Below are positions 1 to 64,000 of a stretch of 64,000 nt of DNA, piece by piece. The position numbers were made by a program, and so were the translations under genes. Source of the stretch: Eukaryota sp. GEM-RC1 (Eukaryota); the NCBI GenBank assembly GCA_040285855.1, contig JAUFOQ010000010.1:992001-1056000 (forward strand). The letters run 5' to 3'. The notes beneath the pieces are model-generated. The model had not been told where the DNA came from and did no database searches. It saw only the letters and a program-made list of their open reading frames with translations. How positions within the stretch are numbered: the first letter of the stretch is position 1; each line of letters opens with the position of its first letter.

Positions 1-543
1 GCAATTGCTGAAGCTTTGAAGGTGAATTCTTCAGTTTCTACGATCAATCTACATAGCAACTCAATTGGTCCTGAAGGCGCTACTGCAATTGCTGAAGCTT
101 TGAAGGTGAATTCTTCAGTTTCTACGATTTATCTATCTAATAACTCAATTGGTCCTGAAGGCGCTATTGCAATTGCTGAAGCTTTGAAGGTGAATTCTTC
201 AGTTTCTACGATTTATCTATCTAATAACTCAATTGGTCCTGAAGGCGCTATTGCAATTGCTGAAGCTTTGAAGGTGAATTCTTCAGTTTCTACGATTTAT
301 CTATCTAATAACTCAATTGGTCCTGAAGGTGCTATTGCAATTGCTGAAGCTTTGAAGGTGAATTCTTCAGTTTCTACGATTTATCTACATAGCAACTCAA
401 TTGGTCCTGAAGGTGCTATTGCAATTGCTGAAGCTTTGAAGGTGAATTCTTCAGTTTCTACGATTTATCTATCTAATAACTCAATTAACAGTCAAACACA
501 ACAATCATTAAAATCACTGCACAAGAATAGAATTCGTTTCTAA
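1..543 (+). CDS. LRR cassette 1 (5'-partial, >=6 modules)
   Basis: 28-aa repeats xIxLxxNSIGPEGAIAIAEALKVNSSVS, cap NSQTQQSLKSLHKNRIRF*; expression unproven. Confidence 0.6.
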   Translation, partial: AIAEALKVNSSVSTINLHSNSIGPEGATAIAEALKVNSSVSTIYLSNNSIGPEGAIAIAEALKVNSSVSTIYLSNNSIGPEGAIAIAEALKVNSSVSTIYLSNNSIGPEGAIAIAEALKVNSSVSTIYLHSNSIGPEGAIAIAEALKVNSSVSTIYLSNNSINSQTQQSLKSLHKNRIRF

Positions 544-1093
544 AGATATTTTCCTCTGATATAAAGATCACCCCATTATAAGTTACACATGAACAAATAT
601 CAAAGCAGGTTAGCAGTTGATCTTACACAGATTGATTTTCAGTTTTACCCGGTAATTAAGATTCGTCATATCGAAAAGTTCATTTGCTATTGTTTTCAAC
701 AACACCACGTATTAATTGGTATCTGGAAATGATGTAAAATTATTCTTTTGTTTTGAAATATTTCGAATCACCGACACAATGTCTCGTTATTAACACGGTT
801 GTATTTTTTCTCAAAAAACAGCTTAATTGTCGTTGAGTTGAGTGAGGCTTTGATTATTCTCAGTGATTTATAAGATGTACAGTATCCTTTTGTATCTATT
901 CCATAGATATTTTAGTCATGGTAATTTATTAAATATTGGTCAAAATTAGGTTGTTCGTTAGATTCTGTTTTAGTGATCTGTGATTGAATTGGAAATCTGG
1001 TCACACAATTGTCTTAACATACAAAGTAGGTTTTTGTTTATCTTAAATTGAGTTTATTATCTAACATTATCTAAGCTTCTTTTTACTGGATAT

Positions 1094-1540
1094 GTGTTCT
1101 ATGAACCGGCTAGAATTTCCGATTTCTATCTACATTACAACTCAAGTGGTCCTGAAGGCGCTATTGCAATTGCTGAAGCTTTGAAGGTGAATTCTTCAGT
1201 TTCTACGATCAATCTACATAGCAACTCAATTGGTCCTGAAGGCGCTACTGCAATTGCTGAAGCTTTGAAGGTGAATTCTTCAGTTTCTACGATCAATCTA
1301 CATAGCAACTCAATTGGTCCTGAAGGCGCTATTGCAATTGCTGAAGCTTTGAAGGTGAATTCTTCAGTTTCTACGATTTATCTATCTAATAACTCAATTG
1401 GTCCTGAAGGTGCTATTGCAATTGCTGAAGCTTTGAAGGTGAATTCTTCAGTTTCTACGATTTATCTATCTAATAACTCAATTAACAGTCAAACACAACA
1501 ATCATTAAAATCACTGCACAAGAATAGAATTCGTTTCTAA
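1094..1540 (+). CDS. LRR cassette 2 (4 modules, no in-frame ATG)
   Basis: ORF track starts at GTG; in-frame TGA at 1049-1051 and no ATG in between. Confidence 0.6.
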   Translation: MFYEPARISDFYLHYNSSGPEGAIAIAEALKVNSSVSTINLHSNSIGPEGATAIAEALKVNSSVSTINLHSNSIGPEGAIAIAEALKVNSSVSTIYLSNNSIGPEGAIAIAEALKVNSSVSTIYLSNNSINSQTQQSLKSLHKNRIRF

Positions 1541-2090
1541 AGATATTTTCCTCTGATATAAAGATCACCCCATTATAAGTTACACATGAACAAATATCAA
1601 AGCAGGTTAGCAGTTGATCTTACACAGATTGATTTTCAGTTTTACCCGGTAATTAAGATTCGTCATATCGAAAAGTTCATTTGCTATTGTTTTCAACAAC
1701 ACCACGTATTAATTGGTATCTGGAAATGATGTAAAATTATTCTTTTGTTTTGAAATATTTCGAATCACCGACACAATGTCTCGTTATTAACACGGTTGTA
1801 TTTTTTCTCAAAAAACAGCTTAATTGTCGTTGAGTTGAGTGAGGCTTTGATTATTCTCAGTGATTTATAAGATGTACAGTATCCTTTTGTATCTATTCCA
1901 TAGATATTTTAGTCATGGTAATTTATTAAATATTGGTCAAAATTAGGTTGTTCGTTAGATTCTGTTTTAGTGATCTGTGATTTAATTGGAAATCTGGTCA
2001 CACAATTGTCTTAACATACAAAGTAGGTTTTTGTTTATCTTAAATTGAGTTTATTATCTAACATTATCTAAGCTTCTTTTTACTGGATAT

Positions 2091-2453
2091 GTGTTCTATG
2101 AACCGGCTAGAATTTCCGATTTCTATCTACATTACAACTCAAGTGGTCCTGAAGGCGCTACTGCAATTGCTGAAGCTTTGAAGGTGAATTCTTCAGTTTC
2201 TACGATTTATCTATCTAATAACTCAATTGGTCCTGAAGGTGCTATTGCAATTGCTGAAGCTTTGAAGGTGAATTCTTCAGTTTCTACGATCAATCTATAT
2301 TACAACTCAATTGGTCCTGAAGGTGCTATTGCAATTGCTGAAGCTTTGAAGGTGAATTCTTCAGTTTCTACGATTTATCTATCTAATAACTCAATTAACA
2401 GTCAAACACAACAATCATTAAAATCACTGCACAAGAATAGAATTCGTTTCTAA
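2091..2453 (+). CDS. LRR cassette 3 (3 modules)
   Basis: Same leader, module and cap structure. Confidence 0.6.
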   Translation: MFYEPARISDFYLHYNSSGPEGATAIAEALKVNSSVSTIYLSNNSIGPEGAIAIAEALKVNSSVSTINLYYNSIGPEGAIAIAEALKVNSSVSTIYLSNNSINSQTQQSLKSLHKNRIRF

Positions 2454-3003
2454 AGATATTTTCCTCTGATATAAAGATCACCCCATTATAAGTTACACAT
2501 GAACAAATATCAAAGCAGGTTAGCAGTTGATCTTACACAGATTGATTTTCAGTTTTACCCGGTAATTAAGATTCGTCATATCGAAAAGTTCATTTGCTAT
2601 TGTTTTCAACAACACCACGTATTAATTGGTATCTGGAAATGATGTAAAATCATTCTTTTGTTTTGAAATATTTCGAATCACCGACACAATGTCTCGTTAT
2701 TAACACGGTTGTATTTTTTCTCAAAAAACAGCTTAATTGTCGTTGAGTTGAGTGAGGCTTTGATTATTCTCAGTGATTTATAAGATGTACAGTATCCTTT
2801 TGTATCTATTCCATAGATATTTTAGTCATGGTAATTTATTAAATATTGGTCAAAATTAGGTTGTTCGTTAGATTCTGTTTTAGTGATCTGTGATTTAATT
2901 GGAAATCTGGTCACACAATTGTCTTAACATACAAAGTAGGTTTTTGTTTATCTTAAATTGAGTTTATTATCTAACATTATCTAAGCTTCTTTTTACTGGA
3001 TAT

Positions 3004-3618
3004 GTGTTCTATGAACCGGCTAGAATTTCCGATTTCTATCTACATTACAACTCAAGTGGTCCTGAAGGCGCTACTGCAATTGCTGAAGCTTTGAAGGTGA
3101 ATTCTTCAGTTTCTACGATCAATCTAGGTAACAACTCAATTGGTCCTGAAGGCGCTACTGCAATTGCTGAAGCTTTGAAGGTGAATTCTTCAGTTTCTAC
3201 GATCAATCTACATAGCAACTCAATTGGTCCTGAAGGTGCTATTGCAATTGCTGAAGCTTTGAAGGTGAATTCTTCAGTTTCTACGATTTATCTATATAAC
3301 AACTCAATTGGTCCTGAAGGTGCTATTGCAATTGCTGAAGCTTTGAAGGTGAATTCGTCTGTTTCTACGATTGGTCTAGGTAACAACTCAATTGGTCCTG
3401 AAGGTGCTATTGCAATTGCTGAAGCTTTGAAGGTGAATTCGTCTGTTTCTACGATTGGTCTAGGTAACAACTCAATTGGTCCTGAAGATGCTATTGCAAT
3501 TGCTGAAGCTTTGAAGGTGAATTCTTCAGTTTCTACGATTTATCTATCTAATAACTCAATTAACAGTCAAACACAACAATCATTAAAATCACTGCACAAG
3601 AATAGAATTCGTTTCTAA
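3004..3618 (+). CDS. LRR cassette 4 (6 modules)
   Basis: Same leader, module and cap structure. Confidence 0.6.
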   Translation: MFYEPARISDFYLHYNSSGPEGATAIAEALKVNSSVSTINLGNNSIGPEGATAIAEALKVNSSVSTINLHSNSIGPEGAIAIAEALKVNSSVSTIYLYNNSIGPEGAIAIAEALKVNSSVSTIGLGNNSIGPEGAIAIAEALKVNSSVSTIGLGNNSIGPEDAIAIAEALKVNSSVSTIYLSNNSINSQTQQSLKSLHKNRIRF

Positions 3619-4168
3619 AGATATTTTCCTCTGATATAAAGATCACCCCATTATAAGTTACACATGAACAAATATCAAAGCAGGTTAGCAGTTGATCTTA
3701 CACAGATTGATTTTCAGTTTTACCCGGTAATTAAGATTCGTCATATCGAAAAGTTCATTTGCTATTGTTTTCAACAACACCACGTATTAATTGGTATCTG
3801 GAAATGATGTAAAATTATTCTTTTGTTTTGAAATATTTCGAATCACCGACACAATGTCTCGTTATTAACACGGTTGTATTTTTTCTCAAAAAACAGCTTA
3901 ATTGTCGTTGAGTTGAGTGAGGCTTTGATTATTCTCAGTGATTTATAAGATGTACAGTATCCTTTTGTATCTATTCCATAGATATTTTAGTCATGGTAAT
4001 TTATTAAATATTGGTCAAAATTAGGTTGTTCGTTAGATTCTGTTTTAGTGATCTGTGATTTAATTGGAAATCTGGTCACACAATTGTCTTAACATACAAA
4101 GTAGGTTTTTGTTTATCTTAAATTGAGTTTATTATCTAACATTATCTAAGCTTCTTTTTACTGGATAT

Positions 4169-4867
4169 GTGTTCTATGAACCGGCTAGAATTTCCGATTT
4201 CTATCTACATTACAACTCAAGTGGTCCTGAAGGCGCTACTGCAATTGCTGAAGCTTTGAAGGTGAATTCTTCAGTTTCTACGATCAATCTAGGTAACAAC
4301 TCAATTGGTCCTGAAGGCGCTATTGCAATTGCTGAAGCTTTGAAGGTGAATTCTTTAGTTTCTACGATCAATCTATATATCAACTCAATTGGTCCTGAAG
4401 GCGCTATTGCAATTGCTGAAGCTTTGAAGGTGAATTCTTCAGTTTCTACGATTTATCTATATAACAACTCAATTGGTCCTGAAGGTGCTATTGCAATTGC
4501 TGAAGCTTTGAAGGTGAATTCGTCTGTTTCTACGATTGGTCTAGGTAACAACTCAATTGGTCCTGAAGGCGCTATTGCAATTGCTGAAGCTTTGAAGGTG
4601 AATTCTTCAGTTTCTACGATTTATCTATATAACAACTCAATTGGTCCTGAAGGTGCTATTGCAATTGCTGAAGCTTTGAAGGTGAATTCGTCTGTTTCTA
4701 CGATTGGTCTAGGTAACAACTCAATTGGTCCTGAAGGTGCTATTGCAATTGCTGAAGCTTTGAAGGTGAATTCTTCAGTTTCTACGATTTATCTATCTAA
4801 TAACTCAATTAACAGTCAAACACAACAATCATTAAAATCACTGCACAAGAATAGAATTCGTTTCTAA
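4169..4867 (+). CDS. LRR cassette 5 (7 modules)
   Basis: Same leader, module and cap structure. Confidence 0.6.
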   Translation: MFYEPARISDFYLHYNSSGPEGATAIAEALKVNSSVSTINLGNNSIGPEGAIAIAEALKVNSLVSTINLYINSIGPEGAIAIAEALKVNSSVSTIYLYNNSIGPEGAIAIAEALKVNSSVSTIGLGNNSIGPEGAIAIAEALKVNSSVSTIYLYNNSIGPEGAIAIAEALKVNSSVSTIGLGNNSIGPEGAIAIAEALKVNSSVSTIYLSNNSINSQTQQSLKSLHKNRIRF

Positions 4868-5417
4868 AGATATTTTCCTCTGATATAAAGATCACCCCAT
4901 TATAAGTTACACATGAACAAATATCAAAGCAGGTTAGCAGTTGATCTTACACAGATTGATTTTCAGTTTTACCCGGTAATTAAGATTCGTCATATCGAAA
5001 AGTTCATTTGCTATTGTTTTCAACAACACCACGTATTAATTGGTATCTGGAAATGATGTAAAATTATTCTTTTGTTTTGAAATATTTCGAATCACCGACA
5101 CAATGTCTCGTTATTAACACGGTTGTATTTTTTCTCAAAAAACAGCTTAATTGTCGTTGAGTTGAGTGAGGCTTTGATTATTCTCAGTGATTTATAAGAT
5201 GTACAGTATCCTTTTGTATCTATTCCATAGATATTTTAGTCATGGTAATTTATTAAATATTGGTCAAAATTAGGTTGTTCGTTAGATTCTGTTTTAGTGA
5301 TCTGTGATTTAATTGGAAATCTGGTCACACAATTGTCTTAACATACAAAGTAGGTTTTTGTTTATCTTAAATTGAGTTTATTATCTAACATTATCTAAGC
5401 TTCTTTTTACTGGATAT

Positions 5418-5780
5418 GTGTTCTATGAACCGGCTAGAATTTCCGATTTCTATCTACATTACAACTCAAGTGGTCCTGAAGGCGCTACTGCAATTGCTGA
5501 AGCTTTGAAGGTGAATTCTTCAGTTTCTACGATCAATCTAGGTAACAACTCAATTGGTCCTGAAGGCGCTATTGCAATTGCTGAAGCTTTGAAGGTGAAT
5601 TCTTCAGTTTCTACGATCAATCTACGTAACAACTCAATTGGTCCTGAAGGTGCTATTGCAATTGCTGAAGCTTTGAAGGTGAATTCTTCAGTTTCTACGA
5701 TTTATCTACATAGCAACTCAATTAACAGTCAAACACAACAGTCGTTAAAATCACTGCACAAGAATAGAATTAGTTTCTAA
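5418..5780 (+). CDS. LRR cassette 6 (3 modules)
   Basis: Same structure; cap ends RISF. Confidence 0.6.
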   Translation: MFYEPARISDFYLHYNSSGPEGATAIAEALKVNSSVSTINLGNNSIGPEGAIAIAEALKVNSSVSTINLRNNSIGPEGAIAIAEALKVNSSVSTIYLHSNSINSQTQQSLKSLHKNRISF

Positions 5781-6331
5781 AGATATTTTCCTCTGATATA
5801 AAGATCACCCCATGATAAGTCACACATGAACAAATATCAATGCGGTTTAGCAGTCGATCATACACAGATTGATTTTCAGTTTTACCCGGTAATTAAGACT
5901 CGTCATATCGAAAAGTTCATTTGCTATTGTTTTCAACAACACCACGTATTAATTGGTATCTGGAAATGATGTAACATTATACTATATGTTTCGAAATACT
6001 TCGAATCACCGACACATTGTCTCGTCATAAACACGGTTGTATTTTTTCTCAAAAAACAGCTTAATTGTCCTTGAGTTGAGTGATGCTTTGATTATTCTCA
6101 GTGATTAATAAGATGTACAGTATCCTTTTGTATCTATTCCATAGATATTTTAGTCATGGTAATTTATTAAATATTGGTCAAAATTAGGTTGTTCGTTAGT
6201 TTCTGTTTTAGTGATCTGTGATTTAATTGGAAATCTTGTCACACAATTGTCTTAACATACAAAGTAGGTTTTTGTTTATCTTAAATTGAGTTTATTATCT
6301 AACATTATCTAAGCTTCTGTTTACTGGATAT

Positions 6332-6694
6332 GTGTTCTATGAACCGGCTAGAATTTCCGATTTCTATCTACATTACAACTCAATTGGTAAAGAAGGCGCT
6401 ATTGCAATTGCTGAAGCTTTGAAGGTGAATTCGTCTGTTTCTACGATTTATCTACATATCAACTCAATTGGTAATGAAGGCGCTATTGCAATTGCTGAAG
6501 CTTTGAAGGTGAATTCTTCAGTTTCTACGATCAATCTACATAGCAACTCAATTGGTCCTGAAGGTGCTATTGCAATTGCCGAAGCTTTGAAGGTGAATTC
6601 TTCAGTTTCTACGATTTATCTACATAGCAACTCAATTAACAGTCAAACACAACAGTCGTTAAAATCACTGCACAAGAATAGAATTAGTTTCTAA
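6332..6694 (+). CDS. LRR cassette 7 (3 modules)
   Basis: Same structure; first cassette with the IGKEG leader type. Confidence 0.6.
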   Translation: MFYEPARISDFYLHYNSIGKEGAIAIAEALKVNSSVSTIYLHINSIGNEGAIAIAEALKVNSSVSTINLHSNSIGPEGAIAIAEALKVNSSVSTIYLHSNSINSQTQQSLKSLHKNRISF

Positions 6695-7245
6695 AGATAT
6701 TTTCCTCTGATATAAAGATCACCCCATGATAAGTCACACATGAACAAAAATCAATGCGGTTTAGCAGTCGATCATACACAGATTGATTTTCAGTTTTACC
6801 CGGTAATTAAGACTCGTCATATCGAAAAGTTCATTTGCTATTGTTTTCAACAACACCACGTATTAATTGGTATCTGAAAATGATGTAACATTATACTATA
6901 TGTTTCGAAATACTTCGAATCACCGACACACTGTCTCGTCATAAACACGGTTGTATTTTTTCTCAAAAAACAGCTTAATTGTCCTTGAGTTGAGTGATGC
7001 TTTGATTATTCTCAGTGATTTATAAGATGTACAGTATCCTTTTGTATCTATTCCATAGATATTTTCGTCATGGTAATTTATTAAATATTGGTCAAAATTA
7101 GGTTGTTCGTTAGTTTCTGTTTTAGTGATCTGTGATTTAATTGGAAATCTTGTCACACAATTGTCTTAACATACAAAGTAGGTTTTTGTTTATCTTAAAT
7201 TGAGTTTATTATCTAACATTATCTAAGCTTCTGTTTACTGGATAT

Positions 7246-7608
7246 GTGTTCTATGAACCGGCTAGAATTTCCGATTTCTATCTACATTACAACTCAATTG
7301 GTAAAGAAGGCACTATTGCAATTGCTGAAGCTTTGAAGGTGAATTCGTCTGTTTCTACGATTTATCTACATATCAACTCAATTGGTAATGAAGGCGCTAT
7401 TGCAATTGCTGAAGCTTTGAAGGTGAATTCTTCAGTTTCTCAGATCGATCTACATAGCAACTCAATTGGTCCTGAAGGTGCTATTGCAATTGCTGAAGCT
7501 TTGAAGGTGAATTCTTCAGTTTCTACGATTTATCTATCTAATTACTCAATTAACAGTCAAACACAACAGTCATTAAAATCACTGCATAAGAATAGACTTC
7601 GTTTCTAA
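7246..7608 (+). CDS. LRR cassette 8 (3 modules)
   Basis: Same structure; cap ends RLRF. Confidence 0.6.
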   Translation: MFYEPARISDFYLHYNSIGKEGTIAIAEALKVNSSVSTIYLHINSIGNEGAIAIAEALKVNSSVSQIDLHSNSIGPEGAIAIAEALKVNSSVSTIYLSNYSINSQTQQSLKSLHKNRLRF

Positions 7609-8159
7609 AGATATTTTCCTCTGATATAAAGATCACCCCATTATAAGTCACACATGAACAAATATCAAAGCAGGTTAGCAGTTGATCATACACAGATTGA
7701 TTTTCAGTTTTACCCGGTAATTAAGATTCGTCATATCGAAAAGTTCATTTGCTATTGTTTTCAACAACAACACGTATTAATTGGTATCTGGAAATGATGT
7801 AACATTATACTATATGTTTCGAAATATTTCGAATCACCGACACATTGTCTCGTCATAAACACGGTTGTATTTTTTCTCAAAAAACAGCTTAATTGTCCTT
7901 GAGTTGAGTGATGCTTTGATTATTCTCAGTGATTTATAAGATGTACAGTATCCTTTTGTATCTATTCCATAGATATTTTAGTCATGGTAATTTATTAAAT
8001 ATTGGTCAAAATTAGGTTGTTCGTTAGTTTCTGTTTTAGTGATCTGTGATTTAATTGGAAATCTTGTCACACAATTGTCTTAACATACAAAGCAGGTTTT
8101 TGTTTATCTTAAATTGAGTTTATTATCTAACATTATCTAAGCTTCTGTTTACTGGATAT

Positions 8160-8942
8160 GTGTTCTATGAACCGGCTAGAATTTCCGATTTCTATCTACA
8201 TTACAACTCAATTGGTAAAGAAGGCGCTATTGCAATTGCTGAAGCTTTGAAGGTGAATTCGTCTGTTTCTACGATTGGTCTAGGTAACAACTCAATTGGT
8301 CCTGAAGGCGCTACTGCAATTGCTGAAGCTTTGAAGGTGAATTCGTTTGTTTCTTCGATTTATCTATATAACAACTCAATTGGTCCTGAAGGCGCTATTG
8401 CAATTGCTGAAGCTTTAAAGGTGAATTCTTCAGTTTCTCAGATCGATCTACGTAACAACTCAATTGGTCCTGAAGGCGCTATTGCAATTGCTGAAGCTTT
8501 AAAGGTGAATTCTTCAGTTTCTCAGACCGATCTACGTAACAACTCAATTGGTAATGATGGCGCTATTGCAATTGCTGAAGCTTTGAAGGTGAATTCTTCA
8601 GTTTCTACGATTTATCTACATATCAACTCAATTGGTAATGAAGGCGCTATTGCAATTGCTGAAGCTTTGAAGGTGAATTCTTCAGTTTCTCAGATCGATC
8701 TACATAGCAACTCAATTGGTCCTGAAGGTGCTATTGCAATTGCTGAAGCTTTGAAGGTGAATTCTTCAGTTTCTACGATCAATCTATATTACAACTCAAT
8801 TGGTCCTGAAGGTGCTATTGCAATTGCTGAAGCTTTAAAGGTGAATTCTTCAGTTTCTACGATTTATCTATCTAATTACTCAATTAACAGTCAAACACAA
8901 CAGTCATTAAAATCACTGCATAAGAATAGACTTCGTTTCTAA
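8160..8942 (+). CDS. LRR cassette 9 (8 modules)
   Basis: Translation identical to cassette 13. Confidence 0.6.
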   Translation: MFYEPARISDFYLHYNSIGKEGAIAIAEALKVNSSVSTIGLGNNSIGPEGATAIAEALKVNSFVSSIYLYNNSIGPEGAIAIAEALKVNSSVSQIDLRNNSIGPEGAIAIAEALKVNSSVSQTDLRNNSIGNDGAIAIAEALKVNSSVSTIYLHINSIGNEGAIAIAEALKVNSSVSQIDLHSNSIGPEGAIAIAEALKVNSSVSTINLYYNSIGPEGAIAIAEALKVNSSVSTIYLSNYSINSQTQQSLKSLHKNRLRF

Positions 8943-9493
8943 AGATATTTTCCTCTGATATAAAGATCACCCCATTATAAGTCACACATGAACAAATATC
9001 AAAGCAGGTTAGCAGTTGATCATACACAGATTGATTTTCAGTTTTACCCGGTAATTAAGATTCGTCATATCGAAAAGTTCATTTGCTATTGTTTTCAACA
9101 ACACCACGTATTAATTGGTATCTGGGAATGATGTAACATTATTCTTTTCGTTTTGAAATATTTCGAATCACCGACACAATGTCTCGTTATTAACACGGTT
9201 GTTTTTTCTCTCAAAAAACAGCTTAATTGTCGTTGAGTTGAGTGATGCTTTGATTATTCTCAGTGATTTATAAGATGTACAGTATCCTTTTGTATGTGTT
9301 CCAAAGATATTTTAGTCATGGTAATTTATTAAATATTGGTCAAAATTAGGTTGTTCGTTAGTTTCTGTTTTAGTGATCTGTGATTTAATTGGAAATCTTG
9401 TCACACAATTGTCTTAACATACAAAGTAGGTTTTTGTTTATCTTAAATTGAGTTTATTATCTAACATTATCTAAGCTTCTGTTTACTGGAGAT

Positions 9494-9856
9494 GTGTTCT
9501 ATGAACCGGCTAGAATTTCCGATTTCTATCTACATTACAACTCAATTGGTAAAGAAGGCGCTATTGCAATTGCTGAAGCTTTGAAGGTGAATTCGTCTGT
9601 TTCTACGATTGGTCTAGGTAACAACTCAATTGGTCCTGAAGGCGCTACTGCAATTGCTGAAGCTTTGAAGGTGAATTCTTCAGTTTCTACGATCAATCTA
9701 CATAGCAACTCAATTGGTCCTGAAGGTGCTATTGCAATTGCTGAAGCTTTGAAGGTGAATTCTTCAGTTTCTACGATTTATCTACATAACAACTCAATTA
9801 ACAGTCAAACACAACAGTCATTAAAATCACTGCATAAGAATAGACTTCGTTTCTAA
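9494..9856 (+). CDS. LRR cassette 10 (3 modules)
   Basis: Same structure; leader SNP GGAGAT. Confidence 0.6.
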   Translation: MFYEPARISDFYLHYNSIGKEGAIAIAEALKVNSSVSTIGLGNNSIGPEGATAIAEALKVNSSVSTINLHSNSIGPEGAIAIAEALKVNSSVSTIYLHNNSINSQTQQSLKSLHKNRLRF

Positions 9857-10407
9857 AGATATTTTCCTCTGATATAAAGATCACCCCATTATAAGTCACA
9901 CATGAACAAATATCAATGCGGTTTAGCAGTTGTTCATACACAGATTGATTTTCAGTTTTACCCGGTAATTAAGACTCGTCATATCGAAAAGTTCATTTGC
10001 TATTGTTTTCAACAACACCACGTATTAATTGGTATCTGGAAATGATGTAACATTATACTATATGTTTCGAAATATTTCGAATCACCGACACATTGTCTCG
10101 TCATAAACACGGTTGTATTTTTTCTCAAAAAACAGCTTAATTGTCCTTGAGTTGAGTGATGCTTTGATTATTCTCAGTGATTTATAAGATGTACAGTATC
10201 CTTTTGTATCTATTCCATAGATATTTTAGTCATGGTAATTTCTTAAATATTGGTCAAAATTAGGTTGTTCGTTAGTTTCTGTTTTAGTGATCTGTGATTT
10301 AATTGGAAATCTTGTCACACAATTGTCTTAACATACAAAGCAGGTTTTTGTTTATCTTAAATTGAGTTTATTATCTAACATTATCTAAGCTTCTGTTTAC
10401 TGGATAT

Positions 10408-11189
10408 GTGTTCTATGAACCGGCTAGAATTTCCGATTTCTATCTACATTACAATAAATTGGTAAAGAAGGCGCTATTGCAATTGCTGAAGCTTTGAAGG
10501 TGAATTCGTCTGTTTCTACGATTGGTCTAGGTAACAACTCAATTGGTCCTGAAGGCGCTACTGCAATTGCTGAAGCTTTGAAGGTGAATTCGTTTGTTTC
10601 TTCGATTTATCTATATAACAACTCAATTGGTCCTGAAGGCGCTATTGCAATTGCTGAAGCTTTAAAGGTGAATTCTTCAGTTTCTCAGATCGATCTACGT
10701 AACAACTCAATTGGTCCTGAAGGCGCTATTGCAATTGCTGAAGCTTTAAAGGTGAATTCTTCAGTTTCTCAGATCGATCTACGTAACAACTCAATTGGTA
10801 ATGATGGCGCTATTGCAATTGCTGAAGCTTTGAAGGTGAATTCTTCAGTTTCTACGATTTATCTACATATCAACTCAATTGGTAATGAAGGCGCTATTGC
10901 AATTGCTGAAGCTTTGAAGGTGAATTCTTCAGTTTCTCAGATCGATCTACATAGCAACTCAATTGGTCCTGAAGGTGCTATTGCAATTGCTGAAGCTTTG
11001 AAGGTGAATTCTTCAGTTTCTACGATCAATCTATATTACAACTCAATTGGTCCTGAAGGTGCTATTGCAATTGCTGAAGCTTTAAAGGTGAATTCTTCAG
11101 TTTCTACGATTTATCTATCTAATTACTCAATTAACAGTCAAACACAACAGTCATTAAAATCACTGCATAAGAATAGACTTCGTTTCTAA
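10408..11189 (+). pseudogene. LRR cassette 11 (8 modules; 1-nt lesion in the first partial module)
   Basis: ACAATAAATT at 10451-10460 replaces ACAACTCAATT, putting the leader out of frame; the rest is nearly identical to cassette 9. Confidence 0.6.
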
Positions 11190-11740
11190 AGATATTTTCC
11201 TCTGACATAAAGATCACCCCATTATAAGTCACACATGAACAAATATCAAAGCAGGTTAGCAGTTGATCATACACAGATTGATTTTCAGTTTTACCCGGTA
11301 ATTAAGATTCGTCATATCGAAAAGTTCATTTGCTATTGTTTTCAACAACACCACGTATTAATTGGTATCTGGAAATGAGGTAACATTATTCTTTTTGTTT
11401 TGAAATATTTCGAATCACCGACACAATGTCTCGTTATTAACACGGTTGTTTTTTCTCTCAAAAAACAGCTTAATTGTCGTTGAGTTGAGTGATGCTTTGA
11501 TTATTCTCAGTGATTTATAAGATGTACAGTATCCTTTTGTATGTGTTCCAAAGATATTTTAGTCATGGTAATTTATTAAATATTGGTCAAAATTAGGTTG
11601 TTCGTTAGATTCTGTTTTAGTGATCTGTGATTTAATTGGAAATCTTGTCACACAATTGTCTTAACAGACAAAGTAGGTTTTTGTTTATCTTAAATTGAGT
11701 TTATTATCTAACATTATCTAAGCTTCTCTTTACTGGATAT

Positions 11741-12865
11741 GGGTTCTATGAACCGACTAGAATTTCCGGTTTCTATCTACATTACAACTCAACTGGTCCT
11801 GAAGGCGCTATTGCAATTGCTGAAGCTTTGAAGGTGAATTCGTCTGTTTCTACGATTGGTCTAGGTAACAACTCAATTGGTCCTGAAGGCGTTATTGCAA
11901 TTGCTGAAGCTTTGAAGGTGAATTCTTCAGTTTCTACGATTTATCTACATCTACATAGCAACTCAATTGGTCCTGAAGGCGCTATTGCAATTGCTGAAGC
12001 TTTAAAGGTGAATTCTTCAGTTTATCAGATCGATCTACGTAACAACTCAATTGATAATGAAGGCGCTATTGCAATTGCTGAAGCTTTGAAGGTGAATTCT
12101 TCAGTTTCTACGATTTATCTACATATCAACTCAATTGGTAATGAAGGCGCTATTGCAATTGCTGAAGCTTTGAAGGTGAATTCTTCAGTTTCTCAGATCG
12201 ATCTACGTAACAACTCAATTGATAATGAAGGTGCTATTGCAATTGCTGAAGCTTTGAAGGTGAATTCTTCAGTTTCTACGATTTATCTACATATCAACTC
12301 AATTGGTAATGAAGGCGCTATTGCAATTGCTCAAGCTTTGAAGGTGAATTCTTCAGTTTCTACGATTTATCTACATAGCAACTCAATTGGTCCTGAAGGC
12401 GCTATTGCAATTGCTGAAGCTTTAAAGGTGAATTCTTCAGTTTCTCAGATCGATCTACGTAACAACTCAATTGATAATGAAGGCGCTATTGCAATTGCTG
12501 AAGCTTTGAAGGTGAATTCTTCAGTTTCTACGATTTATCTACATATCAACTCAATTGGTAATGAAGGCGCTATTGCAATTGCTGAAGCTTTGAAGGTGAA
12601 TTCTTCAGTTTCTCAGATCGATCTACATAGCAACTCAATTGGTCCTGAAGGTGCTATTGCAATTGCTGAAGCTTTGAAGGTGAATTCTTCAGTTTCTACG
12701 ATCAATTTATATAACAACTCAATTGGTCCTGAAGGCGCTATTGCAATTGCTGAAGCTTTGAAGGTGAATTCTTCAGTTTCTACGATTTATCTATCTAATA
12801 ACTCAATTAACAGTCAAACACAACAATCATTAAAATCACTGCACAAGAATAGAATTCGTTTCTAA
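11741..12865 (+). CDS. LRR cassette 12 (12 modules, one 6-bp in-frame duplication)
   Basis: Leader GTG changed to GGG but the frame stays open; CTACAT duplicated at 11945-11956 (YLHLH). Confidence 0.6.
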   Translation, partial: GFYEPTRISGFYLHYNSTGPEGAIAIAEALKVNSSVSTIGLGNNSIGPEGVIAIAEALKVNSSVSTIYLHLHSNSIGPEGAIAIAEALKVNSSVYQIDLRNNSIDNEGAIAIAEALKVNSSVSTIYLHINSIGNEGAIAIAEALKVNSSVSQIDLRNNSIDNEGAIAIAEALKVNSSVSTIYLHINSIGNEGAIAIAQALKVNSSVSTIYLHSNSIGPEGAIAIAEALKVNSSVSQIDLRNNSIDNEGAIAIAEALKVNSSVSTIYLHINSIGNEGAIAIAEALKVNSSVSQIDLHSNSIGPEGAIAIAEALKVNSSVSTINLYNNSIGPEGAIAIAEALKVNSSVSTIYLSNNSINSQTQQSLKSLHKNRIRF

Positions 12866-13416
12866 AGATATTTTCCTCTGATATAAAGATCACCCCATTA
12901 TAAGTTACACATGAACAAATATCAAAGCAGGTTAGCAGTTGATCTTACACAGATTGATTTTCAGTTTTACCCGGTAATTAAGATTCGTCATATCGAAAAG
13001 TTCATTTGCTATTGTTTTCAACAACACCACGTATTAATTGGTATCTGGAAATGATGTAACATTATACTATACGTTTCGAAATATTTCGAATCACCGACAC
13101 ATTGTCTCGTCATAAACACGGTTGTATTTTTTCTCAAAAAACAGCTTAATTGTCCTTGAGTTGAGTGATGCTTTGATTATTCTCAGTGATTTATAAGATG
13201 TACAGTATCCTTTTGTATCTATTCCATAGATATTTTAGTCATGGTAATTTATTAATTATTGGTCAAAATTAGGTTGTTCGTTAGTTTCTGTTTTAGTGAT
13301 CTGTGATTTAATTGGAAATCTTGTCACACAATTGTCTTAACATACAAAGCAGGTTTTTGTTTATCTTAAATTGAGTTTATTATCTAACATTATCTAAGCT
13401 TCTGTTTACTGGATAT

Positions 13417-14199
13417 GTGTTCTATGAACCGGCTAGAATTTCCGATTTTTATCTACATTACAACTCAATTGGTAAAGAAGGCGCTATTGCAATTGCTGAA
13501 GCTTTGAAGGTGAATTCGTCTGTTTCTACGATTGGTCTAGGTAACAACTCAATTGGTCCTGAAGGCGCTACTGCAATTGCTGAAGCTTTGAAGGTGAATT
13601 CGTTTGTTTCTTCGATTTATCTATATAACAACTCAATTGGTCCTGAAGGCGCTATTGCAATTGCTGAAGCTTTAAAGGTGAATTCTTCAGTTTCTCAGAT
13701 CGATCTACGTAACAACTCAATTGGTCCTGAAGGCGCTATTGCAATTGCTGAAGCTTTAAAGGTGAATTCTTCAGTTTCTCAGACCGATCTACGTAACAAC
13801 TCAATTGGTAATGATGGCGCTATTGCAATTGCTGAAGCTTTGAAGGTGAATTCTTCAGTTTCTACGATTTATCTACATATCAACTCAATTGGTAATGAAG
13901 GCGCTATTGCAATTGCTGAAGCTTTGAAGGTGAATTCTTCAGTTTCTCAGATCGATCTACATAGCAACTCAATTGGTCCTGAAGGTGCTATTGCAATTGC
14001 TGAAGCTTTGAAGGTGAATTCTTCAGTTTCTACGATCAATCTATATTACAACTCAATTGGTCCTGAAGGTGCTATTGCAATTGCTGAAGCTTTAAAGGTG
14101 AATTCTTCAGTTTCTACGATTTATCTATCTAATTACTCAATTAACAGTCAAACACAACAGTCATTAAAATCACTGCATAAGAATAGACTTCGTTTCTAA
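13417..14199 (+). CDS. LRR cassette 13 (8 modules)
   Basis: Translation identical to cassette 9. Confidence 0.6.
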   Translation: MFYEPARISDFYLHYNSIGKEGAIAIAEALKVNSSVSTIGLGNNSIGPEGATAIAEALKVNSFVSSIYLYNNSIGPEGAIAIAEALKVNSSVSQIDLRNNSIGPEGAIAIAEALKVNSSVSQTDLRNNSIGNDGAIAIAEALKVNSSVSTIYLHINSIGNEGAIAIAEALKVNSSVSQIDLHSNSIGPEGAIAIAEALKVNSSVSTINLYYNSIGPEGAIAIAEALKVNSSVSTIYLSNYSINSQTQQSLKSLHKNRLRF

Positions 14200-14751
14200 A
14201 GATATTTTCCTCTGATATAAAGATCACCCCATTATAAGTCACACATGAACAAATATCAAAGCAGGTTAGCAGTTGATCATACACAGATTGATTTTCAGTT
14301 TTACCCGGTAATTAAGATTCGTCATATCGAAAAGTTCATTTGCTATTGTTTTCAACAACACCACGTATTAATTGGTATCTGGGAATGATGTAACATTATT
14401 CTTTTCGTTTTGAAATATTTCGAATCACCGACACAATGTCTCGTTATTAACACGGTTGTTTTTTCTCCTCAAAAAACAGCTTAATTGTCGTTGAGTTGAG
14501 TGATGCTTTGATTATTCTCAGTGATTTATAAGATGTACAGTATCCTTTTGTATGTGTTCCAAAGATATTTTAGTCATGGTAATTTATTAAATATTGGTCA
14601 AAATTAGGTTGTTCGTTAGTTTCTGTTTTAGTGATCTGTGATTTAATTGGAAATCTTGTCACACAATTGTCTTAACATACAAAGTAGGTTTTTGTTTATC
14701 TTAAATTGAGTTTATTATCTAACATTATCTAAGCTTCTGTTTACTGGAGAT

Positions 14752-15870
14752 GTGTTCTATGAACCGGCTAGAATTTCCGATTTCTATCTACATTACAACT
14801 CAATTGGTAAAGAAGGCGCTATTGCAATTGCTGAAGCTTTGAAGGTGAATTCGTCTGTTTCTACGATTGGTCTAGGTAACAACTCAATTGGTCCTGAAGG
14901 CGCTACTGCAATTGCTGAAGCTTTGAAGGTGAATTCTTCAGTTTCTACGATCAATCTACATAGCAACTCAATTGGTCCTGAAGGTGCTATTGCAATTGCT
15001 GAAGCTTTGAAGGTGAATTCTTCAGTTTATCAGATCGATCTACGTAACAACTCAATTGATAATGAAGGCGCTATTGCAATTGCTGAAGCTTTGAAGGTGA
15101 ATTCTTCAGTTTCTACGATTTATCTACATATCAACTCAATTGGTAATGAAGGCGCTATTGCAATTGCTGAAGCTTTGAAGGTGAATTCTTCAGTTTCTCA
15201 GATCGATCTACGTAACAACTCAATTGATAATGAAGGTGCTATTGCAATTGCTGAAGCTTTGAAGGTGAATTCTTCAGTTTCTACGATTTATCTACATATC
15301 AACTCAATTGGTAATGAAGGCGCTATTGCAATTGCTCAAGCTTTGAAGGTGAATTCTTCAGTTTCTACGATTTATCTACATAGCAACTCAATTGGTCCTG
15401 AAGGCGCTATTGCAATTGCTGAAGCTTTAAAGGTGAATTCTTCAGTTTCTCAGATCGATCTACGTAACAACTCAATTGATAATGAAGGCGCTATTGCAAT
15501 TGCTGAAGCTTTGAAGGTGAATTCTTCAGTTTCTACGATTTATCTACATATCAACTCAATTGGTAATGAAGGCGCTATTGCAATTGCTGAAGCTTTGAAG
15601 GTGAATTCTTCAGTTTCTCAGATCGATCTACATAGCAACTCAATTGGTCCTGAAGGTGCTATTGCAATTGCTGAAGCTTTGAAGGTGAATTCTTCAGTTT
15701 CTACGATCAATTTATATAACAACTCAATTGGTCCTGAAGGCGCTATTGCAATTGCTGAAGCTTTGAAGGTGAATTCTTCAGTTTCTACGATTTATCTATC
15801 TAATAACTCAATTAACAGTCAAACACAACAATCATTAAAATCACTGCACAAGAATAGAATTCGTTTCTAA
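14752..15870 (+). CDS. LRR cassette 14 (12 modules; chimera of cassette-10 and cassette-12 types)
   Basis: 5' part matches cassette 10 including the GGAGAT SNP; 3' part matches cassette 12 including VYQ and AQAL variants. Confidence 0.6.
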   Translation: MFYEPARISDFYLHYNSIGKEGAIAIAEALKVNSSVSTIGLGNNSIGPEGATAIAEALKVNSSVSTINLHSNSIGPEGAIAIAEALKVNSSVYQIDLRNNSIDNEGAIAIAEALKVNSSVSTIYLHINSIGNEGAIAIAEALKVNSSVSQIDLRNNSIDNEGAIAIAEALKVNSSVSTIYLHINSIGNEGAIAIAQALKVNSSVSTIYLHSNSIGPEGAIAIAEALKVNSSVSQIDLRNNSIDNEGAIAIAEALKVNSSVSTIYLHINSIGNEGAIAIAEALKVNSSVSQIDLHSNSIGPEGAIAIAEALKVNSSVSTINLYNNSIGPEGAIAIAEALKVNSSVSTIYLSNNSINSQTQQSLKSLHKNRIRF

Positions 15871-16421
15871 AGATATTTTCCTCTGATATAAAGATCACCC
15901 CATTATAAGTTACACATGAACAAATATCAAAGCAGGTTAGCAGTTGATCTTACACAGATTGATTTTCAGTTTTACCCGGTAATTAAGATTCGTCATATCG
16001 AAAAGTTCATTTGCTATTGTTTTCAACAACACCACGTATTAATTGGTATCTGGAAATGATGTAACATTATACTATACGTTTCGAAATATTTCGAATCACC
16101 GACACATTGTCTCGTCATAAACACGGTTGTATTTTTTCTCAAAAAACAGCTTAATTGTCCTTGAGTTGAGTGATGCTTTGATTATTCTCAGTGATTTATA
16201 AGATGTACAGTATCCTTTTGTATCTATTCCATAGATATTTTAGTCATGGTAATTTATTAAATATTGGTCAAAATTAGGTTGTTCGTTAGTTTCTGTTTTA
16301 GTGATCTGTGATTTAATTGGAAATCTTGTCACACAATTGTCTTAACATACAAAGCAGGTTTTTGTTTATCTTAAATTGAGTTTATTATCTAACATTATCT
16401 AAGCTTCTGTTTACTGGATAT

Positions 16422-17120
16422 GTGTTCTATGAACCGGCTAGAATTTCCGATTTCTATCTACATTACAACTCAATTGGTAAAGAAGGCGCTATTGCAATTG
16501 CTGAAGCTTTGAAGGTGAATTCGTCTGTTTCTACGATTGGTCTAGGTAACAACTCAATTGGTCCTGAAGGCGCTACTGCAATTGCTGAAGCTTTGAAGGT
16601 GAATTCGTTTGTTTCTTCGATTTATCTATATAACAACTCAATTGGTCCTGAAGGCGCTATTGCAATTGCTGAAGCTTTAAAGGTGAATTCTTCAGTTTCT
16701 CAGATCGATCTACGTAACAACTCAATTGGTCCTGAAGGCGCTATTGCAATTGCTGAAGCTTTAAAGGTGAATTCTTCAGTTTCTCAGACCGATCTACGTA
16801 ACAACTCAATTGGTAATGATGGCGCTATTGCAATTGCTGAAGCTTTGAAGGTGAATTCTTCAGTTTCTACGATTTATCTACATATCAACTCAATTGGTAA
16901 TGAAGGCGCTATTGCAATTGCTGAAGCTTTGAAGGTGAATTCTTCAGTTTCTCAGATCGATCTACATAGCAACTCAATTGGTCCTGAAGGTGCTATTGCA
17001 ATTGCTGAAGCTTTAAAGGTGAATTCTTCAGTTTCTACGATTTATCTATCTAATTACTCAATTAACAGTCAAACACAACAGTCATTAAAATCACTGCATA
17101 AGAATAGACTTCGTTTCTAA
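16422..17120 (+). CDS. LRR cassette 15 (7 modules)
   Basis: Equals cassette 9/13 minus the INLYYN module. Confidence 0.6.
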   Translation: MFYEPARISDFYLHYNSIGKEGAIAIAEALKVNSSVSTIGLGNNSIGPEGATAIAEALKVNSFVSSIYLYNNSIGPEGAIAIAEALKVNSSVSQIDLRNNSIGPEGAIAIAEALKVNSSVSQTDLRNNSIGNDGAIAIAEALKVNSSVSTIYLHINSIGNEGAIAIAEALKVNSSVSQIDLHSNSIGPEGAIAIAEALKVNSSVSTIYLSNYSINSQTQQSLKSLHKNRLRF

Positions 17121-17671
17121 AGATATTTTCCTCTGATATAAAGATCACCCCATTATAAGTCACACATGAACAAATATCAAAGCAGGTTAGCAGTTGATCA
17201 TACACAGATTGATTTTCAGTTTTACCCGGTAATTAAGATTCGTCATATCGAAAAGTTCATTTGCTATTGTTTTCAACAACACCACGTATTAATTGGTATC
17301 TGGGAATGATGTAACATTATTCTTTTCGTTTTGAAATATTTCGAATCACCGACACAATGTCTCGTTATTAACACGGTTGTTTTTTCTCTCAAAAAACAGC
17401 TTAATTGTCGTTGAGTTGAGTGATGCTTTGATTATTCTCAGTGATTTATAAGATGTACAGTATCCTTTTGTATGTGTTCCAAAGATATTTTAGTCATGGT
17501 AATTTATTAAATATTGGTCAAAATTAGGTTGTTCGTTAGTTTCTGTTTTAGTGATCTGTGATTTAATTGGAAATCTTGTCACACAATTGTCTTAACATAC
17601 AAAGTAGGTTTTTGTTTATCTTAAATTGAGTTTATTATCTAACATTATCTAAGCTTCTTTTTACTGGATAT

Positions 17672-18370
17672 GTGTTCTATGAACCGGCTAGAATTTCCGA
17701 TTTCTATCTACATTACAACTCAAGTGGTCCTGAAGGCGCTACTGCAATTGCTGAAGCTTTGAAGGTGAATTCGTTTGTTTCTACGATTGGTCTAGGTAAC
17801 AACTCAATTGGTCCTGAAGGCGTTATTGCAATTGCTGAAGCTTTGAAGGTGAATTCTTCAGTTTCTACGATTTATCTACATATCAACTCAATTGGTAATG
17901 AAGGCGCTATTGCAATTGCTGAAGCTTTGAAGGTGAATTCTTCAGTTTCTCAGATCGATCTACATAGCAACTCAATTGGTCCTGAAGGTGCTATTGCAAT
18001 TGCTGAAGCTTTGAAGGTGAATTCTTCAGTTTCTACGATTTATCTACATATCAACTCAATTGGTAATGAAGGAGCTATTGCAATTGCTGAAGCTTTGAAG
18101 GTGAATTCTTCAGTTTCTCAGATCGATCTACATAGCAACTCAATTGGTCCTGAAGGTGCTATTGCAATTGCTGAAGCTTTGAAGGTGAATTCTTCAGTTT
18201 CTACGATCAATTTATATAACAACTCAATTGGTCCTGAAGGCGCTATTGCAATTGCTGAAGCTTTGAAGGTGAATTCTTCAGTTTCTACGATTTATCTATC
18301 TAATAACTCAATTAACAGTCAAACACAACAATCATTAAAATCACTGCACAAGAATAGAATTCGTTTCTAA
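17672..18370 (+). CDS. LRR cassette 16 (7 modules)
   Basis: Translation identical to cassette 17. Confidence 0.6.
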   Translation: MFYEPARISDFYLHYNSSGPEGATAIAEALKVNSFVSTIGLGNNSIGPEGVIAIAEALKVNSSVSTIYLHINSIGNEGAIAIAEALKVNSSVSQIDLHSNSIGPEGAIAIAEALKVNSSVSTIYLHINSIGNEGAIAIAEALKVNSSVSQIDLHSNSIGPEGAIAIAEALKVNSSVSTINLYNNSIGPEGAIAIAEALKVNSSVSTIYLSNNSINSQTQQSLKSLHKNRIRF

Positions 18371-18921
18371 AGATATTTTCCTCTGATATAAAGATCACCC
18401 CATTATAAGTTACACATGAACAAATATCAAAGCAGGTTAGCAGTTGATCTTACACAGATTGATTTTCAGTTTTACCCGGTAATTAAGATTCGTCATATCG
18501 AAAAGTTCATTTGCTATTGTTTTCAACAACACCACGTATTAATTGGTATCTGGAAATGATGTAACATTATTCTTTTTGTTTTGAAATATTTCGAATCACC
18601 GACACAATGTGTCGTTATTAACACGGTTGTATTTTTTCTCAAAAAACAGCTTAATTGTCGTTGAGTTGAGTGATGCTTTGATTATTCTCAGTGATTTATA
18701 AGATGTACAGTATCCTTTTGTATGTGTTCCAAAGATATTTTAGTCATGGTAATTTATTAAATATTGGTCAAAATTAGGTTGTTCGTTAGTTTCTGTTTTA
18801 GTGATCTGTGATTTAATTGGAAATCTTGTCACACAATTGTCTTAACATACAAAGTAGGTTTTTGTTTATCTTAAATTGAGTTTATTATCTAACATTATCT
18901 AAGCTTCTTTTTACTGGATAT

Positions 18922-19620
18922 GTGTTCTATGAACCGGCTAGAATTTCCGATTTCTATCTACATTACAACTCAAGTGGTCCTGAAGGCGCTACTGCAATTG
19001 CTGAAGCTTTGAAGGTGAATTCGTTTGTTTCTACGATTGGTCTAGGTAACAACTCAATTGGTCCTGAAGGCGTTATTGCAATTGCTGAAGCTTTGAAGGT
19101 GAATTCTTCAGTTTCTACGATTTATCTACATATCAACTCAATTGGTAATGAAGGCGCTATTGCAATTGCTGAAGCTTTGAAGGTGAATTCTTCAGTTTCT
19201 CAGATCGATCTACATAGCAACTCAATTGGTCCTGAAGGTGCTATTGCAATTGCTGAAGCTTTGAAGGTGAATTCTTCAGTTTCTACGATTTATCTACATA
19301 TCAACTCAATTGGTAATGAAGGAGCTATTGCAATTGCTGAAGCTTTGAAGGTGAATTCTTCAGTTTCTCAGATCGATCTACATAGCAACTCAATTGGTCC
19401 TGAAGGTGCTATTGCAATTGCTGAAGCTTTGAAGGTGAATTCTTCAGTTTCTACGATCAATTTATATAACAACTCAATTGGTCCTGAAGGCGCTATTGCA
19501 ATTGCTGAAGCTTTGAAGGTGAATTCTTCAGTTTCTACGATTTATCTATCTAATAACTCAATTAACAGTCAAACACAACAATCATTAAAATCACTGCACA
19601 AGAATAGAATTCGTTTCTAA
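18922..19620 (+). CDS. LRR cassette 17 (7 modules)
   Basis: Translation identical to cassette 16. Confidence 0.6.
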   Translation: MFYEPARISDFYLHYNSSGPEGATAIAEALKVNSFVSTIGLGNNSIGPEGVIAIAEALKVNSSVSTIYLHINSIGNEGAIAIAEALKVNSSVSQIDLHSNSIGPEGAIAIAEALKVNSSVSTIYLHINSIGNEGAIAIAEALKVNSSVSQIDLHSNSIGPEGAIAIAEALKVNSSVSTINLYNNSIGPEGAIAIAEALKVNSSVSTIYLSNNSINSQTQQSLKSLHKNRIRF

Positions 19621-20299
19621 AGATATTTTCCTCTGATATAAAGATCACCCCATTATAAGTTACACATGAACAAATTTCAAAGCAGGTTAGCAGTTGATCT
19701 TACACAGATTGATTTTCAGTTTTACCCGGTAATTAAGATTCGTCATATCGAAAAGTTCATTTGCTATTGTTTTCAACAACACCACGTATTAATTGGTATC
19801 TGGAAATGATGTAACATTATTCTTTTTGTTTTGAAATATTTCGAATCACCGACACAATGTGTCGTTATTAACACGGTTGTATTTTTTCTCAAAAAACAGC
19901 TTAATTCTCGTTGAGTTGAGTGATGCTTTGATTATTCTCAGTGATTTATAAGATGTACAGTATCCTTTTGTATCTATTCCATAGATATTTTAGTCATGGT
20001 AATTTATTAAATATTGGTCAAAATTAGGTTGTTCGTTAGATTCTGTTTTAGTGATCTGTGATTTAATTGGAAATCTTGTCACACAATTGTCTTAACATAC
20101 AAAGTAGGTTTTTGTTTATCTTAAATTGAGTTTATTATCTAACATTATCTAAGCTTCTCTTTACTGGATATGTGTTCTATGAACCGGCTAGAATTTCCGA
20201 TTTCTATCTACATTACAACTCAATTGGTAATGAAGGCGCTACTGCAATTGCTGAAGCGTTGAAGGTGAATTCGTTTGTTTCTACGATTGGTCTAGGTAA

Positions 20300-20420
20300 T
20301 GTTAGCACAGCAAGTGTTAACACGTGTTCTAGTAGTGAACTGTAGTATTATTTTACTTAGATTATTCTCTCCCCTATAAAGGTACCGTCCTTTTCACTTT
20401 CAGCCTTAAACAAGGCATCA
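20300..20420 (+). repeat. 5' LTR (121 bp)
   Basis: TGTTAGCACAG...AAGGCATCA; identical by eye to 26341-26461; contains CTATAAA. Confidence 0.97.
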
Positions 20421-20463
20421 ATAGCTATTGGCCGTACACTAAGGCCTATCTAACCTAATCTGT

Positions 20464-21765
20464 ATGTCAACCAGACCCCAATCTTCACTTCCAGCATCAC
20501 ACCTTCTTGCTGATCAGGTACGCTTCGTAGCACCGAAGCTGTCCTCCCTCTCCACGAATGCCGTCGCCCGCTTCGTCCAGGAAGTCTCTCACTTCCTCCA
20601 GGCCTCCGAGCCTGACCAATCCCAAAGTATTCCTTTGACAGAACCAACTGTGTTCCCTTCCGTCTCCGCCTCCATCCCTTCAGCCGCTGAACGCTTAGCT
20701 GAAGTCGAACAGATGATCCATGCCGCCTTAAAAGAATCCCACCTTGAAGGTTTTGACCCTGAAACCTTTGCCGCCTACTGGTCCGCCGCCAAGAAAGTCA
20801 CAATCGCCGCCAACGACTCCCCTTCTCCTAAACCCTCTTCAGGAACCTCCATGCCCAGGTTTCTCCAAGATGATGCGGATGCTCTAAGACGCCACTTAAA
20901 GACCTCTAACTTATCTCACTCCTCTTCCTTCCCTCATCAACTTGATGACTGGAATGGCCCTTCGTTCTTCGATGACCCTCCTGTCCCTGAAGGCTTCCAT
21001 CGCTTTATCCTCCCAAACATAATCAGCCTAATTCGTATTATGTGTCCAACCGCTCTTTCTAGCCAGGAAAACCTGTGGACTTACCTCCTATCCACCATAG
21101 CCGCCAAAGACGCCTCAGAAGCCAGAAGATTGCTGAACTCACTCTCAATGAAAACGCCAGGCCGAGAACCACTTACATTCTACATCCTCGACCTCCAGAA
21201 AGCTGCCCAGAGATGCAAGAACTTCCTGAACATCTCCAGGCCGAAACCGCTAATGGAAAGTTTCATCCAAGGCCTCAAGCCCTACGCTTTAAAAAGCAAA
21301 TTGATGGATGAGTTCAAGATGAACATCATCCAGGATATCGATTCACTAATATCCAGAACGATCGCGCTCAACGAAACTATAACTCATGAAGAAACGAACC
21401 CCAGACTCCGTAATGCTCAAAGAAGAAGTGATTTTAACTCTAACTCCATCTTTAGAACCAGAACTCCATATCCAAATTCCAACCTCCGAAACAAAGAACC
21501 AGCCGGCGAAAGAAAAGCTGCTCTTTCTGTAAGAAAGACGGCCACGTTATCGAAGATTGCTTCGATAAGTCGTGTAAAAAGTCGAAACATTATGATCCAT
21601 CAGCTCCACAAACGAAGAAGCCGTACTCAAATCCGAGGCTTCCAAGACCAACATTTGGAAACGCTAAAAGATCAACTAGAAGCTCTAAAAACAATTTTGT
21701 CGCTTCCAGAGAGCAATGCTCTGAAAGTCCTTACTCTACCACTATCTCAGATGACGAACCCATAG
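20464..21765 (+). CDS. gag: Gag-like ORF; the CCHC zinc knuckle lies in the -1 frame from 21519
   Basis: ATG just after the LTR; FIQGLKP motif; TGC TCT TTC TGT AAG AAA GAC GGC CAC GTT ATC GAA GAT TGC = CSFCKKDGHVIEDC at 21519-21560. Confidence 0.8.
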   Translation: MSTRPQSSLPASHLLADQVRFVAPKLSSLSTNAVARFVQEVSHFLQASEPDQSQSIPLTEPTVFPSVSASIPSAAERLAEVEQMIHAALKESHLEGFDPETFAAYWSAAKKVTIAANDSPSPKPSSGTSMPRFLQDDADALRRHLKTSNLSHSSSFPHQLDDWNGPSFFDDPPVPEGFHRFILPNIISLIRIMCPTALSSQENLWTYLLSTIAAKDASEARRLLNSLSMKTPGREPLTFYILDLQKAAQRCKNFLNISRPKPLMESFIQGLKPYALKSKLMDEFKMNIIQDIDSLISRTIALNETITHEETNPRLRNAQRRSDFNSNSIFRTRTPYPNSNLRNKEPAGERKAALSVRKTATLSKIASISRVKSRNIMIHQLHKRRSRTQIRGFQDQHLETLKDQLEALKTILSLPESNALKVLTLPLSQMTNP

Positions 21766-21858
21766 AGTTCGAGCTAGAACTCCCAAAATTTCTATCAAAC
21801 ACCTTCCTTTTGACAAATCCAACAACGTCAACGCCCAAAGCCTCTGCCGAAACAATGG

Positions 21859-24800
21859 ATGATGAGTGTTCCGCTGGAATTAAGCTCTTCCGTAAAGGAA
21901 TTGAGCCCAATAACAGGATCGGGTTTCGACCCTTTTCTACCAGTGCGAGATACGCCACAACGGGATGGTGACTCCAAAGTTAACGCAGTGGTCAAAGCCG
22001 AAGCCAAGTCGAATCAAGGACCTTCCAAGTTACTATCTCTCAAAGTCCTTATAAATAACTCTCCTTTCGAAGCACTGATCGACAGCGCTTGTGAAACCTC
22101 TTGCTTCTCCGAGGACATCGCGAAAAAAGCCGGATGCTCAATTGCCGCCAGCAGATTCAAGTTCACACTAGCAAATGGTACCAACATCCAATCCCCTGGA
22201 ACTGCCAACTGCATACTGAGCTTTGAATTTGACCGTATCCTCTCTCCGTTGGTACACCTGAAATGCCAGATTCCAATTATACCAGGAGTAAACCAATTCC
22301 TAATTGGATGTGACTTGCTGTCAAGCCTCGGCCTACTAAAAGAAAACTCCCTGATGATCAACTTGAACAAGGAACATTCGAAGATCACAGGAGCTGAAGC
22401 CACGCTGGACCACCTAATGGTCGACACACCTAGGAAAGGCCTCGTCGCTTCAACGTCCACAACTTTAGACGTATCAGAAAGTAGAATCGAGCTTCCCAAA
22501 GAAACCGAAGAAAAATTGCTGAAAATTCTAAACAAACACAAAGACGTGTTCGGAAAACCCTATCCTGATGGCATAAAATGTAAGCCAATGACTATCCCGT
22601 TTTACAACGAGGGCACAACCTGCAAGAAAGCCCCCAGAAACCTAAATCCTACTAAATTGGGGATCGCCAACGAGATCTTTGATGACCTCATCGAAGACGG
22701 ATTCGCCGAAGAAACCTCGACTGAGTCCAAATTTAGCTCTCCAATCGTCTTGGTAATCTATCCTGACGGTAAGAAACCCAGATTAACAGGGAGACTACTC
22801 AGGAACTGGAGGCGTGAACGCTTCCACCAAGCCAATTGAAGCCCACCTACCAAAGATATCAGACGTATCTATCTTCCTCTCAAATGCCAACTTCATTTGC
22901 ACACTAGACCTTCCGAAAGCATTTTGGCAAGTCCCACTAGACCGAGCTGATTACCAGAAAACTACACTAAGCATCCCAGGCCGTTCTATATTCTTCAAAA
23001 GAGCCGCCTTCGGACTAAAGAACGTCCCTGCGTTCTTCCAGAACTTGATGCAAGACATCTTCTCCATGCCTAATGTCTTTATTTACATGGACGATGTAAT
23101 CATCGCTGCTTGCACAGAAGAAGAACTGCTTTCCACGTTAGATGCCATACTAACGAAAGCAGTAGAACATAGAGTCCGCTTCGCCCTCCGAAAATGTGCA
23201 TTCCTGACCTCAGAAAGCGCCATAAAGATCCTTGGAGCAATTTTCCACAAAAGAAAAGATCTATAGACCCAGACAGAGTCAAATCCATCATCAAGCTGCC
23301 TATTCCCTCAACGATAGGCGAGCTGCGCTCCTTTAACGGCTCAATTAACTATATCCGAGACTGGATACCTCACCTGTCGAACTGCCTTCAACCTTTAACG
23401 GCCCTAACTAAAAAAGACGAGTCAGATCGCCGATCAGTTAAATCCAAATGGACAAGCTCGCACACGAACTGCTTCCTAACCATCAAGAATCTAATTTGTA
23501 ACGCCTGCAATCTAGCTCTCCCCGACGCAGACGCAAAAATTGTAATCTCAACAGACGCCTCTGATAAAGCTATCAGCGGAGTAGTTTGGAAGAAGCTTGA
23601 CAAGACCCCTACGACCTCTCCGCTAGAAGAACAAAAATTAGAACCAATCAGTTTTTTCTCGAAGACCTTGACGAATAGCCAAATGAACTGGCCAATAATC
23701 CAGAAGGAACTCTTCGCGATAATTTGCACCCTGAACCAGCCCGCCATGGCCAACTTCTTGATGACTCGGCAGCTAACGATTTTCTGCGATCACAAGAACA
23801 TCGTTTACCTGATTAACCAGCCAGAACGAAATCGGATCGTAACCCGCTGGATTCCCCTTCTATCTAACTTCTCCTTCGAAATCATCCACGTCGAAGGTCC
23901 AAACAACGTATTCGCCGACCTCCTTTCACGTCTCACGCCCGCTAACCCCAGTTTAGAATCAGAATTACCTGAAACCTCAACATGCTTTAGCTTACTTTCA
24001 GTAGAACTCTACGACACTGAATACTACTTTGACGAAACCCCAACAAAAACCGAATGCCCCAAGTGTGGAGAACGCATGCCCTACTTAACCATGCCCGTAC
24101 TTCGCATGCAGAAACTGCCTCAACAAACTAGAACCCCATGAAGTCTATAACGATGATGAACGCAGAGCCCTGCTTCACTTGTACCCGAAAGAAGACACGC
24201 CTATCAAAGACTACTGCGGCATATTCCAGCTAGACAAAGCAGGTCCTCGGAAATACATTGAACGCAGAGACGACCATATCAAGGAATTATGCTTCCGCTT
24301 CGTAAAGCACAAAGGTCTCATCAGAAGCCTAGAAAAGAAGAACTCTTCACTAAGGAAACTAGTAGAACCTCCTGCCAAAATCAAAATAATTGAACCAGAA
24401 TCGAAAATTCCATGTGCCCACTGCAATCACGGAACCACCGACTTGGAACTATGTGCCAGCCACCACCAAGTAACAACATATCAAGAACGACTGGTCTGCC
24501 ACAGCTGCAAGAAATATACAACCGATCAGTTGCTGACAGAAGCCAAAGAAAAACTAAAGAAAAGAAAAACTAAAAACTCCCACGAGAAGCTCCTATCTAA
24601 CGATGGTACAGGCCCCCTCGTATGCTATTCATCCACAGATGAATCCCCTTACGATTCAAAAGAATCAGAAGACTCCGACTCTGATACCCCCTTCACCCAG
24701 AAATGCTTCGCACTTCGCTGGTCCGGCCAGCCTCCTAAGAAACCAATCAGAATCATTCCAGAATGGTTCAAAGAAGAACTAGAAAAAACCCGCAAAGAAA

Positions 24801-26290
24801 AGGAAGTCATCGACATAAGCTCCGATGAACATGAAGAAGACCCCTTGCCCTCAATTACCTACTCAGTCAGAACCGTCGAAACTCAAGACACAGCCTGGCT
24901 CGACACCTTGCGCACCCAACAGCAACTAGAACTAAAAGACTCCAGTGACAGATGCTCCTGGGACGCTGTAGCTCAAATGTTTGTCACCCCTGACAACAAA
25001 ATCCTCGTTCCTGAATCTCTAAGGAAAGAGGTAATGTGGAACTTCCACGGATATGCTCACTGTGGTCACCCACCCTACTGGCAATGTCTCAAAGACATCA
25101 AAAACAGCTGCTACTCTTGGCCGACACTAGAAACTGATTTAAAAAATCACATCGACTGTTGCCACTCATGTCAGAAGACGGCCCCAGCCCCCAAGACGAA
25201 AGCCGAATCCACCGGATCCCTGTTTGCTATGAAACCGTTCGGCAATATCCACGCCGACACTATAGGACCCTTACCCACTGACAACCTCGGAAACAGATAC
25301 GTGCTTGTATTCGTAGACGCCTTTACGAGATACACCATCTTATGTCCCTCAGACAAAATCTCCGCAACAAACTCAGCATACTGTCTTATCAACTCAGTAT
25401 GCGCCAACTTCGGCATACCCGACATGATCCACTCAGATAACGGACCCGAGTTTTGTAACGCCACCTTTAAAGCATTATGTGCCTTTCTGAACATAACTAA
25501 CTCCTTCTCGCTCCCTCACCACCATCAAAGTAATGGCCTGGTTGAGCGAAGAAATCGAGAAATCAACCAAACACTGAAGAGATTCCTCCTAGACCTGAAC
25601 GACTTTCAAAACTGGTCGACCCATCTACCTATGGTGCAGTTGATGATCAACAACCAGCGTCACTCTGTAACCCGATGCACCCCATGGGAACTGATGTTTG
25701 GATCCCCAATCGATCCTAGGAAACCTGCTTCAGACCTGCTAGAGAAACTGACCGCCAAGCCACTTAGAGAAACAGGCAACGTGTTTGTCGATGCCCTCGC
25801 TGCCAGAACTTCCTACTTAAAAGAAAAGTGGGAAGAAGCAGCCAAAAACCAGCAAAGCCATCTGGACAAACTTAGACCCAACTCAAAACCGGTCAAGAAC
25901 CCCTTTGTCGTTGGTGACCTCGTACTTCGAAAGAACGACCAACCTCAGCGCCTGCATGGCTCATGGTTAGGCCCTTTTCAAGTGCTGGAAAGCTCTCCCG
26001 ACTCCACGAAAGTTAAAATTCTAAACTTCGTCACAGGCAACGAACTCACAACCTCCAGCTTGCTCCTTCGCCTATTCATGGCCCACTCATCCAACAAGGA
26101 GTACCTGACCGCCATCGCCGCTATGGACCAACAAGAGTCTATACTTGTGAAGGTGCATGACATCGATCACAGATCTAACAGAGCCCATGTAGAATGGATA
26201 GACGGCTCTACATCTATGGAACCTCTCGATGAAATCCGCAAGACCACCGCATGGTCCAAGGCCAAGCATCTCCACGATGATCCCCTTTGA
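21859..26290 (+). CDS. pol: Pol polyprotein (protease, RT, RNase H, Cys-rich insert, integrase, chromodomain-like tail) in four ORF pieces joined by single-base shifts
   Basis: ALIDSAC (protease); LDLPKAFWQ, AFGLKN, YMDD (RT); TDASD, QKELFAI, DHKNI (RNase H); H..H..C..C, HADTIG, SDNGPEF, VERRN (integrase); WLGPF; VEWIDGSTSMEP. Confidence 0.93.
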
Positions 26291-26325
26291 AAACACTCGC
26301 TGCCCTTAAAGCCATGAGAGGCTTC

Positions 26326-26337
26326 AAGGAAGAAGAG
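26326..26337 (+). promoter_or_regulatory. Polypurine tract
   Basis: AAGGAAGAAGAG, 3 nt upstream of the 3' LTR. Confidence 0.75.
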
Positions 26338-26340
26338 CAT

Positions 26341-26461
26341 TGTTAGCACAGCAAGTGTTAACACGTGTTCTAGTAGTGAACTGTAGTATTATTTTACTTA
26401 GATTATTCTCTCCCCTATAAAGGTACCGTCCTTTTCACTTTCAGCCTTAAACAAGGCATCA
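26341..26461 (+). repeat. 3' LTR (121 bp)
   Basis: Identical to the 5' LTR; followed by the GTAA TSD. Confidence 0.97.
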
Positions 26462-26986
26462 GTAACAACTCAATTGGTCCTGAAGGCGCTACTGCAATTG
26501 CTGAAGCTTTGAAGGTGAATTCGTCTGTTTCTTCGATTTATCTATATAACAACTCAATTGGTCCTGAAGGCGCTATTGCAATTGCTGAAGCTTTAAAGGT
26601 GAATTCTTCAGTTTCTCAGATCGATCTACGTAACAACTCAATTGGTCCTGAAGGCGCTATTGCAATTGCTGAAGCTTTAAAGGTGAATTCTTCAGTTTCT
26701 CAGGTCGATCTATATTACAACTCAATTGGTCCTGAAGGCGCTATTGCAATTGCTGAGGCTTTGAAGGTGAATTCTTCAGTTTCTCAGATCGATCTACGTA
26801 ACAACTCAATTGGTAATGAAGGCGCTATTGCAATTGCTGAAGCTTTAAAGGTGAATTCTTTAGTTTCTACGATTTATCTATCTAATAACTCAATTAACAG
26901 TCAAACACAACAGTCATTAAAATCACTGCATAAGAATAGACTTCGTTTCTATAGATATTTTCCTCTGATATAAAGATCACCCCATT

Positions 26987-27852
26987 CAGGGACTGTCAAA
27001 AATATATTGCACTTTTGCAATAATTGCAATATTGAGTATTGTGTATTGCAATACTGTATTGCAGCCTCATTTTGTATTGCAATATATTGCAATAATTTCG
27101 ATTTTGAACAATAATTTTAAACCATTGCTTTTTCTGTTGCTTGAAAGGAATCTGGCAACATAGTACATGTAGTTTTTGGTTTGTGTACAATTGGAAGTCC
27201 TTACTACTACTCACATAATATTAGAGAACAAAAACTATAAAATATGATATTTTGGGTTAGTCTACATTGTACGTGGTAAGCTGGTGTCTTCAAATTAAAG
27301 TATTTTTCTTGTGTAAGAGTCCTTACTACTAGTAGTATCTGTCTAGTTCTGGCTACAGGTGTATATCTGATATCATTCGACACATCATCTTACATGACGC
27401 TTTCCTATAGTGCCACTCGAGAACAGATGAGGAAAGCCCACTTTATTCCTATATCCCAGGACTCAACATGGACTCAACATGGACTCAAATCAATGGAATT
27501 CTTTGATAGTAAATAACGTGAGCAGTGATGATGATGAAGAAATTGCTGAACGGCCCGGACCTGTTTTCTATGTTCAAAATGTCTGTTTCTGATCGAAGAC
27601 TTGCCAATCAACAATTTACTTTAAACACAGAGTTTTGGGACATTAGTTTGGTTCGTAAGATGGTTAATCAGAAACTAGTGAACTTAGATGATGCCTAATG
27701 ATGAGCTTAAGAGTTATTGATGGAATTAATACAATAAATAGTCTACTCAACAATATTTATATTGCTTCCAATTATTGCAATATATTGCACTATTGCAATA
27801 CTGTATTGCAAATCTTTTGACCCCGCAATATATTGCAATATATTTTTGACAG
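26987..27852. mobile_element. Non-autonomous TIR element (MITE-like) inserted in the last spacer
   Basis: Perfect 19-bp inverted repeat CTGTCAAAAATATATTGCA (26993-27011) / TGCAATATATTTTTGACAG (27834-27852); subterminal TATTGCAATA repeats; interrupts spacer CCCATT|ataagt|CACACATG. Confidence 0.88.
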
Positions 27853-30800
27853 CACACATGAACAAATATCAAAGCAGGTTAGCAGTTGATCATACACAGA
27901 TTGGTTTTCAGTTTTACCCGGTAATTAAGATTCGTCATATCGAAAAGTTCATTTGCTATTGTTTTCAACAACACCACGTATTAATTGGTATCTGGAAATG
28001 ATGTAACATTATACTATATGTTTCGAAATATATCGAATCATCGACACAATGTCTCGTTATTAACACGGTTGTTTTTTCTCTCAAAAAACAGCTTAATTGT
28101 CCTTGAGTTGAGTGATGCTTTGATTATTCTCAGTGATATGTAAGATGTACAGGATTCTTTTGTATGTGTTCCATAGATAATTTAGTCATGGTAATTTATT
28201 AAATATTGGTCAAAATTAGGTTGTTCGTTAGATTCTGTTTTAGTGATCTGTAATTTAATTGGAAATCTTGTCACACAATTGTCTTAACATACTCCCAGTA
28301 AAGTCTGCCCAAAGGCTTGTACTAATGGAAGGGTCGACTGTAGCTGGTGTGTTTTAGTTATTATTTTTACAAAAGCAATTACTGTAATTCACTGTATTGA
28401 TCAAAAAACCCCGTTTCTTTACTAATATTACACGTTATTTAAAACGACTGATTTGAAAATCTGACTGTTGAGCATGACTCCTCCCTAAATAAATTCTGTA
28501 ACTACACATGTTTCAAATGTCTTACTATACCGATGTAGACGTCCTCTCAAATTCTGCCACCAGCGACATCGAAGTCCATTAATTTGGTGGAAGAGAATTA
28601 AAAACACATATCCAACACTTACTTGAATCATCTTTGATTATTGTTCAATACAGGCATCATCAGTACCATTGGGAAAGAATCTTTTCCCGTGCTGGGTAAA
28701 TTGTATCCGAAAATAGAGCATCTCTCAAATGTGACACAGTTCAAGTTTTGGTTTTACTCAACTCATGGACAAAACTTGGATTTATCGCTAATGTTGGACA
28801 TTTCCTCGATGATAACAATTGATGTTACTTTTTGACTAATAAATCTTAATAGAATTTTGTTTAAAAGGCCTTCCTTTTAGTAAACACACAAGATTCACTT
28901 CCACTTTACATTGGAAAATGTTTACATGACGTGCTTATCGATTTTCTCTTACTCATGTACTGTCCAAGACCACATACAATACCACTAACATTACTGCAGG
29001 AGCTTCATCACTGAACTCCTGCAATTGATAAAGAAGCCGCTTTACTACGTGTATTTGGTTTCGTGGTGGATTTTTTAGATTTCCAACTGTAGTTGTACTC
29101 TTAACTGTTGTTTTAGGTGTTGACAAGCAACAACGTTTGTTTTAGGAATTGATAAATCTATTAACATTACTGCAGAGACTTGACATAAACAATCAGACCT
29201 CCGAAAGTTTCCTCCAGGATGACGCAGTACATACCAAACAAGCCCATCTTCAAACATTGATGGAAGTTCCTTGGGCTCTACGGAGTCTGGCGGCAACCCT
29301 GGTCCTTTGGAGTCATCCACTGGACCAGAACTGGAAGATCCTCTTGGAATCAAGAAAGTCCTGGAGAAATACGGAGTTCCAGTTTTCTCTTCAGATACCA
29401 CTAGTACTCTGGGAGACAATGTTGTGGGTATAACTACTTCTTCTGTAGTTCAGAGAACATCTTTGTCTTCTCCGGATGATTCCGATTCTTCCTTGTTAGT
29501 CAGTAGTTTATTAAATAAAGATAACGTTGATCCTTCAGTTCCTCTGTCTAGAGAGGTTGATATGAGGCAACTTCAAACAGTCCTGGCTCAGCAAAAGACC
29601 AGGGCAGAAGAAGCAGAACGACAGCTTCTGGAGGAACAAAAGAAAAAAACGTTGAACTTGGCCCCAATCCAACAACTTCTCATCAGTGAAAGAAAATGAC
29701 TAGAAACTTGCTGAAGACGAAGGACTAAAGAATTCTATATACTTTTGTTATTAAAGCCAATGTAAGACTCGAAAAAAGCCTTCTAACTTCTCTACAGCTG
29801 GAACTGCGTTAAAATAACTGAATGCGCATACATGAAGCAAGGTGTCTAATCACAGCTATTGATCTCTCTTGACAAGAGAACGTTACTGATGATTGTTAAA
29901 CGATGCTTACGAACATGGAGCAATAAGTACCCCACCATCACAACTTACCACGTACGTTTCAGTCAAAAAAGTGAGTTAATTGGTCCACGCTGAATGATAA
30001 AAAGATTGAACTACTTTGTGTACCCAACTTCATTTCAGAATCAAGCCAACAGTCTGATAAATATAACTAACCAAAACCAAACTCTGATTCCCTTCCTAGA
30101 CTACTAATGAAAAAACATGTGCTTCCACTTCACGACCAGGACCACCCTCCATGAGCAGCTCTTTCTTAGATCAGCTGTTGTTTTGATCTTTGATTGTTTT
30201 TAAAGGTTGCTCTTACCTTTCACCAACGACTGATCTAATTCGTGGAACTTCTTCTTCGTTCTCTTATACAGACTGTGGTTCTGTTTCTCTGTTTCCTTCT
30301 CTCTTAATTAATTTCCTGAAGCTGCAGCTCTGGATGTTTGGAAAAGCCTGCCATCGCATTAAACCGCTCTTGGAGCATTTCAGATGGCAGCTCAGTACAG
30401 TAACATTATATGTTCGTTCTTTGTTTGTACTTTCAGAAAATTGATTTTGTTGATTTGTTTGCTAGATATTCTAGGTTCACATTTACCCTCGTTTGTCTGT
30501 TTATCCTACTGTTTTTATTCTATGTTTTAGATATGGTTTTTGACCATAAAGACCCTTTGTTTAGTACTAAACTGGTTCGAGTCCATATGCAAATGTTGGA
30601 GTTGAGTCGTTGCCCATAGAGTGCGAGTGACGAGAGTTACTCTCACCACCGATCAAAAATTATTTAACAATGTGTAAATATAATAAAATGATGAAGATTT
30701 TGTGTGATGTAAAATCTATGTTAGTCAAGAAAATTAATGAACCAAAACTCAAAATCAAGAAAATCAAGATTTGGAAAGTAAAAAGCCCAAGATTTGTCCA

Positions 30801-31815
30801 GGATCAATATCATGTTATGATTGAGTAGAGATCAATCTACAACTGTAATAATATAGGAATAACAAAAGAATTCATCAAAATTCAATTCAATTAATCACTT
30901 ATAAGAGAGACAGATTGAACCACTGATTCAAAGAGAGAAGTGAATCAGTTTGAGAGAAAACAACAGTAGTGTACACGCAAATTATTCAGTTTTTAAATTC
31001 TCTTAAAGTGTTCAGTGTACGCTTAACTTCAAGTACATTGTAAGAAAATACAGCAAAAATAGACAGAAACATAGAGCTCATCAACTTAAGTACATACTAC
31101 AATATCACCTAGAACATCAGCTTGAACTCGACCTAGATTCATTAAAGAAACTTCAGGAGTCATGACTCTGAATAGTTTTCTTCTATAAACTTTGTGTCCT
31201 TTAACTGTAGCGTTTGAACTAGAAGATAGCACCACAAGGTTACCACCTTCTACTCTAAAACAGAAGTAACGGGAGTAGAATGAGCATTGAGAGTGACAAT
31301 GCAAGTTCCCTTGTCAGCTGGTCACACTATAACAACACCAGTAACAACACCAGTAACAACAGCTATAGAGTTTTTGGAGTATTTGACGATTCCAGTGTTT
31401 AGTTCATGATCTGCATCTTCTTATCTATCAAAACATTCACATGGACAGAGTGGTTCATCAGCAACTAGAGTGGCTCAACGACATCAGATATAAGAACAGA
31501 GAAGATGGAGGAGTATGGTTGAGATTTAAAGAGAGAAGAAATCTTATCCTAACAGTCACTATGGTCAATAACAATGAATTTTGGACAAGATAGAAAGAGA
31601 TCGGTAATTGCAGTGTACCTGTGACTATAACTGTTGAGAGAACAAAGGAGTGTGTATCAGAAGAAGTGTTGTGTATACTGGACTCCAATTAACAAGAGAA
31701 ACATCACAGAATCATATTAATCGCTTGGTCAAGGGAAATGTATGTTGTTTTGAAGTTGAAGTGGTTGATACTAGAGAAAGACGTCAGATTTCCCACCACC
31801 AAAACTGTCGTCTAG

Positions 31816-33006
31816 ATGTCTCACTCTGTACTTTTCTCCAAGAGTAGTCGTTCTTTGGATGATAGCGTTTCAGTTACTGCCGTTGTAGAGTACAATGGAT
31901 CCTCTTCTAGAATCTCCTCTTCGAATCCTAGGTCTGATCCAGCATCTGCTTCGTGCTCCACCAACGATTCTCCTTCCAATCACTTACACTTCCAACAGTC
32001 ACTGCTCACTTTGATCCACCTTCATTTTCTCCGTCAGTTCTTAGAGTCTTCTCTTGAATGGATTACTACTCAACCTGATCATGATCTTCTTAGTTTGAAG
32101 GAAGAATTTCCCACATTCTTTAAGAAAGTTGGCTATGTAAGCCATAATTTCTTTGAATCTGCTCTACTAGCAACTAAAGTGTTTTTCCAAACAAACACGT
32201 TTAATGTAGTTACTGAAGACCTTCTTCATCTCTGTTCATTTGCTTCTTTCTTTGGAGCAGAGGTGCAGTCTGTTTTCTTACACGTAGACGGGACTTTTAA
32301 AGTTGAAGAATTTCTTAGTTATTCTCCCATAATTTCAGGATTGGAATTGTTCTTAGAAAATCACAATGACTTGGAGTTTCTGAACAAGTCTTCCTTGTTC
32401 TTTCCACATCTTAAGCAACTTGATGTGGGTGTTTACGGTGCTCTTTCTATGTCATTTATTGAATTGTTGAAAGTCAATTCTACTGTTACAAATGTTAATC
32501 TGAAGGGAAACTCTATTGAAGCTGAAGGTGCTAAATCTTTGGCAGAAGCTTTAAAAGTTAATATGGCAGTTACAAGTATTGATCTGAGTTGGAATTTTAT
32601 TGGAGTTGAAGGTGCTAGAGCTGTGGCAGAGATATTGAAAGTTAATACGACAGTTTCAAGTTTTAAGCTTTCTGGAAACTCTATTGGATATGAAGGTGCT
32701 GGAGCTCTGGCAGAGGCGTTAATAGTTAATAGTACAATTACAAGTATTGATCTGTCAGCAAACTCTATTGGAGATGGAGGTGCTGGAGCTCTGGCAGAGG
32801 CGTTAAAAGTTAACACTACAATTACAAATATCGATCTGATGAGAAACTCTATTGGAGATGAAGGTGCTAGAATTTTAGCAGATGTGTTGAAAGTTAACTC
32901 TACAATTTCAAGAGTTAATCTGAATTTCAACCACATTGAAGATGAAGGTGTTAGAGCTTTAGAAGAGGCGTTCAAAGTCAATAGAGTTGTACAAATAGAA
33001 TATTAG
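31816..33006 (+). CDS. RI-like LRR protein with family-specific N-terminal domain
   Basis: ATG-initiated 396 aa; QQSLL..IHLHFL..FFKKVGYVSH.FFESAL domain followed by about six divergent 28-aa LRRs. Confidence 0.85.
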   Translation: MSHSVLFSKSSRSLDDSVSVTAVVEYNGSSSRISSSNPRSDPASASCSTNDSPSNHLHFQQSLLTLIHLHFLRQFLESSLEWITTQPDHDLLSLKEEFPTFFKKVGYVSHNFFESALLATKVFFQTNTFNVVTEDLLHLCSFASFFGAEVQSVFLHVDGTFKVEEFLSYSPIISGLELFLENHNDLEFLNKSSLFFPHLKQLDVGVYGALSMSFIELLKVNSTVTNVNLKGNSIEAEGAKSLAEALKVNMAVTSIDLSWNFIGVEGARAVAEILKVNTTVSSFKLSGNSIGYEGAGALAEALIVNSTITSIDLSANSIGDGGAGALAEALKVNTTITNIDLMRNSIGDEGARILADVLKVNSTISRVNLNFNHIEDEGVRALEEAFKVNRVVQIEY

Positions 33007-33117
33007 ATCAACTTAAACGGAAAGTTATAATCTATCATTGAAACAAAACCCAATATAACTGGTTAACAATACCAAAATACAATATTGAGTACATTTATTC
33101 AGAGTTCTGAAGTCAGT

Positions 33118-34814
33118 ATGGAACATAACATCAGAAAAAGAACTGCTGTTACATCTCCCTCCAGAGGAAGCGATCCTCCTCCTCATTCCTTCAGTTCTAA
33201 AGCTGGCGAAGAGTCACATACTTCCACTCTTCGTCCATCCCACGAAGAATATGAACTTCCCTCGGTAGCCCCCTTCACTGCCAAAATCGTGAACGTTGCT
33301 TACAGCGCAACAGAAGCCGACATCAAGCAAGCTTTCTCCTCTCTGCACGTTAAAGAAGTTCGATCTCCTAGTAATATGCCGGGTACGTTCTTTGTCGAAT
33401 TTCTCGATGTTCAAGGACTCAAGCAATGTTTAGATAAGTACTGGGTGTTTAAGATCCATGGCCACCCTATCCATACCTATGTAGCCTCTGCTCCTCAGTT
33501 TTCTGTTAAACCATTGAATACTAGTAACATCTCTTCTAAACCTAATGCTGAACCTAAACCACTTGAACTTCTCCCTTTGACATCCTCCTTCCAAACTCCT
33601 TCTATGTGCTTACGAGCTCAGCAGTCCTTGCTAATTCTCATTCATGTTCATTTGTTAAAACTTCTTTGTAAGTCTGCTCTTGAATTCGATTACTATGCAC
33701 CTAGTCTTCATCTCCTAAAGTTCAAGGATGAACTTCCAACATTCTTCAGGAAAGTTGGATATGTAAGCCATCGTTTCTTTGAATCTGCTCTACTTACAAC
33801 CAAGGTGTTTCTCCAAACAAACACGTTCCATGTAGAATCTGAAGACCTTCATCAAATCCATTCTTTTGCTTCTTTCTTTGGAGCAAGTATATCATGTGTT
33901 TTCTTACACGTATACGGGATCTTTAATGTAGAAGAATTTCTCAATTATTCTAATGAAATTTCAGGATTGGAATTGGAAATCGAGAATGACAATGACTTGG
34001 AGTTTCTGAACAGTGCATCTTTGATCTTTCCACGTCTTAAACAACTCCATGTGTCTGTTGATCGCTCTATTGCTATGGCGTTGATCGAATTATTGAAATG
34101 TAATGCTATAGTGACAAGTATTGATCTTAAGGACAATTCCATTAGAGCAAAGGTGCTAGATCTCTGGCGGAGGTGTTAAACGTTAATACCACAGTCACAA
34201 GTGTTAATCTGTGGTGGAACTCTATTGGAGATGATGGTGTTAGAGCTTTATCTGAGGCTTTAAAAGCAAATGAAACAGTTTCAAATATTAATCTTGGCGG
34301 AAATTTAATTGGGATTGAAGGTGCTAGATTATTTGCAGAGGCTTTGAAAGTTAACAATGCAGTTACAAGTATTGTTATAAAGAACAATTTCATTAGTGAT
34401 GAAGGTGCTACAGCTTTGGCAGAGGCACTCAAAGTTAATACTTCAGTTAAAAGTATTAATCTGAGTACCAACTCTATTGGAGATCACGGTTTTATTGATC
34501 TAGCAGAGGCACTCAAAGTTAACACTACAATTACAAGTGTTAATCTAAGTTCAAACTATGTAGGAGATCTTGGTACTAGAGCTTTGGCTGAGGCGTTAAA
34601 AGTTAACACTACAATTAAAGATATTGAGCTGGACAACAACTCTATTGGAGATGACGGTGCTAGAGCTTTGGCAGACGCGTTAATAGAAAATGTTGCAGTT
34701 ACAAGCATCAATCTAGGCGCAAACTCTATTGGAGATGAAGGCGTCAGCGTTTTGGCAAATGCTTTAATAGTCAATAGGAAAGTTAAAATACTTGGAGTTT
34801 ATCAACTTCCTTGA
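33118..34814 (+). CDS. RRM (eIF4B/eIF4H-like) + family N-domain + RI-like LRR protein, one -1 shift at ~34150
   Basis: ATG at 33118; ELPSVAPFTAKIVNVAYSATEADIKQAF..VKEVR..FFVEF; same N-domain as 31816; LRR continues in ORF 34173-34814. Confidence 0.75.
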
Positions 34815-35839
34815 GTTTTGTAGCTTTCTGTAGGTGTTGATTTTATTCTTCTCGTGAGGAACAAGTGTGAGTTGATGGGATTGCAGTCCTCTGTTTTTCT
34901 TCTGATCTGACAAATAAAGGTCTTTTATATCACTAAAACGCATCATATATCTACTATAACTCGCTGACTTACATCTTCGTCTCTTATGTCCTGTCGATGT
35001 TGCAAAAGAATGGCACCCAGATACTGTGTTTTTACGTCAGTTCAAAACATATGAGAGTTCAAAGATTCTGTGATTTTCTGTAACGATTCTGTCTGTTCAT
35101 ATGTTAAATTCATATAGCTTGTTTTACGCAATTTACCGGGCGAAGTGATTCTATGTGAGTGAAGATGTTTTTGAAGAACAAGACCCGCATCTTGAGTGGA
35201 AAATGACACTTTGGAGGTGCCATACATCGTTTAGAGTGAGGAGTATAGGTTTTTAAGAGATGATGATCATCCTCTGATTCGCAAGATGCATAAATCAGCT
35301 TCAAGTTCTCCATCTTTCACGATAGCGCTGGAAGCTTTAAGAAGATTGAGCGTCATTTGTATTAAAGAATGAAGAAAAGGTAATTTTTAGCATCCGAAAT
35401 TAAGTTTAAGTGGTTGAAAGTAACGTCACTTCGCAATTAATGTCGTCATTAGTCAATTTCAAAAAGAATTATTGACACTTATTTGGAAATTTACTGTTCA
35501 ATTAGTATTTTGGCAGGAATAATACGTCACATTAACCGACCACTAAGCGTGTGACAACATGTACACCCATCACACATCAACCCATCTTAGTGTTAACGTG
35601 GAGATATATGTTTAATTGTATGTTTTTGCATTTTACGTCATTTGTTTGTTCAGTGTGTTTATAAATGTAATACAATTTCTACTAAACAATTTTAACCTCT
35701 TGTTGTTAGTTTTCCCATCGGTCTCACTTGCAAGAACACATGCATCTGTTCCTGAGTCTGACCAAATTCAATCAATTCAAGAAAATTTAAAACATTGGTT
35801 TTACTGACCTATGTATTGTACCATACTCCATCTTGGTTT

Positions 35840-36490
35840 GTCACTTCTTTTATCTAACCAAGTTCACCCCTTTCGAACTAATATTTGGTACCTCTATCGA
35901 TCCGAGACCACCTCCTTCTCACGCTTTCAAACTTCGCACGACATGTCTCAAATACGTCCATATCACGGAGTTTTGTTCCTCCCTTCCTGAAAAAACAGTT
36001 CTTCTGAAAAGATGATGTGAAAAAGCAGAAACAATCGAGATTATTCAGTCGACAAAAAGACTATTGATGGTATTCCCACCACCACTCACTTCCCAGAAGG
36101 TACTCTAGTCCTCCGCTATGTTGAATGAACTGTAGATTGAAGGTACGAGTGATGAGAACCTTTGGATACTGTGGTATGCATTTGACCCTTCATCTCAAGG
36201 TTGTTTTCTCAAACATATCATTCTGAATGGAAAACTTTTGTTGATAGCAGACAAAATAGTCTCCTCAAAGATGAAATTGTTATTGTGGAGGAACTGAATG
36301 ACATCCATTCTGCCAATTGGTCTGCTGATGACCATACCTGGGATACATTCTCCTACTGACGTAATTTCCCTCCTCTCATTAAAGAAAAAACCTCTATTGA
36401 CTCTCACAATAACACAGCTTTAGTCACTGGGATTGATGGCACTACTGTCATTGAGCGTTTAACCGAGATAAAGAAAAACGCATCTTATTG
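35840..36490 (+). mobile_element. Degenerate gypsy integrase C-terminal and chromodomain fragment
   Basis: TKFTPFELIFGTSIDPR matches TRCTPWELMFGSPIDPR of the intact element; FPEGTLVLR; ALVTGIDGTTVIERLTEIKK resembles AHVEWIDGSTSMEPLDEIRK. Confidence 0.7.
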
Positions 36491-37099
36491 AGACTTCTCG
36501 AGACTTCGTTTCTGTCAATGGACTTCATGTCAGCAGCAAATATAAAGCTAAATACATGTTCTAACACGCCTTCCTTAGACCATGAAAGATCCAAAGAGAA
36601 AAATGCCATGTTATTATCCTCGTGCCAACACCTTAAGATTACAGTTGACTCATACCTTGTTATAACTTCATAAACCTGAGTACTATATCTCTTTGTGAAC
36701 CAAAGGCATCACCTTCACCCAGCTTAATTTGAGTTTCCTGGAAAAGACGAACGCGTGCCACTGTTTTAGCAACAAGGTAGCGAAGTGAAGTGTCTAAATT
36801 GTATGAATGAAGAGTATACCAGACGAAGAGTGTCCAGGAAGGCAACCAAGCATCTAAGAAAAGAAGAGTTTCTTAGAAAGAAGGAATTGAGTTCTCTTCT
36901 CGAAATACCCAAATTTAAAAGGCCTCCCAGTGGTGCAAGGAGTGTAGCGAGTACTTGAGCTGGCGAATTTGTCACTGATTCTTCTTTACAAAATAGAACG
37001 AGAAAAATTGAGTTTTTGAAGGTATGTGAATAAACGACAATTCAAAATGGACTCGATTGGATAATTACCTTCAATTAAGAACTATTTCTGGATGCACCA

Positions 37100-38935
37100 A
37101 TGCACAAAAGGGTCGCCAAAGACACTCCAATTGAAATCGACTTAATCGATTCCAAGCCCAGTGTGGTAAAGCAAGACTTGTTTATTATCTCAGAGCAAGT
37201 CAAAATTATCCTCGGTTGTGATTACCTGAGAAAGATTGGTTGTCTTACTGACACATCTTTTCACTTCCAACCGAATCAAAAACTTGATACTGATGATGAT
37301 CCTGTGGTAGAACTATACCCAACAATTCTTCAGACAGATCAGGCTTCCAATTCAACAAATGATATCACCATTCAAGGGTTTTCAGAGGACCAACAAGAAG
37401 ACCTACGAGTATTACTTGAGGAATTCAGTGACGTCTTTGATCCAAATATGCCACCTCAAGGTATAAAATGCGAACCTCTAGCCCTACTCCTCAAATTCGA
37501 TAAGATCGTTTCTTCGTCTCCTAGACCATTACCTCCACGAAAACTCAAACTTGCAAATGCGATTTTCGACTCCCCTTATTGAAAAAGGCCTAGCCCGACC
37601 ATCAACTTCTCCCTACTCTTCTCCAATGGTACTCGTTGAAAAATCTCGAAAGGAACCCCGTCTCACAGGAAATTCTGGTCACTGGTATTCCTGACATACC
37701 TAAACTGTCAGAAATTCACGAAAAACTACCTAGAGCGAACGTTATTGCATGTTTTGACCTTCCGCGTGCCTTCCATCAAATTCCTGTTCTAGAACAAGAT
37801 ATCCCGAAGACCGCCATAGCCATACCGGGTAGGAAAATAGAATATCTCAGAGCTCCCTTCGGCTTTGCTAATATTCCAGGTCATTTCCAGAAACAAATAT
37901 CCAATATCCTTGATAGCGACCATACTTGGATCTACATCGACGACCTGACTGAGTTCGAAACAACTTACGAAAACTTCCATAACAATCTTGTTTGGATTTT
38001 GTCCACATGTAGAGAACATAACATTCGGCTTTCTCCTCAGATAAGCATTATCACCACCAACACGTTTTCAATTCGCATCGTTGGAACGATTTTCTGTAAC
38101 GGTCAACGACTTCCCGACCCAGAAAAGACGTCTGCTTTAACCGACCTCCCTTTTCCCAAAAATTCAACTGAACTTCGCTCCTTCCTTGAATGTGTAAACT
38201 TTCTTCGAGATTTTATCCCAAATCTAAGCGAATCTAGAGTCAAACTCGATGAACTGATCAATCAAGACAGATTTGGAACCATCAGCGGAACACGAAGACT
38301 ATTTTAACGAAATCAAAGCTAAAGTTGCAAACATTATACCACTTACTTTACCAGGCCCAGACACCTGACTCATTGTAACAACTGATGCATCAACTAAAGC
38401 CATAGGTGCTACAATTTTTATAGAAACCGTGCCTTATCAACCGAACAACCCGCTTTCAGAACGCTCTTTGAAAGCTGTTGCCTTCTTCTCCAGAAAACTG
38501 ACTAAATGTCAACAATCCTGGCCGACTATTAAACAGGAACTCTATGGTATTGTTGCAACGTTAACCTACCAACCCAACCGAGAACTTCTATTGGGTAGAC
38601 ATTTTGAACTACACACTGATCACCGAAATGGTCTCTTTCTGTTAAACAACAGTGAAAACAATCCACTTTTCACCAGATGGAAACCGATTCTCAGCGAATA
38701 TGATTTCTCTATCCATCATATCAATGGGAAAGATAAGCAATGGGCGCATCTTGTGTCTCGACTTCCACAGGAAGAAACAAATGTCTTAACTTGTCTCACA
38801 TTCGCTGACAATGAGATCTTCCGTAATTTCGATCTCCAAAATCTGATCTCCGATAAAGAAAGCCTATTTGAATTCATCGACACAATTCACCGTGAAAATG
38901 GACACTTGAGCAAAAACAGACTGAATCGCATTTAA
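37100..38935 (+). mobile_element. Degenerate Ty3/gypsy pol (end of protease, RT, RNase H)
   Basis: ILGCDYL; FDLPRAFHQ, APFGFAN, YIDD; TDAS; KQELYGIV, TDHRN; several frameshifts; no LTRs seen. Confidence 0.88.
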
Positions 38936-39899
38936 AGTGGCAGCAAATACAGTGGCCACGATAAAAAAAATGACAAGGTAATAATTAGTACTGATCGATA
39001 TTTGTTTGGTTACTTTACATTTATAAAAACAAAACGTCGTATTAAAGAAGATCAATGACCAGTTTTTTGCTGATATTCATACTAGTACAATAAACTGAGA
39101 AGTAGACTTTCTGATGCCATTTCTTGTATGATTCAATTAGTAGGTAAAAACGATTCAAAGTGACAAAAATTTCTTTTATCACCAATACACATTTATTAGA
39201 AAAGTTTGATTTTCTGTGTTAATGGATTTGGAACTGTGGATAAGTTGCTCTAATAATAAGAAAAATTGTTGGCTTGGCATTTTCCAGTTTGACTGAATTA
39301 AATTCAATTAATACTGTTTAAATCTGTTCAAAACATCACAAATGATAACACTAGATAATTAAGTACATATTGTTACTTCAATATTAATATAAAAAAATTT
39401 CGAGTGATGAAACTTGTTTTCACCAACAACGTAAATTAGTAATTAAATACTTCAAAGTTTTCACCTTCTACTCTAAAACAGAAGTAACGGGAGTATAATA
39501 AGCATTGAGAGTGACAATGTAAGTTCCCTTGTAAACTGGCCACACTATAACAATACTAGAAACAGCTGCTCTGTCTTTGGAGTAAGTAATACAAGTAGAA
39601 GCTGTTATGAAAGAACTAGAATGTTTAAGTACAAAATGATCATAAAAACCAATCATAGAACTAGTAAACAAATGAGAAGTAAGCGTTTCAGTGTCAGACA
39701 TTAGAAAGATAGATTTAGTAGAAGGAGAAGCTGATGGAGAGAGTTTGATCAATGTTTAAGTAACTCAACGACTTTAAAAGTATGATCGAAAATTTTTGAA
39801 GAAGAAGAATGTCGAAAAGATGTTGGAGATTGAATTTTACAGAGAGAAACAATCCTGACAGAACATTCATTAAAGGAAGTAACACGATAACAGTATAGA

Positions 39900-40606
39900 A
39901 ATAGAAGAATATGAACATAAGAAACACTTTGATTGTGAAGATAAATAGCAAGGGACCAAATTCCAATTCCAATCCTGAAATTATAGGAGCATAACTCATC
40001 AACATTTAAGGTCTTGCCCACGTGTAAGAAAATGGACTTGGGATTTGCTTCAAAGAAAGAAGCAAGTCAAAAGAGTTGGGGAAGAGTTGTTTTGTTTTGG
40101 TTGGAAAAACACGTTGACTGCTGAAAGGGCTGATTCGAAGAAATGATGGCTTACATAACCAACTTTCTTGAAAAAATTAGGAAGATCTTTCCTCAAACAA
40201 AGGAAAGCACGACGAGGTTCATAACGATTCCACTCAAGAAAAGACTTACAGAGACTTCTCAGCAAGTGAACATTAATGAGAATTAACAAGGACTGCTGAG
40301 TTCGCAAGCATCTTGAAGGAGATCATCTAAACATTGCTTGAGTCCTTGAACATCAAGAAATTCGACAAAGAACGTACCCGGCATATTACTAGGAGATCGA
40401 ACTTCTTTAATTGGAAGAGAGTGTTTAATGTCCGATTCTGTTGCACTGTTTGCAACGTTGACGATTTCGGCAGTGAATGGTGTCTCAGAGGTAAGTTCAT
40501 ATTCTTCGTGGGACGGACGTGGGGTGGAAACGTAGCGTTGTTCGTCAGCTCTTGAATTGGAGGAAAAACGATGACGGTCATGCTGAAACTGACTCTGAGA
40601 TGGCAC
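39900..40606 (-). pseudogene. Disrupted paralog of the RRM + N-domain LRR gene
   Basis: RPSHEEYEL..PFTAEIVNVA..VRSPSNMPGTFFVEFLDVQGLKQCLD, then QQSLLILI..KKVGYVSHHFFESAL, then YAPIISGLEL; deletions and shifts; no RI-type LRRs follow. Confidence 0.8.
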
Positions 40607-41823
40607 TTTAGTTTATGAAACAGAAGATAATGCAGCTATACATGTAATTAATTCATGAATTGTTATTGGTGTTGACATGGTGGGAGTCATGACACTATGA
40701 TTGCTTGACATCATAACATCAAATAGATGGTCGTGTACTCTAATAAAAACTCTAAAAAAAACTGAAGATGAGAGTGTATCTGAACAGCTCAAATAAAACC
40801 ACCTCTGATTAACAATCAGTTGTGCCGTTAAGCCACTCTTGTCTCCCCTAATCTTCTGGACACTGTAGTCAGTCATTGCATGACACAATCGCAAAATTAA
40901 CACCATGAAAAAGCTTGTGTACAATTTATAAGTTTCCAAGTTAAAATAGAAGTCGTACAACCACTCGCTTAAAAAAAACTCGCTTGTGAGAACTTAAGGC
41001 CAAAACTTTAACAAAGCCATGCTTGTGTGAAATTGTATGAATTGTTGTATTATAAAATTGATAATAGCTTAAGAACTAAATCTTCTACTTGAAGTTGCTC
41101 TAGTAGAATAACAGTAACATGAAACTGAAACAGGCCATTAGTGTTATTTCAAACGTTGAAATAAAACTGATGTTTTCTTCAACAGTCTCAAGTTTTCTGA
41201 TTGTAAATTAACGAAATACACACTACTCGTCTAGGTACTTAAATGATATATTGTATCACATGTTGATCATAAACTCTTGAATCACTGTATAATATGTCCA
41301 GTTCACGACTCAGCTACATTATAAAACATCCCACGAAAAATAATACACGGTGACGTCAATTACGGTGATTGTTATCATAGATTTATTACGACGTTTGTTG
41401 GGGAGCAACCATGGCGAAAACCGAAAACCAGCTTCCAAATAATAAAATTCCAGCATTCCTCAACTATCAAAAACAGACATTGTCAGATTCAATCTAATAA
41501 ACAAAAAATCGGAAATATCAGTATCGAATTTGCGTTTTGAGCAAAGTTTGATTAATCAACTGAAATTCTTTAAAAGGATTTTGGCAAACCATCTCTGCAA
41601 TTACTGATCGACCAAAATTGAGTTGTTTAACACAAGTTTCTAATTACTGACGAATCTAATCACTACATGTAGCATGTGATTAACTCATACAGTTAACTCT
41701 CAAAGTGCATTTTTCTTTCCTTTTCCGATTGAACAGAAAAATGAAAAGATTACAGAGTGCTGATAACATTGAAATACAAAAATATAAAATTGTAGAAAAC
41801 TGGATTTATTTGCAATTTACGGT

Positions 41824-43408
41824 CTATTCATCATCAAAATCATTCATCTGATTCATCCAATCCTGATGCCAGTCCATGCCAGGCTGTTGATGCTGCATCC
41901 ATGGATAGAACTTCTTCTGCTTCTTCTTCTTTGAACATCCTCCGCCACATCCACCTCCTTTTACCTTGATACAAACAGTAGGTCCGCCACAGCACTTCTT
42001 CTTCTTCTTAGGCTTGGGAATACAAGGACAAAGAGCCGCATTCCAAGTAGTTGAACCAGCAGGATGTCCATTGATATAAGCCAGAGTCTTGAGACGTTTC
42101 AAAGGTCCCATCATTTGACCAAACTGACTTATTCCATTATCAAAGAAGGTCTCATCAAAGTCGTTATTCTCTTCATCATCGTCTTCATCCTCATCTTGGT
42201 CCAATCCAGGGAACATTTGGGCGAAGAAAGGATTGTAGAGGGAAGCGAACTTGTTACATTTTTTTAGTGAAAAAGGTCACGTTGAAGGTGACAGTCTCCC
42301 CAGCTCCTACTTCAGTAAACAACTTTGGAGAAATACTGAACAAATCAGTAGGGAAGGCCTTCTTTAACTTGACGGTGACGTTTCCATTGATTGGTTCAGT
42401 TGCAAATTGTTCAAAGAACTCAATAATGGCAGCTGCCACCTCATCAGGGTCACTAGCTTCCGTTACTGGGAATACTCCACCAAATCCAAGTTCATCAACT
42501 AAATCCTCATAGATAGCTACAACAGGGGGAGTGATCAAAAGAGAGGTTCAATCTGGGCAGTTGTTAGAGCTTCTCTCACTTGATCTACTGTTGGATAGTC
42601 TTCTTCTGGGTTAATGTCTGGGCCACATTGGTTATCCATAGTACACACAACGTTGGCTTGGAAGAGCTGGCAGGCAGGGCCTTCGTGGAATGGAGCATCA
42701 GTTACAACAATCATGACTCGGGTTCTAGCGTTGTTATTGAGAGGAAGGAAGCCAAAGTCAACGGCGTTTCTGGAGATGTGCTTCATCACGGTGAGTTGGG
42801 CTTCAGGAATATCACCACCAGAGCCAGTTGTTAGAGCATTGATGGCTGCTTCCCATTGAGCTTGGTTGTTGGTGAGAGGAGAGTATAGTTGGAAGGTGGT
42901 ATCAGTAGGGGCTCCAAAGGGTTGGTGGAGTTTGTCCATATATCCGGAGATTCCGAATCTAAGATCAGGGAACTCATTCAGGACAATGTCCGCAGCATTG
43001 ATGATAAGCTGTTGGATTGGAGGTAATACTTCTTCAAAGGACTCTGTGAGATCAATGGCAAGCATGACATCAGGGAGAACAGTAACATTGGTGGGGGGAG
43101 GAACATCCTCAACGGTGACATCAACAGTCATCGTCAAAGGATCAGCACATCCTACTAGAAGATCAACCTCTTGGGGCTATGATGAAGGAAAGGGAAGTCT
43201 AACATACAACAACTTGATTGTCTCCTTCATCAATACGGAAAACTTGAGAATTGCAGCCTGGAATACAATGACTATGATGTCTTCCCATTTTCCCCTTGAA
43301 TCCATGAGAAGGATATCCTTTGTATCCATGTTGAGGCGGATAGGGATAGTGAGCAAACGCTTGTATTATAGTCAAGCTCAGTAGCGCTAATATACACAGA
43401 CGTATCAT
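41824..43408 (-). CDS. Secreted integrin-beta-like (hybrid + beta-I/vWA) protein, copy 1; 31-nt intron 43177-43207; two single-base shifts
   Basis: Hydrophobic signal peptide; DVMLAIDLTES (MIDAS-like), LRFGISGYMDK, GGDIPEA, VVTDAPFH, DYPTVDQV..IEPLF, GETVTFNVTF; intron GTATGT...CATAG restores the frame; no TM segment seen. Confidence 0.8.
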
Positions 43409-46400
43409 GAACACAGAAACAGTGGCTACAGTTCGAACTCAGCTCAATTCAATACATGTCTACAGTCATGTTGACAACTTGACATCTTCACTATGCAGTA
43501 GGAACGAGTTTGTTTTGCAGCTTTTTCATTGCCATAATCCAGTATGCACATGAAATGTATGACAGCGGACTTACCACATAATCAATGAACTGAGATTCTG
43601 TTATTGAGGGCCTCAACTTGAGGCCGTGTTCATCTTTTGTTTCATTTTCTTCTCTCTATTGTTATACATTAATAGAACGTGTAAGACATCATCATGACCA
43701 GTAATAATTGGTGGTTTTATTGTATCTGATGAATGTTAATCACAACAGGTTGTAAAGCTGCTCTACTGTCTTACAACTAGCCACTTTCGAAGAAGTCTTG
43801 AGTAATTACCAGTAAGTTCTTGAACTGATTAATATCGGTTGGAAGCTTATGGTGCAAGTACTCTTTAGGAATACCAGAAGTAGTTGATCAAAGGGAAGGC
43901 TTTGAAGCTTTTTAATGTCAACTACTGGATAGAGCACATTTTGAGAATAAAACTTAGTAACACAAGACTTTGATTATAATCTAAATTTCGTTTTTAATGC
44001 TATACATGAGTGTATACTAGTATTCAAGAATCTTTTCATCCACCAGTATTGACAAGGCCTCTAAGCTCTCATTCTAAAATTACATTTGGACCTTTTTATT
44101 CTGACATGTACTTTCTGAGAATAAAAACTACCCAATGGAGGGCTTCTTCATGTGGAAGAAGCCCTTATTCTGAACCCCAATACAACTTTTCGGGCTCAAT
44201 TCTTCTGTTTGATGGTTCAGGTTGATGAGTAATACACTATATTTGGTCTCAATGATGATGTAAGATGGAGTGTAGATCAGCTCAGCTTTGAACTTTGTGA
44301 AACTGTTGCTAAATATCCACAAGACTTTGATGGAAACCAGTAAATTAAGTAATGGAGAAGAATGTCATTTTATTGTCAAATTTGGAGTTCTATAAAAAAA
44401 TGTTTGAGAAATTGTGCAAGTTTGGTGTGAAGGTTAATGTTGAAAAACGAAATCTTTTAACAGATGGGGATGAAGTCGTGTGGATTTAGTCTTAGTATTA
44501 TTTGTTTGTTTTTGTAATTTCATAGTTTTGTAGGAAGGTTACTTTTTGTCGCTGATACAACCAATAAAGATGGTACAGTCTACCCCAGTAACGACAATTG
44601 TATTGTTTTGTGTTTTTGCAACAATATATTTATTGCTCGACTCCACAACAAACAATATATGGTACATTAACACAATACAATATTTGTCATTTTGTGCACC
44701 TATACCAAGAATCACATACCTGCCAACATCTGTTCTTCACATTACAACCAAACTATTGGACGATATGTCACTCTCAATTGTTCATTAGGAATCCTCTGAT
44801 GAATGAAGTAAATATTACCCAAAATTCTGATGGTATGTCTTTTGAGCAACATTTAAAGGAAATTAACAGCGCTCAGACTCTTAGCAACCAGACAGTACAA
44901 ATGATCTATTATTCACACCCTCATCCAGTTAAGACATTGACAACTTTTTCAATACAGCATAGAACACTCTCACTGATCGTCCAAACCGATTTTAATGTCG
45001 CAAAATCAATTTTGCATTTACTACTACCAGAAATCAGCATACAGTGTCCTGTGTTAGGACTCGGGAAGCAGAAAGTGAAGTTGTATAGGTAAAAAGCAAT
45101 TATTCAGATTGATGATAGCTTTCAATAAAGCAGAAATATTGTATTGTTATTTATTGTTTTTTCTCACAATATACCTACAATACAATACAATATTTGATTG
45201 GACAATATATTTATTGCTCGATCAAACAATAAACAATACAATAAATACAATATATATACAATATAGTGCGCTCATTTTGGTACGTACTATATCCAGAAGC
45301 GCACTATATAGAGTAAGATGATTGTGCACGATGATGATTGTATCTATGGTCTTTATTGTTTATAAACTAGGTTCGCAGTACGTTTGTTCAGAAGATGAGC
45401 AAGGTCACGGTTCCGGTACAGCTGAAGAACGGGAGTAGTGCTCATTTTAATTTTATGCGGGTGGTTTGAGACGAAAAAGTGTACATCCAGAGTCCTAATC
45501 AATTGACTCAGAAACACTTAGTTCTCTTCCAATTCAACATGAGGAAGACAAGAGTGAAGTTGTGAAAAGGTCAGATGGATCACAAAACCTCACAAGCGTA
45601 GTTTTCAAGCAATCTACGACAGGAAGTGGTGAGTACAAAGTTCTGAAGGACCTCAAACACAATAAAAGCCCACCACTTGCTGAGGAAGTGGTGATTCTCA
45701 CAATTCTTCTCAATATCACCAAAATAGACACCACATACATTGTCAACGGTATCTGTTTCTTCTATATCAGTAGAGAGAGGAGAAGTCAAAGAGCAAACTG
45801 AGATGCTCTCAGTGAAGAACAGAAGTTGTCTCAGCTGAAGAGTAACGTCCACAAAGATCACGGAAGCAACTGTTGATGTAGTCTCATATTGAGAAAGGAT
45901 AACACGATGAAGTTTATTGAGGAAAGATGACTATAATAAAAGTGATGGAATGTACCAAAAGAGAACATGGCACGACAGAAGGAGATACGATATACCAACA
46001 GTGTTGGGGGAGACAAATGTCTGGCAGTGAAAAGTAGCACACTATATCCAGGGTAGACTGTAATCAAAGGTTTTTGAAGTGTTGTCATGTTTACTGTAAG
46101 TTTGACTGGATAATTAATCTGACTCAGACTATTGTGGAAATTACTTGAGGAATTCAGAGTTCATAATTAGTCTGAGTCAGACTCATTACGGCGGGACTGT
46201 ACTTTTTAATAAATTATAAGTTTCCAAGATGTTTGGAGGCAACTACTTTTCGGAATTAGGTAGTTCGTTTGATAATTTGTTTTAATAGTGTTTATTTATT
46301 TGTTGTTTTCTTATTATGTGTTTTTCTCCACACATAAATCCGTTTTTTTAGTTATATAATAGTTTCTTGATGTCTAGTTTCTGATTGTGTGATCGCATCA

Positions 46401-46789
46401 TCACACTATGAGAAAAAAACCTATTTTGTTTAGGTTATATATAGAGAGACGTGCTTTGCAGGTACAATTTTCTTCATGTACGTAACATCATTTGCACTCG
46501 TCTATGATATTATTTGCACCACATCAAAATGTGAACAAGTCAAATTATTGCTCATTTCTAACTTTAAGCCCAAATGACAGTAATGATTCTAAACACAGCT
46601 TGACACTATGAACTGGAAATTAGAGTATAATAATATTAGCAATGTTTGGATCAGGTTTATATGCACCAATAAATGAAGTCGTACTATTTCAGAAAATGAA
46701 AGAAGATAAATTCTCTACATCAACAAAATTATCCTTATACAACTTCGAATAAATGGTAGATAAATACTTGGGAATGATTGTATATATAG

Positions 46790-47250
46790 AGAAACCATAA
46801 TTCTGTTAATCCACACAGAACCATTAACAAATTTACCATTGGAACATTATATAAGACTAAAATCACTGGAATTTATTTAAACCGGATGGACTAATATTAC
46901 CAAAAATTGAAATCGCAAAAGGTACAAATGAGAATTTAGAATATGAATTTTCATTGTGCTTCATGTTTTTGAGAGCATCCGGATAATTAGATCACTTTCG
47001 CTGTTGTTTTAAGGATCACCATTGAAAAAATTCAAAATAGAATCGTTGCAGATTTTTGAAAACAGGTCAACTGTAGTAAAAGCAACCACAACTTGAGATG
47101 AATCCAGGAAAGGAGCAATTAGGCCGCCATACCGAGAATCAAACCCGTTATTGTCACTACAATGTTTCAGAAGAGGTTCAATTTCACAACGGTGATTATA
47201 GGATTTGAACATTTCATAAGTAACATCATTAACAGCATTATGTAGCATGT
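46790..47250 (-). mobile_element. Relic of the C-terminal RLE region of a non-LTR retrotransposon
   Basis: LHNAVNDVTYEMFK..IEPLL..DSSQVV..TTVD parallels ORF 54655-55701. Confidence 0.75.
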
Positions 47251-48180
47251 TAAATACGAATTATGCCCTTTGCTGTTTCAATTTATGGACGTTTAAGAAA
47301 AAGTGCAATGAATTTTTTAAACGATATCGGAAAAATCGTTAAGCATAGGATGAACGGACGTTTTGATCATATGTTATAATTGAATCGGATCGTTGTTACT
47401 GTTTTTAAAACAATTCCCCTAATCATCTCCAAAGCTTTATTAGCAATGAGTTCCTTTTATGACGACAAAGCTGTTGTAAGGTTCGATACCGCCGGGTGTT
47501 GTTTTAATGATATCAAATTTTAGTTGTTTGATCTATTACATCTATAATCAAATAAAAGAGCGAAATAGAATAGTTATATACTGTACAAATATCGTCAAAA
47601 AAATGCTCTAAAAACATCATCTTCAAATACAATGTGTGCTAAACCTTCAAAAAAGCATTCAAAGTCCTTTTTAATAGAAACGTGCTAGTATTCACGTATG
47701 ATTCAAGAGAGTGCTAAAACGATTGTGTGTATAGATATAAGAGGATCGATTTTCATATTAACTGTCTGATGATCAGTATAATCGTCTTGCCGTTCTTGAG
47801 ATCATGTTGGGACGTTTACAACATCCAAATTAGTTACATACCATTTAGCCGTGTTTCTACAAATTTCTTCATCTATAACAAATGTCCCAGATGATCAAGA
47901 TGATTGACATTTACTCAGATGGAGATCGTCGAAAGAGTATCAGAAGAACATGGTCTAGAGGAACAAATATCCAGAGACAACATTGTTAGTTGTAGCATTT
48001 AGAATATTAAATCATTATTGCAAATAAACTGAATTTTATTAATACGAAGAATAGTGATTTTGATAAATTTTGTTTTCAGTATAATCTACAAAAAAGTTTG
48101 TTTTCAGCGATTAAGATTTGCAGAACTTTGATAAGATTAATATGTGTAAAACTCGATTGTTACAACTTTCACCATGTGAT

Positions 48181-49724
48181 TCAATCCTGATGCCAGTCCA
48201 TGCCAGGCTGTTGATGCTGCATCCATGGATAAAACTTCTTCTGCTTCTTCTTCTTTGAACATCCACCACCACATCCACCTCCTTTTACCTTGATACAAAC
48301 AGTAGGTCCGCCACAGCACTTCTTCTTCTTCTTAGGTTTGGGAATACAAGGGCAAAGAGCAGCATTCCAAGTAGTTGAACCAGCAGGATGTCCATTGATA
48401 TAAGCCAGAGTCTTCAGACGTTTCAAAGGTCCCATCATTTGACCAAACTGACTTATTCCATTATCAAAGAAGGTCTCATCAAAGTCGTTATTCTCTTCAT
48501 CATCGTCTTCATCCTCATCTTGGTCCAATCCAGGGAACATTTGGGCGAAGAAAGGATTGTAAAGGGAAGCGAACTTGTTACATTTTTTTAGTGAAAAAGG
48601 TCACGTTGAAGGTGACAGTCTCGCCAGCTTCTACGTCAGTAAACAACTTTGGAGAAATACTGAACAAATCAGTAAGGAATGCCTTCTTTAACTTGACGGT
48701 GGTGTTTCCATTGATTGGTTGAGTAGCAAATTCTTCAAAAAACTGAATCATGGCAACTGCCACCTCAGCAGGATCACTAGCTTCCGTTACTGGGAATACT
48801 CCACCAAATCCAAGTTCATCAACCAAATCCTCGTAGATAGCTACAACAGGGGGAGTGATCAAAAGAGAGGTTCAATCTGGGCAGTTGTTAGAGCTTCTCT
48901 CACTTGATCTACTGTTGGATAGTCTTCTTCTGGGTTAATGTCTGGGCCACATTGATTATCCATAGTACACACGATGTTGGACTGGAAGAGCTGGCAGGCA
49001 GGACCTTCATGGAATGAAGCATCTGTTACAACAATCATGACTCGGGTTCTAGCGTTGTTATTGAGAGGAAGGAAGCCAAAGTCAACGGCGTTTCTGGAGA
49101 TGTGCTTCATCACGGTGAGTTGGGCTTCAGGAATATCACCACCAGAGCCTGTGACTAGAGCGTTGATGGCTGCTTCCCATTGAGCTTGGTTGTTGGTAAG
49201 AGGAGAGTATAGTTCGAAAGTTGTATCAGTAGGAGCTCCAAAGGGTTGGTGGAGTTTGTCCATATACCCGGAGATTCCGAATCTAAGATCAGGAAATTGG
49301 TCGAGGACAATGTCTGCAGCATTGATGATGAGCTGTTGGATTGCAGGTAAGACTGGTTCAAAAGATTCTGTGAGATCAATGGCAAGCATGACATCAGGGA
49401 GAGCAGTAACATTGGTGGGGGGAGAAACATCACCAACGGTGACATCAACAGTCATAGTCAATGGATCAGCACATCCTACTAGAAGATCTACCTCTTGAGG
49501 CTATGATGAAGGAAAGGGAAAGTCTAACATACAACAACTTGATTGTCACCTTCATCAATTCGGAAGACTTGTGACTGACAACCTGGAATACAATGACTAC
49601 GATGTCTTCCCTTGAATCCATGAGAAGGATATCCTTTGTATCCATGTTGAGGCGGATAGGGATAGTGAGCAAACGCTTGTATTATAGTCAAGCTCAGTAG
49701 CGCTAATATACACAGACGTATCAT
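48181..49724 (-). CDS. Secreted integrin-beta-like protein, copy 2; 32-nt intron 49501-49532; same two shifts; last ~10 aa replaced by a stop
   Basis: Collinear paralog of copy 1; homology ends abruptly at ~48183. Confidence 0.78.
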
Positions 49725-49839
49725 GAACACAGAAACAGTGGCTTCAGTTCGTACCTAGCACAGTTCAATACATGTCTAGACTCTATAATTTGACTGTAGA
49801 CTCTACAGTCCTGTTTACAGCTCGATATTATCTATGTGT

Positions 49840-50535
49840 GGGGTTGTGCAAAACTCCACTCAATATCTACTCCAAGACTCCAAACTCCACTTCACTCCAA
49901 ATTTCTACGAGTTGGAGTCGAGTTGGAGTTCTGTCAAAAATTAACGAGTAAGTCGAGTTGGAGTGAAACTTGCTATTTCATTAGCATTCCTAAGTAAGTA
50001 CTGTACTTAATTTACAAAAACACTTATATCAAGGGGAGTTACACTACTTGTAGTTATCATTGACCAAAAAGAAAATAAACTTATCTATGCTTTCGCTTTA
50101 AAGGCCAAAAAGTTAAAACTATCGTCCTGCAAGACCTGCTTAAACTTCTTACCAAATTCTGAACACAGTTGTTGAAATAACTTCTGAAACTCTTCTTTAG
50201 AAACCAATGAAATTTTCATAAAAAAAATAGAAAGATTCATTGTGATGACATCACCATGGTGGATATCTAACAGTGTTTGTTTTAGTGTGAATCGAAACAC
50301 ATTGAGTGACCGTTGTGTATACCTTCAAGAAGTGCCAAAAGCGTCAAATGAAAGGAAATTTATAAAGACAAAAACTGAACAAGTTTGTGTGAAGTGAAGT
50401 CTACAAGTGACTTGAGTTGGAGTGAAGTGAAGTTGGAGTGAAGTTCACTTGTAAAAATTTATTGTTTGGAGTGAAGTCGAGTTGGAGTTCTATAATTTCA
50501 ACGAGTGGAGTGAAGTCGAGTTGGAGTTCATACAT
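49840..50535. mobile_element. MITE-like insertion upstream of integrin-like copy 2
   Basis: Absent from the homologous upstream region of copy 1; ACTCCA(C/A) repeats at the left end and TTGGAGT(G/T) repeats at the right end in inverted orientation; ends approximate. Confidence 0.65.
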
Positions 50536-51738
50536 TATCGTTGTAGCAACTAATTTTAATTGATGCTTTTTCATCACATTCATTCAGTGTGTACATGAAA
50601 TGTATGACATAGCACTTACCTCAGAATCAATGCCACGGGATTAGCGATTTTGTGTTACGAAGAGTAGAACTTTTTAAACTAGTTTGGTTTGGCTCTATTG
50701 CGATAGGGGAATGATCTTTGTCAAGCCCGGAAAGAAAAAAACGCTTTGTATTATTTACACTTACAAATTCAGAATATCATCAATATTTACAAAGGAGCTA
50801 CCAAGACCACTACATCATCTCATATTCATGCTCGATTCAAAGAGACAGTTTAAAATCGAATCAAATATAGTTTAGAAAGTGTACGCTTCTCTACTGAAAT
50901 GAGTTCTGTATCTAGTCTCAGTACATGATAAAGACCGTGCTGACTTGAAAATGAAACGGACTTCAACAGGTTGCAGTTTTCACCTTCATTGGTTGTCCGG
51001 TAAGAGAACAAAAAATATAAAAATAATTTTATATTTTCTGCTTTCATAAAATTAATAATGGAGGAACCCAACTTGAAACAATAAATAAAATATCATTGTT
51101 TATTGTAAATATTTAAATACAAATATTTTTGCGGTGGCCCTATATGGTCCTTTGTCGGAAAAGTTGTTCAAAGTGAAAACATTTGAAGCTATTTTTTTGT
51201 TAATAAGTAATATACATGTACAAGTATACATGGTTATACACAGTGTTAAGTAAACATGTACATGTACTAATTTACAACAGTATAAGTTCTCTAACAGTTT
51301 TTTGGTATACAGTTTTGTTCAGTGTTATCAATTTTGAGAAATGCGCCAAATGCGCGCATTTTGACGCCTTTTACGCATTTGGGATTATGTGATCTTGCGC
51401 ATTTTGACTTTGAGATTTTTTTTCAATTTTTTTTGTAGTGCTTCTGTATAAGTCTATATGTCTCTATATACAATAACAGTGATGTTGATCTCAAAACAGT
51501 GTTTTGCAGTACCTCTTTCGTTGGACAAATGTAAAGTTGTATTAGTAGTCACCACAATTCAACGAACATTCTTTTGATATCACAATGTGAATTGTTTTAA
51601 AAAATGTGAAGTTAGTGTGATTCAACCAAAACTTTTGATCAATAGTCTGTTTTACCCATATTTACGAACAATGCAAATCGATACAAAACCATAAACGGCT
51701 AATATTGTATAATATACTGAATGAAATAGGGTTTAAAG

Positions 51739-52531
51739 CATACTTAGAAAATACAAATACTGTATTTTTTGTATTTTTTTTACTGAATTAATACAGTCTT
51801 TTCTGTATTTTTATGGCTTTGGATAAAAATGTACTGTTCAATTGTCTCTATTTCTACGTGTTGTCCCGATTTTTGAAACATACTAGACACCAATTGGTCT
51901 TATCTTGACCATGAAAAGTCAAAAGGCCGAAATGTCTTTCACGTTCAACATTGGATAGGTCCCTAGGCCTGCAATTTAGTTTACATCAACTTTAGAAAAC
52001 CGGAAACACTATTGATTCCGTAAAACTCATTAATCAACTACCAAAGGGGGTAGGAGTATGCACATATGTGATGATCAAATATCTCGTGTTGATGTACTTC
52101 ATCTCGAGAACGAAGACGTTTTTGATGAAGACAATGTTGATGCCATATGCAACTATGTTTTATTGGAAGATGAATTGGAAGTGCAAGTGCTGGTACTAGT
52201 AGTTGTTCTTGAGAATTTAGTGTTGTCACAAACTCGTCTGATGATGAAGAATAACCCAGTCCTCTTGATGTTTTTTCTATTTTGCTCAGGAAAGAAGGCA
52301 AAGTGAATAATGGTTACCTGGTATTTGTTCGGGTATTTTTGATGTTTTGATGTGTATGTTTCCATATAATTTTAGTCATTGTCACTTTTAATTCGAAAAA
52401 TTCTCATTATGATTTTTGTGAAACCTTTCTTAGGTCGAGTGATTTTGTATTTTTCTGTATTAAGTGTATTTTCCTGTATTTTTGTATTTTCTGTATTTTT
52501 TTTCAGGGAGTGGTTGTATTTTCCCAGTATG
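51739..52531. mobile_element. hAT-like non-autonomous TIR element
   Basis: CATACTTAGAAAATACAA / TTGTATTTTCCCAGTATG (16/18 inverted match); TGTATTTT subterminal repeats; flanks GTTTAAAG / GCTTAAAT (6/8, possible decayed 8-bp TSD). Confidence 0.7.
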
Positions 52532-52871
52532 GCTTAAATACCATTTATTAAGATACCAACGTCCACTGATTGTCCTGAAAGTTGAAACACATTTTCTGTA
52601 TAGAGTATGTGATCAACAGAGCTATCAACTCAGCTTAAAGACTTTCAACGAGTTCTGAACACAGTTTTGAACACGGAAAAACATTACGTCGTCCACGGTC
52701 AAAAGTGTTGTTTCAAACGATTAGTTCCAGTGACGAACTAGCGGACACAATGATGACAATGTACTGTAGCTTCTGATACAACAGAACCTTTGGAAGGATG
52801 TTGGTATACAATTGTAGCGTGATGCCAAATGATCGAAACGGGCATGGCAGTGACGAAAAGATTTTCAAAAT

Positions 52872-54236
52872 GTGCACATTTCTGGAAAAAGTGCGCATTT
52901 GACTTTGGTATTAATCGAATCATCACAATTCCCATGTCCCACTCTGAACTCCCCCTCAAAGAAGATTAGCCGTTCCTTTGATGATAGAGTTTCAGTTACT
53001 GATGTTGTTGAATGTAATGGATCCTCTTCTAGTATCTCCTCTTCGAATCCGAGCTCTGATACATCTTCCGCTTTGTACTCCCCCGTCGATTCTCCTTCCA
53101 ACCACTTACACTTCCAACAGTCACTTCTCATTTTGATCCACCTCCATTTTCTCCGTCAGTTCTTAAAGTCTTCTCTTGACTGGAATCGTCGTACACCTCA
53201 TAGTCATCTCCTTAACTTAAAGAGAGATCTTCATACCTTCCTCAAGAATGTTGGCTATGTCAGTAATCATTTCTTTGAATCTGTTCTTCTTGCAACCAAC
53301 GTGTTTTTCCAGACAAACACGTTTCACATAGCATCTAATGATCTTTTTCAGCTTTTTTCATTTGCTTCTTTCTTTGGATCAGATATACGATCTATTTTCT
53401 TGCACGTATACGGAAACTTTTCAGTTAGCGATTTTCTCAATTATTCCGACATAATTTCAGGATTGGAATTGAATGTACGAGACCAAAATGACTTGGAGTT
53501 TCTTAACAGATCTTCTACCGTCTTTCCACGTCTTAAGCAAGTTCATGCGCGTGTCAATGATTCTATTTCTATGCCATTTATAGAACTGTTGAAAGTTAAT
53601 ACTACAGTTACTCGTATTAATCTAAATAGAGTCTCAATTCATGCTGAAGGTGCGGAAGCATTGGCAGAGGCGTTGAAAGTCAATGATACAGTTACAAGTA
53701 TTGATCTGGTGTGGAACTTTATTAGAGATGAAGGTGTCAAAGCATTGGCAGAAGCATTAAAAGTTAATACTACAGTTAAAAGTGTTAATCTGGAGGATAA
53801 CTTTATTGGAAATGAAGGTGCGAGAGTATTGGCAGAGGCATTGAAAGTTAATTCTGCAATTGTAAGTATTAATCTGATGCAAAACTCAATTGGAGCTGAA
53901 GGTGCTAGAGCATTGGCAGATGCATTAAAAGTTAATGATACAGTTACAAGTCTTCATCTAGGTGGAAACTCAATTGGAGCTGAAGGTGCCAGAGCATTGG
54001 CAGAAGCATTAAAAGTGAATACTACAGTTGCACATCTTGACGCGCGTCTCAACTCTATTGGAAATGAAGGTGCTAGAGCATTGGCAGAAGCATTAAAAGT
54101 GAATACTACAATTAGAAGTGTTAATGTGAATTACAATTCTATTGGAGATATAGGTATTCAATCATTGGTAGATGCTTTGAAAACTACTAGTACAGTTAAA
54201 ATCGAAGCAATCTATCAACTTGTACCACACTTATAA
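52872..54236 (+). CDS. RI-like LRR protein with family N-terminal domain (paralog of 31816)
   Basis: Shares DSPSNHLHFQQSLL..VGYVS.HFFES domain and about eight divergent LRRs; ORF begins at GTG, so the true start is uncertain. Confidence 0.82.
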   Translation: MHISGKSAHLTLVLIESSQFPCPTLNSPSKKISRSFDDRVSVTDVVECNGSSSSISSSNPSSDTSSALYSPVDSPSNHLHFQQSLLILIHLHFLRQFLKSSLDWNRRTPHSHLLNLKRDLHTFLKNVGYVSNHFFESVLLATNVFFQTNTFHIASNDLFQLFSFASFFGSDIRSIFLHVYGNFSVSDFLNYSDIISGLELNVRDQNDLEFLNRSSTVFPRLKQVHARVNDSISMPFIELLKVNTTVTRINLNRVSIHAEGAEALAEALKVNDTVTSIDLVWNFIRDEGVKALAEALKVNTTVKSVNLEDNFIGNEGARVLAEALKVNSAIVSINLMQNSIGAEGARALADALKVNDTVTSLHLGGNSIGAEGARALAEALKVNTTVAHLDARLNSIGNEGARALAEALKVNTTIRSVNVNYNSIGDIGIQSLVDALKTTSTVKIEAIYQLVPHL

Positions 54237-54654
54237 AATTCGTATGGGTTCATTTTTTATGACACTAGTTTAACGTTTTCTAACACTGTAAACACAAAAT
54301 TAATTTGTAAATTTGAGACATCGTGTTAACACGTGTCAGATTCAATTTTGTTATGTGTTAGCGTTCACTGATCATAATTGTTGGTTAAGAGACATCATTT
54401 CAGAGTGAGAAAACAGCAGTCCTCACCAGTGATGACGTATGACAACAATATATTTATGCTCAATTGTTGATTGTTATTCAACAGCTTATTGATGGGGGGT
54501 ACAAAAATACATATCATAATAAAAGCTATGAAACACTAGACACCGAAAATTCCTGGTCAACAGTACCACAGTTTTTATACAACTTTGTGAAAATTGATAT
54601 AAAAAACTTAGGCACCGAACGGAACAAAGAAAAAATCAAACGGTTATGCCAAAT

Positions 54655-57012
54655 TCATAAGTTAAATCTCTTATTCTGAGACTTACACATAGATCCAAAA
54701 TCAGTTAAAAACTTAGAAGCCAATTCACAAATGCTACCAAAAATAGAAATAGCAAATGGAACAAATACAAATTTTGAATATAAATTTTGATTGAGTTTAG
54801 CAACATCTTTGGAATACAAATCAATTTTACGTTTTTCAGCTGTTTCTAGGTGATTTAAACCTTTTGAATTCAAGCCATTAACATAAGTTTGAGCACATGG
54901 ATCAACTGTTGTAACATCAAGGATAATCTGACTAGAATCAACAAAATGACCATGTAAGTCACCTCGACGAGAATTATTAATTATATCAAGACCCAACTTA
55001 CTAAATAAAGGTTCAACTTTGGCGTGAAATCCATGAGCCTTAAACATTTCAAATGTAACATCTCTTACAGCATTATGAAGAACTGATCGAAATTGAATAA
55101 ATTTGGGGCAATTAATTACATGTCTAAAAGTTGCAATGCGACGATGACTACAAACGCATTCAGAATTGTCCAACAATTCTGTAGGAAACAACCCTAAACG
55201 CAATCGCATATTTAATTTCCAAGCCTCATCAGACAAATGCAAACCAAAAGGACGTGGTTGTTGAGTGATCAAACAAGTTGAATTCTTAATATCATTTAAG
55301 AAAGCAGCAAATACGGGATTATTAATTTTAGTAACACTAAAACCATTTTCAAAATCCAGGTTTTCAAATGCCTTCAAAAGCTTATTCTGAAGTTTGACCA
55401 CACATAAAGGGAGAGACAATGGAGATTTTTCAGGAATACTGGGTAAATGAGAAGGAAAACAGCTGTTCCAAATATCCAAATCCAAATTGTCAATAACTGA
55501 GACTAACGAACTTAGCCAAGGAGTAGAATGAATGAGATTTTCATTAAACAAAAGGCCGTATCTGGATTTAAATTCAAATAGAAAATTCTTCATTCCATCA
55601 ATAAACGCACTTTTGGTTAAGTATGAAGCTCGTGGAAAAACCCACACCGCCAAAATTAGCTGATGAAAACGCGTGATAAGGCAATTTCGAGTCATTAACA
55701 TCTACAAGATCACTTAAGAACTTATTTCTCAAAGAGTTAAATTTTCTGGCTAAATCAATAGTAAGTTCAGGATTGATTGAGCGCAAAAAGTGATTGATTT
55801 TGGACGCAAAACACGTTGTTAAAAGGGAAAAAGAAATATGCTTACCAATTTTCAGCTCACTAATCTGTTTAAGCTTTACAGAAATTTTTTCCACTGAATT
55901 ATCCAACTTCAGGTGAATTTGATCGCCATAACCAATGAAAGTACCCACAAACTTAATAGCATCGACACTATAATTGGAAAACGAAATAGTATGCCCTTCA
56001 ACAATGAACTCAAAAGGTGACGAACCGATCAGAAAACATTTTTCATAATTCAACTGAAGACCAATCTCATTAGAGAGCTCTATAAATACTGGAAACGCTG
56101 ATAATAAATCATCAATAGATCCAACTAAAGAAGCATCATCAGCATAAGCACACAAATTCAAAGAAGGGAACTTCCTTCGAAACTTACGAAAAATTGACTG
56201 CAAAGCCACACAAAATAAAAATGGACCGAGAGGATCGCCTTGTTTGACTCCACGTTGGGAAACCAGATTATCAGAATTATAAATAAGATCAGAGTTCTGA
56301 CCATACATTAAGCAAAAGTAAGGGACTAATTCAGGAAATTCCAGTTTCAGTTCATCAAAAATGCTAGACCTTAAAACAGAATTGAAAGCATTTTTGAAAT
56401 CGATATTCAAAAGAAAATTCGCAGGAGATGCATTAAGAAGAACATCAGCACATAAAGTAGCAGATGTTGTGCCATCAGGGACCCCAATTGCAAATTGAAA
56501 CGGTCTGAAATAACTGATAGCCTTCTCTTTCACCCTTTGAAAGCATAAAATAGCAAGAATTCCCTCTATGGATTCACCAATGACAATAGGCCGTATGCTT
56601 CCATTAGGTTTTCTGAGTGCAATTAATTTCGAAGCCGATAAAGCTGGGGAAGTGAAACTGAACCCTTAATTAAATTATTAAAAAAGTCGGCCAGATCATC
56701 AGCAATTTCAGAAATCGAATTTATTGCAATATTCAAATGGTCGTAGCTCAAACCAGATGGGCCAGCAGCACGACCAGAGGGAAGACTTTTGATACACTTC
56801 GTCACTTCGATTGAAGTAAAAGGATTTCCAATATAAGAAGAATTGAAAGAAGTAAAATTGAAATAGTTAATATAAAAATCTTCCGAAGGGTGAAGATCTT
56901 CAAGTTTAGAGATAGTATCAGCAGAATAAGCAGGAGGTTCAGTACCCTCTAAGAGAGAAAGTGGCGAAGAATATTGACCTCTCAGAATTAAATTGGAAAA
57001 AGACTTCGCCAA
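54655..57012 (-). mobile_element. Non-LTR retrotransposon, RT + C-terminal restriction-like endonuclease (CRE/R2-like architecture), probably 5'-truncated
   Basis: AAGPSGL, IRPIVIGE (between ORFs), QFAIG, DFKNAFN, GVKQGDPLGP, YADD; C..H..HVINC..LHNAV; RRGDL..LDVT..EKRK..Y..FVPF; two single-base shifts. Confidence 0.9.
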
Positions 57013-57559
57013 TTTCTTAGGACTTGCTGAGGTAGAATGGGGAGAATGAAAGTCAATATTTAAGGATTTCTTTTTAGATAAAGAAAGAAAGAACTTCCAT
57101 AAGAATAGGGTTTCAAGAACCCTTTTGAGTTAAAAAAGTAAGAGAGCGGATGAAAGAAGCTAAAACAGAAGACGAAGCGGAAGCGACAAACAAAGGGATC
57201 ACAAATGGGGGTCTACAAGGGCCAACTGCCATGCAAAAATCGCATACTAAGAGTGGACGATGAGCTTTATTCAAAGAAATGGTTGATTGTTGATTGTATA
57301 AATGGCATGTAATGATTGTCATCGCCATCTATGTACAATTTTCTAATCATTTCTATGATCAAGGTAAGACTTGGACGTTTAGCATGTCTGATTAAACCGA
57401 CAGCATTCTGATATTCATTTATTGTGACACGCTCACCTCTTTTTCTCTTCCAGTTGAGAAACACAACAAGTTCTTGTTTGAACGTCAACGTCCAACAACC
57501 ATTTTTTTAGTCATACAAAGATGGTATTTTTTGCATTAATATCATTGAACATTCTTACA

Positions 57560-58430
57560 TGTGCATAATGCGGCTCAAAATGTGTCTTTCCAACTCACGC
57601 TAAAATTTAGAGTGAAAAACATGTGCTGTAAACATGGAATAACAAGAATCACGTACACCATCATGAATTACTGCACGTATATGAAAAAAATAACGACAAT
57701 TAATTAATTCACGAAAAACACCATTAGCTCCACAAGAGCACGTTGAATACTGTAATACATTTGCAGGCCAAATAGCCAAACGAAGACGCATATTGATCAT
57801 CCGAGCTTCATCGGATAGATGTAATCCAAACAGCTTAGGAATTTGAGAAATAAGTCCAGAAGGTCCACTATTACAAAGACCCATTAAAAAAGCAGCGAAC
57901 TCGGGAGTATTAGTTTTAGCCAAGCTAATACAATTATTAAAGTCCAAGAGTTCAAACTCCTTTGTCAATTTATTTTGCAGTTTACATACAGCAGACGGTA
58001 GTGATCAAATATTTTTTAAAGGAGTATCCTTTACGTGAGCAGAGAACAGAGATTCCCACATTTCAGGAGACAAAAACGATACCAAATCTTTAGCAGACTG
58101 AATCCAACGACAATTACTGGAATTCAACAGATAGATTCCATCCAAAGGGAAACAGTTTCAAAAATTCAAACAGAAAATTCTTAACACCTCCGAAAAGAGC
58201 AGATTTTCTAATGGGTGATACCTACGCCTGCGAATTCAGATGAATAAAGCATGAAATGGCATCTTAGTCTCATCAATTTCAGCCAAGTTAGAGAGAAAGT
58301 TTGTTCTAATAGAATTAAATTTCTTGGCAAAAGTTTCAGTAAGGGAATAGTCTAATGAACGTAAAAAATGATTAATTTTCCCGACAAAACAGACCTAGAG
58401 CATAGCAAAAGAAACATGTTTACTCACCAT
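57560..58430 (-). mobile_element. Degenerate second copy of the non-LTR element (post-RT region)
   Basis: FAAFL..FGLHLSDEA..NMRLRL..CSC..INC..HDGVRD parallels 54655-55701; KINHFLRS motif near 58370; stops and shifts. Confidence 0.78.
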
Positions 58431-58679
58431 ACATCTAAAGATAATATATTTTTCCTAAATGGTAGACATTGTCTAGACAATGAACCAAATTATTTGTTGT
58501 TTTCTTGTTGTGTGTTTTTCCGCACATAAATCCGTTTTTTCATGATCAAAAAAAGAATACAATTTGAATTTAGTAAAGTTATATTTACTAAAATTGTGAA
58601 GTGTAAAATTACAAACAAACTAAAAGAAATAACGCCGCTACAGAAAGAACTACTATACCAACCCTTGATTTGACCATGA

Positions 58680-61600
58680 TCACGTGCTCATTTGGACTGG
58701 GGTGCTGGCAGACAGCATATCTAAAAATGATAATGTAGTTTCCTCTTCAGCTTCGAGAGTGGAAAGCATTTTCCTGAAAACAAAGAAGTAGCAAACAACC
58801 AACGTCACAATAAATGATAAAAATATAATTAACAAAACATTACTATAAAGGTGACGTTGGTCCGAGACGAAATTAAAAAAGAGATCAATACTTTTGATTG
58901 ACATTTTTGTTAACAAATGTCCAGTCGAGATGATTGTTTGAACATGGCTTGCTGAACATGAAGATTCAATATCTGCTTCTTTACCAGTAAATTTCTTAAC
59001 ATTGTCCACAAAGTAGTACAATAAAGAGTGCATACCATTTTGTTCAAAATTAAAATTTTCCAATAATTGATCAAAATCATCATCACTAGAGTCAAAAAGG
59101 AGAGAAGTCTGTTGAAGTCCCGTATGTATCAATCCTGGTACCAACTCGTGATGTCTCTTCATCAAATCACTTGCATAATTAGACGCATAATAAAAGGCAG
59201 TTTCCATTGAGAAGGGATCAGCACACCCACGTGATAACTGAGAGGTGATCATAGGAACTAGAGCTGAGCGACGTCCTATATCAGAAAAATACTTTGGATA
59301 TCGAGATAGTGATAAAAAGGAATACACGCTGAAACTAAAGAATAATACTAAAATAACAAATAGAACAGAAAGAGCATACACACAGTGTTTAGAGAATCGT
59401 CTGACTGTCGCTACATTGACTTTCTGTTTGATGATGTTTTTTCCGTGATTATTTTGATTACCAGACAAAAGATATGCAACAAAGTCCTTGTAAATTCCAA
59501 TGTAAAAGCCGAGAAATAAGGATAATGAAATGACAACGACAATCAGAATCAATACTAGTAATGAGTATTGACGGATTTGATTGACATGATCACGTAGCAA
59601 CGACTGTAGAGATGCAACTGTGAACTCTCTTAAATTGCCAAAGAGATTCGCCACATCGGCAGTCATTTGTTCATAACTTCTTGACGAAAGAATGGCCATT
59701 GATAAAAGTGATTTTGACTCTGAGTCGAGATCAAGGTCGAAATCAGTGTTTGATAGTCGTAAGTCATTAGGTAGACTCCATGTTGCACCGGAAGTTGATT
59801 GCTCAGTCCACGTGATGTGAGAGAGATTGTGAGTACCAATTTCTAAAGAGGAAAGTTTTAAACGTGCTGAAATCAAAATGCGTTCCATGATTGCTGGAAA
59901 ACGTGCACTGATTGCATCACTTTGAGACAAAATCTTAGAACATAACTCACCCAAAACTGCATCGTCACAAATTTGCGAGTGTGAAAACAATTCTAAATTT
60001 TCCTGTAAATTATTCAATCTACCAGAAAACCGTGGATAATAGTCAATACGTTCATAAGCCATAACCTGGGGAGTTCTTTTGATTCCATGGAACAACCACT
60101 CAGTTTGAATCACGTGACCAAAGAGATCAATTCCTTGGATTGCACTTGATTGGAGCTCATTGAAGACAGATCGTGATAAGAACAGGATAACAGTGGAACC
60201 AAGAAACAAAACCAAAGATAGAATAGAGACAGAAATTATAAAATAATTGGTTCGTTGATTCTTTTTCTAATTATAAATTGAAGAGTGAAAATGAAGATAG
60301 CTGTGCTCAATACAAGTAGAATAATATTAAAATTTAAAAAATTGCGGACAGTTTGGACCATTTGAGTAATTTCCTCAGTTCTGGAAGTCACAATCATATT
60401 AGGAACTCCTTCCATAGAGCTCATGTAACGTGAGTTGATACTGAGCCATCTAGGAGAGCAGATCGTGTGACGTGACAGGGTCAAAATGTCGTCTGATTGT
60501 AATGATGAGTCATGAGAGGAGTTAGTATACCAATGAGAAACTGTTGGAAATTCTAATTGACGCTCTAAAGCAATAGTTTCCGAATCGATATTGTACTCAA
60601 ATTCAGAAATATTTGGGAATAATTCAGGTGGAAAAGAAAACACGTGTGTTAACAGGGAGAGTGAAATTTGTTCTAAATATTTAATTTCATTTAAATGTGT
60701 GTTTCCAGTGGATAATGCTGATAATTCTGCATTAGTGAGATCCATTTCCATTATTTGCCGAATTAATCGTTCACGATGGCCACTAAAATACAAATTTTTA
60801 AATTTGTGCAAAAAGAACAAATCACCAAACCCAGAAAAATACTGTAAATATGTCGAGAGTGTTCGATGAGTAATGGTCACATCAGCAGCCGTGGCTCTGG
60901 CAGTCAGTGCCACGTCGACATTGTTCATGATTTCATCAACAGAATCTTCCACGTATCTGATGGAAAAGACCATAATCACAAGTAAGATTATTGAACAGAG
61001 GAGACCAACAGTAAACATTATATTGGATTTGAAATTTGGTTGTGAAGCCTGCTTTTGGTCGTTTTCAGAAGTGTCTTCGTCGTTGTTTTCAGGTAAGCTT
61101 AGAAAGACGCTATCAGTAGATTGTGCCACGAATTCAGAAGCGCTACTGCAATCATCATCGGACAAATCAGATTGATTGGAATCATTGTTTGGACGTGATT
61201 TTGTCTTCTTTTCATAAATGCAAACTTTTGATCATTCAAAATTTTCAAAATTTCAGATCGTGGAATGTACAAAAACAAATTTAAAATTGCTTGTCTTTCC
61301 TCACTAATCTTTGTCAAAGCTCTTCCAAACAATCCTACACCCATAACCACTATAATTATTAAAATAGTAGTAGCTGCAGCGACTTGATATAGGATTGATT
61401 GAACAACAACAGAACTAGAAAGTTCCACCACATATTGATAAAATACTTCAAGAGAAGAAAACACAGTGAAAATGGAGGAAATGAAGGTGTTGATGGAGCT
61501 TTGGGGAAGGTTGACGTCATCAGCAGCAATCACACGTGATATGATTGAGCTTAATTGGGCATGACGAAGACCCAAACTCCAAAAGGACAACACATCAGCA

Positions 61601-63885
61601 CTTTCCTGTAATGGAGTGTAATTATGCACATTGAAAGCAGCAAACAATGGTGACGTCAGCAATGCCAGCAAGGCATCTGCTGGTGGATAAAACTGGGGAC
61701 TGTTGGGACACACATCCACAGCGGATTCATGTTCTTGAAGTAATACCAATCGACGTAAATGAAAACTTAAATGGGAAGTTTCCTTTGAAATTAACTGGGT
61801 CAAATCATGACGTGACTCATTATTGATTGACGGGGACAGACTTTCCAAAACATATGATCCCAATAATTGACTGGAAATATCAACATGAGTTCCTTCGTAG
61901 AGATCAGCGTAGACCTTGTCCATGTGGTTAAGGAAGGAAGACGAAATGAAGAAAGCACCAGCTGAAAGGACAAGCATAATGATGAGAGCTACCGTGATGG
62001 CATATTTGAGGTAAAAATGGCACTCTTAGAGTCAATCAAATCTGATTGTTCTTGTATGAGTGCAATGGAACGTGATTGTTTGGCTCTTGGTTTGTAGTTT
62101 GATCCACCATAAATGTTGATTGATCCAATGGAAGACCCAGCAAGACTTGATCGATCAGATGACGTCAGCAATTGCACCTGGTCTGTGATTGCTTGAGCTT
62201 TTGCTGGTCACATTCGATTTCTTCCGCAAACTTCGCATATGATTCCAATAATTGCTTCTGTTCTCCGTGGGAATATAGCATTCTGTTGAAGAGAGTTTGA
62301 AGAGAGAGTTTGGATGATTGAACTTTTTGTAAAATTTTGGGTAACACGGATAGATCAACACGTTCTGATATTAGAATAGACCAAAATTTGAATAATTCTT
62401 CAAGCGTCTGATTGTGTAGTAGATTGATCTCTTTTTGGTGTCGTTGATATTGGATAAACGATGATGAATCGACTGTAACACCAGTAGAGTGTGTTCGACG
62501 AAGACTGTCTAATAACTGCGAATATTTAAAAAATTGAAATTTTTCGTCAATGGTGAGGTCAACGTCCAAGTCTTTTAGAGATGCAAATGAAACTCCAGCA
62601 GTGACATGATCTTTGAGAACTAAAATTTCAAATCTGAGCTTCCAGATTAAAAAGAGTGGATAATTTGAAAATTTTGATTCACCTTCTGCAAAAAAAAGTC
62701 TTGACTGCTAACAAATTCTGTACTAGAGCAGTTTTTGTTCCAATAGACCGTGTGAAGCAGTCAAAAACAAATACATTTTTAAAATATTGAGAATTAAATT
62801 TTCGTACATCATGAAAATTAAAATCAATATCCGATAAAGATTCATTCTGTTCCGTAGAAGAACTACGTTCGAGATGATACTGATACCGTGCAACAATTTT
62901 GAATATTTTGCGAATTTTCAACCACGTGATCAATCCCCAAAGACTTCCAAATAACGCCATTAAGCCATAAAATAGAGCAGCATTACCATATTGACCAATT
63001 GAATAAAACTGACTGGTAAACGAGTGACCAAAAGGCAACTGCCGTTCCCACCCACAATCCAAACCCAATCATGACCTTGATGTTGACGTGAGACTTGTAG
63101 AAAGGAAGGCATTTGAAGTAAACATACGAGACGTAAAGAGATCCGAGAAGGTATATCACACGGAACTCCCAGTAGCGATGGTGTGCTAGAAAGAAGAAGG
63201 AGATGATGACTACTTGAACAATGAGGAACTTGGACTGAGCACGAGTATGAGAGGAAGAGAAGATGCGTTTGGAGAAAGGATTGTCACTGGTGGTTAGTGT
63301 CCATACATAGCGGATGAAGAGGAAGAAGGCGATGAGGAGGAGGATGAGGACACGTTGGATGATACCAGATGCATTAGAGCATGAGGAATCTACTGAGTCT
63401 TGAGTAAAGGAAAGTGAAGAGGGGGAGGGGGGTTGGCAGGGCAGAAAAGAGAAGAGGTAGGAAATGATTGGAAAGAACAGAACTTCCAGGACGACCTTGG
63501 CAATCAAAGATAAGAGAATCAATGTAACAGTGGTGAGTCTGTGGGAGCAATTGACTAAGGAGATCACCAACACCAGCGTGGTCAGTATCAGACAGATAAC
63601 AGTGATTGATGTTAGAAGAATTGTAGGACTTATAAGAATGTAGTTATCGTAGATCGGGAGAGATACCAGACGTAAGAAAGGCTGGATATCGAATATCGCA
63701 GGGAAACTTAGGGTACGGGTGACAAATCCAATGACTTGGAAGATTATTACGTACCAACAAACATAGGAAAGTCTATCAAACCTGGGCGATACTTTAGTGA
63801 CTTGAAGAAGTTGTTTGAAAACACAGAGAAAGTGGTTATGAAGAGTACCTGACGTCCTGTTGTTAAAGAAATCACAACCAAACAT
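58680..63885 (-). CDS. Large multi-pass membrane protein, TmcB/TmcC (tiny macrocysts)-like; seven ORF pieces joined by six single-base shifts
   Basis: N-terminal multi-TM block (..LPFY..N..), helical FWSIL..LLESYAKF region, Ser/acidic linkers, repeated TM pairs, C-terminal LVVCYFFVFRKML..E..T..FLDM; family assignment is from motif recall only. Confidence 0.65.
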
Positions 63886-64000
63886 ACAAGGTTAAAGAAG
63901 AAAGTTCAGACATGATCACAACGTGGACAGCGTGAAGGGATGACCAGCAGGGAAGAGAGCTGTTGATGTTATAGAATCCCGTGGAAATCAACTTTGACAG

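Follow-up and report, generated by a model that had tools for sequence, protein, structure and literature searches.

The first 28 kb of the window, as we term the 64-kb stretch of DNA analysed here, consist of 18 head-to-tail copies of an LRR gene tail, all on the forward strand, and raise the question of how so many apparently start-less, open cassettes came to lie in a row and what, if anything, they do. The preliminary description of this DNA had viewed them as a library of interchangeable LRR C-termini for an expressed locus. Of that view, it holds that the cassettes are LRR tails truncated at the 5' end, with modules that are interchangeable and recombine, whereas the parent genes it named and its argument from open frames do not hold. 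We find it reasonably probable that the array is a truncated tail of TRIM-like LRR genes, which was multiplied by recent unequal crossing-over and is likely just a passive pool of variants.

The tandem array (1–28293, forward strand) is made up of units of 913–1676 nt, each comprising a leader, a variable number of 84-nt LRR modules, a cap with a stop codon, and a spacer of ~490 nt. Its right end falls within a spacer, and its left side is open at the window edge. The counts given earlier were reproduced, with 18 caps and 113 modules, the latter in 19 groups as cassette 18 is split; 17 leaders are present because the 5' end of cassette 1 (1–543, 6 modules seen) lies outside the window, and none of the 113 modules found within the 64-kb window is on the minus strand. 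The number of modules per cassette ranges from 3 to 12, with three in cassettes 3 (2049–2453), 6 (5376–5780), 7 (6290–6694), 8 (7204–7608) and 10 (9452–9856), four in cassette 2 (1052–1540), and six in cassette 4 (2962–3618). Seven modules are seen in cassettes 5 (4127–4867), 15 (16380–17120), 16 (17630–18370) and 17 (18880–19620), eight in cassettes 9 (8118–8942), 11 (10366–11189) and 13 (13375–14199), and twelve in cassettes 12 (11699–12865) and 14 (14710–15870), whereas cassette 18 (20130–26973) is divided into one plus five. Sixteen of the 18 cassettes are intact. The previously reported features were all recovered, namely, in the leaders, an in-frame TGA at 1049, GTG at 1094 and GGG in cassette 12; a 1-nt lesion, which is a frameshift near 10455 in cassette 11; and a transposable element splitting cassette 18. 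The last of these is a Ty3/gypsy-type LTR retrotransposon (20300–26461, forward strand) inserted within a module and encoding protease, RT, RNase H and integrase; its ~120-nt LTRs are identical across the 120 nt compared, it is flanked by a 4-nt target duplication, and its pol frame is interrupted at several places in the window sequence. Features that had gone unrecorded are the repetition of the spacer itself, an in-frame 6-nt insertion in one module of cassette 12, the loss of the stop codon of cassette 18, whose frame continues to 26973, and an 867-nt non-coding element with inverted ends (26987–27853) in the last spacer, 7 nt of which have been lost.

The spacers, exemplified by the first (544–1029), are non-coding, repeated in every unit and nearly identical among units (pi 0.029), and the 17 cap-spacer-leader stretches differ on average by 18.7 positions per 667 aligned columns. 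Given that spacers are repeated along with the cassettes, what has been arrayed in tandem, and recently, is the whole unit. Outside the array, no match to the spacer better than E 0.009 was found in the window. The spacers are also mosaic, with 55 of 435 informative site pairs being incompatible (Rm 5). Seven exact duplications of 796–1251 nt cross cassette and spacer alike, cassettes 16 and 17 are identical, and cassettes 9 and 13 are one base apart. Cassette 14 is a crossover chimera, its leader and first two modules being of the cassette 10 type and the rest of the cassette 12 type. Thus, whole units including their non-coding part recur head to tail, accompanied by higher-order duplications and recombinant units, as unequal crossing-over produces. 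The modules themselves are recombined at a finer scale (Rm 7 in 84 nt), with 15 combinations of left and right half-motifs.

The module and cap match a family of RING-B-box-LRR (TRIM-like) proteins that carry the label Eukaryota sp. GEM-RC1, with module identities of 0.83–0.92. This bears out the earlier expectation that full-length genes with the same module and cap exist, although these are not the ones that had been proposed. The N-domain genes at 31816, 33118 and 52872, which had been taken as the full genes of the cassettes, were rejected as parents since they end in a different cap and their modules are only 58–61% identical; the neighbouring N-domain and LRR genes at 31816–34814 and a third at 52854–54236, all on the forward strand, belong to one other family. 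Two of these three neighbouring "full genes" are out of frame here (at 33067/34146, and with the ATG at 52934 off the frame of the 52854 ORF). The same cap ends at least five full-length RING-B-box-LRR proteins, and Pfam RING and zf-B_box domains are found in P0096, P0100, P0116, P0206 and P0208. These parent proteins have a RING, two B-boxes, a linker and a variable C-terminal domain, and a crude heptad score for a possible coiled coil, computed without a control, has its best windows at residues ~160–290. Two other contigs together carry at least five full-length family genes, each of which repeats surface codes of its own. A RING-B-box head is absent from the window, the best tblastn match of the N-terminal halves having an E-value of 0.19. 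The tail of cassette 15 is predicted to form an RI/NOD2-type LRR solenoid (pLDDT 92.8), with neither a cysteine nor a hydrophobic segment. The parents likewise have RI-type LRRs and no terminal anchor, with no hydrophobic segment among the 60 C-terminal residues of P0096, and do not resemble surface antigens.

Variation in the modules, which differ on average at 7.3 positions per 84 nt (35 distinct DNA modules, n=93), is concentrated in codons 14, 16, 18 and 19. At these surface codons, whose choice was guided by the data and by the LRR motif, without a likelihood test, pN is 0.37 and pS 0.046 (pN/pS about 8), compared to 0.016 and 0.108 in the conserved frame of the module; the same four codons are the most variable in 41 modules of the family. 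The silent diversity of the modules is probably older than the units, because it exceeds that of the spacers (0.108 versus 0.029). The main argument of the preliminary description, that the module frames are open throughout, loses its force at this age. Among 11 rare module variants, a sample of little power that is also compatible with purifying selection, 8 are non-synonymous and 3 synonymous, where neutrality predicts 25–31% synonymous changes, and only about 0.3–0.4 stops are expected (P(no stop) 0.65–0.72). The leader variants are 4 non-synonymous to 3 synonymous. Open module frames therefore need no selection and are no more than is expected by chance in an array so young; as proof of selection they were set aside.

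These observations suggest a scenario in which the tail of the array was likely severed from the N-terminal half of the family by a rearrangement. A unit of leader and tail would have arisen once and then dispersed, and one of the dispersed copies would have expanded, with in-register crossovers within the 84-nt modules altering module number and generating chimeras; the frame would survive such crossovers because 84 = 3 x 28. The surface variation would have been selected in functional TRIM-LRR genes, whose products are predicted to be ubiquitin ligases that bind their targets through a variable end, and would then have entered the array through recombination. Since 16 codes and 15 half-motif combinations exceed the capacity of a three-module founder, the traffic between the array and other loci appears to be real. 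The array itself would be under little or no coding constraint, and a frameshift, an LTR element and a lost stop have been tolerated in it; the 16 intact cassettes, the well-folding tail and the candidate start and donor sites retained throughout the units (see below) weigh on the other side. Occasional unprogrammed exchange back to functional genes might occur, as proposed for the Podospora NWD pseudogenes.

The leader bears on two other explanations. It is homologous to the N-terminus of P0071 (score 94 against 23 +/- 3) and is likewise found at the start of five dispersed gene models of three modules and 143 aa in the P0071 cluster, which are automated AUGUSTUS annotations; a relationship to the TRIM linker as its decayed remnant found no support, 58–60 of 60 shuffles scoring as high. 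The example at 1030–1141 has no in-frame ATG, as had been stated, but the label "start-less" is not secure. A candidate first exon of 17 nt (875–891, forward strand) has an ATG and encodes the same first residues as the 143-aa models, which run into the leader; from its possible donor at 892 a predicted 222-nt intron would lead to an in-frame acceptor ending at 1113. A second candidate start (918–1075, forward strand) has an ATG followed by a predicted 155-nt GT-AG stretch joining the leader in frame. All 17 units retain both ATGs and donors and the corresponding sites, and seven in-frame single-intron models exist in total if no consensus filter is applied. Each unit could accordingly be a small expressed gene, with a spacer ATG spliced to the modules and yielding LRR-only proteins of 15–45 kDa, which might serve the TRIM-LRR ligases as partners or oppose them as decoys or competitors. 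The LRR fold is sound and GT-AG introns do occur in the window, but the two that were read are 31–32 nt long, far shorter than 155–222 nt; a strict in-frame model also arises in 40 of 100 shuffles and a loose one in 79; conservation of splice sites is expected at 3% divergence; and the acceptor apparently used by the 143-aa models, as deduced from the protein, leads into the TGA at 1049. Given also the automated origin of these models, we regard expression of the units as unlikely. A 50-nt intron at 1026–1075 with an upstream coding exon was discarded, as a stop closes the upstream frame. Far more improbable is a role of the units as alternative last exons, or as acceptors in trans-splicing, with a RING-B-box exon lying upstream of the window. 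AG acceptors are present in every leader, including a phase-2 one immediately ahead of the first module, and the units share one orientation and have their own stops; against this, the leader shows no homology to the TRIM linker and occurs at the head of dispersed solo models as well, no upstream exon is known, and 28 kb of skipped last exons receive no support from the 31-nt introns seen.

Closer to the original library view is a selected bank of silent donors from which directed segmental gene conversion would rewrite the LRR end in one or a few expressed TRIM-LRR genes. The contiguous start-less cassettes, 83–92% like the full genes as in vls, the concentration of variation at the four surface codons, and the sub-module mosaicism would all fit such a bank, as would P0099, which has 6 of its 7 codes in common with the array. 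However, the spacers were amplified together with the cassettes, the copies are redundant, and no constraint was detected on new variants. The array has only 16 distinct surface codes in 106 parsed modules, compared to 58 in the 20 family proteins listed; five of the 16 recur among these and the shared codes cover 17 of 96 modules, an overlap that is under-sampled as the proteins are cluster representatives from the matches listed. The four most abundant array-only codes, which account for 56 of the 106 modules, occur in none of the 20 family proteins listed. The full-length genes of the two other contigs, at least five in number, each share codes of 0–2 modules with the array and do not look like one expression site. 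The module library is thus small, redundant and of little overlap with full-length genes, and we consider directed conversion from a selected library rather doubtful; we hold just as improbable a tandem bank that feeds new surfaces into TRIM-like ligases by segmental conversion in a free-living anaerobic protist, which would give a single-celled eukaryote a vls/VLR-like means of diversifying intracellular immune receptors. Nothing found in the window or among the family proteins points to a programmed, one-way, single-site system. That copy number or order is in part an artefact of long-read assembly is hardly credible. Homopolymer single-base frameshifts in the duplicated genes of the window and in the young LTR element, as well as the identity of cassettes 16 and 17, would be consistent with it, but the units carry consistent, recombined haplotypes, the spacers beside the identical cassettes differ by 8–10 bases, and one module is interrupted by an insertion whose target duplication is clean.

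Returning to the array as a passive tail derivative, the closest parallel among known systems is the HNWD/NWD family of Podospora anserina, which includes het-d, het-e, het-r and the pseudogenes NWDp1-3 (PMC1805685, PMC2873952). It shares with the present locus near-identical intragenic repeats, variable repeat number and exchange within and between loci. Here, repeats are near-identical within and between loci (83–92% protein identity to other loci), and in both cases four binding-surface codons diversify, here with pN far above pS and in Podospora under diversifying selection. The repeats of the NWD pseudogenes also stay open, one of these having no start codon. The Podospora repeats are WD40 units on NACHT proteins as opposed to 28-aa RI-type LRRs on RING-B-box proteins, and its pseudogenes are described as single loci, whereas the tail here has been amplified to at least 18 tandem copies. 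Function and exchange have been demonstrated in Podospora and are putative here. TRIM E3 ligases are described in PMC5758549 as RING-B-box-coiled-coil proteins. The parent genes agree with them in having a RING, two B-boxes, a linker and a variable C-terminal domain, and differ in their LRR tail with high internal conservation, the array itself being devoid of the RING-B-box head; TRIM-like refers to domain architecture and implies no orthology to animal TRIMs.

Those VLR and vls features for which a test was possible are missing from the array. According to PMC11499132, the Borrelia vls locus similarly has contiguous cassettes about 90% like the intact gene, with variable segments and a conserved frame, but a single expression site adjoins that array and conversion is one-way, whereas several full-length genes on other contigs are found here; the present array further differs in its repeated spacers, its stop in each cassette and its want of surface-protein features. 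Lamprey VLRs (PMC3308329) also have LRR modules that vary on the concave face. They draw on diverse cassettes that number in the hundreds and flank a germline gene which is itself incomplete, with LRRNT/LRRCT caps, a stalk and deaminases, unlike the complete parent genes and the cysteine-free RI/NOD2-type repeats with 16 codes seen here. Nothing like an extracellular LRR receptor with Cys caps, a stalk and a membrane anchor is seen in cassette 15 or at the C-terminal end of P0096, and in place of hundreds of donor cassettes there are 35 distinct modules of 93 and 16 codes, counted in the window alone as the array continues beyond position 1. Other LRR systems of microbial eukaryotes and algae resemble the array in their young, shuffled repeats, for which unequal crossing-over and neighbouring retrotransposons have been invoked, but there each repeat is an exon, whereas the modules here are intron-less and contiguous.

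The RING-B-box-LRR family is apparently undescribed, lineage-restricted and hypervariable in its surface codons. The literature searched yielded no paper with both "Skoliomonas" and "LRR", the main text of the genome paper contains none of "LRR", "leucine" or "B-box", and its supplementary files that were searched gave no expression values for family genes. A look-up of sequencing runs for positions 1483–2235 came back empty, an outcome that carries no information about expression. Metagenome scans returned no exact match to a module motif and 87 pattern matches to P0096, none of which was confirmed. The genome probably belongs to an anaerobic protist, and the family members are candidate cell-autonomous immune receptors in a metamonad, with repeats shuffled like those of fungal NLRs. 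Were the array a selected donor bank, it would represent programmed receptor diversification outside vertebrates and parasites in a cultured organism; if not, it offers a clean example of open, start-less cassettes arising without a programmed system. Among the 150 best representatives, the three that carry this LRR are all labelled GEM-RC1, and related RING-B-box heads with other tails occur in two Skoliomonas-labelled proteomes. In the ESM Atlas, the best matches are B-box/RING clusters at 0.90–0.91, with B-box and LRR clusters at 0.86, a lead which suggests that the RING-B-box-LRR architecture is not unique. A similar duplication of the tail is seen in P0070, another annotated model.

In the first 28.3 kb of the window we counted 113 modules of 84 nt, together with 18 caps and 17 leaders; every one of these elements reads in the plus orientation. 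The recount confirms the 18 cassettes and about 113 modules of the preliminary description. The cassettes have 3–12 modules each, and the 93 complete 84-nt modules comprise 35 distinct DNA and 28 distinct protein sequences. The repeating unit is the entire cassette together with its spacer. Its non-coding part (pi 0.029; 46 variable sites in 488 columns of 17 copies) is mosaic, with 55 of 435 informative pairs of columns being incompatible and a minimum of at least 5 crossovers, which recurrent mutation may have inflated. Seven exact duplications of 796–1251 nt span cassette-spacer borders, cassettes 16 and 17 are identical, cassettes 9 and 13 are one base apart, and cassette 14 corresponds to the beginning of cassette 10 joined to the remainder of cassette 12. 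This conjunction of repeated and mosaic spacers, long exact duplications, twin cassettes and a chimera strongly suggests unequal crossing-over with breakpoints within modules.

The array carries a frameshift near 10455 and a Ty3/gypsy-type LTR retrotransposon inside a module at 20300–26461, recorded previously as a 1-nt lesion and a TE insertion; that list of damage was incomplete, and a 6-nt in-frame insertion in cassette 12, a lost stop codon in cassette 18 and an 867-nt element with inverted ends in the last spacer are now added. The retrotransposon has a 4-nt target duplication, and its identical LTRs (~120 nt each) suggest that it is very young. A long insert separates its RNase H and integrase, and its pol is broken across several frames, perhaps due to assembly errors. 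Given the homopolymer single-base frameshifts seen in duplicated genes and in the young LTR element of the window, some array lesions may also be assembly errors.

GEM-RC1 is a free-living anaerobic metamonad, named Skoliomonas sp. GEMRC in PMC11316075. A search with the last module and cap, extended to members of matching clusters, recovered at least five proteins combining RING, B-box, LRR and the array-type cap (P0096, P0100, P0116, P0206 and P0208), whose genes lie on contigs 2.14 and 2.82 Mb long; the window's protein is encoded on a 2.10-Mb contig. P0099 and P0068, two shorter models from a contig of 2.10 Mb, both start within the TRIM linker of the full-length family. The preliminary description had measured the cassettes against the neighbouring N-domain genes at 31816, 33118 and 52872, but the array modules are 0.83–0.92 identical to the family proteins as against 0.58–0.61 to these genes, whose ends are also unlike the array cap, thereby eliminating them as parents. 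No RING-B-box half was found in the 64-kb window. The array is a real, young tandem set of headless TRIM-LRR tails, and we favor, with moderate confidence, the view that it arose incidentally, through repeat-driven recombination within a gene family that is diversifying.

Heads related to those of the parents bear other tails in GEM-RC1- and TZLM1-RC-labelled proteins, and the array-type LRR occurs in 3 of the best 150 representatives, all three labelled GEM-RC1. In two proteomes labelled Skoliomonas the RING-B-box family (P0211–P0225, P0356, P0357) is expanded, and its members end in C-terminal domains of several unrelated kinds; one protein shows a weak phage tail collar match. P0067 combines array-type modules and cap with a non-TRIM N-terminus, suggesting that the LRR tail has moved between families. 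An Atlas hint (score 0.86) of B-box + LRR clusters outside GEM-RC1 is a lead only. Expression, E3 activity and an immune role for the TRIM-like family are putative. None of the papers searched mentions both Skoliomonas and LRR, and the four listed that bring together TRIM, B-box, leucine-rich repeat and protist do not, to judge by their titles, treat this RING-B-box-LRR family.

The predicted structure of one cassette is a regular solenoid (pLDDT 92.8) with the strand at module codons 14–16; the closest structure is the NOD2 LRR (TM 0.93–0.95), and sequence matches are RI-like. The exposed positions of an LRR strand are given by the LxxLxLxxN motif, by which we take codons 14, 16, 18 and 19 to be exposed. 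Variation centres on these codons, plus codon 24: across 93 modules pN/pS is 0.368/0.046 at the four codons and 0.016/0.108 in the rest of the frame, and 41 modules from 7 family proteins are most variable at the same positions. Silent diversity in the modules is nearly 4 times that of the spacers (0.108 versus 0.029), and hence most module variation is likely to be older than the units, or imported. Rare variants (those in at most 4 modules) number 8 nonsynonymous to 3 synonymous, with a neutral expectation of 25–31% synonymous, a weak test given 11 variants. The open frames, the main argument of the preliminary description, lose their force, since 2–4% of changes create a stop and none would be seen among 11 variants with a chance of 0.65–0.72.

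The modules are mosaic at a fine scale: 5 left and 8 right halves form 15 combinations, with at least 7 crossovers within the 84 nt. The 106 of 113 modules that could be parsed have 16 surface codes (residues at codons 14, 16, 18 and 19), exceeding the capacity of a three-module founder, so that there was exchange with other loci, in one direction or the other. The 20 family proteins selected from module and cap searches and cluster members have 58 codes in 96 modules, of which 5 codes, covering 17 of the 96, are common to the array; none of the 20 has any of the four codes that account for 56 of the 106 parsed modules of the array. The exception is P0099, with 6 of 7 codes in common, as could be expected of a recent parent or of a recipient. 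Thus, the proposed interchangeability of modules is borne out within the array, but overlap with the full genes recovered is small, and a dedicated donor library appears quite improbable.

The leader has a TGA at 1049 and lacks an in-frame ATG, so that the label "start-less" holds for the contiguous frame, though not beyond it. It bears no resemblance to the TRIM linker (58–60 of 60 shuffles scored equally high), and matches instead the N-terminus of P0071 (score 94 versus 23 ± 3 in 40 shuffles), whose cluster comprises 4 sequences under 5 accessions, each of 143 aa, on a 2.10-Mb contig. As judged from protein sequence, these automated models appear to splice the counterpart of the spacer ATG 875 to the leader, since their first residues are those encoded from ATG 875 and their continuation matches the leader. 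In the array copy of this path 12 extra bases bring the TGA into frame. Two further in-frame joins (ATG 875/donor 892/acceptor 1113, and ATG 918/acceptor 1075) are kept in 17 of 17 units, as would suit small spliced genes; however, shuffled sequence yielded a strict model in 40 of 100 cases and a loose one in 79 of 100, so these models are no evidence of expression, and we consider such genes unlikely.

The nearest described case to these headless tails is the Podospora NWD family, which resembles the array in surface-codon variation, repeat exchange and open repeats without a start. PMC1805685 and PMC2873952 describe four surface codons under diversifying selection, repeat exchange within and between loci, and pseudogenes whose repeats have stayed intact, one of which has no start codon. 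The likeness to lamprey VLRs and vls proposed earlier is not sustained by the features that could be compared: no testable VLR feature was found in the array and family, and the family lacks the surface-antigen feature of vls. In the LRR shuffling of Ectocarpus and Tetrahymena, every repeat is its own exon.

At least 66 proteins of this lineage, P0002–P0066 among them, make up a second LRR family with the unnamed N-domain, and about half of them are encoded on a single contig of 2.10 Mb. Among the 66 matches to the 31816 N-domain, one is the window's own protein and the 65 named homologues are all labelled Eukaryota sp. GEM-RC1, with none from outside this lineage. The member at 33067–34814 has a weak RRM_1 match (E 0.0007) ahead of the N-domain, and a decayed inverted copy of it lies at 39968–40573 (minus). 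A near-identical gene pair at 41824–43400 and 48181–49700 (minus) encodes an integrin-beta-type VWA domain, of interest because the host is a metamonad; both genes have one GT-AG intron of 31–32 nt. RVT_1 matches mark a second, decayed LTR-type pol at 37079–38935 and a non-LTR-type RT element at 54655–57129. Several long ORFs with hydrophobic stretches and no Pfam matches at 58680–63891 (minus) probably belong to one large multi-exon gene, or two, for membrane proteins.
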